From the NCBI GenBank assembly GCA_963796955.1, contig CAWCNJ010000011.1, positions 40,651 through 104,650 of the forward strand: a DNA stretch of 64,000 nucleotides, read 5' to 3'. The notes under the pieces were generated by a model, which did not search any database, was not told the DNA's origin, and was given only the letters and a program-made list of their open reading frames with translations. Of the stretch, positions 1 to 64,000 are shown piece after piece. Numbering within the stretch: position 1 is the stretch's first letter; each line of letters starts with the position of its first letter. Source of the DNA: Endomicrobiales bacterium. Lineage in GTDB: Bacteria; Elusimicrobiota; Endomicrobiia; Endomicrobiales; JALOBY01. The position numbers and the translations under genes are program-made.

Positions 1-129
1 GACAGCGTACAGCCCCGGTTCCACTTTATATTTCATGCGCCCTATATCCAGCCGCATTTTCCAGGCGCCGATATAGTCTGCCGCCTTCCATTTAGTTGAA
101 ACAACAGGCACATCCTCTAATTTATTCAC
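1..129 (-). CDS. hgcA: N-terminal 43 codons of probable mercury-methylation corrinoid protein HgcA (runs off window edge)
   Basis: Not in the ORF track. Manual translation from GTG at 129 gives MNKLEDVPVVSTKWKAADYIGAWKMRLDIGRMKYKVEPGLYAV, matching the HgcA N-terminal pattern (VP.VST....D..G....R..I.RM.Y.V.PGLYA). A GGAGG RBS lies 5 nt upstream and the start overlaps the arsR stop. The diagnostic cap helix N(V/I)WCA(A/G)GK lies outside the window. Confidence 0.8.
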   Translation of the reverse strand, partial: MNKLEDVPVVSTKWKAADYIGAWKMRLDIGRMKYKVEPGLYAV

Positions 130-493
130 AGCAGCCTCCACTTGAAACGGCACATAATGACTTTTTCCTCTGTGCAAGCCGCATTTTCAGTCTTCTACGA
201 TCTTCAGCCAGCGCGGCATTTCCCATTGCGGCAAGAGAAGCCTCTACCACTTTGGCCATCGCGTTGTTTTCAGCCGTAAGGGTATAGAACACAAAACGCC
301 CAAGGCGCTGTTCCCGCACAAGTCCCGCGTGGCGCAGTTCCTTCATATTTCGCGAAACAGCGTATTGCGGGATTTTCAGCGCATCCACGATCTCGCAAAT
401 ACAAAGCGATGAACCCGCACGGCGCAACACAGCCAAAATACGCAGCCGCGTTTTATCCGACAAAGATTTAAGAACAGTTACAATACCGTCCAT
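122..493 (-). CDS. arsR: ArsR/SmtB family metalloregulator
   Basis: LSDKTRLRIL, LCICEI box, HTH VSRNMKEL..AGLV, C-terminal CC pair. Start moved to ATG 493 (GGAGG at 501-505). Confidence 0.93.
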   Translation of the reverse strand: MDGIVTVLKSLSDKTRLRILAVLRRAGSSLCICEIVDALKIPQYAVSRNMKELRHAGLVREQRLGRFVFYTLTAENNAMAKVVEASLAAMGNAALAEDRRRLKMRLAQRKKSLCAVSSGGCCE

Positions 494-509
494 CTTGAAG
501 CCTCCATGC

Positions 510-558
510 AAATATGTGCCTATGTGCATATGTTATCAAATACACATGCACATGTCAA
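510..558 (-). promoter_or_regulatory. sigma70 promoter with overlapping ArsR/SmtB-type operator
   Basis: TTGACA (558-553), 17-nt spacer, TAACAT (535-530). Dyad ATATG-N10-CATAT at 512-531 resembles SmtB/CzrA boxes. A second inverted repeat is ATGTGCAT (522-529) / ATGCACAT (546-553). Confidence 0.7.
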
Positions 559-605
559 TTTGCACCAGTGTGTTCACTCAATTTTTGTCGGCAAGAAAGG
601 TACTT

Positions 606-1025
606 TCAGAATGGAAAGTTTGCGGCTTTTAACACGCTCAATATTGTGGATCTAACTTTTGAGGCGATCTCGATCGCGTTCGTAGCTTCTGACAAATTAA
701 CATCTTCATCTTCACCGGGATAACGCGTTGACACCGCAAATGGCGTGAGTTCTTCCGCAGATTCCAGGGTTTCTGACCAACTTCCCAGAGGAGCGCAAAG
801 TTCCAAAAGAAAGCCAATATTATGGGTGTAAGGAAATTCAATACCTTTATAAACAAGATAGGCTTTTAAGTATTTTTCCGCACACTGTTGCGCGTGGTAG
901 GCAACAAGCCTGTGAGGACAATTTTCGAGCAACTTCAGTCCACATTCAGCAAGGCGCATATCTTCGTCGCCATAAACCAACCACTGTTTGACCTTCCTGA
1001 TTATATCCTTTTCAGTGCCGCTCAT
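606..1025 (-). CDS. HEPN domain protein (MNT-HEPN pair)
   Basis: YHAQQCAEKYLKA, THNI..L and TRYPG motifs. Likely start MSGTEK at 1025 overlaps the MNT gene end. Confidence 0.88.
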   Translation of the reverse strand: MSGTEKDIIRKVKQWLVYGDEDMRLAECGLKLLENCPHRLVAYHAQQCAEKYLKAYLVYKGIEFPYTHNIGFLLELCAPLGSWSETLESAEELTPFAVSTRYPGEDEDVNLSEATNAIEIASKVRSTILSVLKAANFPF

Positions 1026-1329
1026 ATAATATCTTCCCTTCTTTAAATGCCGGCTGGGCGATAGTGCCGGGTATATCTCGATCCCGCTCAAACTCCTCCG
1101 GCCTTAATACTATAATATCACGTGCAAAACCCAGACCTTTCAGCGCTCTGTCCATTGACACAGTTAAAGTCCTGCGCTTTCCGGTAAAATTACATATTAC
1201 CAGTAAATCGACATCACTACGTGAATCGGCAGTCCCCCTTGCCTGAGAGCCGAACAAAACGATCCTCTGAGGGTGAAAATTCGAAACAAGCCTTTCAGTT
1301 GCTTCTTTAAGCATCTCTTTGTTTACCAT
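1012..1329 (-). CDS. Minimal nucleotidyltransferase (MNT) antitoxin
   Basis: LFGSQARG...SDVDLLV Pol-beta-type motif, 105 aa, directly upstream of HEPN. Confidence 0.9.
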   Translation of the reverse strand: MVNKEMLKEATERLVSNFHPQRIVLFGSQARGTADSRSDVDLLVICNFTGKRRTLTVSMDRALKGLGFARDIIVLRPEEFERDRDIPGTIAQPAFKEGKILYERH

Positions 1330-1373
1330 AACGATTCCTTTCCCTTGCTTACTAACTCAATTATAGCAAATAA

Positions 1374-1979
1374 TTACCCTATGCGGGCGCCGTAGGAGTG
1401 GATTATGGTGATGGCCTGCGAGACGTCCAGGCGGACTTCGTTCAGGTCTATGCCGCGGAAATCTACACCGTCTACACGGGCGCCCCTCAGGTCGGCTTTG
1501 TGGAGGCGGGCTTTTGAGAGGATCGCGCGGGTAAGGTCAGCGCCGCTCAGGTCGGCTTTTTGCAGGTCGGCGCCGTAAAGGTCGGCTTCGCGCAGCAAAA
1601 CGTTACGCAGGTCAAAACCTTCAAGTTTTGCGTGGCGCAGGTTCACGTAAGACCAGTCGCCTTCAATAATGCTGATACCGCTCAGATCGGCATCCGTGAA
1701 CTGCGAACCCGTCATTTTACAGAGTTTGAATTTCGCGGAGAACAGGCTTGCTTTGGCGAATTTACAGTTGGTGAAGGCGCTATGGTCGTGCTCGGAAGCG
1801 TTGAGAAAGGCGTTTGAAAGGTTGCAGTCGGAGAATACGCAACCGCGTGTGCGGGTTTCTTTAAGGTTTACGCGGCGCATATCGCAAGAGATAAAGCGGC
1901 AGTTAACGATATTTGTGCCGGACAGGTCGTTGTCCGCGAGTGTTTGCCGATCAAAAACCTGCCCTTCCTGAAATTCCAT
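1374..1979 (-). CDS. Pentapeptide repeat protein
   Basis: Tandem A(D/N)LxG-type pentapeptides throughout. Confidence 0.92.
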   Translation of the reverse strand: MEFQEGQVFDRQTLADNDLSGTNIVNCRFISCDMRRVNLKETRTRGCVFSDCNLSNAFLNASEHDHSAFTNCKFAKASLFSAKFKLCKMTGSQFTDADLSGISIIEGDWSYVNLRHAKLEGFDLRNVLLREADLYGADLQKADLSGADLTRAILSKARLHKADLRGARVDGVDFRGIDLNEVRLDVSQAITIIHSYGARIG

Positions 1980-1982
1980 TCT

Positions 1983-4900
1983 TTAGATGTAAATTTCTAC
2001 CACATTGTCCGGGCGGTTCAACAGGGCGTCAAAAGCCTTGCCGCTTATCAGCGCGCCACCGGAACGGTAGGGGTTCGCGGCGTAACGAAGATCTTTTATC
2101 TCTTTGCCGTTAACAACGATACGGTTCGGTGAGTAGGTGTTCTTGGCAATGTGATATTTATACGTTACTTTTTTACCGTTCTCTTTTATAGCGAACGTCA
2201 GGCCGTCAAGCTTCTTCGGCAGCACCGGGTCTATAAGGATATCATTGAACATCCGCCGTATACCCAGGAAGTTCGTCATAAGCTGATTGATGTAAATGCC
2301 GGGGCCGCTGGAATACACACGCCACCCGCCCTTTATGCCCACCTTCAATTTTTTTATGTCGTCAAAATGCTTCACCGCCTGATAACGGTCGGCGAAATTA
2401 GCGTCAGAGCTGGAAAAATATGAGTTGTTCTGCCGCGGCATGGAGGTCTTGAAGACTTCTTTAAGCGCTATCGGGCATATGGTCAAAAGACCCTTATAGG
2501 CGTCCTCGGCCTGGCCGATCATGCACATTGCTTCAATGTAGCGGATATGGGCGTGCACATACTGCATGCCTATTTCCCTGCCAAAATTCGAAGCGCTTTC
2601 GGCGCGTTTAAAGTAAACTTCGACACCACCCTTGTAGGGTATCGGGCGGTTAACCAGGCGCACGCCGTCCGGGAATAAAAGTTGATCTTTTACGATCTTG
2701 TAATGTTCCTCGGCCTGCTGCGGCGTGAACATGGAGCTCGTCATGCCTCTGGTCATGGGCAGCAGGCGGTACTTAACGCCTGTTTTGCTGTCCCTGGGGT
2801 GCAGCATATACTGCGGCGTGGAACCTTTAAAGAAAACAAGACCTGCCACAACTTTATCTTTAATAAGTAATTTGTTGAAATCAGCTTTCATGTTCTCACA
2901 GAAAGTTTTTATGCCGTCGGCGGCCTTGGCATCGCCGTTAAGCCGGGTAACTTTCTCAAAACGCGTCAGCGTCTGGAAGGCCAGTTCCACCGTCCAGGAA
3001 CTTACCATATGCTCGCGCATTTCGGGGTCTGCCGGCTGCAGGGTGTCTTCCCAATCGCCGTGCCCGTAATGGTACAGGGATGTTCCCTGCACGCAGCCGG
3101 CTTTTATGGCGGCTATCTCTCTGGCCACATGCTGTGCTATGGTCTCTTTCTTTTCCAGCGGGGCGCAGGTGGTATCGTCAATATAACCGACCTCTTCCTT
3201 AAGGATAGAAAAATCGTTGGTAGACTCTATGTATTCGCACAGGGCTTTCAACGGCCATACAATAATGTCGCCGTGGCTGTCGGTGGAGCGGATCTTGCCG
3301 TAACGGTCGAACATGAACCACTGCGGCCAGTCTCCGGACTTCAGGAACTGGTTGGCGAAGACCATTTTTACGGTCTCGCGCTGCTGCTTGTAATTGCGCG
3401 TAGCGCACAAAAATTCAGTGGGTCCCTGGCAAACGTCACGCAGGCCCCATGCGGCGCCGCTGTATTGCTCCAGCCCGTGGGGGCTGGTAAAATGTATCAT
3501 GGCGTTGTGAATGTACCAGGGCAGGATATCGTTGAGCTTAGAGATGCCTTCTTCTTTATGTTTAAGCTCGGCGCCGTTGCTTAACGACGTCCAGAAAGCG
3601 GCGGCCTCTTTTTTCGCGTCATCGTATTTTTCTATCGAGCGGTTGAATTTATCGGCCAGGGCCGCGGCAGCCGAACCCTTAAGCACATTACCGGTTATCG
3701 CAAGAGAGAATTTAGCGACGGGGTTCGTGCGTATAACGGCAAACGGCCCTTTGCGGAACTTGCTGTCGGAATACAACAGTTCATCCCCGCCGATCTCGGC
3801 GATGTCCTTTTTATCTTTCGTGACAATGAAGAAGCGGGCTTCGGGATAATACTCGTTCAGCAGGCCGCCGTTCGTGGGCACCAGCTCTATTCTGCCCTGT
3901 TCAGCGTCGGCTACCACGCGGCCGGCATGGTCCAGGTCGTTATTGCCCAGCACCAGGCTGTTCGTGATCAAAAATTCGTGCGCCCCGGAGGCTTCTATCT
4001 CTAAGAAGCAGGCGGGATCGTTTATTGAAGCCCAGGCTTTCACGACGATATTCTCGCCGTTCTCGCCCTGATATATCCAGCGCGCGTTGTTTACGCCCAT
4101 TTCAAAAAGCGAAGGTACGCCGAGCAATTCCCAGCCGCGGGCCGTTTTTATAAAAATACGCTGACCGCTGGAACGGTGCAGGTTCAGATTACTGCGCGAA
4201 AAGGAAAGCGCCTTATTGAAATTGGTATTGCCGATAACGACATGGGAATTGAAAGCGCCGTACATCCAGGCGGTGGTGGCAAGCGTATCGTCGCTGGGCA
4301 TAATACTTTTGCCGGAACGCATAATGTGGCCGTGCGGCCGTTCCGATACCAGCTCTTTGGCGCGCAGCACCACATGCGTATCGCGGCCGCAGAAGAACGA
4401 AAGGCCTTTTTCCTCGTGACGGCGCTCGGAACCCACATATTTTGTGACTTCCGCAGGGGTAAGATCCCTGCTGTTGAAAAGGCGTGATGTGTCAAAAAGA
4501 GAGGCCGAGCCGAAGGCCGCGGGCGGCATTATCGACAGCCGGTCGCTTAAGTTCGCCCAGGCATCATGGGTCCTGGTAAGGTTTTCCAGATCTTTCGGGC
4601 CGTTAGCCGCGGCGTGGTCGTCGCTATAGGAAGCGAAAAACACCTGGCGCAGCGATTTACCGGGCGCTAAACTTACTTTTGGTGCTTGCAGGGTGGGCAT
4701 GGCGAATTCATACTGCATGCGCTCATTTGGCAGGTCCGGACGGGTAAGGGCTGCCGGTATACCGGTGGCTTTATGTTCTAAACCGTAGAACTGAAAGCCG
4801 TCGGTCAAATAACCGACCGCCTTTTCAAGACAGCCGTGCATTATCCAGGGAAATCCCCTATCCTGCTTCTGGCCCTGGCGGCTGTAGATAATATAGCCGT

Positions 4901-5399
4901 GTTTCGGGTGCTTAAGGGGTTCGTGGTCAATATATTGGCTGGCATACGCTTCATTGCTGCGGACCATGCCGAAAGAGCCCAGGCCCAGGTCCTGCGAAAA
5001 TATAATATCCACACTCTCCGGCGTAGTGCCGATGTTCTTTACATCGACGCACCAGAACCATTTGTCTTCGGTCTCGGAAAGGGTAAGCGCGCAGCTATAT
5101 GAAAGGTTCTTATTTTTCCCCTTCCATAGGGCGAGTTTTTTATTGCAGCAGAAAGTTGAATGGGAGCGGGGGCCCATGACCGGGAAAGAACAGATAGTTT
5201 TACCGTGCACGCGCACGTAGATATTGCTTAAGGCGCTCTCAACGGGGCTGGCCATCAGCTGGTTGATAAGCACGTTGCCTTTAACTATTGAAAAAACCGA
5301 ACCGTTCTCCAGAAAGCTGATCTTGAGGTCATTCTTGTTAGACAATACCGCGGCTGCGATACTGTTTTTATCCACAAAATCAAATGACGCGGTGCCCAT
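1983..5399 (-). CDS. GH94 glycoside phosphorylase, 1,2-beta-oligoglucan phosphorylase-like
   Basis: About 1140 aa with motifs PHGLEQYSGAAWGLRDVCQGP, YGHGDWEDTLQP, GREIGMQYVHAHIRY and GGWRVYSSGPG. Start ATG 5399 follows AGGAGG. Confidence 0.8.
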   Translation of the reverse strand: MGTASFDFVDKNSIAAAVLSNKNDLKISFLENGSVFSIVKGNVLINQLMASPVESALSNIYVRVHGKTICSFPVMGPRSHSTFCCNKKLALWKGKNKNLSYSCALTLSETEDKWFWCVDVKNIGTTPESVDIIFSQDLGLGSFGMVRSNEAYASQYIDHEPLKHPKHGYIIYSRQGQKQDRGFPWIMHGCLEKAVGYLTDGFQFYGLEHKATGIPAALTRPDLPNERMQYEFAMPTLQAPKVSLAPGKSLRQVFFASYSDDHAAANGPKDLENLTRTHDAWANLSDRLSIMPPAAFGSASLFDTSRLFNSRDLTPAEVTKYVGSERRHEEKGLSFFCGRDTHVVLRAKELVSERPHGHIMRSGKSIMPSDDTLATTAWMYGAFNSHVVIGNTNFNKALSFSRSNLNLHRSSGQRIFIKTARGWELLGVPSLFEMGVNNARWIYQGENGENIVVKAWASINDPACFLEIEASGAHEFLITNSLVLGNNDLDHAGRVVADAEQGRIELVPTNGGLLNEYYPEARFFIVTKDKKDIAEIGGDELLYSDSKFRKGPFAVIRTNPVAKFSLAITGNVLKGSAAAALADKFNRSIEKYDDAKKEAAAFWTSLSNGAELKHKEEGISKLNDILPWYIHNAMIHFTSPHGLEQYSGAAWGLRDVCQGPTEFLCATRNYKQQRETVKMVFANQFLKSGDWPQWFMFDRYGKIRSTDSHGDIIVWPLKALCEYIESTNDFSILKEEVGYIDDTTCAPLEKKETIAQHVAREIAAIKAGCVQGTSLYHYGHGDWEDTLQPADPEMREHMVSSWTVELAFQTLTRFEKVTRLNGDAKAADGIKTFCENMKADFNKLLIKDKVVAGLVFFKGSTPQYMLHPRDSKTGVKYRLLPMTRGMTSSMFTPQQAEEHYKIVKDQLLFPDGVRLVNRPIPYKGGVEVYFKRAESASNFGREIGMQYVHAHIRYIEAMCMIGQAEDAYKGLLTICPIALKEVFKTSMPRQNNSYFSSSDANFADRYQAVKHFDDIKKLKVGIKGGWRVYSSGPGIYINQLMTNFLGIRRMFNDILIDPVLPKKLDGLTFAIKENGKKVTYKYHIAKNTYSPNRIVVNGKEIKDLRYAANPYRSGGALISGKAFDALLNRPDNVVEIYI

Positions 5400-5452
5400 A
5401 GGAAAACTGCCTCCTGAACTCAAAAATTCGGATTATCGGATTTATCCCGCTT

Positions 5453-5481
5453 ATTGTACTATGTATTGCCTTTGTAGTCAA
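5453..5481 (-). promoter_or_regulatory. sigma70 promoter for GH94 gene
   Basis: TTGACT (5481-5476), 17 nt, TACAAT (5458-5453). Confidence 0.65.
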
Positions 5482-5482
5482 A

Positions 5483-6466
5483 TCAGGAGGGGTTGGGGTT
5501 GGTGAAATGTTTAAGAAGGCACATGGCGCGTGCTACGCCATATACAAGATAGAGTACGCTCAGGCCGAAGGCGTATTGGTAGCCGGAGCCGTTCAGGCTG
5601 CGCAGGGCAACGGCTGCCGGCAGGCAGGCCATGGCGAGTAAAGAAACCCACAGAGGTACATATAAGCCGTAAAGCACGGCAATTATCAGGCCGGCGGCGA
5701 GAGCCGCGAAAGCGCCAACGAAAAAAAACGCGAAAAGCACGACCTTCAGGTTTTTAAGCGCCCGACCGGACTTAAGGAACAGCCTGAAAACATCGCGCCC
5801 GTGCCAGAGCTCTTTTTTAAAAAATGATATCAGCGTCTGCGGCGTTCCCAGATGGACAACCTCTATCCCGGGATCGGAAAATATGGTGTAGCCGAGCGCC
5901 CGGATCCTGAAACAGAGGTCGCTATCTTCATCCGAGGTTATATTTTCGTCGAAGCCGCCGACTTCGTTGAAGGCCGCGTGCGTAACGAACATATTGCCCG
6001 AGGGCAGCCAGGCAACCTCGCCCAATACCGGTTTGTTGGTCACGGAATTGTTCCAGGCGCGACCCACCCAGGTGGAATCTTCCGGAATGCGGTAGGCGCA
6101 CCCGGTAACCACACGCCGTAAACCGTCGAAAGCGGCCACACCGCGGTTCAGCCACTGCGCGGCGACGATGCAATCTGAGTCAAGAAAAGCCAGTATCCTG
6201 CCGGCCGCCAGACGCGCGGCCGCGTTCCGTACGGCGCATATCCCCTCGCCGGGCAAAGAAAATATCTTCAGGGTGAATGCTTCCGCAAAATTCGCGGCAA
6301 GCTGAAGGGTGTTGTCCGTTGAGCCGTTATCCATCAAAATAACTTCGAAATCTTCCCGCGCACATTCAAGCCGCGCCAGGGCGGCAAAGCATTTTTCTAT
6401 ATATTTTTCGCCGTTCAATACGGGAATTATGATGGAGACTTCAGGTGTTTTGGCCGGCATATTCAC
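5483..6466 (-). CDS. GT2 glycosyltransferase with C-terminal TM helices
   Basis: SIIIPVLN, DNGSTD, FLDSD, GGFDE..EDSDL. Confidence 0.9.
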   Translation of the reverse strand: MNMPAKTPEVSIIIPVLNGEKYIEKCFAALARLECAREDFEVILMDNGSTDNTLQLAANFAEAFTLKIFSLPGEGICAVRNAAARLAAGRILAFLDSDCIVAAQWLNRGVAAFDGLRRVVTGCAYRIPEDSTWVGRAWNNSVTNKPVLGEVAWLPSGNMFVTHAAFNEVGGFDENITSDEDSDLCFRIRALGYTIFSDPGIEVVHLGTPQTLISFFKKELWHGRDVFRLFLKSGRALKNLKVVLFAFFFVGAFAALAAGLIIAVLYGLYVPLWVSLLAMACLPAAVALRSLNGSGYQYAFGLSVLYLVYGVARAMCLLKHFTNPNPS

Positions 6467-7272
6467 CGTATACCGAAAATGACGCGGTAAATGCTCATGT
6501 AAAGATTTTCGCCCATCAGCGAACGCACAAAGCTGCGCACCATCTGCTTGAACTCCAGCAGCAGAACAAAAAAACCTTCATTCAAAACGATCTGTCTGAA
6601 TTCCCGGATAGTATAATGGCTGGAGACCAATATCCGCTGCATAAGGAAACCGTCGGTCGCCGCGGTATTATAGCCGATATGCGAACTGCAGCCCCCGGTA
6701 TAGCCCGCCTCTATAGCCAATTTCTTATAATTTTCTCCGTAGCTTCCATTCGGCAGAGAGACAAAACGGACCTGCGTGGAAAGGTGTTGTTCTATAGCCA
6801 GTTTGGAATCTTGTAATTCGCAGGCAACCTGCTCGTCGGAAAGTTGTTTCAGGAAGGGGTGGGTCTTGGTGTGCGACTGAATGGACATGCCTTCGCGCGC
6901 CATCTGCGCGAGCATCTGCCAGGTCATCATGCCCGGCTGGCCTATCCAGTTAGTGGTTACAAAGAATACCGCGTGAAACCCGTATTGCTTCAACAGAGGG
7001 AAAGCGTGGGTAAAGTTGCCTTCATAACCGTCGTCGAAAGAGATGATAATGCTCTTTTCGTTGACCCGCCACCGGTCGTGCTCTTTAATGCGCCGTGCCA
7101 GGTTGTCCAGCGCTATTGTTTTAAAACCCCGGTCGCTTAAAAATTTCAGCTGAGCCTCAAAAGCGTCGCTTTTTACGTAATACGTCTCCGCCATAGGGCG
7201 AACTCTGCCTTTAAGGGCCGCCTCTTCTTTTGCATCTATGACCTCATGGTACATCAAGATCGGAATATTCAT
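6463..7272 (-). CDS. Polysaccharide deacetylase (CE4)
   Basis: ILMYHEV, SFDDGY, SHTKTHP, LPNG. Confidence 0.9.
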   Translation of the reverse strand: MNIPILMYHEVIDAKEEAALKGRVRPMAETYYVKSDAFEAQLKFLSDRGFKTIALDNLARRIKEHDRWRVNEKSIIISFDDGYEGNFTHAFPLLKQYGFHAVFFVTTNWIGQPGMMTWQMLAQMAREGMSIQSHTKTHPFLKQLSDEQVACELQDSKLAIEQHLSTQVRFVSLPNGSYGENYKKLAIEAGYTGGCSSHIGYNTAATDGFLMQRILVSSHYTIREFRQIVLNEGFFVLLLEFKQMVRSFVRSLMGENLYMSIYRVIFGIR

Positions 7273-7370
7273 TACGCCCTCCGCTTGCTCTTTCCTTCGA
7301 GCAATTGTAACTTAATGGAGGGCCGGCCCCAATCGCCGGTTTCAATATTTAACTAACGTTTTCCCACAAA

Positions 7371-7991
7371 CTAAAAAGCCAATCTGCCTCTGGCGAGGTA
7401 TACCAGAAATTTTACATATTCGCTCGCGGTTAGCATCAAGCCGTCGCCGCTGTACCACCAGGAGTCAATGGTGTACCAGCTGTTCTGAACCGGATAAAGG
7501 ACTATACGGATGCCGGAATCTTTAAAAACTTTCGCGAAAACGTGGTGGGCACGCATGGTGTGATACGGTTCGCTTACCACGATCAGGGAATGACAGCCGT
7601 GCGCCAGGCAATACGTTTTCGCGAGGGTCGCATCATCAAAGGTACTGCGCGAACCGAATAGAGGCACCACGTTGTTTTCAGGAACACCGTCGCCAACCGC
7701 TATTTTCTTGGCTTCAACAGCCCAGTGGGTAACCGGTTTGCGCCAACCGTGCTCCATAAGCATACCTGTAAACAGGATGGTGCCTGCATAATTTCCCTTG
7801 TACAAGGCAATCGCCTGATCCACTCGTTCCCGTGTACCGCCGCCCAACGCCAGAATGGCGTCGGCAGGTGCGAGCTTATCTTGATGAATGAGCAACGATG
7901 CCGTGGAGTTAAGCCAGAAGGTATGGAACAGCGCAAACTGCAGAATTATTGCGGCTATTACAATATTCGCTATCAGACCGGATCTTTTCAT
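7371..7991 (-). CDS. YdcF/DUF218 family protein
   Basis: N-terminal TM, ADAILALGGG, ST.DDA, VVSEPYHTMRA, EYVK. Confidence 0.85.
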   Translation of the reverse strand: MKRSGLIANIVIAAIILQFALFHTFWLNSTASLLIHQDKLAPADAILALGGGTRERVDQAIALYKGNYAGTILFTGMLMEHGWRKPVTHWAVEAKKIAVGDGVPENNVVPLFGSRSTFDDATLAKTYCLAHGCHSLIVVSEPYHTMRAHHVFAKVFKDSGIRIVLYPVQNSWYTIDSWWYSGDGLMLTASEYVKFLVYLARGRLAF

Positions 7992-8003
7992 AGTGCCGCA
8001 GGT

Positions 8004-9158
8004 TTACCTTTCTACCCGGGCCCAGGTTACTTTCTGGGTGCCACGCAGGTACCTGAAGAAGCCGGCCAGCAGGCAGTAATTCATGGAGACAAAATAATAG
8101 ACAGCGGCCGGCAGTTTTACTTTACTGCCATTTTTGACCGAAACGTAGCCGGCGAAGGAAACCATATAAAAAGCGCACTGCGATAGAAATATCAGACGAT
8201 ACGGGCTTTCAGAAATAAGCAGCGTGTTGGAAAGCGCGAGTGTTACCATCAGAAATGGGGCCGCCCAGCGCAGCACCTTATGCGACCAGTACGCGAAGGA
8301 AGAAAAACCTCTGAAGATGTTCAGCATAGGCAGCGTCATGAACAGGGCCTGATACGAGCCTGCGGAGATCCGCACCCGGCGCACCTGCTCATCCGCCATG
8401 CTCAGAGACGTGCACTCCGAGGCCACGGCATTCGTTTCGAATATTACTTTGTAGCCCCGCTGCAATATACGCATGGGGACAATGAAATCTTCAACGATCG
8501 TATTTGAAGGGACTGGCGTGAACAAAGATTTCCTGAAAGCATAGATACCGCCGTTAGCACCCAGCAGCGAACCCATCCGCCCTTCCATAAGTTTCAAATA
8601 ACTCTCGTAACGCCAGTACACGCTTTCCAGCTCCGCGCCTTTCACCGAATCCGGCGTTAAAAGCACCAGACGTCCGCAGACACAGCCGACTTTGTCGTCA
8701 GAAAAGCCTTTCACAAGATTTATCAATGCGTCCGGCTCGTACATGGTGTTCGCATCCGAAAGCACTATTATTTCGCCAGTTGCCTGCGGTATCACGCGGT
8801 TAAGCACGTTCACCTTGCCCGCCCTGTCGGAATAACTTATCAATTTAATACCGGTGCCTGTGTGCGCGCGTATGATCTCTTCAGTCCGGTCGCTGGAGCC
8901 GTCGGAAGCGATAATTATCTCCAGTTTGCTCCGATCGTATTGCATAGCCCTAAGGTTGGCTATCTTTTCTTCGATTACTTTTTCTTCGTTATAAGCGCTG
9001 ACAACGAAGGATACCGCAGGAAGCTCCTTAACCGACAGCTCTGCCTGACGCCGCCACCCTGCTATAAGCAACAATATAACGGGGTAAAGCAGATACGTAT
9101 AGACGAGCAACAACATGGATGACCAGAATATTATTTTAAGTATTTCCACAGACATCAT
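8004..9158 (-). CDS. Membrane GT2 glycosyltransferase (CESA/IcaA-like)
   Basis: SAYNEE, DGSSD, SDAN, GANGGIYA, EDF, SHKVLRW. Confidence 0.9.
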   Translation of the reverse strand: MMSVEILKIIFWSSMLLLVYTYLLYPVILLLIAGWRRQAELSVKELPAVSFVVSAYNEEKVIEEKIANLRAMQYDRSKLEIIIASDGSSDRTEEIIRAHTGTGIKLISYSDRAGKVNVLNRVIPQATGEIIVLSDANTMYEPDALINLVKGFSDDKVGCVCGRLVLLTPDSVKGAELESVYWRYESYLKLMEGRMGSLLGANGGIYAFRKSLFTPVPSNTIVEDFIVPMRILQRGYKVIFETNAVASECTSLSMADEQVRRVRISAGSYQALFMTLPMLNIFRGFSSFAYWSHKVLRWAAPFLMVTLALSNTLLISESPYRLIFLSQCAFYMVSFAGYVSVKNGSKVKLPAAVYYFVSMNYCLLAGFFRYLRGTQKVTWARVER

Positions 9159-9179
9159 CTCCCGATCGCAAATCGCTGC

Positions 9180-10358
9180 TTATTTGTTCACTGCAGACAT
9201 ATATAGTTTGATTATGAATTCAGCGTTGTATTTCCATAAGTGCCTGGAAAGAATGGTCGTTCTGGCGTTTGAACCTATCTTTTCGCGCAACGGCAGAGAG
9301 TTATAAAAGGATAAAATATGTTGTTTAAGCTGCACGGCATCGCCGGTTTCAAACAGCAGACCGTTTTCGTTGTTGGTAAGCACTTCAAGGATCGGGCCAA
9401 GACGCGGCGCTATAACCGGTTTCCCCATCGCCATGTACTCAAACATGACTACCGGTGATCCGAAGGGATTTGAGTGCGGTATTACAGCGATATCTAACGC
9501 GGCTATATAGTGCGGTACCTGGGAATGGGGTATTCTGCCGGCGAACAAGATCTTGTCATCATATCCTCGCTGGCGAACATTATCTTCCAGCTGCTTTCTA
9601 TTAAAACCATCGCCAATAAGCACCAGGGTAAGATCAGGGACATCGGCAGCGATTTCAGCGAAAACATCGATCAGGAAATCCAGTCTGTCCCATTCAGAAA
9701 AGGATCCCATAAAACCAAGCGTTGTTTTTCCCTGTAATTTAAGCAGCTCCCGTACCGTATCACCGCTGAGACCAGGGTCGAATTCCGCTATATTCACCGA
9801 GTTGGGCACAACATGTATCTTTGATACCCTGATATCCATGCTTTGCAGGCGCGTTTTCAGGAATGTGGAAACAGTTATGATAGCATCAGCCCTTTCAAAT
9901 ATATAATGCTCTATCCGTTTTGCCAGCTTCTCAAATATCAGACCTCTATTGCGCTTTATCCCGCTCACCTCATTAACTTCAAGTATCAGAGGCAACTTAT
10001 TCTTTTTTGCCGTCATTGCACCGGCCAGGCTGAAAAATGCGAACCGCTCATACATGAGATCTATTCTATTTTTTGCAATTACGGCCTTCATTGTCCTGTA
10101 GGCTACCAGATTGTACGCCAGTTCCATCAATTCAAAACCAAATTGCGGCATACGCTTGCTGAGCCAGCCAAGGACCATCGAAAGAAATGATTTTTTTGCA
10201 GCGGTATTTTGAGCGCCTGAGTTGGCGAAGGGATCAACGCCGGGAGGAGATACAACTATCACATTGTGTCCCAACGCCCTTAAAGCCTTAACAACTTCAC
10301 GTATATGAACGCCTTCAACTGTTTTTCCCTGGGTGCGATGATGGTATAAGATATTCAT
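9180..10358 (-). CDS. GT4 glycosyltransferase
   Basis: GT-B fold; SPVVMFEYMAMGKPVI. Confidence 0.9.
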   Translation of the reverse strand: MNILYHHRTQGKTVEGVHIREVVKALRALGHNVIVVSPPGVDPFANSGAQNTAAKKSFLSMVLGWLSKRMPQFGFELMELAYNLVAYRTMKAVIAKNRIDLMYERFAFFSLAGAMTAKKNKLPLILEVNEVSGIKRNRGLIFEKLAKRIEHYIFERADAIITVSTFLKTRLQSMDIRVSKIHVVPNSVNIAEFDPGLSGDTVRELLKLQGKTTLGFMGSFSEWDRLDFLIDVFAEIAADVPDLTLVLIGDGFNRKQLEDNVRQRGYDDKILFAGRIPHSQVPHYIAALDIAVIPHSNPFGSPVVMFEYMAMGKPVIAPRLGPILEVLTNNENGLLFETGDAVQLKQHILSFYNSLPLREKIGSNARTTILSRHLWKYNAEFIIKLYMSAVNK

Positions 10359-10361
10359 ACG

Positions 10362-13300
10362 TTAACGGATCACCATGAGCTTTTGTTTAGCGCTTATGCC
10401 GGGGCCTTTAATGTAAACAATATAGGTGCCGCTCGCCATATCTTTGGGCAGCCATTCGAAAATGCCTTCGCTTACCCCTTCCATGGTATCCTCATGGACT
10501 TGTTTGCCGCCGATAGTGAAAATACGCATTTCAAAGCGGCCTACTGAGTCGCCCTTAAAATAGATCTTAGCGACATCCCCTGAATCAGGGTTAACCGTCC
10601 CTCTTCCGGCGGCTGAACCGAGTATCTTTATAGAACCGACACCGGTCATATCCATAACTGCCGCAGCACGGAAATTTAGTATCGTCCTTTGCTGAGTTAT
10701 CAATACGGACACCGATCTCTGGGGTGAAAACTCGTACCCGGCTTTCGATAGTTGAAGAACACACCTTGCGTTCAGGCTTAATCCCGTGAGCTGAAAATTA
10801 CCATTCGCATCCGTAATCGTGTTTTTTGAAACATCTCCCGATAAAACTACCGCTACGCCGGGGACGCCAATTTCTTTTCCATCCAGCACTTGACCGGTGA
10901 TGGTATATTGCACCGCAGCAGGAGCCGGCAAGGCGCCTGTAAAGTTCCAATTTCCAATGATACCGTTCAAAGATGCCGTGCTATAGCTTACGGGCGCGAA
11001 GGTGTAACTGCCAAACGTCGCCGGTGTTACCGTATATGGATAATTCACGTAAAGATTGCTTGTAAATTGGTACGAGCCGTCGGTACCGGTTAACAGACTC
11101 ACATTATCGGGAGATAGCACAACTGAGACGCCTGATAGTCCGTTAGAAGAAGCATCCCGCACATAACCACCTATGGCAAGCACTATCGGTGTCGCGTTAA
11201 AATCCCACTCCACATCGTTGGTCAGGCTTGTTGTGCTGTATTGGACAGGAGCGAACCAAAATCCGGTGTCGGCTGGTGCAACGCTAAATGACGCATTTTT
11301 CGGCAGGTTTAAAAAACTGTAGTAACCACTGCTATCCGTGCTGACCGAGCCACCGCTGCCGCCGGTAATATTAACAGTGATATTACTGACTCCTGCAGCG
11401 CCGTTCCTGACATAGCCGGTAATATTTCTTGTCTGACGCGTTCCCATAAAATTAGGATTAATAAGGTCGCTTGTCAGAGAATTAGTGGATATGGAAACAG
11501 GGGCGAACGTATATCCGCTCAGGGTTGGTGTAACAGTGTATGCGCTGTTCTGCGAAAGACCGCTGAACTGATATGAGCCGCCCGAATCCGTGGTATCCGA
11601 GCCCTGGGCGCCGCCGGTAAGTGTCACTAGAACATCAAGTAGTGCAACTGCGGTTACGCTGTCCCTTGCATAACCGCTGATTGAAGCCGTTGCAATACTT
11701 ACCGTGCCGGCAAAATTCCAGTTGCTTATGGTGCTTAACAATGCCGGCGAAGTACTTAGTTTTACCGGCGAGAACGCAAAACCCGCGCTGGAAGGCGTCA
11801 CCGTGTAATTAGCCGTTGAAGAAAGAGCGTTAAAGCTGTAATTGCCGCTGCCGTCAGTTACGGTACTTTTAGATGCTCCGCCGGCAAGCGTCATTTTTAC
11901 ACCGGGAAATGGGCTGGCGTCAGAAGCATGCGTAACAGCGCCGCTAATGGCCGCCGTAAGTACTGTGCCGGTGAAATTCCAATTTGAAAGAGCGCCCAGG
12001 AACGTTGCCGTGCTGAAACTGACCGGACTGAAAGAGTAACCGGGCATTTGTACGGTTACAGTATAATTGCTCCCTTCCGGCAAATTGCTGAACGAATATG
12101 AACCGCCGTTAGAAGTAGTCGATCGCGACGCACCGCCTGAAAGCTGTACTGTTGCGCCGTTAAGCTGTGCGCCGCCTCCCGTTTTTACCGTACCGCTTAT
12201 ATTTGCCGTCTTTACGGTACCTGCAAAATTTTGACCTGTCCAGTTTCCCGTTAAAGAAGCAGTGGTAACAGAAACCGGCGCGAACGTATAGCCCGCGCTT
12301 GAGGGTGTGACAGTATACGCAAGGGATTTCGCAAGGCTGGTAAATTGATAATTTCCTGAAGCATCGCTGATAGTAACAGCAGAAGCGCCTCCGGTAAGCT
12401 TCACGGACACTCCGCCAAGGGCCGAACCGCCGGAGGCTACCGAGCCGCTGATAGAATAGGTTGAATTTGCCGTTACTGTTACCGATACAATGGCTGAACC
12501 TGAGTCCCCATTGCTGTCAGTTGCGAGCAGAGTAGCCGTATAGCTTCCAGCCGAACTGTACACATGCGAGGGGCTCTGGCTCGCACTTGTTCCACCATCC
12601 CCAAAAGTCCAGGAATAGCCGGTTATAGTCCCGTTCGTCGTAGCAGCGCTCCCAGTAAAGTTTACGCTCAGAGGCGCATTTCCGTTCGTAGGCGTGCCGT
12701 TTGCTGAAGCAGTAACAACTGAGACAGGATTATAAACACTGGAAGGTATCTGGTTGCCAAGGTACTCCCAGATATATTTTGTTAAGGTTTGTGCAGAGCC
12801 GTCAATTGAAGTTCCCGAGCAAAAACCTCTTGCACCGTTAATTGCCGGTTTACCCCAGTTCTGATATGAGTATGCGCTCATATATGACTGAATAATATTC
12901 TCATATGGAAACGGCCACAAAGGATTGCTCGAAACAGTATTCCAGCCAGGATCCCCAAATAGAGAACCATCGATACCCACTTTATACAATATGTTTGGAC
13001 CGATGTCTCCAGTATTATCTCCTTTGCCAGATAAATTAGACGCTAACTCTTCCCTCGGTATATATTTAATTCCACCTGTACTGTTAGACGGGCTATATAT
13101 CGGGTTGAATGCATTCCCGTTGACGCTTACATAATCATTAGAACCAGCAGAAAATTGATTATATGTTGTTCCAAAAATATTATAAAGAACGTTATAATCA
13201 GATTGAACATTCCTGAAACCATTAGCACAGTTTTCGACAACACAATTTGACGCAAATGTTATCTTATAACCCCAGTTAGCGCCTTTTGAGCAATCTATTG

Positions 13301-14414
13301 CATAACCACTGCTGCAATTCTTAAACAAACAATTCCTCATTATAATTGTTTGTAAATATGTAGGGGTACCACCGGTATACCCCTGATTATCAAAACCACC
13401 TGCTGTTCCAATTGATGCGCAGTCAATTAATGAATTGTTATAAGTCCCACCATCCTCATGGGCATCCATTTGGGTTCCCTGCATACCCACATTGAAAGCC
13501 GGCATATTAACTTCAATACAGCCTCTATACGTTGACGTTGAACAACTATAACTATCAGAAGTGTTAGATCCGAACCACCATCCATATCCTGTTCCTAAAG
13601 TTGATGGTGATCCATTAAATATATATTGCGTCTGATCTCCATCAACCGCAATACAATTTTGATATTCACTATAATTTGTGCCATATAATCTAAAGGGGCT
13701 AGTTAACTGACTACCGGTATTTGATATGGATCTATCGGGTCTGCACACCAACCTTCGACCAATGCAATAATCCGAATCCAAGAATAAAAAGAAGTAATTT
13801 GCACTTCCACAAGCGAAACAATCCTGTAACAACACATAGGACATTCCCGTTATACAAAATGCATATGAACGTCCAACATTCATATCTGCTGGTAAAAAGT
13901 TAGCCGAATCTATTGAGCCACACCTTGTAACTTTAACATGGCCGTATTCCATAGGTGTTGGTCTCCATCCCTGAAACCCTATTCCCATGCAGGAACCACA
14001 AGCATTTACTACCGCATCCGGAGAAGAATGTTCAACCACAAAGCCATCAATAGCCAGATAATTTGAGTTGTGAAAATCCATCGGATCATACATGTATTGC
14101 CCATCAATAACTACCATAAATGGATTAGATGACTTGATAGTTGTATAGTTGCCACCAGTACCGTTCGGAGGGCAGTTTCCATTATGATAGCTGATCATAT
14201 TGTTTACCCCGGTATAAGTACCATCAGCTACTATCAGCGTATCATTCGGCGAAAGTTTCTTACATGATAACCCTATTGAACGCCATGGGGTCCCTAAACT
14301 CCCGCTTCCAGAATCTGAACCGGTCGGTGAAACATAATAGGTAGATGAAAACCCAATTCCTATATTTAAAACGATTATAAGAAAAGAACTGGAAAAAAGC
14401 TTTGATAACCTCAT
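10362..14414 (-). CDS. Large secreted protein: beta-helix domain + PKD + 7 carboxypeptidase-regulatory-like repeats + T9SS-like C-terminal domain
   Basis: Signal peptide; YYVSPTGSDS..GS...PW; PKD (WTFGDG..PSHVY..AGSYT); seven ~85-aa ISG.V..TD.SG.Y.F..L..YTVTP..GYTFAP repeats; ends SGTYIVYIKGPGISAKQKLMVIR. Confidence 0.85.
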   Translation of the reverse strand: MRLSKLFSSSFLIIVLNIGIGFSSTYYVSPTGSDSGSGSLGTPWRSIGLSCKKLSPNDTLIVADGTYTGVNNMISYHNGNCPPNGTGGNYTTIKSSNPFMVVIDGQYMYDPMDFHNSNYLAIDGFVVEHSSPDAVVNACGSCMGIGFQGWRPTPMEYGHVKVTRCGSIDSANFLPADMNVGRSYAFCITGMSYVLLQDCFACGSANYFFLFLDSDYCIGRRLVCRPDRSISNTGSQLTSPFRLYGTNYSEYQNCIAVDGDQTQYIFNGSPSTLGTGYGWWFGSNTSDSYSCSTSTYRGCIEVNMPAFNVGMQGTQMDAHEDGGTYNNSLIDCASIGTAGGFDNQGYTGGTPTYLQTIIMRNCLFKNCSSGYAIDCSKGANWGYKITFASNCVVENCANGFRNVQSDYNVLYNIFGTTYNQFSAGSNDYVSVNGNAFNPIYSPSNSTGGIKYIPREELASNLSGKGDNTGDIGPNILYKVGIDGSLFGDPGWNTVSSNPLWPFPYENIIQSYMSAYSYQNWGKPAINGARGFCSGTSIDGSAQTLTKYIWEYLGNQIPSSVYNPVSVVTASANGTPTNGNAPLSVNFTGSAATTNGTITGYSWTFGDGGTSASQSPSHVYSSAGSYTATLLATDSNGDSGSAIVSVTVTANSTYSISGSVASGGSALGGVSVKLTGGASAVTISDASGNYQFTSLAKSLAYTVTPSSAGYTFAPVSVTTASLTGNWTGQNFAGTVKTANISGTVKTGGGAQLNGATVQLSGGASRSTTSNGGSYSFSNLPEGSNYTVTVQMPGYSFSPVSFSTATFLGALSNWNFTGTVLTAAISGAVTHASDASPFPGVKMTLAGGASKSTVTDGSGNYSFNALSSTANYTVTPSSAGFAFSPVKLSTSPALLSTISNWNFAGTVSIATASISGYARDSVTAVALLDVLVTLTGGAQGSDTTDSGGSYQFSGLSQNSAYTVTPTLSGYTFAPVSISTNSLTSDLINPNFMGTRQTRNITGYVRNGAAGVSNITVNITGGSGGSVSTDSSGYYSFLNLPKNASFSVAPADTGFWFAPVQYSTTSLTNDVEWDFNATPIVLAIGGYVRDASSNGLSGVSVVLSPDNVSLLTGTDGSYQFTSNLYVNYPYTVTPATFGSYTFAPVSYSTASLNGIIGNWNFTGALPAPAAVQYTITGQVLDGKEIGVPGVAVVLSGDVSKNTITDANGNFQLTGLSLNARCVLQLSKAGYEFSPQRSVSVLITQQRTILNFRAAAVMDMTGVGSIKILGSAAGRGTVNPDSGDVAKIYFKGDSVGRFEMRIFTIGGKQVHEDTMEGVSEGIFEWLPKDMASGTYIVYIKGPGISAKQKLMVIR

Positions 14415-15436
14415 TTCTGCCCTCTGACAAAGCGATGTTTTTTAATAAAACTAAGAACGTTTTTTGATGAATGTTTTGTAAAATTGTTATACATAAAATA
14501 ATCGAATGAAAGGTTATTAAACAAAGGCATCCTATTATACAGCAATTTCAACAAGTACATAGGCGGGGCATCAACAAGTAGTACTGGATTTTTTTGCATC
14601 AGCCACAACACTTCGGAAAAACCTGATGGCATCATTATTAGGAGATCGCACTTTGACATGATTTCTGCTTCAGCGGCAAAACCTAAACCTTTCAGATATG
14701 TACATTTATCATTGGGTATGTCTAACCTAGCCTCAGTATATTTGTCACGGTAACTTCCTGCTTCGAAACCATTTTTTTCAAGTGTTTTGAGCGTATCCCC
14801 ATCATGCCGTTCTCGATTCATGCCGGCAATTATTATGTGGGCATTATACTCTTGGATCAGCCTATTAAATAAATCACTTTTGCTTTTTAAGATCGCTTGT
14901 GCTGAACTCTGGAAATATGGCCTAATGGCATCCTGGCTACTATTTCTGTACCTCCAGAGGTATCCTATGGTTATATTCTTTTTAAACAAATCGTCACTGA
15001 TATTATTAAGCATCATACACTCTGGGTAAAACTCTTTACCAAGGTCACTGAGCTCTAAAGCATAATTTTTCTCTCTAAAATCGTATTCCCTAATGGACTG
15101 CCATGGCTTAATATTGGTCTTAAAATTGAACTTTATCTTAATACTTTCTGGAAAATCGTGTATAAACCTGAGCTCATTATCTTTAATTTGAAACTGGAAA
15201 AATTCATCCACGCTTCTTGAAAGTATTTCATCGATTCCACAAACTTCATCAAGCATATTTAGATTATAGTGACTCATTATCAGCTTCTGCCGGTTATCTT
15301 TAAAGAATCCAATCCACTTTGTATCACCTCGCGTATTTCTTATCTGTTTTATTGCAGACAACTGTTCATAACAGTCCCCAAGAGCCCCATGTAATATTGT
15401 ACCTATCGTTCTAGTCATGTGTAGTTTCTCCTTCAA
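14411..15436 (-). CDS. Hypothetical protein, possibly divergent GT-B (GT9-like) transferase
   Basis: Long ORF in the operon; N-terminal HGALGD and CDLLIMMPSG resemble GT9 motifs. Confidence 0.5.
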   Translation of the reverse strand: MKEKLHMTRTIGTILHGALGDCYEQLSAIKQIRNTRGDTKWIGFFKDNRQKLIMSHYNLNMLDEVCGIDEILSRSVDEFFQFQIKDNELRFIHDFPESIKIKFNFKTNIKPWQSIREYDFREKNYALELSDLGKEFYPECMMLNNISDDLFKKNITIGYLWRYRNSSQDAIRPYFQSSAQAILKSKSDLFNRLIQEYNAHIIIAGMNRERHDGDTLKTLEKNGFEAGSYRDKYTEARLDIPNDKCTYLKGLGFAAEAEIMSKCDLLIMMPSGFSEVLWLMQKNPVLLVDAPPMYLLKLLYNRMPLFNNLSFDYFMYNNFTKHSSKNVLSFIKKHRFVRGQK

Positions 15437-15444
15437 TATTACAA

Positions 15445-16077
15445 TTAGCCGTCTAATCCTGTGAACATTAGCCCTTTATCTCTCAAAGTGTCTATGATTA
15501 CACCTAGCGCATCAACTACGTATTGATTATCATCATGAAACAGTATAATATCGCCTGGATTTACATTATCAATGACTCTATTTATTATATTTTGCGAACC
15601 AGTTTTCTCAAAATCTCCGCTTGAAAGGGTCCACAGAACTGTACAAATGCCATTCATCACACAAATTGCAAATTCAAGAAATGATATTTGGCCATAAACA
15701 GGCCTGTAAATATCTGTCTTTATATTAAATTTCTTAAATATTTGCATTGAACGATACACTTCATTCATTTGTTCCCGATTGCTATATGTATTCTTCCTAT
15801 TATGCGAATATGAATGCATTCCCACTGAATGCCCTTCATCGATTATTTGTTTTACAAGCCCTGGATTCGCTTCCATAGTTTGCCCGATCAAAAAAAATAC
15901 AGCCTTTGCATTTTTTCTTCTCAAAACATCTAGTATGGGCAAAGTAAATACAGGGTCTGGCCCATCATCAAATGTTAAAACCACTGCGTTATTTTTGCGT
16001 TTTACTGAAAAAAGGATAATGCTTCTTGTAAGAACCGCTTGCAGGACGTTTTTAATCAATCTTTTCATCTTACTCAT
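15445..16077 (-). CDS. NodB-type polysaccharide deacetylase
   Basis: TFDDGP, HSYSH, RPVYG, LFHD. Start placed at the ATGA overlap with the upstream gene. Confidence 0.88.
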   Translation of the reverse strand: MSKMKRLIKNVLQAVLTRSIILFSVKRKNNAVVLTFDDGPDPVFTLPILDVLRRKNAKAVFFLIGQTMEANPGLVKQIIDEGHSVGMHSYSHNRKNTYSNREQMNEVYRSMQIFKKFNIKTDIYRPVYGQISFLEFAICVMNGICTVLWTLSSGDFEKTGSQNIINRVIDNVNPGDIILFHDDNQYVVDALGVIIDTLRDKGLMFTGLDG

Positions 16078-17225
16078 AGCACAGTTCGGTTTGTATATTG
16101 TGATAATATTCCATAAAGTCGATCCGCATTTTCTTTCCAAGACAGTATCTCAGGCAGAATCGAAATTTCATTACTGTTCCACTTTTTGCTAATACAATAT
16201 CGCAATCCATTTGACAATGCCTCGATGTCACCAGGCATTACTAAAAGACCTGAATTTTCACTTTTTAAAAGCTCAGGGATACCTCCTACTTTCGTCGCTA
16301 ATACTGGTATACCGCATGAAAGAGCCTCGATCACAACATTCGGGCACCCTTCAAACAAGCTCGGAAGACAAAAAAGATCTGAAGCATTCATCCAGTCTGA
16401 TATTTGATCTTGTTTGATCCTACCTTTAAAAAATACTTTATCATTAACTGCTAATTGATCGGTTAACTCTTCCAATTCCTGCCTCAACTCACCATCGCCT
16501 ATCAAATACAATTGAAGATCTTCTTGTGCTCCGACCACTTCTTTGAATGCCTTAATTAGAAATGGAAGGCCTTTTGAGTAAGTGAGATTTCCTACAAACA
16601 ATAGTATTTTACCCGTACCCAAACCCAATTTGTTACGGCATCCATTTTTATCCTTAACTCTAAAAACAGTTTTATCAACTCCATTCAACAAAACAGTGAC
16701 ATTACTCTCAGAAACTCCGCATTCAACCATTCTATGCTTCAGTGCCGCGCTTACCGAAATCACATGATCCGCTTTAGAGAGGCAAAAAAAGATAAGTTTT
16801 CTACGTAGCAACCTTTTAGCGTACACATTAATGTCAGATCCTAACGCGCCAATTACTATAGGTTTCTTTAAGAATCTAGCTATCAGCCAGCTACCAAAAC
16901 CATCTGGGTAAACCCATGGTGCATATATAATGTCAAATTCAAAGTCCTTATATATTTTTGCAACAAACATCACAAGTGATAAGAAAAAGAAAAACCCATA
17001 TAATGATCTACCGATCTTAGGGAACATAAAATATCTCGGGTGATACACCTCTATGCCATCGATTAGTTCTTTTCTAGGCAAGCCTTTCAGCCTGTACCAA
17101 GGCAGGGGCGAAATAACTCTTACATCGCTAATCCTTGATAGTTCGAAACACTGGTTCCTATTGTATACACCCCTTGTAGGCTCTAGGGAGTTCGGATAAA
17201 GGTTAGTAATAACAAGTATTCTCAT
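16074..17225 (-). CDS. GT4 glycosyltransferase (TuaC-like)
   Basis: TNLYPN, WVYPDG, GSDIN, EGCPNVVIEA. Confidence 0.9.
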   Translation of the reverse strand: MRILVITNLYPNSLEPTRGVYNRNQCFELSRISDVRVISPLPWYRLKGLPRKELIDGIEVYHPRYFMFPKIGRSLYGFFFFLSLVMFVAKIYKDFEFDIIYAPWVYPDGFGSWLIARFLKKPIVIGALGSDINVYAKRLLRRKLIFFCLSKADHVISVSAALKHRMVECGVSESNVTVLLNGVDKTVFRVKDKNGCRNKLGLGTGKILLFVGNLTYSKGLPFLIKAFKEVVGAQEDLQLYLIGDGELRQELEELTDQLAVNDKVFFKGRIKQDQISDWMNASDLFCLPSLFEGCPNVVIEALSCGIPVLATKVGGIPELLKSENSGLLVMPGDIEALSNGLRYCISKKWNSNEISILPEILSWKENADRLYGILSQYTNRTVL

Positions 17226-17791
17226 AACTTAATGAAGTCAGCACTCCCCTGGTAATTTATAACTTTAGCAGGTATTCCGGCTACGACTGCGTTATCTGGG
17301 ACATCCTTAGTAACTACTGAATTCGCCCCTATTGCTACATTATTTCCAATTGTAATTTTGCCAATTACTACAGCCGAAACTCCAATGAAAACGTTATTTC
17401 CTATAACTGGGCAGCCTTTTCTTTCTCCTCTTCCACCCTGTCCTATTATCACCCCAACACTAACATTACAATTAGAGCCTATTACGGTTTTGCCATTTAT
17501 TACCAGCATGCCTGCATGTCCGATATAAAAACCTTCACCGATAGAAACTTCAAATGGTATGTAAATACCGGTAATCAATGAAAAAATCAAATGTGTTAAT
17601 CTTGTTATTAATTTAAGCATTTGCGCAAGCACTGGCACTTTAAAATTATTTCTAATCCATTTACCAAATCTGTAACTCATTACAATCCACAATGAGGGGT
17701 TGAAAATAACCAAGTCACAAAGCCCGCTTATACCAGTTGCTTGCTCTATGAGCATATATCTTTTTATGTCCTGTTTTACATATTTAAACAT
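17222..17791 (-). CDS. CysE-like left-handed beta-helix acetyltransferase
   Basis: IGEGFYIGH, hexapeptide repeats, GANSVVTKDVP..GIPAK. Confidence 0.88.
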   Translation of the reverse strand: MFKYVKQDIKRYMLIEQATGISGLCDLVIFNPSLWIVMSYRFGKWIRNNFKVPVLAQMLKLITRLTHLIFSLITGIYIPFEVSIGEGFYIGHAGMLVINGKTVIGSNCNVSVGVIIGQGGRGERKGCPVIGNNVFIGVSAVVIGKITIGNNVAIGANSVVTKDVPDNAVVAGIPAKVINYQGSADFIKL

Positions 17792-18911
17792 GTTTTGATT
17801 TTCCCTTATATATATTACTTATCATGTTCTCATAATTTTTAACCATTATATCCAAGCTCCGGTGCTGTAAAACATAGAGTCTTCCGTTTTCACCTAACAT
17901 TTTAGCTTTATCCTTGTTGCTGAGCAATTCGTTAATTTTTTCAGCGAATGTCTCAGGATCTCCGGCCTTGGCAAAGATCCCATTTACATTTTCTGTAACT
18001 AGCTCTGTATTACCCTCAATTCTTGAAACTACTACAGGCTTAGCAGTTGACATAGCTTCTAATATTGTGTTAGAAATTCCTTCCAATGTAGAGGGAAGTG
18101 CAAAAACATCAATAGCGTTTATCACTCTATCAACATCCACCCTTGGTCCCGCGAAGATGGCTATATCTTCCAAGTGAAGCCTGAGCACTAAATCCTTTAA
18201 GTTTTGCTCTTCTGGCCCAGAACCAACAATCAGCAACTTAATATTTTTTATTCTGTTCTTTAATATCCCTACAGCTTTTACTAATGTTGCTACATCTTTA
18301 GACAGTGTCAAACGACACAGACATCCTATCACTTGCCCGTTAACAGGAAACCCAAACTCTTTTCGTATATCTGCTCTTGAAACCAAATCTGGTTTGAATT
18401 TAACTGTGTCGACACCATTTAAAATAGGCTGAATTTTTTTTGGATCTACGCCAAGTCTTTTAACCAATTCTGTTTTTAAATCACTTGAGACTGGCACTGT
18501 CAAATCAATCATTTTGTACAACGTTCTCTGAGCCAACGTCCTTTTTTTTGTTTCTGTATAAATAACACCATGTTCTCCATTGATTATAACGGGCACTCCA
18601 GCAAGTTTACCACCGATAGTCCCTGAGAACAAACCACAAGCCCATCCATGAGTATAGACAACATCTATTTTGTTGTCCCTACATAACCTAGCAATCTTGA
18701 ATGAAGTAGACAGGTTAAACCCAGGTTTTTCATTTATATTTATTACCTTTACATTGTCCTTGATTCTTGAACGAAATGGTCCATCACCCCTTAAGCAGCA
18801 AATATAAAAATCAAATGATTCAGGGTTCATATTATTAACAAGATTAACAACCCCATTTTCTAGGCCGCCAATACCCATTGTCTGCAACACCTGCATTACA
18901 CGTATCTTCAT
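17784..18911 (-). CDS. GT4 glycosyltransferase
   Basis: GGLENGVVNLVN, EHG, EGISNTILEAM; resembles sugar transferases of PEP-CTERM EPS loci. Confidence 0.9.
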   Translation of the reverse strand: MKIRVMQVLQTMGIGGLENGVVNLVNNMNPESFDFYICCLRGDGPFRSRIKDNVKVININEKPGFNLSTSFKIARLCRDNKIDVVYTHGWACGLFSGTIGGKLAGVPVIINGEHGVIYTETKKRTLAQRTLYKMIDLTVPVSSDLKTELVKRLGVDPKKIQPILNGVDTVKFKPDLVSRADIRKEFGFPVNGQVIGCLCRLTLSKDVATLVKAVGILKNRIKNIKLLIVGSGPEEQNLKDLVLRLHLEDIAIFAGPRVDVDRVINAIDVFALPSTLEGISNTILEAMSTAKPVVVSRIEGNTELVTENVNGIFAKAGDPETFAEKINELLSNKDKAKMLGENGRLYVLQHRSLDIMVKNYENMISNIYKGKSKHV

Positions 18912-20356
18912 ACTCGATTCTCCGTATTTCTTTTCGATACCATTGACCACAATTTTAATATCTCTTGATTTGACACAAGTCCTAGCATATAAACCATTAC
19001 AGCATATACTATTACACCTGTTAGTATAGGAATAACTAAAAATTTACTTTTCGTGAAATACACAGCCATTGCCATCGTAACATTTGCGGCAACACATTTG
19101 AAAACACCAATTTTTATAGAAGATGTTATGTTAAGCTTTTTCTTTAAATGGTGTGAAAGTAATACGTATGTTAAAAAGCCTGAGATTACATAAGCGACTG
19201 CAATCCCTACTTCTTTAAAATGCGAGATCAACAACACACCTACTAGTATGTATGAAGCAATCGAAATGTATGTCACAATTGCCGACTTCTTTTCTTCATG
19301 GATTGCAGAAAGAGCAGAGGAAAGCAACATATTAAGGAACATAAAAAAAAGCCACCAAATCAAAATCTGCAATACATGCACAGATGCCAAGTACATTTGC
19401 CCGAATATCAACAAAATTATTGGTTTTGCTAGTAATGTTGTACCAATACAAATTGGCAACGCTAATAAAAACAAATATGTATAAAAGTTTTTATAAAGAA
19501 TAACAGCATCATCCCGTGATTGTTGAAATGCCACAGCCATTGCAGGAAATATCGCAGTAGTAATTCCATCAGGAATTACAACAAGTTTTTCGACTAATGT
19601 ATTGGCAGCTCCAAAAATACCTGCAGATTTATCGCCAGCCATTGCAGATATCATCACAATACCAATCTTTGCGCCAATCATTGAAACAATGGATGGTACT
19701 ACAAAATGTTTACCTTTGCGTAAATAACTTTTCCACAAATCTTTATCTTGAAGAAGCTTCAATTTTCCGAATTCTTTTTTATAATAGAACATTATCATCA
19801 GCAACCATACCAATTGACCAAAGCATGATACCAAAACAAGCATCCTTAACCCATAACCATAGAACAAAACTACCACCGACAGCACAGTGATCATTATTCC
19901 TGAAATAAATTGAGCCATTGCAACGTAATGCATTTTTTCAAAACCCTGAAGTGCGCTGGTCAAAGTTGATGTCATTCCAGACAAGAATAGTGTAGTCCCA
20001 ACAATGTAAACAATTATTTTTGTACTAGGTGAATAATGAAGTAAGTTGATTACAATGATCAATGTGATAAAAGCTACGGAAGCAAGCAATATCTTTAAGG
20101 TGAATATTTTTCCTACAATATTAACAACGTCAGACTTGTTCTGAGCGATAGCTCTTGTCATTACTGAACCCAACCCCATGTTTACCATCGGAACAAACAT
20201 TGCAGTAAATGAAAACACAAACATGAATATCCCATAATTGTTCTGTCCAAGTTTTCTGGCTATATATCCAATTACAGTAATTGAAATAACATTCAAAAGG
20301 AGTTGTTGCGAAATAAGCCATATCGAGTTTGAAATAACCTTTTTAGTACTACTCAT
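18908..20356 (-). CDS. wzx: Wzx-type polysaccharide flippase
   Basis: 482 aa with many TM segments; ARKLG...YG, MATE-like pattern. Confidence 0.88.
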   Translation of the reverse strand: MSSTKKVISNSIWLISQQLLLNVISITVIGYIARKLGQNNYGIFMFVFSFTAMFVPMVNMGLGSVMTRAIAQNKSDVVNIVGKIFTLKILLASVAFITLIIVINLLHYSPSTKIIVYIVGTTLFLSGMTSTLTSALQGFEKMHYVAMAQFISGIMITVLSVVVLFYGYGLRMLVLVSCFGQLVWLLMIMFYYKKEFGKLKLLQDKDLWKSYLRKGKHFVVPSIVSMIGAKIGIVMISAMAGDKSAGIFGAANTLVEKLVVIPDGITTAIFPAMAVAFQQSRDDAVILYKNFYTYLFLLALPICIGTTLLAKPIILLIFGQMYLASVHVLQILIWWLFFMFLNMLLSSALSAIHEEKKSAIVTYISIASYILVGVLLISHFKEVGIAVAYVISGFLTYVLLSHHLKKKLNITSSIKIGVFKCVAANVTMAMAVYFTKSKFLVIPILTGVIVYAVMVYMLGLVSNQEILKLWSMVSKRNTENRV

Positions 20357-21251
20357 GTTTAGCCAACTTCTTTTTCCTCAAAAATGATTTAATAAATATT
20401 TTATACTTGTCGTCATCCTTTGACAACTTAAAAGGGAAACATATTATTGAAAACAAAGCATTTATTATTGATTTAATATATTCATCCGCACTATTAAATT
20501 CACGTGCTGCATCAAGGTATAAATACCCGTAAGCCTTCAATTTGTCAAAGCTAATTTTTTTTGTATAGTGTTTATTGATAAAATTCTTTTGAGCCAACTT
20601 CATCACATCAACATTTTTATGTAAATTACCGGTATGTGTTCTATAACGGATTAACCCAATATTTAAGGCGCTTACTTTGTATGTCCCTGCTATACGATAC
20701 CACATATCCCTATCTTCTGTCCCTTTAATATTTTCATCGAACAATCCGATCGTTTCAAGACATTCCCTTCTAATCATCACGGTTGAAGGTGTTCCTATAG
20801 TGTTTTTTTTCTTTAACATCTTACACATCATTTCTTTGTCACCTGTAAATACCGGTTTCCATTCACCAACAATTTCTGAATTTTCATTTATGAAGACACA
20901 ATTACATCCTACCAGGCCAAGTCCAGGTGATCGGAGCATTTCTGCCAATTGAAGTTCCAGTTTAGTGGAAATCCATATATCGTCTGCATCTAAAAATGCG
21001 ATAAATGTTCCATTAGCACACTTTAATCCAATGTTTCTAGCTGCGGCAGGCCCGGCATTTATTTGCCGTATATATCTTACCTTGTTAAGCCTTTCACCAA
21101 GTATCGCTTTAATGTCTGATATTGATCCATCATCAACAACTATTATTTCAAAATCTCTATAACTTTGATTTAATATTGAATCAATTGCCTGCTCAAGATA
21201 TCCTTGGACAGGGTTGTAAACAGGAACAATTACACTTATAAGGCTATCCAT
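20349..21251 (-). CDS. GT2 glycosyltransferase
   Basis: SVIVPVYN, DDGS, FLDADD, EDRD. Confidence 0.92.
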   Translation of the reverse strand: MDSLISVIVPVYNPVQGYLEQAIDSILNQSYRDFEIIVVDDGSISDIKAILGERLNKVRYIRQINAGPAAARNIGLKCANGTFIAFLDADDIWISTKLELQLAEMLRSPGLGLVGCNCVFINENSEIVGEWKPVFTGDKEMMCKMLKKKNTIGTPSTVMIRRECLETIGLFDENIKGTEDRDMWYRIAGTYKVSALNIGLIRYRTHTGNLHKNVDVMKLAQKNFINKHYTKKISFDKLKAYGYLYLDAAREFNSADEYIKSIINALFSIICFPFKLSKDDDKYKIFIKSFLRKKKLAKHE

Positions 21252-22437
21252 TTAGGCCCTTTTTATCTGGTTCATTTATAATATTAGATTTTATAGCCTG
21301 AGACATCGCTATTACGACATACAAAATATAGAATTGATATCTATTCGTGAAAAATGCACATACCCAAAAACCTACTAATGACGCTGAAACAATTTGATAC
21401 AACATAAATTTTCTCGTAAGCTCATTATTTTCTGGTGTCCTTTTGTTCAAAACGTAAGTGAAGTATAGCGGATAAAATGAAAACAATGTAAAGGCTATCC
21501 CACCCAATATCCCAGCCTCAGCGAACACTTGAAAAAGAGTATTGTGTGGCTCTAAGCTTCTTATACCTCCATAATCGGCTGCGCGGTCATCAAAATTGCC
21601 TGGACCAATTCCAAAAAATGGTTTATCCATAACCATTCGACCACAAGCGCGCCATTGCAGAATCCTATCCTCCGAAGAACTATCCCCATGTAAACCGGAA
21701 AGATCATTCCTGCTTAGCACATTTTTCAACCCTACAGTGAACACGCCGGCCACCATTATCAGCAAAAGCACAATTCGAAGTGCCTTTGATAGGTTCTTGG
21801 AAAACAAGAGACTTACACCACCAACTGCCATCAGCCCAAGCAACCCATTTCTGGAGCCTGTAAAAAGTATGTTGAAACCAAAAATACCGGCGACTATAAG
21901 ATAATAAAAATATTTTGAAACAAAAATTTCGGACAAATTTGCCAACAAAATAACAATTGGAATTGCAGCAACAAGTATAATCGCCAGATCATTGGCATTC
22001 TCATACCAACCAAATCCCCCTGCTCTCATGCCTGGTTGATAGGTCATTACAAATTGCGAGATTGAAAAATAAGATAAATACAAGAGTCCTGATATAACCG
22101 AGAAGCTAATCCATTTCAAACGCTTTTCTGTATTAACAATCTGAGTGATTAGATAATATACAATACCCATCTTTAACCATAAATTAAATGTATCTAGCGC
22201 TCCTCCAGCCCATTGCATTCCTGAACTTACGATCTGCGTGATTACAAAAAATATAAAAAATACGTTCGTTTTTGATCTAAAGAAACCATGTTTCCCTTTT
22301 TCCTTTGAAAACGCATACGACACTAATGCAAGAATTGCGCAGTTGCGTAATGGCTGAAATTGCTCAACACCCGGAAAGATCTTCCCTGGTTGAAAAAACA
22401 TAATGAAGATTGTTAAACACAAAAAGAAAAATGCCAT
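21244..22437 (-). CDS. O-antigen ligase/Wzy polymerase family protein
   Basis: ENANDLA, TGSRNG, PFFGIGPGNF, PHNT..Q..AE.G. Confidence 0.88.
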   Translation of the reverse strand: MAFFFLCLTIFIMFFQPGKIFPGVEQFQPLRNCAILALVSYAFSKEKGKHGFFRSKTNVFFIFFVITQIVSSGMQWAGGALDTFNLWLKMGIVYYLITQIVNTEKRLKWISFSVISGLLYLSYFSISQFVMTYQPGMRAGGFGWYENANDLAIILVAAIPIVILLANLSEIFVSKYFYYLIVAGIFGFNILFTGSRNGLLGLMAVGGVSLLFSKNLSKALRIVLLLIMVAGVFTVGLKNVLSRNDLSGLHGDSSSEDRILQWRACGRMVMDKPFFGIGPGNFDDRAADYGGIRSLEPHNTLFQVFAEAGILGGIAFTLFSFYPLYFTYVLNKRTPENNELTRKFMLYQIVSASLVGFWVCAFFTNRYQFYILYVVIAMSQAIKSNIINEPDKKGLNG

Positions 22438-22464
22438 TACTTATGTCCCTAAGAGGAATTTGAC

Positions 22465-23559
22465 CTATCTTTTCATTGCGTATGAATCTGATAATTCGAT
22501 ACGATTGCAATCATTATTGTACGCCTCTCGTTCATAATCTGTTAGTACATATCGTTCAAATGGATTAATAAGACCAGCATCTACCAAATAAAAGTTCCCT
22601 TCAGACATATCATCAAATCCAAGCCGTGTGATCATATATGGCGATTCGCTCCAGTGTCGTCCCGCAGTACAAAATCCAATAGCATAAGATTCTTTTACAA
22701 TATCTATTGTCGTTTTATTAATATCGAACAAACGTCCATTCGGGTATGCTACAGTCCTAACAGAAACAGCAAGTCGTGCTTCTATCTCAGCTTTTGACAA
22801 CAGCAACTCATCCTTGGCATCTGCTTCATTCAATCGTGAAAGTATTGGATGTGTTACTGTGTGAGCACCGACACTTAACAAACCGGAATCAATCATTTCT
22901 TTTAGCTGATCCCAGGTTATCATCTCGTTTGCAGGAAAATCATTTACTGAGATTTTTAATTGTTTAATTATAGAATCTAAAACGCACAGTTTCATACTGT
23001 TATTAACCGCCTTCAATTGTCTTGAAAGCTTTCTGTAGGTATTAATTACATCAATTTCTGAGTTGAGATAAAATTCACCAAATCCGAACTCATCAAGACT
23101 CAATTTACTTCCCTTTGCATTTGCCAGCGAGTATAACAATTGATCATGAAATGGGACAGTCTGGTTAGTGATAGATCCTGTAGTCAAAAACACAGCAGCC
23201 GGCAAAGAATATTTCTTGAGTATTGGAAATACAACTGAGTACAATGACCTGTAACCATCATCAAAAGTTAATAATATTCGGTTTGCTGTGAGTTTACGAC
23301 CTTGTAGCACATACTGTTCATATTCGTCTAGGCCAATGAAAGAATTGTGTTTTTGTAAATAAGTTATTCGCTTTTCGAAGTCTTCAACAGAAATGTGCTC
23401 CAGCTTTTTATGATAACTGTAGTACATATCATTTGGAGTTATTACTCTATGCAAGAAATATGATTTCAATTTGGGATGAGTAAATTTATTTACAACAAAC
23501 GCGAACAACTTTGCAAGCTTAGCATTTGATCGGATATTCATATTTTGCTTTGGCCTCAA
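22465..23559 (-). CDS. Polysaccharide deacetylase
   Basis: TFDDGY, GAHTVTHPIL, AYPNG. Start is uncertain. Confidence 0.85.
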   Translation of the reverse strand: MRPKQNMNIRSNAKLAKLFAFVVNKFTHPKLKSYFLHRVITPNDMYYSYHKKLEHISVEDFEKRITYLQKHNSFIGLDEYEQYVLQGRKLTANRILLTFDDGYRSLYSVVFPILKKYSLPAAVFLTTGSITNQTVPFHDQLLYSLANAKGSKLSLDEFGFGEFYLNSEIDVINTYRKLSRQLKAVNNSMKLCVLDSIIKQLKISVNDFPANEMITWDQLKEMIDSGLLSVGAHTVTHPILSRLNEADAKDELLLSKAEIEARLAVSVRTVAYPNGRLFDINKTTIDIVKESYAIGFCTAGRHWSESPYMITRLGFDDMSEGNFYLVDAGLINPFERYVLTDYEREAYNNDCNRIELSDSYAMKR

Positions 23560-23574
23560 ATTGTATTTTGTAAT

Positions 23575-25749
23575 CTATTTATACACATATTTTGGGATCT
23601 CAAAGTCCCTATATTGATTTGGATTTCCTAACATCCCAGCTTCCGCTGCTTTTATTATATTGTACATTTCCCTTGCAGTTACATAATGATAATGGTAATT
23701 TTTGACATTCTTGAAGTTTTTCTCCATATAATCACACATCAGCTCAGTTGAATATCCAATTACAGAATCAAAATCGCTATTCTTTGCACCATGAGTATGC
23801 AACTTTATAAACAACCAGTTCGTCATTCCTTTGATCCTGACAGCATTCTTTATCAAAAAGTCCATTCGTTCAGCTGATAATTTATCCTTTTCGTCTATAT
23901 TTGAATATTCGATAGCAACTCTATATTTTTTAAATTTTTTCCTTAGACCAATAACTCCCTGTACCATCAGAAATTCATCCTCAGATTTTCCTCCAACTTT
24001 TACTTCTCTGCCATGATTATATGATTTTGCCCTGTTCAATCCATTTTTTATGTAGTACATCTTATTCAGCACAGAAGGCTGTGCCGCACCAAGCGAAGGA
24101 AAAGTGAAATCAGCAAAACATCCACAACTACCCAGTATATCAGTCTCATTATTGATCCCGCAGTATTCCGGACCTCTGGAATTATTTAAAGACCAGTCTC
24201 CATGAACAAATGCGAACTTCTTAGTTCCGTCCGGTAAACAAAATATTCCATATTTTGAATAATCTTCGACACATTTCATTATCTTAGTACGTAAAGTTTC
24301 AGCCGTATCTGGAAAAGGATCCATCTGGTTATGATGAAGGTGCATTTCAACATCTCCATAACCGCGCTTACAAAGCTCTACAATATCTTTTAAGAAGCAT
24401 GAATCATGATGAGGTGGATAAAACCAAGTGTGTTGTGGTTTAACTCCATCAGAGTCTGAATATCTATCAGCGATCATCGGGTATTTTTCTGACCATATTT
24501 TTATCTTTTCGGCCGCTTCCATAACATTATCCGCTCCATGGAACGGTTCAAAATGGTCGGCTACACATATCATGATGTGAACAGGTGCATTATCATCATA
24601 TTTTACCTTTGTTTTCATTTTTCCCATAAGATGTTGCGGAAGCCAGTGTCTCAAACCCCGGTCAATCGATATTTTGCGTTTAATTGTTTCAAGTTTTTCA
24701 ACTTGCTCATTTGCACGATTTAGAACATCAAAAAAGCCAGACATCCTTAGACCAAACATGAAAAATGGCTTTGATTCCAGACCATATCTAGGAATTTCAA
24801 AAGAATCATATGTATCGGCAGTGAACTGTGATGTTGTAAATGCCAAGGAATAGCCAGCATCTTTTAACTGGTTCTTTATTTGCTCGTTAATATCTTCCGG
24901 CTTGCCATTAGGATAAGCGAAATATTTGAGCTCGACACCTCCAAGCTCAGACTCGATCTTTTTCTTTGAATCCATTATCTCGTTTTGAGCTTGCTGAGAA
25001 CCGACCCTTGTTAATATAGGGTGTGTTACCGTATGCCCACCAAATGTTACCAGGCTCGACGCAGACATCTCCATTATCTGTTGCCATGTCATCATCCGGT
25101 AGGCATCACCTATATCGTCAAGTGGAACCTGTAGAAACGCTGACAACAGGTTTGTTTGGTTTGTCCTTTCAGCTTCCGAAAGATATTTCAAACCGGGTTT
25201 AATGCGGTTGTACGTATTAGCACGTTCCTGCAAAGTGTTTAATGAATATTTACCGCCGGAACCCACCGGGAACTCAAATGATCTTACAGGGCTTTTTGCA
25301 ATTATATGCATAAGGCGATCGTGCCATAATACCGTTTTATCCTCAATACTTCCGGTTGTTAAAAAGAAAGTTGCGGGTATGTTATATGTCTTAAGTAAAG
25401 GAAAAACGTTTGTATACATGCTCCGATAACCGTCATCAAAAGTAAGTACTAGCGCCAACGAGCGCGGTTTTTTCCCGGTACGCATATAATCCGCAAACTC
25501 ATCTATTGAAATGATGGAATACCGTTTGTGAATATACTTTATCCTTTTCTCAAAATCATCGACTGTTAAATTACCAAGTTCGCGAAGAATATCAAAACTT
25601 GGATTTGTAGTATCAATTATCCTGTGCGAGAAAAGAATTTTAACAGGCAAGCCATATATCTCTTTAAATATCCGTGCGGAAACAGCAGTAATGCCCGCAC
25701 CATAGGCACAACGGTATAAAATGTTCTTTGTAACACTACGAAAATTCAT
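23575..25749 (-). CDS. Polysaccharide deacetylase fused to uncharacterised His-rich C-terminal domain
   Basis: N-half has TFDDGY/HTVTHP/AYPNG. C-half has DHFEP, HTWFYP, HLHH, FVHGDW and KLHTHG. Confidence 0.8.
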   Translation of the reverse strand: MNFRSVTKNILYRCAYGAGITAVSARIFKEIYGLPVKILFSHRIIDTTNPSFDILRELGNLTVDDFEKRIKYIHKRYSIISIDEFADYMRTGKKPRSLALVLTFDDGYRSMYTNVFPLLKTYNIPATFFLTTGSIEDKTVLWHDRLMHIIAKSPVRSFEFPVGSGGKYSLNTLQERANTYNRIKPGLKYLSEAERTNQTNLLSAFLQVPLDDIGDAYRMMTWQQIMEMSASSLVTFGGHTVTHPILTRVGSQQAQNEIMDSKKKIESELGGVELKYFAYPNGKPEDINEQIKNQLKDAGYSLAFTTSQFTADTYDSFEIPRYGLESKPFFMFGLRMSGFFDVLNRANEQVEKLETIKRKISIDRGLRHWLPQHLMGKMKTKVKYDDNAPVHIMICVADHFEPFHGADNVMEAAEKIKIWSEKYPMIADRYSDSDGVKPQHTWFYPPHHDSCFLKDIVELCKRGYGDVEMHLHHNQMDPFPDTAETLRTKIMKCVEDYSKYGIFCLPDGTKKFAFVHGDWSLNNSRGPEYCGINNETDILGSCGCFADFTFPSLGAAQPSVLNKMYYIKNGLNRAKSYNHGREVKVGGKSEDEFLMVQGVIGLRKKFKKYRVAIEYSNIDEKDKLSAERMDFLIKNAVRIKGMTNWLFIKLHTHGAKNSDFDSVIGYSTELMCDYMEKNFKNVKNYHYHYVTAREMYNIIKAAEAGMLGNPNQYRDFEIPKYVYK

Positions 25750-25765
25750 GGTTCAGTCCTATTCC

Positions 25766-26941
25766 TCAAGAATCTTCCCTTGTTATCATTTTGCCGTAAA
25801 ACCAGTTAGCAACGTTTTTAAATAAACTAACCTTTCCAGGGAGACTTCGCAGACCTTTCTCTATTGACATCGCACGATATATCGCATGGCTTCTCCACAC
25901 CGCGAGGTCAGAGCTTTTTATTACATGTTTTGTCCAATGATATTTATATTCATCAGTGCCCCTGAGAAAGTCATAGCAACGAATATGAGTGGTATATAAT
26001 TGTTCTATCAGCTTGTACATTAACACTTTACCTGGGCTATATTGGGCAAAGTCGGGATTAAGACCGATTGCATATGAACTCATTTTATTATGGTACAAAA
26101 AGTTATAGTATGCGGCTACGTTAGTTTTCCCCTGCTTTAGAAATACAAAATACAGCCACCCTAACGGCTCAATCAAATCGACAATTCTCTTATGAAAAGT
26201 GTTGTATGCCTTCCTTGTAACTCTGAAGCTTCCCTCCTTACCCAGGACGCTTTGCCTCTTTTGGTGTATTTGCACAAAATCATCAAACACAGACTGAATG
26301 TCGGCGTTATGCTGCACAACTTCAAGTTTAATATCGGAAAGTTTTTCGAATTTCCGCACGGAGTATTTTACGCCATTGCGGGTATTCTTTGACATAGCGC
26401 CGACATAGTTTTCGAACGTATCGGGCAGCTGTACTATAAGGCTTTCACGGGTATTCACTGCACTATTGTGAATCCGCTTCTCCTTTAATAACGATTGAAA
26501 CAGCGGCATTACAACAGAGGTCTCCCTTATTGCAGAAAGAAATATAATATCCCATTTTGGAAAATCTTTGGAAAATAAAAAAGAGATAATTTCTCTTAAA
26601 ACCATCTCCTCGCAGCCGCGTTCAACAATAAAATCAAGGTTTTCAAAGAATGCACCATGCCCGCCTATTATTTCCACCTGCTTCTTTTTAGTAATGCTAA
26701 GAACGCGGCCATATGCAGCATAAAGCGGAGCAATGCCGATTATTTTGCCGTCTTGTTCTACGAGAATTATTGTTAATTCCTTATCAGTTTTATATGACTG
26801 CCACCATGTGTACTGAAATTCCCAAGTAAGAAAAATTGCATCTGATGTGGATTTGGCAAGTAGAGCATTCCACTGTTCTCTTATATTAAGGAAATCATCC
26901 TCATTGGTTATCAGTCTTACGTTCAATAATTCCGGCATCAT
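25766..26941 (-). CDS. CelD/BcsL-like GNAT protein
   Basis: WNALL..IFLTWE..WW, GIAPL, YSPG..L, YDFLRG.DEYKYHW. Confidence 0.88.
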   Translation of the reverse strand: MMPELLNVRLITNEDDFLNIREQWNALLAKSTSDAIFLTWEFQYTWWQSYKTDKELTIILVEQDGKIIGIAPLYAAYGRVLSITKKKQVEIIGGHGAFFENLDFIVERGCEEMVLREIISFLFSKDFPKWDIIFLSAIRETSVVMPLFQSLLKEKRIHNSAVNTRESLIVQLPDTFENYVGAMSKNTRNGVKYSVRKFEKLSDIKLEVVQHNADIQSVFDDFVQIHQKRQSVLGKEGSFRVTRKAYNTFHKRIVDLIEPLGWLYFVFLKQGKTNVAAYYNFLYHNKMSSYAIGLNPDFAQYSPGKVLMYKLIEQLYTTHIRCYDFLRGTDEYKYHWTKHVIKSSDLAVWRSHAIYRAMSIEKGLRSLPGKVSLFKNVANWFYGKMITREDS

Positions 26942-28054
26942 TCAATCCTTATTTTCCATGACGCGCTTAATGAAATCATAAAGTTCGTTCACATGTGAAC
27001 CATCAATATACTTGCGATTATTTTCTCTGGCTGTTCGCTTAAGTTCGTCAATATTCTTTCTGTCGTTTAACTGCTCTTTCAAATCATGAACTGTATCAAA
27101 CTCCAGCACGGCTTTGTATTCTTTTAAGTAATCTTTGCAGGCTTCATATCCTTCCCGGGGAATTGCAACGGGGATACCTGCAGCTACGCTTGAAATAAGA
27201 CGATCTGGGATAGTAATCCTATATCGGTCATCCCTTTTGCAGGCATCAAGGTTATACATCATCAGGGAGACGTCAAACTGCGTCGCAAAATTTTTAAGCA
27301 CCGGCATTTTCATGGGAGGGAAAAGATGACGGTACTCGGAAGGCTGGAATTTTTCACCCTGGTCGCAATGGTAAAGATGGATTTTGGATTGTAAGATAGA
27401 ATTAAAAATATCCCTCATGTTATCGCTCGGCTGAGCATCCCACCAGTCGGTACGGCCGAGAAACACAATATTGGGCTGATTTGGGCATGGATCATGCATT
27501 TTATCTGAAAAATCATCGACAGAAATAAGCGGGCTCAAGACGATTCCCGGCATTGTATCGCCGGTTAAAATATTTTTGTCGAAATATTTTTTCATTGCAT
27601 CGCTTGAATAGATTACACCATCAAGGTATTTGGTTAGATATTTGAAATAGGTATTTTGGAATGTAATTTTTGCGCTTGTCAGCCCCATCGGATGGCATAA
27701 GATATTAAGGATCACCCTTGTTTGCGGTCTTGCCTTTTTCAAAGCGATTATATCTTTGGCAGGAATCAAGCCCCAGTACGATAAGACGCAATTGATACCG
27801 CCTTTGTCAACAAAATCTAATATTTTGCTTCTATATTGCTCATCGCTAACACCGAACATCTTGTTGGATATTCTATACCATGCCTGCCACAATTTAAAGG
27901 GGTGAGCTTTAAATGCTTTTTCATAGTACTCTTTGTTCGAATACTCTTCAAACCGGTGTATCTCTTTACCGATGGAGGCGAAGTGTTGTTTCAGGGCGGC
28001 ATAATGGTTGTCGGAAACGCCGCCCAGATAACCTAAATTTATATCAGATCGCAT
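26942..28054 (-). CDS. Hypothetical protein, probable GT-B glycosyltransferase
   Basis: IVFLGR and PDRLISSVAAGIPV resemble a GT-B C-terminal domain. Confidence 0.55.
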   Translation of the reverse strand: MRSDINLGYLGGVSDNHYAALKQHFASIGKEIHRFEEYSNKEYYEKAFKAHPFKLWQAWYRISNKMFGVSDEQYRSKILDFVDKGGINCVLSYWGLIPAKDIIALKKARPQTRVILNILCHPMGLTSAKITFQNTYFKYLTKYLDGVIYSSDAMKKYFDKNILTGDTMPGIVLSPLISVDDFSDKMHDPCPNQPNIVFLGRTDWWDAQPSDNMRDIFNSILQSKIHLYHCDQGEKFQPSEYRHLFPPMKMPVLKNFATQFDVSLMMYNLDACKRDDRYRITIPDRLISSVAAGIPVAIPREGYEACKDYLKEYKAVLEFDTVHDLKEQLNDRKNIDELKRTARENNRKYIDGSHVNELYDFIKRVMENKD

Positions 28055-28175
28055 ACATTCCTTTTCGATTCAATCATCGGTCTTCAATCATAATTCTTTG
28101 TTTCAACAGGCAGAAGCCCAAAGGCCCTCAACCACCCGCCCCAGCTTTACGGTTCGTTTTCAGAATTGTTAGGTG

Positions 28176-29186
28176 TTAAACTTTATAATACTCCCTGTAC
28201 CATTTTACGAATCTGGCTATACCGTCTTCTATTGAGGTGGCGGGTTTGAAACCAGCGTCGGTCATAAGGTCGTCAACGTTGGCGTAGGTCGCAGGGACGT
28301 CGCCGGGCTGCAAGGGCATGAAGTTTTTCATTGCCTTTTTGCCGAGATTGGCTTCTATAACAGAGATAAAGTGATTTAATTCTACCGGATTGTTGTTGCC
28401 GATGTTGTAAACCTTGTACGGGGCGAAGCTGGTGCCGGGATCTGGTTTCTTGCCTGTCCAGGCAGGGTTGGGGGCAGGGCTCAGCCTGCTTACGCGGGTT
28501 ATGCCTTCAACTATGTCGTCTATGAACGTAAAGTCGCGCTGCATGTTGCCGTTGTTATACACATCTATGGTTTTGCCTTCGAGGATTGAGCGCGTGAATT
28601 TGAACAGAGCCATGTCCGGACGGCCCCAGGGTCCATATACCGTAAAGAACCGAAGGCCGGTAGTTGGCAAGTTATACAGGTTTGAGTAGGTGTGAGCCAT
28701 AAGTTCGTTGGCTTTTTTTGTAGCTGCATAAAGAGAAAGAGGATGGTCAACATTGTCGTGAACTGAAAAAGGCATTGTTGTGTTGGCGCCATAAACCGAG
28801 CTGGAGGATGCGTACACCAGGTGTTTTACCCCGTTGTGGCGGCACGCCTCAAGAATGTTGATGAAGCCCACTATGTTGCTGTCTATATAGGAGTAAGGGT
28901 TCTCCATGGAATAACGAACTCCAGCCTGGGCAGCCAGGTTGACTACGGTATGGAACTGTTCTTTTTTGAACAGTTCCATTATCGCTGATCGGTCTTCGAG
29001 GCCGGCCTTTACGAAAGTAAAGTTTGGGTTGCCCTCAATTTGTTTCAGACGGTTATATTTCAAGTTAACGTCGTAATAATCGTTCAAATTGTCCAACCCG
29101 ACAACCTGCTCGCCGTCCTTCAGCAGTCTTTTAGACAGATGAGAGCCAATAAAACCGGCAGCGCCGGTAACTAATATTTTTTTCAT
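28176..29186 (-). CDS. UDP-glucuronate 4-epimerase-like NAD-dependent epimerase (CapI/WcaG type)
   Basis: [37 protein letters not shown]. Confidence 0.93.
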
Positions 29187-29225
29187 GGATTCCCCTTGAT
29201 CATGAGGTTAGCAACAATTTCAACA

Positions 29226-29254
29226 ATTATCAAAAACTAAAACATTGCTGTCAA
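29226..29254 (-). promoter_or_regulatory. sigma70 promoter upstream of epimerase / low-GC cassette
   Basis: TTGACA (29254-29249), 17 nt, GATAAT (29231-29226). Confidence 0.65.
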
Positions 29255-29277
29255 TCGGTCAACGCCCAAAAACAACA

Positions 29278-30423
29278 TTAATAATCCGAAAGTGTTTTGG
29301 GCTGCTTTTGCGGTTTGGCATCTTCGCTGTCGTCTTTTACCTTATTTACTTTCGTCTTCTTAACGGCAGGTTTTGTTGTCTGTTTTTTACCCGTCTGTCT
29401 TGCCTTTGATGCTATTTGCTTTGAGACCGGTTGGTTCAGGGTCGGTTTGATAACAGGCTTTTCTACTTCAACTACTTTAACAGGGACCGGCTTTACCACA
29501 GGCGCCGGCGCGGGTTTAAAACGATAATTTACACTCAACCTCTGCACAGGGTCCAGGTTCGCTCCCGGAAGAAAGGCGTAGCCGAAGGTAATATCGCCGC
29601 AGGATATCTGTATGCCAATGTGAATGGTAGACTCGCCGGTATAGCTTCTGTAGCCTACATTCAAAGAAAGCATGTTGCCACCGATCTCTAAACCGGCCTC
29701 CGGCACAGATTCGCGGTCATTCGCCAGATACGTTACCCCGACGGCAGGCATGAAATACAATGAGCGAGTTTGCAATATATAGCCGCAGCCGGCATAATAA
29801 CCGGTCGGCAACGGGTCCGCCTTGTTCATGAACGCGGTCGCCGAGCCCAGATCCTGCGCTACCAGAGACATGGCAAAATTATCTGCCGGCGAATACATAA
29901 GCCCGGCATCGGCTGCGTAGGCATTGGCAGAGTAGCGTTGCGCAAGCACGCTGCTGGCGCCCTTCAGCGTTACGCCCACAGACCAGCTGTCGCCCAGCAT
30001 CCGCTGTAGGGAAATAAAGCCCAGTGTATCTTTCTGGGCGCTAACGGTATCGCTGTTAAGCACACCGTTATCTATCCAGTTAAGCTCTACCTGGCCGGCG
30101 TCATAATACGCGCCGCCAGCGGCGATCATGCATTTTTTATTCAGCGGCTGAGCGTATATGGCGCTGCCGAACTTGTCGCCCGCAACGCCCTGACCTGAAA
30201 TGAAGGATATCTCGCGGGAGCCCGTCATGCCCAATATGGCCGGATTGTACAATACGCCGGTTATGTCACCGTTATCCGGGGCGGTAATGGATATACCGCC
30301 GAACTGGGCGGAATCAACCATTCTGAATATTCCCCAGCCGGAAACGCCAAAATCGGCATAACAACAATTGGCAAGGATCGGTAAAAATGTTAAGAAAACG
30401 ACGATTCTTTGAAACATATTCAT
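29278..30423 (-). CDS. PorV/PorQ (UPF0164)-like outer-membrane beta-barrel, type 2, with Pro/Lys-rich tail
   Basis: Signal peptide, YNPAxL, YYDAG, AYAADAG..Y, QRLSVNYRF, then a low-complexity PAPAPVVKP...KK tail. Confidence 0.7.
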   Translation of the reverse strand: MNMFQRIVVFLTFLPILANCCYADFGVSGWGIFRMVDSAQFGGISITAPDNGDITGVLYNPAILGMTGSREISFISGQGVAGDKFGSAIYAQPLNKKCMIAAGGAYYDAGQVELNWIDNGVLNSDTVSAQKDTLGFISLQRMLGDSWSVGVTLKGASSVLAQRYSANAYAADAGLMYSPADNFAMSLVAQDLGSATAFMNKADPLPTGYYAGCGYILQTRSLYFMPAVGVTYLANDRESVPEAGLEIGGNMLSLNVGYRSYTGESTIHIGIQISCGDITFGYAFLPGANLDPVQRLSVNYRFKPAPAPVVKPVPVKVVEVEKPVIKPTLNQPVSKQIASKARQTGKKQTTKPAVKKTKVNKVKDDSEDAKPQKQPKTLSDY

Positions 30424-30460
30424 GGATTTGATATACCTTTTATAGAAAACACCCCCCTAA

Positions 30461-30489
30461 AAGGTAACAGAATCCATACTTAATGTCAA
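30461..30489 (-). promoter_or_regulatory. Possible sigma70 promoter for the type-2 barrel gene
   Basis: TTGACA (30489-30484), 17 nt, TG-n-TACCTT. Confidence 0.45.
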
Positions 30490-30534
30490 TGGTTTGTGAA
30501 AAAAAATTTAATCAACTTCTCATTGATTTTTGAA

Positions 30535-31832
30535 TTACAATTTAACAATGTTCTTAGCTTGAATACCCTTAGTGGCATTCCTGGTGTCAATAACAAGTTT
30601 AGATTTTTTAACCAATGCCGCATAATCAATGGAGGAGTGATTGGTTATTATGACTACCGCATCGTACTTGGCTGCATTGCTCAGGTTCTTTTCCGATTTT
30701 ATAACGCTTTTTTCCACCGGAAAGACGGGATGTGCGGGTCGTAATAGCGCACATCGGCTCTGCGATCCATAAGGAGCTGGAAGATATCCAGCGCCGGTGA
30801 TTCGCGCACATCGTTTACATCTTTCTTGTAAGCCATGCCGACCAGTAGTATCTTAGCCTTTAATATTGATGTGCCGCGTGCGTTGACTTCATCAACGATA
30901 AGCTGAACCACATGTTCCGGCATGCGTGAGTTCATTTCGCCGGCCAGTTCAATAAAGCGGGAATAAAAGTTCAGTGTTTTAAGCTTCCAGGACAAATAGT
31001 GCGGGTCCAGCGGGATGCAATGGCCGCCTATGCCGGGGCCCGGGTAAAACGGCATGAAACCGAAGGGCTTTGAGGCTGCGGCATCAATGATCTCCCACAC
31101 ATCCAGCTTAAGCTTGTCGCACATAAGCGCTACTTCATTGACCAGCGCTATATTAACGGCGCGGAACGTATTTTCAAGCAGTTTAACCATTTCCGCGGCT
31201 TCGGTGCTGGAGACCCTTTTAATGATCTCCGTAATATTCGCGTAAGTCAGCTCGGCCAGGTCACCGCATTTAGCTGTTATACCGCCGACAACCTTCGGGG
31301 TATTGCTTACGGTGTGTTTAGGGTTACTGGGGTCCACACGTTCGGGGCTGAAGGCGAGAAAAAAGTCGGTGCCGCATTTAAGGCCGCCGGCGGTAAGCAT
31401 GGGCATTACCAATTCGCTGGTCGTGCCGGGGTACGTAGTGGATTCCAGTATCACCAGCTGGCCTTTACGCAGAGTTTTGGCAATGTTATCGGTAGCAGAT
31501 ACAATATAAGACACATCCGGATCTTTTGATTTGCGCAGCGGCGTCGGCACACAAACTATCACCACATCCTGCCCCTTTAGTTTTCCAAAGTCAGTGGTCG
31601 CGCTGAGCAGCTTCGCATCCACCAGCGGCGCTAATACCGAAGAAGCAACATCGCCGATATACGACTTCTTCGCCTGGATATTTTTTACTTTGGTCGCATC
31701 AACTTCAAAACCCATAACTGCAAAGCCCGCCTTGGCGAACTCCGTAGCCAGCGGAAGCCCGACGTACCCAAGGCCTATTATGCCTATTTTTGCCTTCTTA
31801 TTCTGGATCGCCTTCTTTAGCACTTCGTACAT
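30535..31832 (-). CDS. Nucleotide-sugar (UDP-GlcNAc/UDP-Glc) 6-dehydrogenase with 1-nt frameshift near 30718
   Basis: GLGYVGLP, FSPER, KLLENTFR, GPGIGGHCIP. ORF 30535..30717 supplies the C-terminus (DTRNA) that matches the paralog at 40422. Confidence 0.88.
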
Positions 31833-31862
31833 TTTGTTCCTCCCGGTTTCAAGTATATTAGT

Positions 31863-32849
31863 TCAGTCCGCGCCAAGCTTGATATTGATGCTTACATACT
31901 GTACATCGCCGGCAGTAATAAAGGAAGTATAGGCGTAATCCACGCAGATCTCCCGCGCGTAGAGAAAGAACAGATCCACGTTCTTAAGGCATATGCCGGC
32001 GCCGCCGGTAAAGTTATTTACGTTTGCACTATTAGACCGGTAACCGGCACGCAGCAGTATGGGCCCGACCACATTGTATTCGGCACCGCAGGCATAGCGC
32101 GCATCATCGTTGATCGCTTTTATAAAGTCGGTGCTCAAGGTAAGGCGTTTATTGAAGAAACCATAGCCCAAACCCAGCCTGCCGGTCTGGGGCACCTCTG
32201 TTTTAATATTCGGGTTATTGGTATCCTTGCTTATATTGCCGACGGAAGCGCCTACCGACAAGGGGCAGTGCGCTTCGTTCCAGAGCAAGCCGGCATCATA
32301 CGACTGCCAGTTGTAGTCGGTACCGAGCACCTGTTCCTTGTACAGCTTGAGAGTGGCGCCGATCATAAATTTACCGGCGGTTTCACCGTCAAAGACCGTC
32401 GTGCCGTAGGAACCGCTCATCAGTTCACCGGTCGCCTTTGGGTCGCTGAGGAAGTTACCGTTTTCATCCCCGCGCGGGAGACTGGACTGGTCGTATGTAT
32501 CATAAAACACGGCGATAGTGCCGGTATTTGCCAGATTATCGGTGCGCAGGTCGTGAAGGCTGTACACGAAACCCGCCGAATACTGATTAACTTTACCGAA
32601 TAGAACGTTCTGCTGCGCGGGCACTTCTATATTATCTATCAACGCGAGCCCCGCAGGATTGTAATACAAACAGCCTGAATCGTCGCTGACAGCCGTATAC
32701 GCGCCGCCCATTGCGGAAGAACGTGCATCTTTTACCAGATCGAAAATACGGACGCTGGTCGGTGTAAGATTGTTATCGGCGGCAAAAGAAGGGAAAGAAC
32801 CTCCAACGCACACCATCGCGGCGATCGCCGCTAAACGAATATTGTTCAC
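31863..32849 (-). CDS. PorV/PorQ-like outer-membrane beta-barrel, type 1
   Basis: Signal peptide; DARSSAMGGAYTAVSDD..LYYNPAGLA; LRAGY; DYAY; terminal beta-strand. Overlaps the wzc stop. Confidence 0.78.
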   Translation of the reverse strand: MNNIRLAAIAAMVCVGGSFPSFAADNNLTPTSVRIFDLVKDARSSAMGGAYTAVSDDSGCLYYNPAGLALIDNIEVPAQQNVLFGKVNQYSAGFVYSLHDLRTDNLANTGTIAVFYDTYDQSSLPRGDENGNFLSDPKATGELMSGSYGTTVFDGETAGKFMIGATLKLYKEQVLGTDYNWQSYDAGLLWNEAHCPLSVGASVGNISKDTNNPNIKTEVPQTGRLGLGYGFFNKRLTLSTDFIKAINDDARYACGAEYNVVGPILLRAGYRSNSANVNNFTGGAGICLKNVDLFFLYAREICVDYAYTSFITAGDVQYVSINIKLGAD

Positions 32850-35006
32850 AGTGTCTCTCCCTTTACAGGTATGGAATCCGAATAAATATCATCTCCGTAG
32901 TACGAATCGTACAGATATTTTGGCATGTAGTTATGAACCTTCGTTAGAACAAAGCCGGATATAGCCACTTTACATTTGTGCAGGGTATGGTAAGCGTTTA
33001 AAATATCCGTTCTCTGGGTATGCTCCATCTGCACTATCATAAAAGACCGGTCCACATACTTGCCGATAATGCAGGAGTCGGGAAGGTTCAACACCGGCGG
33101 CGCATCGAATATGACAACATCAAAACGCTCTTTAAGCGTCGCGAGCAACGCGGAGAATTCTTTTGAGTCAAGCAGTTCTGAAGGATTGGAAACCGCATGA
33201 CCGCGCGGTATAATGCTCAGGCCTTCAACAGCCGAGCTTGCAAGCACGGAATCCACATCGATCTTGCCCTTCAAGAGTTCCGAAAGGCCCGGTGCGCGCG
33301 CGATATTGAACAGGGTGTGCACCGACCCGCGCCGCAGGTCGCAGTCCACCAACACGGTTTTCAAGGAATTATTTGCCAAAGAGATCGCCAGGTTCGAGGA
33401 AGCAAGGCTTTTACCCTCGCCTTTAAGAGTGCTGGTCATCATGACCGCTTTTTGTTTATTTTCCGACAACAGGTTGCTGACGTTAGTCCTTAAAACCCTG
33501 AACTCTTCCGAGACTTTACTGAGCGGGTCGTTGTGGGTTATTAAATACGCCGACAGTTCACCATGCGCTTTTTTTATCGGCCATGAGGGCACTATCTCAA
33601 GGAAAGAGAACACTTTTCAACGCGAGGATTTTTTCCTTCAATTTCCTTAGTTTTGATCTTTTGCGGGTGACGTTCAGTATCATATTGGAAATGGCGCCGA
33701 TGACCGGCTGCGGCAGGCCTTTACCGGCATCATCGACGGTGAGAAAGGAAGTATCAAACCGGTCTACGATAAGCACCAGGCCGGCGCCTATCGCGATACC
33801 GATCATAAGACCGGCGAATACGACGACAGGTTTTTTAGGTTTTATCGGCGACAGGGGGACCCTGGGGCTTTCTATGACCCTGAATTTTTCGTCTCTGTCG
33901 GAATCCTGCAGGTGCTGGGAAACATACGCTGATTCCATCTGTTTCAGCAGCAGCTGATAAATATCCTCGTCCACCTGCTTGTTGCGCTCCATGGTCACCA
34001 GCTCATCTTCCCGCACAGGTTTAACGGCGGTCGTGCCGTTTATCTCCAGCTCGGCTTTGCGCTTGTTCAAATACTCTATTTCCATATCGACCTGTTTAAG
34101 GTCCTGCTCAGTTTGCATATACAGCGGGTTCATCAGGGAAATACTTTCTTTTACCGTATCTCTGCTCTCTTCTTCATTGATCTTTTTTGCCAGATCGTTA
34201 CTCTTTTTCTTCAGCTCCAGGATCCAGGGGTTATCTTCCTTGCCGTCCACCATCAGGCGGGCCAGCTGGTCCTGGGTATCTGCCAGCTGCTGGCGCAGCC
34301 GCACCAGCAAGGGGCTTTGTTCCTTGGTTATCTGGGACGGCACCATCTGGGAAACTTTCTTCATCTTTGATTCCAGCAATTCTTTACGGTTGCGCGCCAG
34401 GCGCAGTTCCGTCTCAACCTTGCTGGCGGTAAAATTCCATTCAGAACCCTCAAGTTTTTGTTTATAGATCTTAAGCTGTTCCGTGAAAAAGGCTATGGCA
34501 TCCTGCGCGTTCAGCTTCTTTTTTTCTTCCCTTTCATTGATAAGGTCGTCAACCATTATATTGACGGCTTTATAGGCCACCTGAGGGTCACCGTCGCGAA
34601 AACTGATCCTGAAAAGATCTTTTGAAGCATGCTCAACGATAATGCGCTTTTTCATGCCTTCTACAAGCAGGTTCAGTTTCAAGGGTGATTTTATGTCGTC
34701 CCCTAAATGCAGGTCTTGAGCAAGCTTCATCAAACGTGGATAGGAATACAATTGTTTTGATAATATGCCGAGTTCGTCTTCCAGCGCGGGGGAGTTGGAA
34801 CCATTTTCTTTTGTTGCGAGCGGGTCGTTTATCTTCTGCTTATCCAGTAGTATCATGGCGTAAGATTCATACTGCTTCGGTATCGTGTATGCCGCGATCA
34901 CCGAAAGCACCAGGGACAACGCGACCGGGATGGTGAGCAGATATTTTTGCCCAACTATCCTGCCGAGGATGTACTGCCAGTTGATGTCGTTGTTCGTCGT
35001 TTCCAT
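32846..35006 (-). CDS. wzc: Wzc-type polysaccharide co-polymerase/tyrosine autokinase (two ORFs joined by 1-nt frameshift near 33615)
   Basis: GumC/Wzz domain with two TMs plus BY-kinase (GEGKS, VDCDLR, DAPP, Tyr-rich tail). The locus B paralog reads through the same junction in one frame. Confidence 0.85.
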
Positions 35007-35731
35007 TAATAGGTTCCTGTTGCGATCCTGGCCGAGCCTGCCGAGGATAACGGGCTTAATAAGGAGCTGATAAAATCACCTATCATGCCGAGAATGGTTT
35101 GCGGCACGTAGACAACATCCCCTGGTTTCACCTCTATGTTCATTTTCAATTCGCCGTGGTTAAGTACGCGGTCCATGTTCACCACGCGTTTTTTTGGTTT
35201 CCCGCGCGATGCGGTGATAATGAAGGTACGGCTGAGCGCCGCGGTCTTGGTGGGCAGGCCGGCGTTTATCAGCACGTCGCGCACCGTAAGCCGTTTGCCG
35301 TCTGTTGCGTATTTTCCGGGCCGCGCCACTTCTCCAAAAACGTACACTACCTCGCTGGAATATTTTGTGATGCCGATGGTTACCTGAGGATTGTTTATGT
35401 ACTGGCTCAATCTATCGGTCAATACCTTCACCAATTGCCCTTTAACCAGGCCGTCCGCGGTAAATTCACCGAGTGATTGGATGGTTATCTTCCCCGCCGG
35501 GTCTATCAGATAGTCACCGCTCCATTCCGGATGATTTAGTGTAGTGATCTTTAGAATGTCGTCGGGACCGAGAATATAATCATCGGTGACCGAGCCCGCG
35601 GCATCCGCCGCCGCATCCGTCTGGGGCTTCTGCGGGATGTTCTTTGCCGGTACATGTGCGCATGCGGCAACCAGCAGAGCCACGCACATTCCCATAGCGG
35701 CTGAAACCAACAAACCTGATCGTTCTTTCAT
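35006..35731 (-). CDS. wza: Polysaccharide export (OPX/Wza) lipoprotein
   Basis: Lipobox VAAC, YILGPDD Poly_export domain, SLBB (VFGEVARPG, PGDVVYVP), C-terminal amphipathic helix. Confidence 0.9.
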   Translation of the reverse strand: MKERSGLLVSAAMGMCVALLVAACAHVPAKNIPQKPQTDAAADAAGSVTDDYILGPDDILKITTLNHPEWSGDYLIDPAGKITIQSLGEFTADGLVKGQLVKVLTDRLSQYINNPQVTIGITKYSSEVVYVFGEVARPGKYATDGKRLTVRDVLINAGLPTKTAALSRTFIITASRGKPKKRVVNMDRVLNHGELKMNIEVKPGDVVYVPQTILGMIGDFISSLLSPLSSAGSARIATGTY

Positions 35732-35732
35732 G

Positions 35733-36575
35733 TTAGAGCCTGCCTTTGTTTTTGTTCTTTTGCATGGCACAACCGATATCCCTGAAGTCGCAGGCCGTTG
35801 AAACTACAAATGTATCCCTGCCGGACGCGGCTTTATTATAAACATCAACAGCCCCGTCAAGCGATGCCTCAGCCATCGCCGGTTGCCCGGTACCGGAGTA
35901 ATGCACCGCTTCTATCAGATAAGACTCCATGGCTTCGACGGAATCCGGGTAAATGCTTTTTATGGTATTGAACAACTGAAGGGCGTTTTCCCACTGTCCG
36001 GCCTTTTCGAAGCTGAGACCAACGGCAAAGATCGCCTCGCTGTTAAGCTCCCGATTTTCCGGGTTGGATTTGATAAGCATGATCGATCCCTGTGCCGCCT
36101 CGTTAAGGTTACCCTGCGAAAGGCTTCTACTGACGGCCATGTACGGTTCCGCCGCCAATTCCGGATCGTCGTTGACCGCTTTTGCGGCGATCTTCGCCGG
36201 GCGCTGCGCCTTGCGCAGATTGCCCATGTATATCACCGCGTTGCGCCAGATATCCGGCCGGTCGAACCTGCCTACAATGTTAAGCAGTTCTTCCCTGGCT
36301 CGCGCGAGATCGCCAACCTGCATATACATCTGGACCAGCGTGAACAACGCATTTCCGGACCTTTCGCAGCCGGGATTACTGTAAGCCGCCAGCCGCAGGG
36401 CTTTTACCGTTTCACTGAACTCTGCTGCGTCGGCAGAACGCGGATCGCGGATCGTTTTCGCATGGTCAAAATTTACCTTCCACAACGCCTTCTCAGCCGT
36501 GTATTTGTCAAGGCAGCCTGAAAAAAACAGTAACCCTGTAAGTATAGCTGATATTTTAAGATATGTCTTGCACAT
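35733..36575 (-). CDS. TPR-containing lipoprotein
   Basis: Lipobox FFSGC followed by helical TPR-like repeats. Confidence 0.7.
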   Translation of the reverse strand: MCKTYLKISAILTGLLFFSGCLDKYTAEKALWKVNFDHAKTIRDPRSADAAEFSETVKALRLAAYSNPGCERSGNALFTLVQMYMQVGDLARAREELLNIVGRFDRPDIWRNAVIYMGNLRKAQRPAKIAAKAVNDDPELAAEPYMAVSRSLSQGNLNEAAQGSIMLIKSNPENRELNSEAIFAVGLSFEKAGQWENALQLFNTIKSIYPDSVEAMESYLIEAVHYSGTGQPAMAEASLDGAVDVYNKAASGRDTFVVSTACDFRDIGCAMQKNKNKGRL

Positions 36576-37398
36576 CTGTGGCTCCCGGGCCTGTCTCTGT
36601 TTTGCGGACGGCAAGAAATAATAGAGTGGCGGATGTTATAAGCAATACGTCCCGTATACCCGCCAGCAGGATGCGCGCGGCGACAACATACAACGTGGAT
36701 TCAGGGCATGCAGACATCGAGAAAGCGGGTATTTTGTTGTAAAGGTAATAGACAGGTGTAAAGATGAGACCTGAAAACAGGACAATGAGGATAGCGGTAA
36801 CATGGTTTTTCAAAAAAATCCTGAACGAGCGAGCGATAGAATCCGGCAGTTTTCTGTTTTCTACGACGATCGCAGGAATCGCGAAAATGAACGGGGCCTG
36901 AACCAGAAGCAGCAGAATATATTCCGCGCAAAAAACCACGTTACCGGATGCCACATAATCAGTCAAAGCGCCTGCGGCCCGTACAGCGCCGGAAGCCAGC
37001 AGTATCATTATGCCCCATACGATCGCGATCCTGAAAAATTTTCTGTACGCCTTGGTCAGGGAAAACACGAATCCGGCCGGGTTGCCGGCGTTCGTCTGAT
37101 TGATCACCGATATCGCCACACCGACGAAGAGGGCGCCCAGCGTAAAATTTTCGATGTTCTTAATGTGATTGAACAATTCAGGCAGCAGCGAGTATATGGC
37201 GGGATAATGCAGGTACGGCTCGCCCCAGAGCGCAGCTATCAAAGAAGCGAGCGCGTTCAACTGCGGAACGAACGGCGCCAGCACTATCGCCGCAACGAGC
37301 ACAAGGTCTATCAAAAACACCAGAATGAACGGCACAAGGATAACGGGACGGGTGTACAACGATCTTATGGTTAAGAGCATCAATCGCCAAAATCCCAT
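36556..37398 (-). CDS. Integral membrane protein (about 6 TM)
   Basis: Hydrophobic segments; co-oriented in the operon. Confidence 0.7.
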   Translation of the reverse strand: MGFWRLMLLTIRSLYTRPVILVPFILVFLIDLVLVAAIVLAPFVPQLNALASLIAALWGEPYLHYPAIYSLLPELFNHIKNIENFTLGALFVGVAISVINQTNAGNPAGFVFSLTKAYRKFFRIAIVWGIMILLASGAVRAAGALTDYVASGNVVFCAEYILLLLVQAPFIFAIPAIVVENRKLPDSIARSFRIFLKNHVTAILIVLFSGLIFTPVYYLYNKIPAFSMSACPESTLYVVAARILLAGIRDVLLITSATLLFLAVRKTETGPGATDVQDIS

Positions 37399-37460
37399 CG
37401 GAACTTCTTCTTTTCGCAAAATATTCCCCATTAAGACGAGATGAGCAGATGCCGGCTTTT

Positions 37461-38463
37461 CTAACGGGCCCCGCGGGCGAACAACACAGTTTTAAAGGTA
37501 CTGAAAAATATTTTCATGTCCAGAAGCAGACACCGCTTCTCAAGATATATAAGATCATATTTTACCTTCTTTTTAGTATCGTCTATGCTGGAGGCGTAAC
37601 TATATCTTACCTGTGCCAGGCCCGTGAGGCCGGGTTTTACGTTGCAGCGTTTTCCGAAGGAGTTGATACTTTCATTAAGGCGCTGGACAAATTCCGGGCG
37701 TTCCGGCCGCGGCCCGATAACGCTCATGTCACCCATGAGAATGTTGTAGAATTGCGGCAATTCATCCAGGCGGGTCTTTCTGAGAAATTTACCGAGGCGC
37801 GTTACCCGATTGTCGGAAACTGAGGCCCAGACGGCTCCCTTTGCTTCGGCGTCATTGCGCATGGTGCGGAACTTATAGATGCGAAACAACGAACCGAGCT
37901 TATTATCGTCCCTTCGGTCATCCGAACGACGCCCCTTTTCGCTGCGTCTGCAGCCGGCGATACCCCTGCGGTTAAGGCCGACCCTGATCTGGCTGTAGAG
38001 CACCGGACCCGGAGAATCAAGTTTAACGAGAATGGCGACAATCAGCATTACCGGCATGGTCACAATAAGAGCCAGGGAAGACAAGACAATGTCCAGTACC
38101 CTTCTTAATTTGGCGTACGAGGTAACGGATATCTGGAAGAAAAGCGCGGCAAGACCGATAAGCAGCAGTATAGCTTCGGCGGAACGAAATGATTGTTTTT
38201 TTCGCGGGACGAATTTTGGCCGGAGATCGACGCTCCCCGAACCGGGTATTTATGTCTTTTTGCAGACTGGCGACCACAGGATCAGCGGCACATTTTGAAC
38301 GGGCGTTAAGGTCTGCGGAATTTTCGCTGGCACAGCCGAAATAAGTATCAACCAGTGAAAGATTGGCCGGCCGCGCATTGTCAGATGCGAAAGCGCAAAT
38401 ATAAAAACCGCAAAAACCGTATATCAGACCCAATAGAACCTTGCTTAAAAGCACCGGTTTCAT
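37461..38463 (-). CDS. Priming phosphoglycosyltransferase (Bac_transf) with N-terminal extension; frameshift probably at T7 run 38196-38202
   Basis: KLDSPGP, KFRTM, LDELPQ, GDMSVIGPRPERP, KPGLTG. The upstream frame encodes AEAILLLIGLAALFF..KLRRVLDIVLS, which joins ORF 38023..38490 if one base is removed. Confidence 0.8.
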
Positions 38464-38633
38464 ATTTTTCCTCTCCCCAAGCGCAACCAATTCAACAGTG
38501 TTTTGCGTGTATTATATACTTTAACGGCTGAATGCCAATCATATCAAATGTACCGGCATATTTCCATTCTAATTTCTGGCACTGCATTAGAAACAGGTAC
38601 CGGCCCAAAATTTTAAGACGGTAAATTGCATGT

Positions 38634-38651
38634 TTTGTAACCGTTTACAAA
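38634..38651. promoter_or_regulatory. Palindromic operator TTTGTAA-CCGT-TTACAAA upstream of locus A
   Basis: Perfect 7-bp dyad; the core TGTAACCGTTTACA fits the LacI/CcpA cre pattern TGWAANCGNTNWCA. Confidence 0.5.
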
Positions 38652-38679
38652 TTTTCTAATAACATGAATAATTAGGCTT

Positions 38680-38988
38680 TTACTGCCCATCCTGCTGATT
38701 GATCTCACCCTGGGCAGCGCTATTGGGAGGACTTATTTTTTTTCCGTATTTCCCCCGGTTTATTACCACATAGATGCTTTTGATGGACAATTTAAATTTC
38801 TTTGCCAGCTGCTTGACGGTCATCCCCTGTTTACGAAAGCATATTATCGATCTGTTCCGTATACCAAAATACTCCCTGTCGTGGGTGCCGTTGCTGCCGT
38901 ATTTCGGCACCCAGACCCTTTGGCCCCCGCATTCCATAACAAGTTTTTTGAAGTTCTTTTTGTCCAGTATTTCAGAAAGAAGTTTCAT
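38680..38988 (-). CDS. Mor-family transcription activator
   Basis: LV..CGGQRVWVPK, RNRSI...G, LAKKFKLS...IY.VI C-terminal HTH; 102 aa. Confidence 0.75.
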   Translation of the reverse strand: MKLLSEILDKKNFKKLVMECGGQRVWVPKYGSNGTHDREYFGIRNRSIICFRKQGMTVKQLAKKFKLSIKSIYVVINRGKYGKKISPPNSAAQGEINQQDGQ

Positions 38989-39240
38989 GGTTTCCCGGTC
39001 TGCCTCAATAGATAAATTCTAACTTTGTCATTATTATACTACTTTCGCGTTGTGTACTATTTATAGAATAGTTGTGAAAATAATGTGAAATGTGTTTTTA
39101 TATACTACTTGATGTTGCATCAAAACATTTTGATTAATCATATTTTTTTGTAATGTACATATTTAAAGACATGACAACCAACAATTCTAACTTATGCCAT
39201 AAACAATATATAGATATATTCTAATGTATGACATAGCTCT

Positions 39241-39286
39241 AAAAATAACATAAGCCCGGAACGATATGGATCTATCGTCCCGGGCT
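39241..39286 (-). terminator. Rho-independent terminator ending locus B
   Basis: 14-bp stem AGCCCGGGACGATA / TATCGTTCCGGGCT (one G-U pair) followed by TATGTTATTTTT on the minus strand. Confidence 0.75.
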
Positions 39287-39303
39287 ATAGCCTGCTTATG
39301 CTA

Positions 39304-40248
39304 TTACTTTGAAGTTTGTTTGGGAGAACCGAACCGTACCCCAAGAGTGAGCCTCTGTATATTGTCTATATACGAGGTTTGGGTGAAGGACAGTCCGAAC
39401 ATATAGTTGCCGAAATTCACACTGCCGCCGTACGTCAGGGACTGTTGTGAATCCTGCACCGAGCAATCCGCGTTCACACTTACCGCACCGTATCTGAGCG
39501 ATGCCCCGGTGGTGTAGGTGCTTTTGCCGTTAACCAGGCTGTTGGCTGCGCCGGCGCCCATGGCGAGCGACATATGCTGGCCCAGACTGGTGTTATACAA
39601 CACCGCCAGTGAACCGGTCTGCGGCAGGGGATCGCTCTCATCTATGAACTTTGTCGCCGTTCCGCTGTTAAGCAGTGCCGCCGACAACATAACATGCGGG
39701 CTCAGCTCCAGCATGGCGCCGATATCCGCCGCGTACGCTTTCGCTGTCTGCGCCTCCGCTATCTGGGAAGAGGCGGCTTTGATATTTATACCTCCGTATA
39801 AATTGTTGCATAGCTTCCTTCCGTAGGCGAACATCGCCATGCTGTCTTTTTCCAGAGAGACGGTCTGGGTCTGCATGGTGTTATTGTCGACCCAGTTGAG
39901 GTCCACGGAGCCGGCGTCATAATACGCCGCGCCAGCCATTACCTCGCCGCCCAACATAGGGCGGCCGTACATTATTCTGGTAAGTCTGTCATCGGCAAAG
40001 CCGGATTCTGAAGCCAATTCAAGTTCATGAAGTTTGTTAACCCCAAGATAGGCAGGGTTGTATAGAACCCCGCTCAAACTTCCGCAGGTCTTAGACTGTG
40101 AAAGCATTCCTTCGGTGTTAAGCTCCCTCACCTTTTCAAGCAGCACCCATCCTGGATTCGCGCTGGCAAATACCGAGCCGCAAACCGCTACCGTTAAACC
40201 GAATACCACTACCGCTACCATCCAACCAGATCTTTGCTTTTTGAACAT
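39304..40248 (-). CDS. PorV/PorQ (UPF0164)-like outer-membrane beta-barrel, type 2
   Basis: Paralog of 29278: SGVLYNPA, YYDAGSVDLNWVDN, AYAADIG, DPLP, QRLTLGVRF. Confidence 0.7.
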   Translation of the reverse strand: MFKKQRSGWMVAVVVFGLTVAVCGSVFASANPGWVLLEKVRELNTEGMLSQSKTCGSLSGVLYNPAYLGVNKLHELELASESGFADDRLTRIMYGRPMLGGEVMAGAAYYDAGSVDLNWVDNNTMQTQTVSLEKDSMAMFAYGRKLCNNLYGGINIKAASSQIAEAQTAKAYAADIGAMLELSPHVMLSAALLNSGTATKFIDESDPLPQTGSLAVLYNTSLGQHMSLAMGAGAANSLVNGKSTYTTGASLRYGAVSVNADCSVQDSQQSLTYGGSVNFGNYMFGLSFTQTSYIDNIQRLTLGVRFGSPKQTSK

Positions 40249-40421
40249 TTCGACACAGCATTCAACATCTAACTCCTCGCCTCATTGTGTTGCTCCTTGC
40301 TGTAACAGAAGGTTACCGCATTTCACCCACTATTGGCAAGGGAAAGTTCAAGGGCGCACTTAAAGAAGTACTTGATAATTCTATCAGTTTTATAGTGCAA
40401 ATTAAGCAAAATCGAGGTATT

Positions 40422-41720
40422 TTAAAGCCGGTGAATATTTTTATTTACAATGCCTTTTGTCGCATTCCTGCTGTCTAAAATCAACCTGGCTTCCTTTGAG
40501 ATCTTTACATAATCCAGATCCGAGTGATCGGTGATTATTATCACGATGTCATAGGTATTGATCGCGCCCAGATCCTTCTGGGACCGGTAGGTAGTATTTT
40601 CCAGCTTGAATTGGGAAATATGCGGATCGTAGTAATCCACATCTCCTTTCCGCTCCAGCAACAGCTGCAGCACGTCGAGGGCCGGCGACTCCCGTATGTC
40701 GCTGACATCTTTTTTGTAGGCGACCCCCAGCAACAGTATCTTCGAGCGGCTTATGCATTTGCCCTGCTCGTTCAGCACAATACTGAGCTTATCCACCAGA
40801 TGGTCGGGCATGCGGGAGTTCATCTCGCCTGCCAGCTCTATGAACCGGGAATAGAAATTCAATGTTTTCAGCTTCCACGACAGGTATTGCGGGTCCAGGG
40901 GGATGCAGTGACCGCCGATACCGGGCCCCGGATAGAACGGCATAAAACCGAAGGGCTTAGAGGCCGCCGAATCTATGATCTCCCACACATTCAGGTTTAA
41001 TTTATCGCACATCAGCGCGACCTCGTTTACCAGCGCGATATTTACCGCCCTGAACGTATTTTCCAGCAGCTTGACCATTTCGGCGGCTTCCGTCGAAGAA
41101 ACGGGGATCACACGGACGGCTATTTTTGAATATACCGCCGCGGCCAGGGTGCAGCACAGTTCCGTTATACCGCCGACCACCTTCGGCGTGTTGCTGATGT
41201 TATATTTTTTGTTGCTGGGGTCCACCCGCTCGGGGCTGAAGGCAAGGTAGAAATCACTGCCGCAGGACAAACCGTTCTTTTCCAGCATGGGCATTACCAG
41301 GTCTCTCGTCGTGCCGGGGTAGGTCGTTGACTCCAGCACTATCAACTGGCCGGCCCTGAGGCCCGCGGCGATCTTTTCGGCGGCGGACACTATGTAGGAG
41401 ACATCCGGGTCTTTAGATTTACGCAGCGGTGTGGGCACGCAGACTATGATGACATCACGGCCGCTCAACAAACCGAAATCCGCCGTTGCAGAAAGCAGTT
41501 TTTTATCTACCAGACCGGCAAGCACGGCGACGGGGACGTCTTCAATGTAGGATTCTTTTTTATTGATACGCTCCACCTTGCTTTTATCAACTTCGAAACC
41601 CATGACCTCAAATCCCGCCCTCGCGAACTCAACGGCAAGCGGCAGCCCCACATACCCAAGCCCTATAACACCTATTTTCGCGACTCGTTCCTCGATCCGT
41701 TTTTGCAATTCTGTTGACAT
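40422..41720 (-). CDS. Nucleotide-sugar 6-dehydrogenase (WbpA/WecC-like)
   Basis: Intact 432-aa paralog of 30535-31832 with all catalytic motifs. Confidence 0.92.
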   Translation of the reverse strand: MSTELQKRIEERVAKIGVIGLGYVGLPLAVEFARAGFEVMGFEVDKSKVERINKKESYIEDVPVAVLAGLVDKKLLSATADFGLLSGRDVIIVCVPTPLRKSKDPDVSYIVSAAEKIAAGLRAGQLIVLESTTYPGTTRDLVMPMLEKNGLSCGSDFYLAFSPERVDPSNKKYNISNTPKVVGGITELCCTLAAAVYSKIAVRVIPVSSTEAAEMVKLLENTFRAVNIALVNEVALMCDKLNLNVWEIIDSAASKPFGFMPFYPGPGIGGHCIPLDPQYLSWKLKTLNFYSRFIELAGEMNSRMPDHLVDKLSIVLNEQGKCISRSKILLLGVAYKKDVSDIRESPALDVLQLLLERKGDVDYYDPHISQFKLENTTYRSQKDLGAINTYDIVIIITDHSDLDYVKISKEARLILDSRNATKGIVNKNIHRL

Positions 41721-41738
41721 GCCCGGTTCTCCTTTGCT

Positions 41739-44700
41739 CTATTTTATTATAGCTATTTTTTTCTTCGCGTTGATGCCGGGGCCCTGCACATAGACCACAT
41801 AGCCGCCGGAGGCCGCGTCGGCGGGCACCCACTCGAACATACCCTCGCTGACATCATCCATACTGGTGCCCCACACCTGCCGGCCGCTCAAGGTAAAGAC
41901 CCTGCATTCGAAACTCCCGACGTCAGAGCCCTTGAAATAGATGCGCGCCGTGTCCCCCTTCGACGGGTTAAGGATTCCCTTGCTTTCCGGCGGGCCGACC
42001 ACCTTCATGTCGCCCTCCGCAACATTCGCCGAACGCTATCTCTCCTTCTTCCGGCGATCTCCAACGGCTGTAGCGGGTTTCGGCAGCCGCCTCGTTGGAA
42101 TAGCCGGATGCGGCAATAGAGTTGTACGCCTTAAGCCGGTACGTGTAGCGGGTGCCGGGATAGAGGCCGCTGTCGGTAAAGGCGATGGTATTCGGCTGCA
42201 GCACCGCCCGCTGGACATAGCCTGTCTGGGTATTTTGCATCCGCTCCAGCACAAATCCCGTTTCATCGGTCGCATTATCCTTCCAGGAAAGCTGAATGGA
42301 CGTTCTGGAAATAGCCGTCGCCGATAGATTTGTGGGGGCGCCCAGAACGTAGGGCAGGGTTGCCGCTATCGCGCTGTTCGAATAGCTGGAATCCGCAAGG
42401 CTGTTGTACGCCTTGACGCGGTAATAATACGTGGTCCCGTAGTTAAGGCCGGTGTCGGTAAAACTGATACTATTGGCGGCCGGGCCGGCTATCTGGGTAA
42501 AACTGTTTTGATCGAACCCGCGCTCTATCCTAAAGCCGTCTTCATTGGCGGCGTTATCAACCCAATTAAGCACGATAGATCCGGAAGTCTGGGCAACAGC
42601 CACCAGGTTCGTCGGGGCGTTAACCGGCGATATTCTGGTGGTCCCGACGGCAAAGTTCGAATAAGGGGAATCGGTAAGGCTGTTATAAGCCTTTACCCTG
42701 TAATAATACGTTGTCCCATAACTCAGGCTGCCGTCCATAAAAGTTGTCGCATTGGGACCGGTAAGGCCTATTTGCGTGAAATCGCTCAAGTTAACGCTGC
42801 GCTCTAGCTTAAAGCCGCTCTCATTATTTGAGTTATCCGTCCAGGACAATGCTATCGAACCGGTCGAAAGCACCGTAAGGGCAAGGCTTGATGGCGCGTT
42901 GATGGTGACCGGTTGTGTTACCGCGAAGGCCGAGTTAGAATACACCGAATCCCCTGCGGCGTTCGTCGCTCTGACCCGGTAATAGTAGGTGGCGCCGTTA
43001 CTGAGGGAACCGTCGCTGTACGTGAACGCGTTCGTGCCCACACTCGCGATCTGCGTAAAGCTTCCGGTATTCGGCCCCCGTTCTATTTTGTAGCCGGTTT
43101 CGTTAATCGCATTATCTATCCAGCTCAGACGTATGGAGCCGGTGGACAATGCAACGGCCACAAGGCCGGTAGGCGCGGCTGGCACCGTCGGCGGCGGAAG
43201 CGGCGCGGCGGCGATAGTGAAGTTGTAGGAGTCCTGCGGCATACTGTTAGCCGGGGTGGCGATATCCTGCGAATTGATACTTACGCTTACGGTGGAGCTA
43301 TAGGCGTACGGTGAGGTTGTGTACTTTATAAGATAATCCGAAGGCGAACCGGTAACAACGGTATTGCCATAGGCAGATGGATTAGCGCCGTTATAGACGG
43401 TAATCCCGTTCCACTTTCAGGATCGTATAGGCCAGGTTCACGCCCGACTGGGTATCGCTCAAGTGAAAGCTGATGCTGGTCGTGGAAGAGACATTTACCG
43501 CGCCCTTCGCCGGGCTGTAGCCGGAGGCCGAGGGAGGTGTCGTGTCTCCTGAAGTGGTGCCTCCAAGGTCGGTAGGCCAGTTCGCGGGCAGCGTGCACAG
43601 GTACACTTCGCTCCTGCCGCTTGAATTACGCCAGTTGCCGCCCCACCAGATCTTGGTGCCGGCATAATCCATCTGCGCGTTCGGCTGCTGGTAATAATAG
43701 ATCCCGCCGCTGATGTTGGCGGTATTCTGCGTATACGACACGCGCCATATCCTCGGCTTTACGCTGCCCGTCGACGGTGTGCCTGTCCAGGAGGCGTAAT
43801 GCCGCAGATAATATTCGTCTCATCCAGCTCATGCGCCCAGATCTGGTTATACGACCAGGCGCTGTTATCCTGCGCGTACGTGGAAACGAACTGCCAGCCG
43901 TGCTTGTCCGTGTATGAGAACAAACAGTTGCCGTTCCATCCCAGGCTGCCCTGATCGTAAATATCGAAACGTTCGCCGGTGTCGCATCTGGTGTATGCGA
44001 TGTTATCGCCGTCCAGGCAGGTGAAGACTTCGTGGCCTTGCGTCGTCCAACCGAAATTTCCGTGCGGGATAGCCTGCGCGCACCGGTGCCAGGTTGAGAA
44101 ATTCCTGGTATAAATATCGGAGGCGGCACGTTCCGAGCTGTCCAAAGCGTACCAGTTGATCAACACATAATTGCCGCTGGGCGAGATCATGGTCCCTTTT
44201 ATCGCCGCGACCGAACCGAGACTTTTCGATGAGACGACGGTATTGCTCACCATGTCGTAAACGAAGACGTAGTCCTGCACATCCTGCGAGCCGTTAGAAT
44301 GCTGGATATAGAAAGCCCAGTACCTGCCGTCCGTCGAAGAGCCGCCGTATTCGTGCGAAAGGATATAGTGCATGTTCGTGCCGTTCGAGTTGCTGTCGGT
44401 GGCGGGCGTCATGGTCGGAAAATCGGTATAGAAATCATGCTGCAATCCTTCTTCCTTGGTCACCACGTCAAAATATCTCATCTGCATGTGCTTGCGGTAG
44501 TACAGGCGCGTGTTGTGATTACCGGTACGGTCCCATCTCGGCTCAGGGTCCTGGCTGTTCCACCAGGACAAGGGGGAACTATTTTTCCCTGCATGGAGAT
44601 CGGCGATAAATACGCCGTTAATGTCGTAGAGCTGGTAACCGTAAGCGGCGATACCGGGCACGCTGTTAATACCGTAGAGCATGATGCGCGTTCCATCATT

Positions 44701-44964
44701 TGACACCGGGTTGTACGTGTTGTAGCCGCAGCCCACGCCGCCGTTTGACGGTATGGAAGGATTATCCACCGCGATGTTGGTGAACCTGGTTATGGTGGTG
44801 TTGTAGGTACTGTCTATGAAAGAAGCGCCTTTGGCCGGTTGGGATTGCGAGGAATACGTATAGAGGGTATCGCCCAGTGTGTATGAGAATGAAAATGCCA
44901 TGCCCGGCAGTAACATCAGCCAGGCGGCCGCCAGGGCCGCCTTTCGTAAAAAATATATATTCAT
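41739..44964 (-). CDS. ~1075-aa secreted protein: propeller-like domain + Ig-like domain + 4 FN3 + T9SS-like CTD (three apparent frameshifts)
   Basis: ORFs 43759-44964, 43391-43741, 41968-43242 and 41739-42008 join with shifts near 43810, 43411 and 42035. FN3 repeats have APT.L..LSW.DN..NE.G..IER..YYYRV.A.N. Confidence 0.75.
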
Positions 44965-46815
44965 AACTACTCCTTTTTCCCGATATCAATGCCGGAATGC
45001 ACCTATTATATCCTGAGCTATTTTCAGCCGCAATGCTCCCTGTACACGGAAAACTATCCTGTATATGCCTGAAGCTTATTTTAGTATCGCCAGCTTCTTT
45101 TTCGCCTTCAAACCTGGGCCGTTCACATACACCACATACCCGCCTGAGGGCATATTTTTGGCCGTCCATTCGAACATGCCTTCGCTGACATTATTCATGA
45201 CGTCGGTCCAGACTTCCACGCCTGACAGGGTAACGATCGTGCATTCAAATTTGCCCGTGCCCGAACCTTTGAAATATATCCTGGCCGTATCGCCTCGGGA
45301 AGGGTCTATTATTCCCCTGTTGCCCTTTGGCCCTACCACTATCGCCTGGCCTTCGCGTACGAAGGAATCGGAAGGAGTGGTATTATCATTCGCGTTGATG
45401 CCCGTACCCGTACCGGTATCGGTGGCCGTGCCGGTGCCGGAACCCGTACCACCCACGGTACTGGTACCCGTACTTACCTGCACAACACCGCCAAGGTCGG
45501 TGTACCAGTTTACCGGCAGGGTGCACATATACACTTCGCTCCTGCCGCCTGAATTGCGCCAGTTGCCGCCCCACCAGATCCTGGTGCCTGCATAATCCAT
45601 CTGCGCGTTCGGCTGCTGATAATAATAGATCCCGCCGCTCACATTCGCGGCGTTCTGTGTGTACGTTACGCGCCATATCCGCGGCTTTGTGCTGCCGGTC
45701 GAGGGACTTCCCGTCCATGAAAGGTAATGCCTTAAATATTTCGTCTCGTCCAGCTCATGCGCCCAGATCTGGTTATACGACCAGGCGCTGTTATCCTGCG
45801 CGTACGTGGAGACGAACTGCCAGCCGTGCTTGTCCGTATACGAGAACAAACAGTTGCCGTTCCACCCCAGGCTTCCCTGATCGTAAATATCAAAGCGTTC
45901 GCCCGTATCGCAGCGGGTAAATGCGATGTTATCGCCGTCCAGGCAGGTGAAGACCTCGTGGCCCTGCGTCGTCCAGCCGAAATTCCCATGCGGGATAGCC
46001 TGCGCGCACCGGTGCCATACCGAAAAATCGCGCGTGTATATGTCGGAGGCCGCCCGTTCCGAGCTGTCCAGAACGTACCAGTTGATCAACACATAATTGC
46101 CGCTGGGCGAGATCATGGTCCCTTTTATCGCCACGAGCGAGCCAAGGCTTTTAGTTGAGACCACGGTATTATTGACCATGTCGTAGACGAAGACGTAGTC
46201 CTGCACATCCTGCGAGCCGTTAGAATGCTGGATATAGAAGGCCCAGTACCTGCCGTCCGTTGAAGAGCCGCCGTATTCATGCGAAAGGATATAGTGCATG
46301 TTCGTACCGTTCTGGTTGCCGTCAGTCGCCGGCGTCAGGGACGGAAAATCATTGGTAAAATCGTGCTGGAGCCCTTCTTCGTGCGTTATGACGTCAAAAT
46401 ATCTCATCTGCATATGTTTGCGGTAATACATACGCGTATTGTGATTGCCAGTGCGGTCCCATCTCGGTTCCGGGTCCTGGCTGTTCCACCAGGCGAACGG
46501 AGAACTATTCTTCCCACCGGCGAGGTCGGCGATGAAATTGCCGTTGATATCGTAGAGCTGATAGCCGTAAGAAGTGATCCCCGGGACGCTGCTGATGCCG
46601 TAGAGCATGATGTGCGTTCCGTCATTTGAGACGGGGTTGTACGTATTGTAGCCGCAGCCTACGCCGCCGTTCGACGGTATCGACGGGTTGTCCGCCGCGA
46701 TGTTGGTGAACCTGGTTATCGTAGTGTTATACGTGCTGTCGACATACGAACCGCCTTTGGCCGGCTGGCTCTGAGAAGAATAGGGATACAGCGTATCGCC
46801 CAGTATATATTGGAA
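43559..46815 (-). repeat. Direct duplication of ~1.3 kb domain (43559-44889 and 45487-46815)
   Basis: Long identical peptide and DNA blocks, e.g. HYILSHEYGGSSTDGRYWAFYIQHSNGSQDVQDYVFVYDMV. Confidence 0.9.
45005..45033 (-). promoter_or_regulatory. Internal sigma70 promoter for FN3 cargo gene
   Basis: TTGCGG (45033-45028), 17 nt, TATAAT (45010-45005). Confidence 0.55.
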
Positions 46816-46890
46816 CGCATATACGCCTGGATCTATAAAAACGAGAAATGCCGAGACCGCGAAGAACCAGCGTGTACTATTTTTTAGCAT
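45076..46890 (-). CDS. Secreted propeller-like protein with Gly/Thr linker and T9SS-like CTD
   Basis: Signal peptide; SxDG/SPSG blade-like motifs; TGTGTG linker; ends SGGYVVYVNGPGLKAKKKLAILK. Confidence 0.8.
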   Translation of the reverse strand: MLKNSTRWFFAVSAFLVFIDPGVYAFQYILGDTLYPYSSQSQPAKGGSYVDSTYNTTITRFTNIAADNPSIPSNGGVGCGYNTYNPVSNDGTHIMLYGISSVPGITSYGYQLYDINGNFIADLAGGKNSSPFAWWNSQDPEPRWDRTGNHNTRMYYRKHMQMRYFDVITHEEGLQHDFTNDFPSLTPATDGNQNGTNMHYILSHEYGGSSTDGRYWAFYIQHSNGSQDVQDYVFVYDMVNNTVVSTKSLGSLVAIKGTMISPSGNYVLINWYVLDSSERAASDIYTRDFSVWHRCAQAIPHGNFGWTTQGHEVFTCLDGDNIAFTRCDTGERFDIYDQGSLGWNGNCLFSYTDKHGWQFVSTYAQDNSAWSYNQIWAHELDETKYLRHYLSWTGSPSTGSTKPRIWRVTYTQNAANVSGGIYYYQQPNAQMDYAGTRIWWGGNWRNSGGRSEVYMCTLPVNWYTDLGGVVQVSTGTSTVGGTGSGTGTATDTGTGTGINANDNTTPSDSFVREGQAIVVGPKGNRGIIDPSRGDTARIYFKGSGTGKFECTIVTLSGVEVWTDVMNNVSEGMFEWTAKNMPSGGYVVYVNGPGLKAKKKLAILK

Positions 46891-47860
46891 AGATCACCTC
46901 TGAAATGTTATTTTTAAGATGCCGTCTCAATTTTTCAGAGAAGTCGACGGAAAAGATCGCGGCTCCCCTGCTGTTAAGATGCTGTGAATTATAGAAATAA
47001 TCCGTGCTTTTCGTCAGTCGCGAGCCCGAATAATCGTAGAACGGTATTTTATATCTGCCGGCGATCCCCGTGACGACGTTCATGATATCCTTTTTGTTCC
47101 GGGTAAGTTCGGAAACCCGGTAATATTCCGGCGCGAAAACCAGCACGATCTCTATGCCGCGCGCGCGCGACAACTGCACGATATTCTCAAGCTTTTGTAC
47201 CGCCTCCGGTTTTATCTTATACGTTATGCCGCCGGGATTGTTCTTAACGAAATTATCGAAGTCCGAGTTCCACGACCGGTATTGCGGGTGATACCCCCGG
47301 TAGCGGACCTCTTCGGGATCATTATAATTTTTCAGAACCCCGCGGAAGGCCGGCCCCATCAGGCTCACACCGTACTGCGCGAAGCTGTACAGCGGCAAAT
47401 ACCGGTTGCGCCAGATGGAACTGTCGCTCTCATAGATGGTCCGGTATATCTCTTCTTCCTTCAGATGCGGCGTATACATCATGGTCTCGAACCGGTACGC
47501 ATTGTCGCTGAAGGAATCTATATCTATCACCTGCACCAGCACCAACGGCTTTTTGTTATGCTTCAAATAGGTCTTCAACAGCGCGTACTGCATGGCAAGG
47601 CCCGTCCCGTTCAAGCCCAGGTTATAGCAGCTTAAGCACGTGTGGGAGCTGACCAGCGCGCAGTCAAAATGCACCATGGCCCGGGAAGAGCCTGAGACGA
47701 TGATGTCGCTGTTTATCCTGCCGTTCATAACATCGTTCAACATGCCCCAATAACCGTTGTTGATAGAGCGCAGCCCGCCCAGCAGCAGGCTGCTGATCAG
47801 GAGCATCAACAGCAAGAGGGATGAGATGAACAACATGATCCTGCCGAGTTCTTTTTTCAT
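46877..47860 (-). CDS. SGNH-like periplasmic O-acyltransferase partner (AlgJ/DltD-like)
   Basis: N-terminal TM, GSSRA, YNLG..G, FYNSQHLN..GA; follows the MBOAT gene. Confidence 0.7.
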   Translation of the reverse strand: MKKELGRIMLFISSLLLLMLLISSLLLGGLRSINNGYWGMLNDVMNGRINSDIIVSGSSRAMVHFDCALVSSHTCLSCYNLGLNGTGLAMQYALLKTYLKHNKKPLVLVQVIDIDSFSDNAYRFETMMYTPHLKEEEIYRTIYESDSSIWRNRYLPLYSFAQYGVSLMGPAFRGVLKNYNDPEEVRYRGYHPQYRSWNSDFDNFVKNNPGGITYKIKPEAVQKLENIVQLSRARGIEIVLVFAPEYYRVSELTRNKKDIMNVVTGIAGRYKIPFYDYSGSRLTKSTDYFYNSQHLNSRGAAIFSVDFSEKLRRHLKNNISEVIYAKK

Positions 47861-47862
47861 AA

Positions 47863-49320
47863 TTAAAATTGGAAATATATGAACGACGACACGTTCCGGT
47901 AATAACCGAACAGTATGTTGACCATGATCAAGGCGTACCAGACGGGCCACCGCACCCACACCGGATGCGCGTTCAACCGGCTTCTGACACTGCCTTCACG
48001 CTGCAGGGTATGCACGAATATAAGCACGCAAATAGCGGCGCTCGCTATTGCCAGGTCATATTTATGCAGCCCGAGGCTGAATATCAGGCTGCTGAAAGAT
48101 ATCCCCCCCGCAATGCCGGTGAACATATGGGTTACCACGTACAGGGCGTCATGCATATTCTTAGCGCGGAAAAAGACCCATGCGAACGTTATCAGCGAGA
48201 ATGTCACGGCGACTTTTACGTACCTATGCAGCAGAGGGAAACGGTCCAGACCCGTGATCTTTACCGCCTGAGCGCGAATACCTTCGGTCCACTGGGAAGA
48301 AATAAGATACAGACCGTTCAACCCGCCCCAGACCACGTAGGTCCAGCTGGCGCCGTGCCAGAGCCCGCTGATCAGAAATGTCAGGAATAAATTGAATTGC
48401 CAACGCCACTTTGCCACCCGGTTACCGCCGAGCGAGATATACAGATAATCCCGGAACCAGGTTGAAAGCGAGATATGCCACCGCTTCCAGAATTCCGCAA
48501 TGGATTTTGAGAAGTACGGCCGGTTGAAATTCTTCATAAGCGTAAAGCCCATGACCTGCGCCGCCCCGATGGCGATGTCCGAATAGCCGGAGAAATCACA
48601 ATAGATCTGAAAGGCGAAGAAAACCGTCGCCATGATCAGCGGCAGGCCCGTGAAATCCGACGGGTTCCCGTACACGTGGTTCACCACGACGGCAAGGCGG
48701 TCCGCTATCACGACTTTTTTGAAGAAACCCCAGAGCATCAGCTGTAAGCCCGAAACGACCCTTTTATAATCCCAGGAATGTTTTTCGTAGAACTGATGTA
48801 TCAGGTTCTGTGGCCGCTCTATGGGTCCGGCGACCAGCTGGGGATAAAACATGACATAGAGCGCGTAAATGCCGAAATGCCGTTCAGCCTTCTGGTGACC
48901 GCGGTACACCTCTATCGTATAACTCATCGCCTGAAAAGTGTGGAAGGAAAGCCCGATGGGCAGTATGATCCTGAGGTCGCTTATCGGGTAGTTCCAGTCC
49001 ACCAGGCGGGCCAGGAAGGCGAAATTGCCGTTAAGAAAATTGAAGTATTTAAAGAAAGCCAGGAACCCCACGTTGGCGATAATACTGCAGACAAGGAACA
49101 ACAGGCGGCTGCGGCCCGCATTGTTTTCTATGTAGATCCCGGCAAAATAATCGACGATGATCGTCGCCGCAAGTATCAATATATAGACCGGGATGAAGGC
49201 CATGTAGAACGCGCAGCTGGCGCTCAGCAACATGAGCCACCGCACTTTATGGGGCAGCACGAACCATAACACGGTCACGACGGGAAAGAACACCAGGAAT
49301 TGCCATGAATTAAAAAGCAT
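47863..49320 (-). CDS. MBOAT O-acyltransferase (AlgI/DltB family)
   Basis: MLFNS, LPIGLSFHTFQ, QIYCDFSGYSDIA, FWKRWHISLS, GLWHGA, FIYFQF. Confidence 0.95.
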   Translation of the reverse strand: MLFNSWQFLVFFPVVTVLWFVLPHKVRWLMLLSASCAFYMAFIPVYILILAATIIVDYFAGIYIENNAGRSRLLFLVCSIIANVGFLAFFKYFNFLNGNFAFLARLVDWNYPISDLRIILPIGLSFHTFQAMSYTIEVYRGHQKAERHFGIYALYVMFYPQLVAGPIERPQNLIHQFYEKHSWDYKRVVSGLQLMLWGFFKKVVIADRLAVVVNHVYGNPSDFTGLPLIMATVFFAFQIYCDFSGYSDIAIGAAQVMGFTLMKNFNRPYFSKSIAEFWKRWHISLSTWFRDYLYISLGGNRVAKWRWQFNLFLTFLISGLWHGASWTYVVWGGLNGLYLISSQWTEGIRAQAVKITGLDRFPLLHRYVKVAVTFSLITFAWVFFRAKNMHDALYVVTHMFTGIAGGISFSSLIFSLGLHKYDLAIASAAICVLIFVHTLQREGSVRSRLNAHPVWVRWPVWYALIMVNILFGYYRNVSSFIYFQF

Positions 49321-49353
49321 ATCCCACCCCCCAAACGCACAACGTGAGAATTA

Positions 49354-50481
49354 TCACTGCTGCGACCAGGTAACTTTCTGGGTACCGGCAAAATACGCGT
49401 ACGTTCCGGCGATCGCGTCAATATTGAGCATGCAAAAGGCATAGGGCAGGGCCAGCAGGCCGACCCGCAATCTTGCGGCAAAGGGACCAAGGGCGGCCGC
49501 GATATAGAAAGCGGACTGGAGCAGGAATACCGCCATGAACAAAGGACTTTTCAATAAAAAAAGGTTCGAAACGAAAGCTAAAATTATGAAATACGGCAAT
49601 AGCACCCTGAGTACCTTATGCGAGAAAAGCTGCACGGCGACGGGACTGCGAAAGGGGTTCAGCATACCGGCGAGACTGAGGAATATCTGCCAGTTGCCGG
49701 CAAGCGTCCTGCGCTTGCGGCGCGATTCATCGTGCCGGTCCGCCGAGGCCTCATCATACGCGATGGCACGCGGTTCCACGACGGCGCGGTAACCCTGTTC
49801 GATGATCTTTAAAGGCACATAGACATCATCCAGGATAATGTTTTCTTCTATAGGAACGAATAATTTCCTTCGGATTGCGTAAATAGCCCCCGTGGCGCCG
49901 GTCACCGAATAGACACGGCTCTCAAGCCGCCTTAAAAAAGTCTCATAGTCCCAGTAGGCGCGCAGCCCTTTGGAGAACAAGGTCTTTTTGTGGCTTTCCA
50001 ATACCAGTTCGCCGGTAACGCAGCCGATGCCTTCATCGGCAAAATTCGCGGCTAGTTCCAACAGCGCTTTTTTGTGGAAACGCTGGCGCGCATCGGCGAA
50101 CACTATCAGTTCCCCTTTCGCTTTTGAGACCAGCAGGTTGAGCATGCTCGCCTTGCCGTTGTTCGGGGTCACGTAAAAGGCCTTGATACCGCGTTCGTTA
50201 TACCGGTCCAGTATATCCCGTGTGGCGTCCGTAGAACCGTCCGACCCAACGAGCACTTCGAGTTTCCCGGCAGGATAATCCAACGCAAGGCAATTGCGTA
50301 TCTTTGCTTCTATAGAGCGCGCTTCGTTATGGGCCGAGATCACCATGCTGAGCGAAGGGTATATATTTTTTTTCCTTACCGGCCTTTTGTACACCTTACC
50401 CGTAAGCCACAGCAGTATGGGATAGCCAAAATAGACATACCATATACAGACAACCGACAGCAGGAATAGCGTCATTATCAT
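49354..50481 (-). CDS. Membrane GT2 glycosyltransferase (paralog of 8004)
   Basis: SAHNE, DGSTD, FADAR, GATGAIYA, SHKVLR. Confidence 0.9.
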   Translation of the reverse strand: MIMTLFLLSVVCIWYVYFGYPILLWLTGKVYKRPVRKKNIYPSLSMVISAHNEARSIEAKIRNCLALDYPAGKLEVLVGSDGSTDATRDILDRYNERGIKAFYVTPNNGKASMLNLLVSKAKGELIVFADARQRFHKKALLELAANFADEGIGCVTGELVLESHKKTLFSKGLRAYWDYETFLRRLESRVYSVTGATGAIYAIRRKLFVPIEENIILDDVYVPLKIIEQGYRAVVEPRAIAYDEASADRHDESRRKRRTLAGNWQIFLSLAGMLNPFRSPVAVQLFSHKVLRVLLPYFIILAFVSNLFLLKSPLFMAVFLLQSAFYIAAALGPFAARLRVGLLALPYAFCMLNIDAIAGTYAYFAGTQKVTWSQQ

Positions 50482-50497
50482 TTTTCCCCCGGAAATA

Positions 50498-51601
50498 TCA
50501 GTACGAATACATCCTGGCATACCGGCCGAACATAACGTTCGCCGAATAACTCTTGACGACCTTATAATACGCGTCTTTTGCGATAGTTCTGGACAGCTCC
50601 GAATCGCGCAGGAGCATACATATTTTTTTCGTCAGCGCCGCTGCGTCGCCGGGCTCTACCAGCAGGCCGGCGGAGGGGTCCTGTAATATGGAAGGCACCG
50701 AGCCCACCCGTGTGGCGATCACGGGGGTGCGGGCCGCCATTGCTTCGAGCAGGGCCATGGGCATTCCCTCCGTCAAAGAAGGGAGCACAAAAACGTCCAT
50801 CATCGACAAAAGCGCGTGCACATCCGTTCTGGAACCGGTAAAGATAAAATTCGCGGAGCGGCCCGCGTTCTTTATCTCGGCCACATATTGTTCTTTCAGG
50901 GGGCCGTCGCCTACGAACAGGAAAATGGTCGAAGGGTACTCTTTTAATACTTCCATCGCGGCCAGGATCAGGTACCGGTGACCCTTTTCACCCGAAAGCC
51001 TGCCGACCGTGCCGACTATCCTGGCCGCAGGGGCGATCCCAAGACTTTCCCTGAGCGCCGCCGTATCGGACCGGCGCCTTTCAATGCCGACGCCGTTGCC
51101 GATAAAGCTTACTTTGTCAGAACGTATGCCCAGGCGGGAAAGCTCCTCTAACAGCTGTGCGGAAACGACGGCGATGCGGTCGAAGAATTTCAGCGTCAGC
51201 GTGTCAATGAGCTTGTACAACCTGCTTTTTGCGTCGGTCAATATCCAGTTGTGCACGGTAGTCACCCGTTTGACCTTCAGGAACAGCGTCGCGGCAAGGG
51301 CGAAGAGATTAGATTTATAGCCGTGGGAATGGACGATGCCGATGCCGTTATCCCGGACGAATTTCCTGATCTTGCGCACGGTGGAAAGATCGAACCTGCC
51401 CGCGCAGTCAAACACTACGCATGTGACACCGGAGCCCGCAAGAGCGCCGCAGATCTCCGTATGAGGATTTGAGCTGTTGCGGATAATACCCGCGTAGGTG
51501 TGCGATATACCCGGCGCTGCTGATGCCGCCTTAGACAGCTCCACCAGAACTTTTTCCGCCCCATAATACCCCGAACTGCTGATCAAATTTAGTATTTTCA
51601 T
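50498..51601 (-). CDS. GT4 glycosyltransferase
   Basis: YGAEK, HSHGYK, EGMPMALLEAM. Confidence 0.9.
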   Translation of the reverse strand: MKILNLISSSGYYGAEKVLVELSKAASAAPGISHTYAGIIRNSSNPHTEICGALAGSGVTCVVFDCAGRFDLSTVRKIRKFVRDNGIGIVHSHGYKSNLFALAATLFLKVKRVTTVHNWILTDAKSRLYKLIDTLTLKFFDRIAVVSAQLLEELSRLGIRSDKVSFIGNGVGIERRRSDTAALRESLGIAPAARIVGTVGRLSGEKGHRYLILAAMEVLKEYPSTIFLFVGDGPLKEQYVAEIKNAGRSANFIFTGSRTDVHALLSMMDVFVLPSLTEGMPMALLEAMAARTPVIATRVGSVPSILQDPSAGLLVEPGDAAALTKKICMLLRDSELSRTIAKDAYYKVVKSYSANVMFGRYARMYSY

Positions 51602-51611
51602 GGCAAACCTC

Positions 51612-52946
51612 TTATTTTTTATCATCTATCGTTACATACGCAGGCCGGGCTCCGTGGGGGAACTGCTCTACTGTCTCAGTTTCCCTTTCCCCTATCTGGG
51701 ACCGGTTTATCATATAGGACCGCGTCATGATACCCATGAAGGCCCAGAAATACGAACCCATGCACAGATAGCTCCACCGGTCGCCGAAAAAGTTCGTTAT
51801 CATAAGCGAGAACACGCTCAGCGCGAAACCAAACCCGATGCCTTTGAAAAATTCGTCGTCGGCTTCCCGGTACAGCTTCCACGCCAGGCGCATCGCCGAA
51901 ATGAGCAGGTACAGGAAGGCCGACAACCCCATCAGGCCCTGCTCCGCGAGCATTTTCAGGAAATAGTTATGGGTATCTATGAAACCGGCGTAGGCGAATG
52001 TGTTGAACCCCTTGCCGATCAGCGGTGATTCATGGAACATATCCAGCGCCCGCTGCCACAGCATCACCCTGTCGGCGGCGGACTCTTCCAGCTTACCGCG
52101 GTCGTCCCTGGTCATGGTCACGCGTTCTACGACCGAAACAGGCACCAGCGCCTTCCAGAACAGCAGAAAAAGGAAGGCCACAACCAATATTTTTCTTTCC
52201 TTAAGGATCCCGGCGATAATAAGCCCGCCCATGAGCGCCATATACGCCCCGCGGGAATAACTGTACATAATGCAGTAGACCAGCACACCCAGTAATGCCG
52301 TCAAAACAAGCTTCTGCCAGGCAGGTTTAACAAAGAGCGACAGGCCGAACAATACGAAAAAGACGTGGACGAAAAACGCGCCGTAATGGTTGGGACCCAG
52401 ATACAGGAACAGACCCTGGAAGGCATCCCTTACCCGGTAAGAAAAATGAGCCAGGTTCATCCACTTCAGGCTGCCGACATAATAATACGTTACACCGGCA
52501 ACACCGGCCGTCAAAAGGAACGTGAACAGCTTAAGCCACCATTTATCCCTTAATGCCTGCACGACCAGCAGCCAGATGAGCGGCAGCAGCATATAATCTT
52601 TCCAGTCCACTAAATACGCCAGTGAGAATCCCTTAAAACTGAGACCGTTCACGAAGGCGATGCAGGAGGTAAGTATCAGGACCGTCATAGGGGTCGTCAG
52701 CGGTTGTTCTTCGCCCGTATTTTCCCTGCCGAAGAGCCAGCCGAGGCATGTCATTACCAGGCAGACATTAATAATGTTCCTTCCGAACGGGAAGGGTTGC
52801 AGCTTTTCAAGAATGCTCATGAAAGGCAACACCGGTATTAGTATGATCACGCCGACGGCAGGCCGGTATATAAGCGCGTACAGCGCGCTGAGCAGTAAGC
52901 CGATATACAATACGAGCGGTACATATTCATGCAATCCCAGCCCCAT
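51612..52946 (-). CDS. O-antigen ligase/Wzy family protein
   Basis: GPNH, SYSRGAY, PLIGKG, THN.F...AEQG. Start placed at the TAATG overlap. Confidence 0.88.
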   Translation of the reverse strand: MGLGLHEYVPLVLYIGLLLSALYALIYRPAVGVIILIPVLPFMSILEKLQPFPFGRNIINVCLVMTCLGWLFGRENTGEEQPLTTPMTVLILTSCIAFVNGLSFKGFSLAYLVDWKDYMLLPLIWLLVVQALRDKWWLKLFTFLLTAGVAGVTYYYVGSLKWMNLAHFSYRVRDAFQGLFLYLGPNHYGAFFVHVFFVLFGLSLFVKPAWQKLVLTALLGVLVYCIMYSYSRGAYMALMGGLIIAGILKERKILVVAFLFLLFWKALVPVSVVERVTMTRDDRGKLEESAADRVMLWQRALDMFHESPLIGKGFNTFAYAGFIDTHNYFLKMLAEQGLMGLSAFLYLLISAMRLAWKLYREADDEFFKGIGFGFALSVFSLMITNFFGDRWSYLCMGSYFWAFMGIMTRSYMINRSQIGERETETVEQFPHGARPAYVTIDDKK

Positions 52947-53506
52947 TATGTGTTCCCCCCGGGTTGCGCCCAAAAATGTTCCACCAGCTTTTTTTTCCAT
53001 GTCGAACGGTCGCCGTTTATGCCGAGCTCCGCCCATTTCGCGATGCTTTTTTCTTTATATTCCTTTATACCGGAGACCACCCGCGCGGGCACACCGGCCA
53101 CGATCACGTTGGGCGGCACGTCGCCGGTAACCACCGCGCCGGCGCCGACAACGGAGTTGGGGCCGATCGTGACACCATAAAGTATGATAGCGCCAACCCC
53201 AATGAAACTGTTATCTTTTACCTCGATCTTTCCGAATACGTTAAGATCCGGTATTTCTTTTCTGAACAAGCCCATGGAACCATCGTGGGTAATGAACCTG
53301 ACACCGGTGGTAATAGTGCAGTTGTTGCCGATCTTGATCAAATAAGGTTCCGTTCCAAAATCTTCCACGAAGATCCTGCAATGTGCCCCGATAACGACCC
53401 CTTGTTTCCTGAAATATTCGGCGACGGAATATTCATCATGGGCCATCAGCTCCAGTTTATTGAGCAGGGCGGGCAGCAGGTTCTTCAAGACCTTAAACAG
53501 TTTCAT
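52946..53506 (-). CDS. Left-handed beta-helix acyltransferase
   Basis: GTEPYLIKIG, ITHDG, GAGAVVT.DVP..GVPAR. Confidence 0.9.
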   Translation of the reverse strand: MKLFKVLKNLLPALLNKLELMAHDEYSVAEYFRKQGVVIGAHCRIFVEDFGTEPYLIKIGNNCTITTGVRFITHDGSMGLFRKEIPDLNVFGKIEVKDNSFIGVGAIILYGVTIGPNSVVGAGAVVTGDVPPNVIVAGVPARVVSGIKEYKEKSIAKWAELGINGDRSTWKKKLVEHFWAQPGGNT

Positions 53507-54977
53507 GCACTATCTCCTTACCTGAGAGCGATAGACTGATCCTTTCACGGATCTCCCGGTCAAAGACCAGTACCAGCAGGGTATATACCAGGAAACCTGA
53601 ACTTATTTTTGCCGGCAGGGAAATGATCGCTTTCCCGTAGTGCTGAACCCCTATCACCAGCGCCATAACGACGGAAAAAGCCAGATATTTTCCGATGTTG
53701 GCGTAATCGATCATGAACGGCAGATATTTGAAAGACTTCACGGCAAGCACGGCGAATAACAGCACGTAGGCGACCAGCGTGGCCAGAGCGGAGCCGACAA
53801 ACCCCATCCTCGGTATCAGCACGAAGTTCAGTGCGATATTGAACACGCCGGCGATAACCGTCCAGTAGGTTATGACCGCATTCTTTTTTTCTATGAATAA
53901 TCCCGCATTGAATATACTGCTCAAGCCGAATGCCAGCACACCCCAGGAGACATAGGGTATAACGGCATAGGCATGCTCGTATTTCTGCGAGGCTATCAAC
54001 ACGGTTATTTCCCGGCCCAGCATGTTCAGGCCGAACAGCGCCGGCAATGCCGCCATCATAAAATACCGCAGGCAATTCGAGAGAAATATTCCCGTGACCT
54101 CTTTGCCTTTCTGGGCGTGGATCTTCACATAGAGCGGCACGATCGCAAAACTCAGGGGAAATATCAGACTTTCCATAACAGACATGGCCAGATCATAGCC
54201 CGCCGAATACATGCCGACGGCGGCCGTGCTCATATAGAACAGGATAACGTAACGATCCCCCGAGTTAAGAATGATACTGGTCATTTCCGAACCTACCAGC
54301 GGCAAACCGTAGGCGAGCGATCTTTTAAAGAACGGCAGGTCAAAATACTTCAGGGAGATCCGCTGTTGACGGCTCAGGCGCAGCATCAGGTATACAAAGA
54401 TGATACATTCAGTGATCAGGAAGGCGAGGAATAATCCCATAAGCGACTTGAAAACGAAATACACCAATCCGACGCCCACGATCAGGGAGAAAAATTTGGC
54501 AATTACGTTGATGACATTGAAAAGGGCGGTATTTTGCTCGGCCCTGAGAAAGTTCTTAAGGATGGTGTTGGAGCACAAAAAGAAGACCCAGACGGCCGAA
54601 AGCAGGAAATATGACATAACCTCCGGCCTTTCTCTCATGGGATGGAGCGCGTATATGATCAACGCGTACAAGATACAGCCCAGGGCGACCGTGAAAACGG
54701 GGCCGAAGACCAGCGTGGAATAATATGAACGCAGGGAAACGCCCATCGTGTTCTGTTTAACTTCTTCATGGAACCTGATGATCGCGTTCTGCACACCCAT
54801 CTTCGCCGCCGCCATCACAAAAAATACCGTGGTGGATATGACCCCCAGAACGCCGTAGTCACTGACAGACAGCAGTCTTGTGTACACGGGAAATGATATA
54901 AAGGAGGCGGCCATAGTGAGAGCGTAGGCGATAAAATAATGGGAGGACTGCTTTACCATGGCGCGGAGTTCAGACAT
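53493..54977 (-). CDS. wzx: Wzx-type flippase
   Basis: YTRLLS..DYG, multi-TM, DRY...VG.YS. Confidence 0.88.
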   Translation of the reverse strand: MSELRAMVKQSSHYFIAYALTMAASFISFPVYTRLLSVSDYGVLGVISTTVFFVMAAAKMGVQNAIIRFHEEVKQNTMGVSLRSYYSTLVFGPVFTVALGCILYALIIYALHPMRERPEVMSYFLLSAVWVFFLCSNTILKNFLRAEQNTALFNVINVIAKFFSLIVGVGLVYFVFKSLMGLFLAFLITECIIFVYLMLRLSRQQRISLKYFDLPFFKRSLAYGLPLVGSEMTSIILNSGDRYVILFYMSTAAVGMYSAGYDLAMSVMESLIFPLSFAIVPLYVKIHAQKGKEVTGIFLSNCLRYFMMAALPALFGLNMLGREITVLIASQKYEHAYAVIPYVSWGVLAFGLSSIFNAGLFIEKKNAVITYWTVIAGVFNIALNFVLIPRMGFVGSALATLVAYVLLFAVLAVKSFKYLPFMIDYANIGKYLAFSVVMALVIGVQHYGKAIISLPAKISSGFLVYTLLVLVFDREIRERISLSLSGKEIVHETV

Positions 54978-56058
54978 GTTTCAACCTCCTGAGAGGCCGG
55001 AAGGACAAAAAGTATTTTATCCTTTCTTTTTCCAGTTCCAACTCGAGTTTGCTCTGGGAAAAACCGCCTAAAAAACTGGAGAGCATCCTATTAGTAACGC
55101 AGTATCTGTTAAGCGCGAAAAGTGAATCGCCGCTGTTGCCGTGCGCGATCAGGCTGCAGGCGGCCCGGTAGCCGCACTCTTTGACCAGCGCCATCATACT
55201 TTCGTTGAAATCCCCTTCATTACCGTTAGGGTAGGCGAAACAGGTCGGTTCCGCACCGGTATTTTCGTATATGAGTTTTCGTGACCCCGCCAGTTCGTAC
55301 CTGGCTTCCTGCGGGGACAGGGTCGTGAGTATCGTATGGGTCAGACCGTGGCTGCCGAAAGATATGTGCCCGGCGCCCATTTCCTGGACCATCGGCCAGG
55401 TCAGCATCAGGCTGTCGTCGTCGTTTTCCTGCCAGGCGGTCCCCGTTATGTCCACGAGGTAGCGGATGGCTTCATCCCTCTCGCCAGGCGTTGTGTATTT
55501 AAGCCTGTTGGCCAGGCCCATCGCCGCGCCGCTCCTGTGTTGATACGAACTCAGGCGGTAGAGCGGAAGATCGAGCTCCCGCAGGTCCACGACCGTGCGG
55601 TCGGTCGCCCTGAACGAATTGACTATCTGGTCGAACCAGAGCGGCCGGCCGTTATCAACGGACTGGGCGGAAAGAAATATGGTCGCGGGGATAGCATATC
55701 TCTTCAATAACGGAAAAGCGGTCGTATAGTTATCGCGATAACCGTCGTCAAACGTCAGCACCGTGGCATTCTCAGGGTAGCCCTTTCCCTCCTGCATGAG
55801 ATCGAGCGCGGTCTCCAGGGAGATAGGGGTGCAATGGGTGCGAATATGGTGCAGATGCGATTCGAATATCTCCGCGGAAAGATTCATGCCCAGCGGATCG
55901 AAGCTGTTATCACTGATCCGGTGATAGGCGAATATTTTAAAACTCCTGGACGTTTTTCGCACAATGAACGATATGCCGGTATATTTATAGACCGTCCCGA
56001 GCACGGTCTTGACCAGCTGCCGGACAAAAGAACCAAGCCGCGGACCGTCGCTTATCAT
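54970..56058 (-). CDS. Polysaccharide deacetylase
   Basis: YHRI, TFDDGYRDN, GSHGLTH, AYPNG. Confidence 0.88.
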   Translation of the reverse strand: MISDGPRLGSFVRQLVKTVLGTVYKYTGISFIVRKTSRSFKIFAYHRISDNSFDPLGMNLSAEIFESHLHHIRTHCTPISLETALDLMQEGKGYPENATVLTFDDGYRDNYTTAFPLLKRYAIPATIFLSAQSVDNGRPLWFDQIVNSFRATDRTVVDLRELDLPLYRLSSYQHRSGAAMGLANRLKYTTPGERDEAIRYLVDITGTAWQENDDDSLMLTWPMVQEMGAGHISFGSHGLTHTILTTLSPQEARYELAGSRKLIYENTGAEPTCFAYPNGNEGDFNESMMALVKECGYRAACSLIAHGNSGDSLFALNRYCVTNRMLSSFLGGFSQSKLELELEKERIKYFLSFRPLRRLKHV

Positions 56059-57209
56059 AAAGCCCGCCTTCCTGTTCCGGCATCCCTTAAAAGACGGCTG
56101 TACAGATTTTGCAGCTTGGCCATCATAACGCCGTTATCAAAAAATGCCGCGACCCTTGCGGAGCCGGCGGCCCCCATTTTGCGCCGCAGATCTTTGTCGC
56201 TCAGCAATGTATATATCGCCTCGGCAAGGCCAACCGGATCGCCGGGAGCCACCAGCAGGCCGGTTTCACCGTCTATGACAGCCTCGGGTGTGCCGCCCGT
56301 GTTCGTCGCGACCACCGGCTTACCCGCCGCCATGGATTCCAGGATCGTGTTCGAAAAACCTTCGTTATAGGAGGCCAGCACGGAGATATCGATGGCCGAC
56401 AACAACTCGGGAACGTTCTTATATTCTCCCGTGAAGATAACGTGTTCACTCAGGTTAAGACTTCTCACCAGCTCTTCCAATTCTTTACGATAGCTCAGAT
56501 CATCCGCCGAACCCGCTACCAAAAAACGCACGTTGGGGAATTTTTTTACCAGCATGGTCGCCGCCTCAAAGAAGACCTGATGGCCCTTGATCTTTCTCAG
56601 GGCCGCGACAATACCGACCACCACTGCATCAGGGGCGATCTTAAGTTTGGCGCGTATACCGACGGCATCATAGTGGGCCGTATAGGGTGCGCTGTCTATG
56701 CCGTTATGCACGGTCACCAGCCGGTGGTAGGGCACTTTTTGACTTTCAAAAATACGGTCTTTGACCGCCTCTGAGACCGTCACCACCCGGTCAAAGATGC
56801 GGTTCATCAGACTATAAAAGAAGACGTGCCGGGGCTTCAGACGGTAACCCATATCCCTTCTGCTGGAAATGACCACCGGTACCCCCGCAAGCTTCGCGAC
56901 GATGCCGCCGAAAAAATCCGACCCCTCATGATAGGTGACCACGATATCGATCTTACCGTCCCGCAGGAAACGCAGTAACCTCCATCCTTTTGTGAGCGCG
57001 CTCAGCGAATATATCTTTTTGATATTCAAATTGAGGTTTATTATGTTATGATCCGTAAGCCGCTCGGCGATAACTCCCTGCTGAAGACAAGCCACTATCG
57101 GCTCAAATTTGTCCTTATCAAGCCGGGTCACTACTTCGAACAGGTTTTTTTCCGCGCCAGCCATCTTATAGAAAACATCTATTATGAACAGTATCCTGAT
57201 CTTATCCAT
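56055..57209 (-). CDS. GT4 glycosyltransferase
   Basis: AGAEK, SSRRD, EGFSNTILESMAAG. Start MDKIR. Confidence 0.9.
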   Translation of the reverse strand: MDKIRILFIIDVFYKMAGAEKNLFEVVTRLDKDKFEPIVACLQQGVIAERLTDHNIINLNLNIKKIYSLSALTKGWRLLRFLRDGKIDIVVTYHEGSDFFGGIVAKLAGVPVVISSRRDMGYRLKPRHVFFYSLMNRIFDRVVTVSEAVKDRIFESQKVPYHRLVTVHNGIDSAPYTAHYDAVGIRAKLKIAPDAVVVGIVAALRKIKGHQVFFEAATMLVKKFPNVRFLVAGSADDLSYRKELEELVRSLNLSEHVIFTGEYKNVPELLSAIDISVLASYNEGFSNTILESMAAGKPVVATNTGGTPEAVIDGETGLLVAPGDPVGLAEAIYTLLSDKDLRRKMGAAGSARVAAFFDNGVMMAKLQNLYSRLLRDAGTGRRAL

Positions 57210-58332
57210 TGGTAGCCTCCTGTGGAATATGGAAGGCAGCCCGGAATCTGACAACCAGCCCCCTGAGCAAGCCGGCCAGATTTTCCGCATAATACAGCGC
57301 AAGACCCGCCAACGTCGTATTGTAAACCCGGTGGCGGACATGCTGCCGGCACAGGGAGGTCCACTTCATTTTATAGTCGTTGTTCTCGCCCAGCCAGTCG
57401 AACTCGGCGAGTTTATGGTCAAAACATTCTTTTATCACGTGCGTACTTAAAAAAACGCCGGGCGAAAAATGCGAGTATTCCTGATTAAAACCGATCTTCA
57501 TGGCAAAAAGCTTATTCGCGTATTCAATGGCGTACAAAAAGGCCACGGGCAGTGCATCGATCTTAAGTATCCAAAGACGCAGCATCCCGTTTTTCGCCAT
57601 GTCCCTGGCAATAGAATAATACAGGGTTATATCTTTTTCCGTACTCGCTATCGCCGTACCGTTTTCGTACTGCCAGGTCTTCCGTGAGACGGTTAAAAGT
57701 TCATCGAAGGCCTTGTCTATTTCCGCTCCCGTGTATTTAATAATGGTGCCGTCCCCGTTCCTGGCAAAAAGCTTGCTCGTATCGGAGATCTTTCTTCTCC
57801 ATCTTTTCGACAAAGAGGGCCAATAGGCTTCCCAGCTCTGAGCGATCTGTATGTACGGCGACAGGATCGAATTGAGCTTCGCACGTTTTTTGTTTTTACC
57901 GTCAAGCAGGTTTGCCAGCAGCAGTTCGCTTTCACACCCGTGCTGGAGAAAATCGAACAGGTACGTATCTATGTTCCTATAATGGACGGCCAGGTGATCC
58001 AGCATGGCCGTTACGACAGCCTTCTTATCGCCATTAACGATGAAATCAAACCTGTTCGTATGATAATTTGCCATAAAGCGCAGGGTCCTCAGAGGAATAC
58101 CGCACCGGTGTTCCAGCGTCAGCATACAGGGCGCGATACCGGTTATCCGCCCGTCTTCCTTTGCCAGCAGGATGAGCATTTCATTGCCCTCGCCGTAGCT
58201 TTGCCACCAACCCTTCAGCCATTGGAACGTTAAGAACGGAATGTGGACATCGCTTTTCTCTAAAACGCCGTTCCAGACCGGCTCCAGCTGCAGGAATCCT
58301 TCGAAAGATGTAACAGTCTCGATCATTATCAT
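57202..58332 (-). CDS. CelD/BcsL-like GNAT protein
   Basis: PFLTFQW..WW, GIAP, FSPG, FDWLG...YK..W. Confidence 0.87.
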   Translation of the reverse strand: MIMIETVTSFEGFLQLEPVWNGVLEKSDVHIPFLTFQWLKGWWQSYGEGNEMLILLAKEDGRITGIAPCMLTLEHRCGIPLRTLRFMANYHTNRFDFIVNGDKKAVVTAMLDHLAVHYRNIDTYLFDFLQHGCESELLLANLLDGKNKKRAKLNSILSPYIQIAQSWEAYWPSLSKRWRRKISDTSKLFARNGDGTIIKYTGAEIDKAFDELLTVSRKTWQYENGTAIASTEKDITLYYSIARDMAKNGMLRLWILKIDALPVAFLYAIEYANKLFAMKIGFNQEYSHFSPGVFLSTHVIKECFDHKLAEFDWLGENNDYKMKWTSLCRQHVRHRVYNTTLAGLALYYAENLAGLLRGLVVRFRAAFHIPQEATNG

Positions 58333-58333
58333 T

Positions 58334-59455
58334 TTACCGACCCTCCGTTGAAGTATCGGGGCGCAGTGTGAACAATCCTCTCGCTCCGGGCAGGATCACC
58401 GTTTCGATCGTATGCAGCAATCCGCCCGTCAGGGTGTCATTAAAGATAAAGTACTTACTGTGGCCACGCCTTGTCGAGGTAAGCTCTATTTTATACGGTT
58501 CATCTTTTCCCAAAAGATCCAGCTGCCGGATGCCGGCTTCGAACGAATCCCGTATCAAGCGTATCATCATAAATCTTCCGGGTGAAGAACTCTTGTAGGC
58601 AAGATCATAGCCTGTCTGCAGCCCGTATATGGTTTTTTTATATTCGCCGCTAAAGGTAAATGCTACAGGCCGATCGTTGTGTTTCAAAACATTCACTCTG
58701 AGCCAGCCGCTATCAGCGAAAAGCCGAAGTAACGAGCGGTAATAATCTATGCTGTTTTGCGAGCCGGCGATACCCGAGCCATGGTCATATTTCCAGGTCT
58801 TTTTAGAGATGGCTATTATTTCTTCAGTCGCGATCGAAACATCGGCGCAGCCGTATTGTACGATCCTGTAGCCGTTGGCGGGAACGAAATTCCCGGTGTA
58901 CCTGCCCATATTCCGTCTGAAATTCCCGGATTTCCCCTTGATATAATCGTCCCAGGAGCCCGCCATATTCAAATACGGGGAATTTTCACCTTCCATCTCC
59001 CGGTAGGCGGACTCATTCTCTAAAAGCCCGGTTTTTATCTGCATCTCCGTCTGGGAGCCGGTCTCTATCATGTCCAGATACACCATATCGTAATGCAGTT
59101 TATTATGCCGGAGATAGGAGAAGACCGCTTCGACCGCCTTATAGCTGCGGTCCGTGATGATCATCCCGGCGCGCGGCGTATAATAATTCGCCATAAAGGA
59201 AATAACTTTCACCGGTAATCCCCGGTGCCATATTTTCTTTTGTATAAGGGGGGCTATCGCGACCACATCCTTATCGGCATTCCTGACCAGCAACACCAGC
59301 ATCTCTACTCTGTGCCCAAACATACGCCACCAGTGTTTGAACCACTCAAAGGTCATAAAGAGCATATCACCGTCGCTGTCAGCCAGCACGGTGTTCCAGA
59401 GCGGTTCCAGGTTCAGAAACTCCTCATACGTTGTTACTGCCTTTACGTCAAGCAT
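58334..59455 (-). CDS. CelD/BcsL-like GNAT protein
   Basis: FMTFEW..WW, AIAPL, SSPG, LDLLG.DEPYK. Confidence 0.87.
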   Translation of the reverse strand: MLDVKAVTTYEEFLNLEPLWNTVLADSDGDMLFMTFEWFKHWWRMFGHRVEMLVLLVRNADKDVVAIAPLIQKKIWHRGLPVKVISFMANYYTPRAGMIITDRSYKAVEAVFSYLRHNKLHYDMVYLDMIETGSQTEMQIKTGLLENESAYREMEGENSPYLNMAGSWDDYIKGKSGNFRRNMGRYTGNFVPANGYRIVQYGCADVSIATEEIIAISKKTWKYDHGSGIAGSQNSIDYYRSLLRLFADSGWLRVNVLKHNDRPVAFTFSGEYKKTIYGLQTGYDLAYKSSSPGRFMMIRLIRDSFEAGIRQLDLLGKDEPYKIELTSTRRGHSKYFIFNDTLTGGLLHTIETVILPGARGLFTLRPDTSTEGR

Positions 59456-60590
59456 ACCGGCCTCCCCCGCCTTCAGCTGTTATTACATCGCCCGTTCCGG
59501 CGGTTTGCAACGATCTGCGCACGAAGAGTTTCAAATGCCGCTTCGCCAGGAAAAGATATCGTATGATCCGGGCTTTCAGCGTATCGTTCCAGATATACAG
59601 CTCCCTATTATTCCGGTATTGACTGGTCCAATGGAATTTATAGGATTCATCCCCCCGTAAAAAATCATATTCCTTCGACCCCCTGTTAATAGCCTCGTTT
59701 ATCATAAGCGCCGTCAGCAATAAACCGACGCTATATTTGCCGTACGCGGGGTCTATGCCGGATTGGTAATAGCTCATGACGCCCGCATATTGGAAGGCAT
59801 ACTGGCAGCCGGCGATGGCATCATTGATCCACAATACGCCCAATACGATACTGCCCGCGGCGAACAGCTCCCCGGCCAGCCGTTTATGGAATTGCCAGAA
59901 CGTTCCTTCCAGGGAGACTCCGCTCATTTTCTTTTCTTCCATCCTGCCCAGGTGCAGTTTATGGAGCGCGTCCATAACACCGTTTATTTGCTCCGGGTCG
60001 CTGCATATCTCGAACCGGACGTTGAATTTTTTACTTATTGTTTTCATCTTCCGTTTTATACCGTACCGGAGCTCTCCCGAGAGCGTTGCGGCGTATTCAT
60101 CCCACGTGGCCGGCAATGATATATAGGGGCAGATACCGCTGTCATAGATCATATCCGCGGAAGGCGGCAGATCGGCGCCCGTTAAAGACCGTTCATCCAG
60201 GTCGGTCAGACGCGTTACATCCCAGGAAGAATTAACCGTACGCACATACGTGAGTACCGCGGCGGTAAATTCTAATTTATGCTCGCTGCTTACAATAAAA
60301 CCCAGATGGTCCGGCGTGATCTCTCCGCCTGAGCCAATAAGCTCCACGCTCCTCAGAGGTATGAACAGTTTCCTGGGGCGTACCATCAGCGGCGCTATCG
60401 CTATGATGGTCCCCGCCCGGGAGCCGGTAAGGATCATCAGGGTTTTGCCTTCACCGTAAAAAGACCACCAGGCAGCGATCCATTCGTGCGTCATGAATAT
60501 GCTTTTAGCCTCGCTTTGTTCAAGCAGGGCGTTCCATTGCGGCCTCAACAGTTCAAATTCATGCAATTCGTTTATTACGTGTATTTCCAT
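59448..60590 (-). CDS. CelD/BcsL-like GNAT protein
   Basis: FMTHEW..WW, YYQSG.DP, YDFLRGDESYKFHW. Confidence 0.88.
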   Translation of the reverse strand: MEIHVINELHEFELLRPQWNALLEQSEAKSIFMTHEWIAAWWSFYGEGKTLMILTGSRAGTIIAIAPLMVRPRKLFIPLRSVELIGSGGEITPDHLGFIVSSEHKLEFTAAVLTYVRTVNSSWDVTRLTDLDERSLTGADLPPSADMIYDSGICPYISLPATWDEYAATLSGELRYGIKRKMKTISKKFNVRFEICSDPEQINGVMDALHKLHLGRMEEKKMSGVSLEGTFWQFHKRLAGELFAAGSIVLGVLWINDAIAGCQYAFQYAGVMSYYQSGIDPAYGKYSVGLLLTALMINEAINRGSKEYDFLRGDESYKFHWTSQYRNNRELYIWNDTLKARIIRYLFLAKRHLKLFVRRSLQTAGTGDVITAEGGGGRYA

Positions 60591-60598
60591 AGGGTCCT

Positions 60599-61207
60599 CT
60601 AGAGATATCCCTTCGCCAGATAAAAAGCGGTTTTCAAATATTCCTCATATACCGTCAAGAAACTTTGTTCCGATACCCACCAGTCATCATACCGGTACAT
60701 ACTGTTCTCAGCCGGACAGACCATGACCCGGATACCCGTGTCGCGGTAGGCCTTGGTAAATACCAGATGAGATCTTCTGGTGTGAAATGGCTCGGTCACG
60801 ACGATCAACGATCTGAAATGATGGTTAATACACTCTTTCCTGGTCAGTGTGGCATCATCACGGGTGCTTTTAGCGTTTAAAATTACTATCGTATCGTTCA
60901 GGGGAACGCCGCTTTTTACCGCCAGCCCCTGGGCGCTGACCGCCCAGTTGGCATGGTCTCCCTCGAAAAGCTCTATAGTTTCGCCTGTAAAGATCATTTT
61001 TCTGGCATAGTGTTGTTTATACAACTGAATGCCCTGCAATACGCGGTCCGTTCCGCCGCCCCCTAATACCAGCACGGCGTCGGCGGGAGCAAGCCGGTCC
61101 TGATAGATCAGAAAAGCGCCGATCCGTTCCAGCCAAAAAGCACGGAACGCTATGAATTGAAGCAGGAGCAGCGATAGTATCAGTGTATAGGTAATGGATC
61201 TTTTCAT
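60599..61207 (-). CDS. YdcF/DUF218 family protein (paralog of 7371)
   Basis: ADAVLVLGGG, STRDDA, VVTEPFHTRR, EYLK. Confidence 0.85.
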   Translation of the reverse strand: MKRSITYTLILSLLLLQFIAFRAFWLERIGAFLIYQDRLAPADAVLVLGGGGTDRVLQGIQLYKQHYARKMIFTGETIELFEGDHANWAVSAQGLAVKSGVPLNDTIVILNAKSTRDDATLTRKECINHHFRSLIVVTEPFHTRRSHLVFTKAYRDTGIRVMVCPAENSMYRYDDWWVSEQSFLTVYEEYLKTAFYLAKGYL

Positions 61208-61217
61208 TTTTCCGGCC

Positions 61218-62204
61218 TTACTCCGCCCCGAGTTTTATGATAATGCTGAAATATTGGACGTCGCCTTCTGAAATGAAGGAGGTATAGGCGTAATTAAAAC
61301 AGAGTTCCCTGGCATAGAGAAAATACAGATCAACGTTGGTAAGCGTAACGCCGATACCGCCGGTGAGATTGTTCGTATTGGCGCTGTTGGACTTATAGCC
61401 CGCCCGCAGGATCAGCGGGCCGACCAGATTGAATTCCGTCCCCAGGGCGAAACGGGGATCGTCGTTTATCGCTTTAATATAATCCGAACTCAATATCCAC
61501 TTTTTGTCGAACAGTCCGTAACTGATGCCCAGCCTTCCGGTTTGAGGCAGTTCACTGTCGCGGTCGGGGTTGTGGATATCCTTGTTGATATTCTGTATAG
61601 AGGCTCCAAGGGACAGCGGACAGTGCGCCTCATTCCATAAAAGGCCCGTATCGTACGCATTCCAGCTCAGCTCGTTGTTAAGGATCTCCTCTTTATAGAA
61701 CTTCGCGTTAATACCCGCCCTGAAAGCGCCGGCCGTCGCGTCGTCAAGCAGGGTCACACCATAGGCGGCCGTCATCACCTCGCCTTTCGCTTTCGGAACG
61801 CTTAAAAAATTACCGTTTTGATCTCCGGAAAAACGGTCCTGGCTGTACGTGTTATACGCGAAGGCCAGCGTCCCGGGATCCTCCAGGTTATCCACGTGCA
61901 TATCGCGAAGACTGTATACCAGCCCCAGAGAATACTGATCGATCTTACCGAACAGGGTTACTTTTTGCGCCGGCAGCTCCCAGTGGTCGAGCAAGGCAAG
62001 GCCCGCGGGGTTATAATTCAAACAGCCGGCGTCGTCACTGACCGCGGTATACGCGCCGCCGAGCGCGCCGGAGCGGGCATCCGGCACCAAACCGAAGACC
62101 CGTACGCTCGTCGGGCTCAGGCTGTTTACGGCTGCGCCCGCCGTTGAAACCGAGATGAACGCTATCATGGCTGCTCTGGATACGGCAAGGAACAGATCTC
62201 TCAT
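61218..62204 (-). CDS. PorV/PorQ-like outer-membrane beta-barrel, type 1 (paralog of 31863)
   Basis: DARSGALGGAYTAVSDD..LNYNPAGLA; same length (328 aa) as its paralog; start overlaps the wzc stop. Confidence 0.78.
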   Translation of the reverse strand: MRDLFLAVSRAAMIAFISVSTAGAAVNSLSPTSVRVFGLVPDARSGALGGAYTAVSDDAGCLNYNPAGLALLDHWELPAQKVTLFGKIDQYSLGLVYSLRDMHVDNLEDPGTLAFAYNTYSQDRFSGDQNGNFLSVPKAKGEVMTAAYGVTLLDDATAGAFRAGINAKFYKEEILNNELSWNAYDTGLLWNEAHCPLSLGASIQNINKDIHNPDRDSELPQTGRLGISYGLFDKKWILSSDYIKAINDDPRFALGTEFNLVGPLILRAGYKSNSANTNNLTGGIGVTLTNVDLYFLYARELCFNYAYTSFISEGDVQYFSIIIKLGAE

Positions 62205-64000
62205 TATATTTCCCCCTGTGCGGTTGACGGCTCACCATATATATCTTCTCCGTAGTATGAGTTGTACATGTACTTGGGCATATAGTTATGCACTTTCGTT
62301 AATACGAACCCGTTGACCGCAATGTTACATTTGCGCAGCGTGCTGTACGCGTTAAGCACATCGGCTTTTTGCGTATGTTCCATCTGCACGACCATGAAAG
62401 AGAGGTCCACATGTTTCCCGATAATGCAAGAATCAGGCAGGTTCAGCACCGGCGGCGCATCCAACAATATCAGATCAAACCGCTTTTTCAGGAGCTCCAG
62501 CAGCTTTATAAAATTCGCGGAATCCAGCAATTCGGCAGGGTTTAATATCGCCCGACCCCGGGGTATCAGGGAAAGACCGGGCACCAGGGTTTTTATTAAC
62601 ACCGATTCCGATTCCGCCGTTCCCTTTAAATAATCCGACAGTCCCGGAGAACGCTTTGCGTCAAGCAGTTTATCCAGCGTGCCCCGTCTAAGGTCGCCGT
62701 CGATCAAAAGCGTTTTAACCGAGTTGTTCGCTATGGAAATGGCAAGATTTGACGAGGTGAGGCTTTTGCCTTCTTCCTTCAGCGTGCTGGTGACCATTAT
62801 CGTCTTCAGCACGCCGGAAGGAACTTCTGTTCATGATGTTCGTTCGCAGTACCCTGAACTCCTCCGAGACCTTGCTGAGCGGATCGTTATGCGTTATCAG
62901 GTACGGGGAAAGCGAGCCGTGCGTCCTGTTGATGGGCCAGGAAGGCGCTATATCAAGGAAGGAGAATATTTTTGTTTCTCTTAATCTGGCAAAAAGCCGT
63001 TTAAAGAACGGGCCTTCCTGCACGAAACTTATCTTCATGTTGGAGATAGAGCCGAGCACGGGTTCCGGCAGATTTTCGGTCGCCTCTTCCACCGTTACAA
63101 AGGAGCTGTCCACCCGGTCCACGATCATTACCGATCCCACACCTATCACCAGGCCTACCAGAAGACCTATCAATATTACGGCCGGCTTATTCGGCCAGGC
63201 CGGGAACATCGGCATCCGCGCCTCTTCTACGATCCTGAATTTTTCGTCTTTATCGGAATCCTGCAGGCGCTGGGAGACATACGCCGATTCCATCTGGCGC
63301 AACAGCAGCTGATAAATATCTTCATCGACTTTTTTATTGCGTTCCAATGTCGCCAGCTCGTCTTCTCTGACCGGGCTTGACCACGTCCGTATCGGTCCCT
63401 TCAAGCTCAGCCTTGCGCTTCGTCAAATACTCGACCTCCATGTCGGCCTCGTTGATGTCCTGTTCCGTCTGCATATACAACGGGTTCCATCAGTGAAATC
63501 TTTCCTTGACGGTGTCCTGTTTTTCCTCTTCACCGATCTTTTTCAGGTAGGTGCTCATTGCTTCTTTTACGCAGCTGTATTATCCAGGATTATCCTCTAT
63601 ACCGTCCACTCATCAGCTTCGCCAGTTCGTCCTGCGTATCTGGCCAGCTGCAGGCGCAGCCGCACCCAGCAGGGGATTTTGTTCCCGGGTGCCTGCGAGG
63701 GCACCATCTTTTGTATGCGTTCTCATTTTTTCTTCCAGCAGTTCCTTGCAGGTTACGGGCGAGCCGGAGATCGGCTTCGACCTTGCTGGCGTGAAATTCC
63801 ATTCTGAAAGCTCAAGTTTTTCCTTGTATATCTTCAGCTGCTCTGTCTGAAGAAATATTATACGCGTTCTGTCGCATCTTCTCTCTTTTGTTTGGAGCTG
63901 TCATTGATTATTCCCTGAACGATGTTCAATACCACATCTGCGTGACGTCGGGTTTCGCGTCGAGGTAACTGACCTTATCAGGTCTTCATCATAAATTGGT
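62204..64000 (-). CDS. wzc: Wzc co-polymerase/kinase of locus B, partial, multiple frameshifts
   Basis: Kinase 62204-62812, TM/linker 62715-63404, and fragments matching the paralog (FHASKVEADLRLARN) toward the edge. Confidence 0.8.

Follow-up and report, generated by a model that had tools for sequence, protein, structure and literature searches.

The two paralogous polysaccharide loci described here are best interpreted, with slightly more confidence than doubt, as Wzx/Wzy pathways equipped with PorV-family β-barrels and with cargo proteins that end in a divergent type-A-like C-terminal domain (CTD), the barrels serving as dedicated carriers or anchors of this cargo and not as sugar pores. 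The window, by which we mean the whole 64,000-nt stretch of DNA analysed, derives from an Endomicrobiales bacterium (Elusimicrobiota; assembly GCA_963796955.1, contig CAWCNJ010000011.1), and its probable genes all lie on the (−) strand. Locus A spans ∼10362–38988, and the remainder of the window from 39304 onward is locus B. Base 64000 is also the end of the contig; the assembly lacks the head of locus B, with its OPX and upstream genes. The genome is ∼2.1 Mb in size and 81% complete, and 8187 ORFs were scanned.

Locus A begins with a head region (35733–38988; Pfam) encoding a Mor-like regulator, a sugar phosphotransferase that is probably frame-shifted (37461–38490), a 291-aa membrane protein, and a TPR protein. 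It is followed by a short OPX of 254 aa (35006–35770; Pfam, NCBIfam, and sequence) and by a split Wzc (32846–35006; Pfam and NCBIfam), which comprises a Wzz/GNVR co-polymerase (33597–35006) and a tyrosine autokinase (32846–33613). The type-1 barrel A1 (328 aa, 31863–32849) comes next, then a nucleotide-sugar dehydrogenase (30538–31832; Pfam) with a frameshift near 30720, for which the tblastn alignment with the locus B paralogue falls in two frames, and then the type-2 barrel A2 (381 aa, 29278–30423), which carries a Lys/Pro-rich tail. The biosynthetic core (15445–29186; Pfam) encodes a CE4 deacetylase, a GT4, a hexapeptide acyltransferase, a second GT4, Wzx, a GT2, Wzy, two further CE4 enzymes, a PF13480 GNAT, a 370-aa protein without an assigned family, and an epimerase; GC content is 0.35–0.37 across 14001–24000, inside this locus. 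A 341-aa protein without a Pfam or NCBIfam family (14411–15436) and cargo 1 (1350 aa, 10362–14414) complete locus A.

Locus B is entered through its Wzz/GNVR gene, which has a frameshift and is truncated where the contig ends, and its kinase gene, with a frameshift near 62820 (together 62204–64000; tblastn); both lie outside the right edge of 62204 drawn in the original prediction. The type-1 barrel B1 (328 aa, 61218–62204) precedes a biosynthetic core (46877–61207; Pfam and NCBIfam) that encodes a DUF1574-like protein, an MBOAT, a GT2, a GT4, Wzy, a hexapeptide acyltransferase, Wzx, a CE4, a second GT4, three PF13480 GNATs, and a DUF218 protein. Cargo 3 (604 aa, 45076–46890) and cargo 2 (41739–44964) follow, and the locus closes with a nucleotide-sugar dehydrogenase (40422–41720; TIGR03026, 435.8 bits) and the type-2 barrel B2 (314 aa, 39304–40248). 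This dehydrogenase is nearest to UDP-ManNAc/UDP-GlcNAc dehydrogenases, with WecC-type models at 259–282 bits, below their cut-offs. By tblastn and three-frame reading, frameshifts hit several cargo and export genes; they could reflect assembly error or decay.

As had been predicted, each locus carries two PorV-like barrels, a type-1 barrel after the Wzc kinase and a type-2 barrel after the UDP-sugar dehydrogenase; A1 and B1 share 62% identity, A2 and B2 ∼33%. In terms of family assignment, the NF033709 PorV_fam model scores A1 at 78.7 bits, B1 at 83.9 bits, and both A2 and B2 at 46.9 bits, all below its curated cut-off of 90 bits, with the A1 and B1 matches near full length. On the equivalog models, the window barrels reach 30–32 bits for PorV (cut-off 250) and up to 63 bits for PorQ (cut-off 220; A2, 63.1 bits). 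Type-1 orthologues in relatives pass NF033709 at 130–156 bits, and the orthologue in relative G006 scores 82. An NPAGL-type motif is invariant in the barrels. Judged by these profiles, the four window proteins are near-threshold or divergent members of the PorV/PorQ family, of which a profile search finds ∼24 barrel genes in this genome.

For type 1, the relationship to PorV proposed in the original prediction is borne out by both profile and fold. A profile of B1 and its relatives retrieves PorV (6h3i_F) first among PDB sequences, with E = 1.5e-38, and TodX next, with E = 1.6e-7. The model of B1 (pLDDT 84.4) is a 14-strand barrel with an N-terminal hatch; its best Foldseek match is PorV from the RemA-CTD-bound complex (8gl6_F; E = 9.7e-10, TM 0.67), with FadL next, so that PorV ranks above the FadL fold that the barrels might have been expected to adopt if they were ordinary transporters. 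Weak Pfam Toluene_X matches occur among the window barrels, and A2 also has a weak PorP_SprF match (21.5 bits). It is only through their hhalign match to the type-1 profile (99.35%, E = 6e-21, 284 columns) that the type-2 barrels are linked, as putative members, to the PorV family; searched on its own against PDB sequences, the type-2 profile gave no match, PorV included.

The shared domain of about 90 aa anticipated on secreted proteins is present as an 88-aa tail on three proteins of the window. An HMM of this tail matches 4 of the 8187 genome ORFs, one on contig C3 and three in the window. These three are the 1350-aa protein, the 604-aa protein, and an 89-aa ORF, which corresponds to the end of the fn3 protein after a frameshift. 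The C3 protein adjoins DUF5693 and pyruvyl transferase genes, with no barrel, and was rejected as part of the pattern. Homology to classic CTDs stood up when the tail was compared with those that pass the cut-off (hhalign 97.7%, E = 1.9e-12, aligned through the last residue), and G, W, G, and Y positions are invariant in both groups; recognition by the curated CTD models did not, as the window CTDs fall below both TIGR04183 (cut-off 23 bits) and PF18962 (cut-off 27 bits). The 1350-aa protein scores 17.4 bits on TIGR04183 (21.4 in the genome scan), and weak PF18962 matches are found in 12 of 13 variant CTDs (best E = 7.3e-5; tail of the 604-aa protein, 13.9 bits). The domain ends Sec-exported proteins, the cargo signal peptides being seen in the sequence, and the model of the 604-aa protein places strands at 515–590. 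These observations point to a divergent type-A-like CTD, an assignment made from sequence comparison. The mini-CTDs of relatives have the PorZ CTD as their best match (63 and 59 bits).

The cargo proteins differ in what precedes this tail. Cargo 1, identified by Pfam and the CTD HMM, consists of a signal peptide, an N-terminal region of ∼540 aa, a PKD domain, seven CarboxypepD_reg repeats, and the variant CTD (10365–10628). Its N-terminal region gave an Atlas lead to right-handed β-helix/pectate lyase clusters (score 0.96), and homologues with the same tail adjoin type-2 barrels in relatives G006 and G003. The 341-aa protein beside this β-helix cargo has a 54% identical homologue next to an 822-aa CTD protein in G006. 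Cargo 2 had been taken for separate ORFs; three-frame reading, tblastn, and Pfam show a single broken gene with three frameshifts, near 43810, 43400, and 42010, encoding a propeller, a Big_5 Ig domain, four fn3 domains, and the variant CTD (41742–42005), and this reading matches a 1317-aa protein of G003. Cargo 3, assigned by its structure model (pLDDT 82) and the CTD HMM, has a signal peptide, a β-propeller, a Gly/Thr linker, and the variant CTD (45079–45342). The best PDB folds for cargo 3 are the oligogalacturonate lyases 3pe7 and 3c5m (E = 3e-14), and the model thus suggests a PL22-like, putatively lyase-like propeller.

Within the order the locus type is conserved as a whole, and the predicted synteny of Wzc, barrel, and CTD genes recurs in relatives. 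The type-1 barrel follows OPX or Wzc at five of five loci of relatives and at both window loci. In three of the five, a mini-CTD gene without cargo lies between Wzc and the barrel; in relative G013, OPX directly precedes the barrel and no CTD gene is present. At six of nine loci of relatives, a variant-CTD gene immediately precedes the type-2 barrel or is separated from it by the dehydrogenase alone; the other three have no CTD neighbor. None of the four window barrels stands immediately behind a CTD gene: A1 and B1 follow the kinase and A2 and B2 the dehydrogenase. Across this genome, a CTD-ending gene lies directly upstream of 10 of the 24 barrel genes by HMM and of 12 by inspection, and across phyla the same is true of 46 of 79 PorV-family loci. 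OPX or Wzc is found at four of those 79, two of which are the relatives themselves. Relatives G003, G006, and G014 have the same locus head gene order as locus A. A third OPX–Wzc locus, on contig C8, was considered and rejected: its OPX is long (576 aa), its operon contains no barrel, and a CTD/barrel pair 4 kb upstream is split off by opposite-strand genes, for which reason it was dropped from the pattern. Searches of the literature on Elusimicrobia type IX secretion and on PorV and exosortase brought up no account of PorV-type barrels in polysaccharide loci.

Among the further type 9 components sought in the genome, a SprA-like gene, the candidate translocon, is present as an 1828-aa frame that matches TIGR04189 in pieces of 55.5, 47.1, 36.6, and 30.4 bits, below the cut-off of 200; 37 of 40 relatives retain it. 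Neither a PorU body nor GldK, GldL, or GldM was found in this 81% complete genome, the control genomes being without GldL and GldM matches as well; all seven matches to PorU fall in its CTD part. Peptidase_C25 was likewise not detected in the genome, nor in the controls. As no PorU, Peptidase_C25, or exosortase was found, no known enzyme is at hand for a covalent link of the cargo.

Under the favored reading, the PL22-like propeller protein, the β-helix protein, and the propeller-fn3 protein would cross the inner membrane by Sec and the outer membrane via the SprA-like barrel of the genome. The type-2 barrel of each locus would then take over the cargo by its variant CTD and could hold it at the surface non-covalently, in the manner of type-B CTD proteins on PorP/SprF-like barrels, where the cargo would act on the aminouronic-acid polymer of the same locus, cutting or remodeling it. 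The type-1 barrel is of the same class and in relatives is paired with a mini-CTD protein; its fixed position after OPX–Wzc suggests that it may also tie the module to the export machine. Precedents are the cognate shuttle/CTD gene pairs of Flavobacterium (PMC12618676) and the reported anchoring of type-B CTD proteins by PorP-like barrels (PMC9143113).

The type-1 barrel may instead provide the exit through the outer membrane for the short (Class-3) OPX, or a docking site for it, in a composite translocon comparable to WzaB/WzpB of Myxococcus but with a barrel of PorV/FadL type and with the CTD genes as accessories, a reading we regard as rather unlikely. Neither PorV nor FadL is known to be an open glycan channel. 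The OPX is nevertheless of the kind that would call for such a partner: it has a lipobox, Poly_export, and one SLBB, lacks Wza_C or any other outer-membrane-spanning domain, and ends in an extension of ∼30 aa that is common to the OPX of G003, G006, and G013 and absent from the OPX of family f10. Its orthologues (45–52% identity) occur only in genomes with a type-1 barrel, a genome search for a PgaA-type barrel gave matches of the PgaA model to TPR parts only, and the recurrence of the type-1 barrel after OPX/Wzc extends to an exosortase-type locus and to one OPX–barrel pair. Class-3 OPX require a neighboring β-barrel porin according to PMC9603273 and PMC12819527; the porins described in the former are 18-strand PgaA-like barrels, of which none is seen in the window loci, whereas B1 has 14 strands and a hatch and is nearest to PorV/FadL. 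The arrangement resembles the Class-3 OPX/Wzp translocon of Myxococcus xanthus in that its OPX is short and lipidated and lacks an outer-membrane helix and in the barrel gene of the same operon, but differs in barrel type and in that the barrel stands after Wzc and, G013 excepted, not beside OPX. The interposed mini-CTD gene at three of the five orthologous loci and the pairing of the family at large with CTD genes, against OPX or Wzc at so few of its loci, also argue against this reading, and since the co-occurrence of barrel and OPX is that of the whole locus, OPX is not singled out by it. Still less probable is a role of the barrels as FadL-type transporters that import or export hydrophobic compounds, such as a lipid carrier or acyl donors, unrelated to protein sorting, which we consider very improbable: FadL and TodX are next-best by fold and profile, and the Toluene_X matches and the MBOAT and acyltransferases of the locus would fit, but in the profile search PorV leads them by 30 orders of magnitude, and the CTD–barrel pairing, seen within this genome, across the order, and in other phyla, would be left without explanation.

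A separate question is the mode of attachment. In Porphyromonas, type 9 cargo is joined to A-LPS. An analogous route here, in which the CTD is cut off after export and the cargo joined covalently to the locus glycan via an amino-acid-bearing sugar, appears improbable. The aminosugar 6-dehydrogenase, CE4 enzymes, four PF13480 FemAB-like GNATs, and GT4s are the enzyme kinds of the Wbp/Vim linking-sugar pathway of P. gingivalis, in which, as passages in PMC7468200 report, VimE (a CE4) and VimA (related to pepcterm_femAB) make the seryl/glycyl sugar that carries cargo; the same source places Vim-type genes beside sortase systems and EPS loci, and the resemblance of the relatives' mini-CTDs to that of PorZ points the same way. 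Such enzyme sets are, however, common in EPS loci without protein sorting, the GNATs have no match at E 0.1 to the VimA-type model TIGR03019, the CE4s barely touch TIGR03006, family-level matches to VimA-type models are lacking, and the searches described above yielded no PorU and no other candidate transpeptidase. A combined reading, in which the short OPX has a PorV-family barrel, with or without a CTD subunit lacking cargo, as its outer-membrane partner, giving a further kind of polysaccharide translocon, and in which the second barrel hands over locus-encoded enzymes that a putative transpeptidase joins covalently to the same polymer via aminoacylated sugars, seems about as doubtful; if true, it would make type-9-style sorting and glycan export two aspects of a single elusimicrobial machine.

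Type 9 secretion is regarded as a system of the Bacteroidota (FCB), with PorV as the one general carrier for type-A tails. The window barrels are reminiscent of PorV and of PorQ, which anchors PorZ, from this group (6h3i, 8gl6) in profile and fold, in their 14 strands, N-terminal hatch, and NPAGL-type motif, and in having CTD partners. They differ in scoring below the equivalog cut-offs, in their number, with ∼24 paralogues per 2.1-Mb genome, each with its own cargo gene, in place of one general carrier, and in their host, an elusimicrobial genome in which, at 81% completeness, PorU and GldKLM were not found. The preferred carrier-or-anchor reading shares with the PorP/SprF-like shuttles of Flavobacterium and Porphyromonas the provision of one barrel per adjacent cargo gene, the barrel there being needed for secretion and non-covalent anchoring (PMC12618676, PMC9143113); unlike those shuttles, the barrels here score on PorV/PorQ models, the tails are type-A-like and not type-B, and the pairs sit in polysaccharide loci. 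A phylum outside the FCB group here keeps two putatively specialized PorV-family barrels in a conserved polysaccharide locus, each with its own CTD subtype, one of which is found almost only in polysaccharide loci of this type. Such loci may offer a handle on the mutual specificity of CTD subtypes and carriers, on the placement of enzymes next to the capsule or slime layer on which they act, and on what bridges the outer membrane for short OPX proteins, which are very common, where a PgaA-like porin is lacking.

The absence of an exosortase from the window, stated in the original prediction, was confirmed. Beyond position 64000 this contig has no further sequence, the head of locus B being absent from the assembly, and PF09721, TIGR02602, and tblastn with XrtA and EpsI of G006 found no exosortase in the 81% complete genome. 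The proposal that the barrels and CTDs act instead of an exosortase did not hold. In G006 the homologous locus encodes both barrel types and variant-CTD cargo alongside XrtA and EpsI, and the G014 locus probably combines them as well. Since both modules share one locus in G006 and an exosortase was found in only 2 of 40 relatives, the sorting modules are not alternatives, and their co-residence bears on what exosortase loci attach proteins to. XrtA follows the TPR gene in G006 and G014; in locus A the TPR and OPX genes overlap, so no XrtA or EpsI gene lies between them. Compared with XrtA/PEP-CTERM EPS loci, the window loci lack exosortase and EpsI, and all matches to XrtA-system models are below cut-offs, yet it is on these models that the OPX, chain-length determinant, and kinase score best, and the head order of sugar transferase, membrane protein, TPR, OPX, and Wzc is that of the XrtA/EpsI-bearing relatives.

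All probable genes of the window lie on the minus strand, and Pfam and NCBIfam scans reveal two Wzx/Wzy-type polysaccharide loci. In the direction of transcription, locus A runs from 38988 down to 10362 and opens with genes for a Mor-like regulator, a sugar phosphotransferase, a 291-aa membrane protein, a TPR protein, and a short OPX protein (254 aa; lipobox, Poly_export, and one SLBB). Wzz/GNVR plus tyrosine kinase, barrel A1, a nucleotide-sugar dehydrogenase, and barrel A2 come next, followed by epimerase, GNAT, CE4s, Wzy, GT2, Wzx, and GT4s; the locus closes with a 341-aa protein of no known family and a 1350-aa secreted protein. Locus B, on the same strand, runs from the contig end, which coincides with window base 64000, down to 39304. 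It starts with Wzz, kinase, and barrel B1, continues with DUF218, three GNATs, GT4, CE4, Wzx, Wzy, GT4, GT2, and MBOAT, and ends with a 604-aa secreted protein, a broken propeller-fn3 gene, a dehydrogenase, and barrel B2. Its missing head is not found elsewhere in the assembly (2.10 Mb, 11 contigs, 81% complete).

The GC content is 0.35–0.37 at 14001–24000, the GT/Wzx/Wzy core of locus A, and 0.48–0.56 in the remaining window, a drop that suggests a swapped-in serotype-like cassette. At least seven frameshifts are present: in the dehydrogenase of locus A (30720), probably in the sugar transferase (38050), three times in the propeller-fn3 gene (42010, 43400, and 43810), in the locus B kinase (62820), and in the locus B Wzz (63400–63900). 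Long homopolymers are not clearly present at these sites, and the frameshifts may be assembly errors or decay. The ORFs at 43759–44964, 43391–43741, 41968–43242, and 41739–42008 read as a single gene with three frameshifts, encoding a propeller, Big_5, four fn3 domains, and a C-terminal sorting domain (CTD) of type 9 secretion; its match is a 1317-aa protein of a related genome, G003. Further glycan genes adjoin the tail of locus A at 1983–10358: a 1146-aa glycoside phosphorylase of the GH94/SOGP type and then, in this order, GT2, CE4, DUF218, GT2, and GT4. At the left window edge lie an ArsR-type regulator (122–529) and a HEPN-domain protein overlapped by a small ORF (606–1329).

The type-1 barrels, A1 and B1, are 328 aa each and 62% identical to one another. 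They score 78.7 and 83.9 bits, respectively, against NF033709 PorV_fam, just below the cut-off of 90; the type-2 barrels, A2 and B2, score 46.9 bits each, and A2 reaches 63.1 bits against PorQ. A profile built from B1 and 59 relatives retrieves Flavobacterium PorV (6h3i_F) at E 1.5e-38, with TodX as the runner-up at E 1.6e-7. The AlphaFold model of B1 (pLDDT 84.4, pTM 0.80) shows 14 strands, with a clearly defined segment at the N terminus. Among solved structures, Foldseek ranks PorV from the RemA-CTD-bound type 9 complex first (8gl6_F; E 9.7e-10, TM 0.67) and FadL second. By profile and predicted fold the type-1 barrel is thus PorV-like, in agreement with the original prediction. On its own, the type-2 profile retrieves no PorV from PDB sequences, but 284 columns of it align with that of type 1 (hhalign 99.35%, E 6e-21), which makes the type-2 barrel a more remote relative within this family.

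The 88-aa tail shared by the secreted proteins was found by HMM and jackhmmer in only 4 of 8187 genome ORFs. Two of them encode the 1350-aa and 604-aa proteins; a third, of 89 aa, is the fn3 protein's own end, displaced by a frameshift, and the fourth, on contig C3, encodes a paralogue (583 aa) of the 604-aa protein. The expected match to the established CTD models is borne out in part. The tail stays under the curated cut-offs of TIGR04183 (17.4 and 21.4 bits in two scans) and PF18962 (best E-value 7.3e-5), but its profile aligns to the last residue with same-lineage CTDs that pass the cut-off (hhalign 97.7%, E 1.9e-12), and the tail has the invariant G, W, G, and Y in common with classic CTDs. 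Despite the sub-cut-off scores, this homology identifies the tail as a divergent type-A-like CTD; the mean column identity of the variant CTDs (n = 13) is 62%. The 583-aa protein, a propeller, follows a split DUF5693 gene and a polysaccharide pyruvyl transferase gene in the region C3:141816–146344 of the host genome (L032:13816–18344), and no barrel lies close by.

The model of the 604-aa protein (pLDDT 82) comprises a β-propeller, a disordered linker, and a β-sandwich CTD. Its best PDB matches are the oligogalacturonate lyases 3pe7 and 3c5m (E 3e-14, TM 0.64–0.65), far ahead of generic WD40 propellers, and its N-terminal domain also occurs in other phyla, joined to different C-terminal modules. 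Over its N-terminal 540 aa, the 1350-aa protein resembles right-handed β-helix/pectate-lyase clusters in a protein atlas, which we treat as a lead only. Since the dehydrogenases of the loci are nearest to UDP-ManNAc or UDP-GlcNAc 6-dehydrogenases, cargo enzymes with activity towards a polymer of uronic acids would fit.

The genome has 29 PorV_fam matches, which merge into 24 genes and one contig-end fragment, and 8 pass the cut-off; CTD-ending ORFs number 20 by HMM. A CTD ORF lies directly upstream of 10 of the 24 barrel genes by HMM and of 12 by inspection, the difference being two type-B-like tails missed by the HMM, and two more barrels have a CTD gene directly downstream. We also surveyed 79 PorV-family loci (L079–L157; 68 with at least 900 bp upstream) from named genomes of many phyla, including Elusimicrobia, Ignavibacteria, Zixibacteria, WOR-3, and Gemmatimonadota, using a CTD HMM built from the CTDs of the host lineage. 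A CTD-ending ORF lies directly upstream of the barrel in 46 of the 79 loci, whereas OPX or Wzc occurs within 8 kb in only 4, two of which are the relatives themselves. Pairing with a CTD gene is therefore a general habit of the PorV barrel family, and the association with OPX-Wzc is peculiar to the order of the host. One-barrel-per-cargo gene pairs seem common well outside Bacteroidota.

The relatives, with ORFs from a simple calling script, are few and akin, so the following counts are descriptive. With the type-2 query, 12 of 16 relatives give matches at E 1e-8. The orthologues in G006 and in both G003 loci share the strand of the type-1 barrel and lie 26–27 kb downstream of it, at the tail of that barrel's locus, as in locus B. 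A variant-CTD gene is directly upstream of the type-2 barrel in five of nine orthologous loci (G003 L073, which includes a 127-aa CTD-only protein, G006, G013, G005, and G004); in a sixth (G003 L074) only a dehydrogenase intervenes, the order of locus B, and the other three (G014 C8, G014 C38, and G016) have no CTD neighbor. The type-1 query matches 13 of 40 relatives at E 1e-10 and none of the 26 family f10 genomes. At orthologue level (26–35% identity, full length) there are five loci, all examined, in G003 (two), G014, G013, and G006. Both G003 loci read short OPX, Wzc, a mini-CTD (113 or 165 aa), and barrel (137–140 bits); these mini-CTDs consist of a signal peptide and a classic CTD only and exceed the TIGR04183 cut-off (37.2 and 28.8 bits). 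In G014, a mini-CTD of 123 aa stands between Wzc and the barrel, and in G013 the barrel directly follows OPX. The wzc-barrel-CTD synteny does recur in the relatives. Mini-CTDs (113–190 aa) directly precede PorV-family barrel genes at L057:11052–11549, L058:11002–11343, L061:1276–1647, and L073:4517–4900, and in the host genome at C4:174880–175275 and C4:168310–168882; they might serve as a cap, plug, or signaling subunit.

The most likely role of the barrels is that of partners for CTDs. For type 2 this would mean a putative carrier or anchor of its locus's own enzymes, by analogy with the cognate PorP/SprF shuttles of type-B cargo (PMC12618676 and, reportedly, PMC9143113), and the type-1 barrel, with its mini-CTD partners in relatives, falls into that class too. 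The type-1 barrel may alternatively act in polysaccharide export, given its fixed place after OPX-Wzc and the need of Class-3 OPX for a neighboring porin (PMC9603273, PMC12819527). No PgaA-like barrel was found in the genome, and orthologues of this OPX are confined to genomes that have the type-1 barrel. These OPX share a ~30-aa C-terminal extension of the type F-[IL]-[ST]-x-L-L-S-P (window 35006–35100; OPX genes of L057, L058, L059, and L060), a candidate docking motif that is absent from the short OPX of family f10, which end at VPQS[IM]F (L161 and L162). However, the porins described for Class-3 OPX have 18 strands, unlike the type-1 barrel, which is PorV/FadL-like with 14 strands and a hatch.

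The cargo could in principle be attached covalently to the glycan: the CE4, FemAB-like GNAT, dehydrogenase, and GT4 of the loci are the kinds of enzyme that make up the Wbp/Vim linking-sugar route (PMC7468200). However, the searches revealed no transpeptidase, and none of the GNATs matches the VimA-type model. Other type 9 components were sought in the 81% complete assembly. An SprA-like frame of 1828 aa, also present in 37 of 40 relatives, carries four TIGR04189 pieces, every one below cut-off. The PorU model matches solely through PorU's own CTD part, and GldK has no match; Peptidase_C25, GldL, and GldM have none either, and these models were silent in control genomes too.

No exosortase was detected by PF09721, TIGR02602, or tblastn in the 81% complete assembly, which lacks the head of locus B. 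The TPR gene of locus A overlaps that for OPX, leaving the exosortase slot empty. Among the 40 relatives, exosortase occurs in two. G006 has XrtA, EpsI, OPX, Wzc, barrel, XrtA-type amidotransferase, and acyl-CoA ligase in order; in G014 the exosortase sits at a contig end directly after Mor, sugar transferase, membrane protein, and TPR, the head genes of locus A. The CTD/barrel module was proposed to stand in place of exosortase/PEP-CTERM sorting, a view contradicted by their coexistence in G006 and, probably, G014.

A third OPX-Wzc locus in the host genome (C8:340796–351866; L064) encodes a long OPX of 576 aa with a 290-aa N-terminal extension, and 4 kb upstream a CTD protein with a PQQ propeller is paired with a 506-aa barrel of its own. 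In the host genome, four proteins, one of 8817 aa, carry type-B-like tails with a PNGDxxND motif; each (C2:77635–79368, C6:171302–173203, C6:114890–141343, and C4:188530–192138) directly precedes a longer PorV-family barrel of 394–565 aa.
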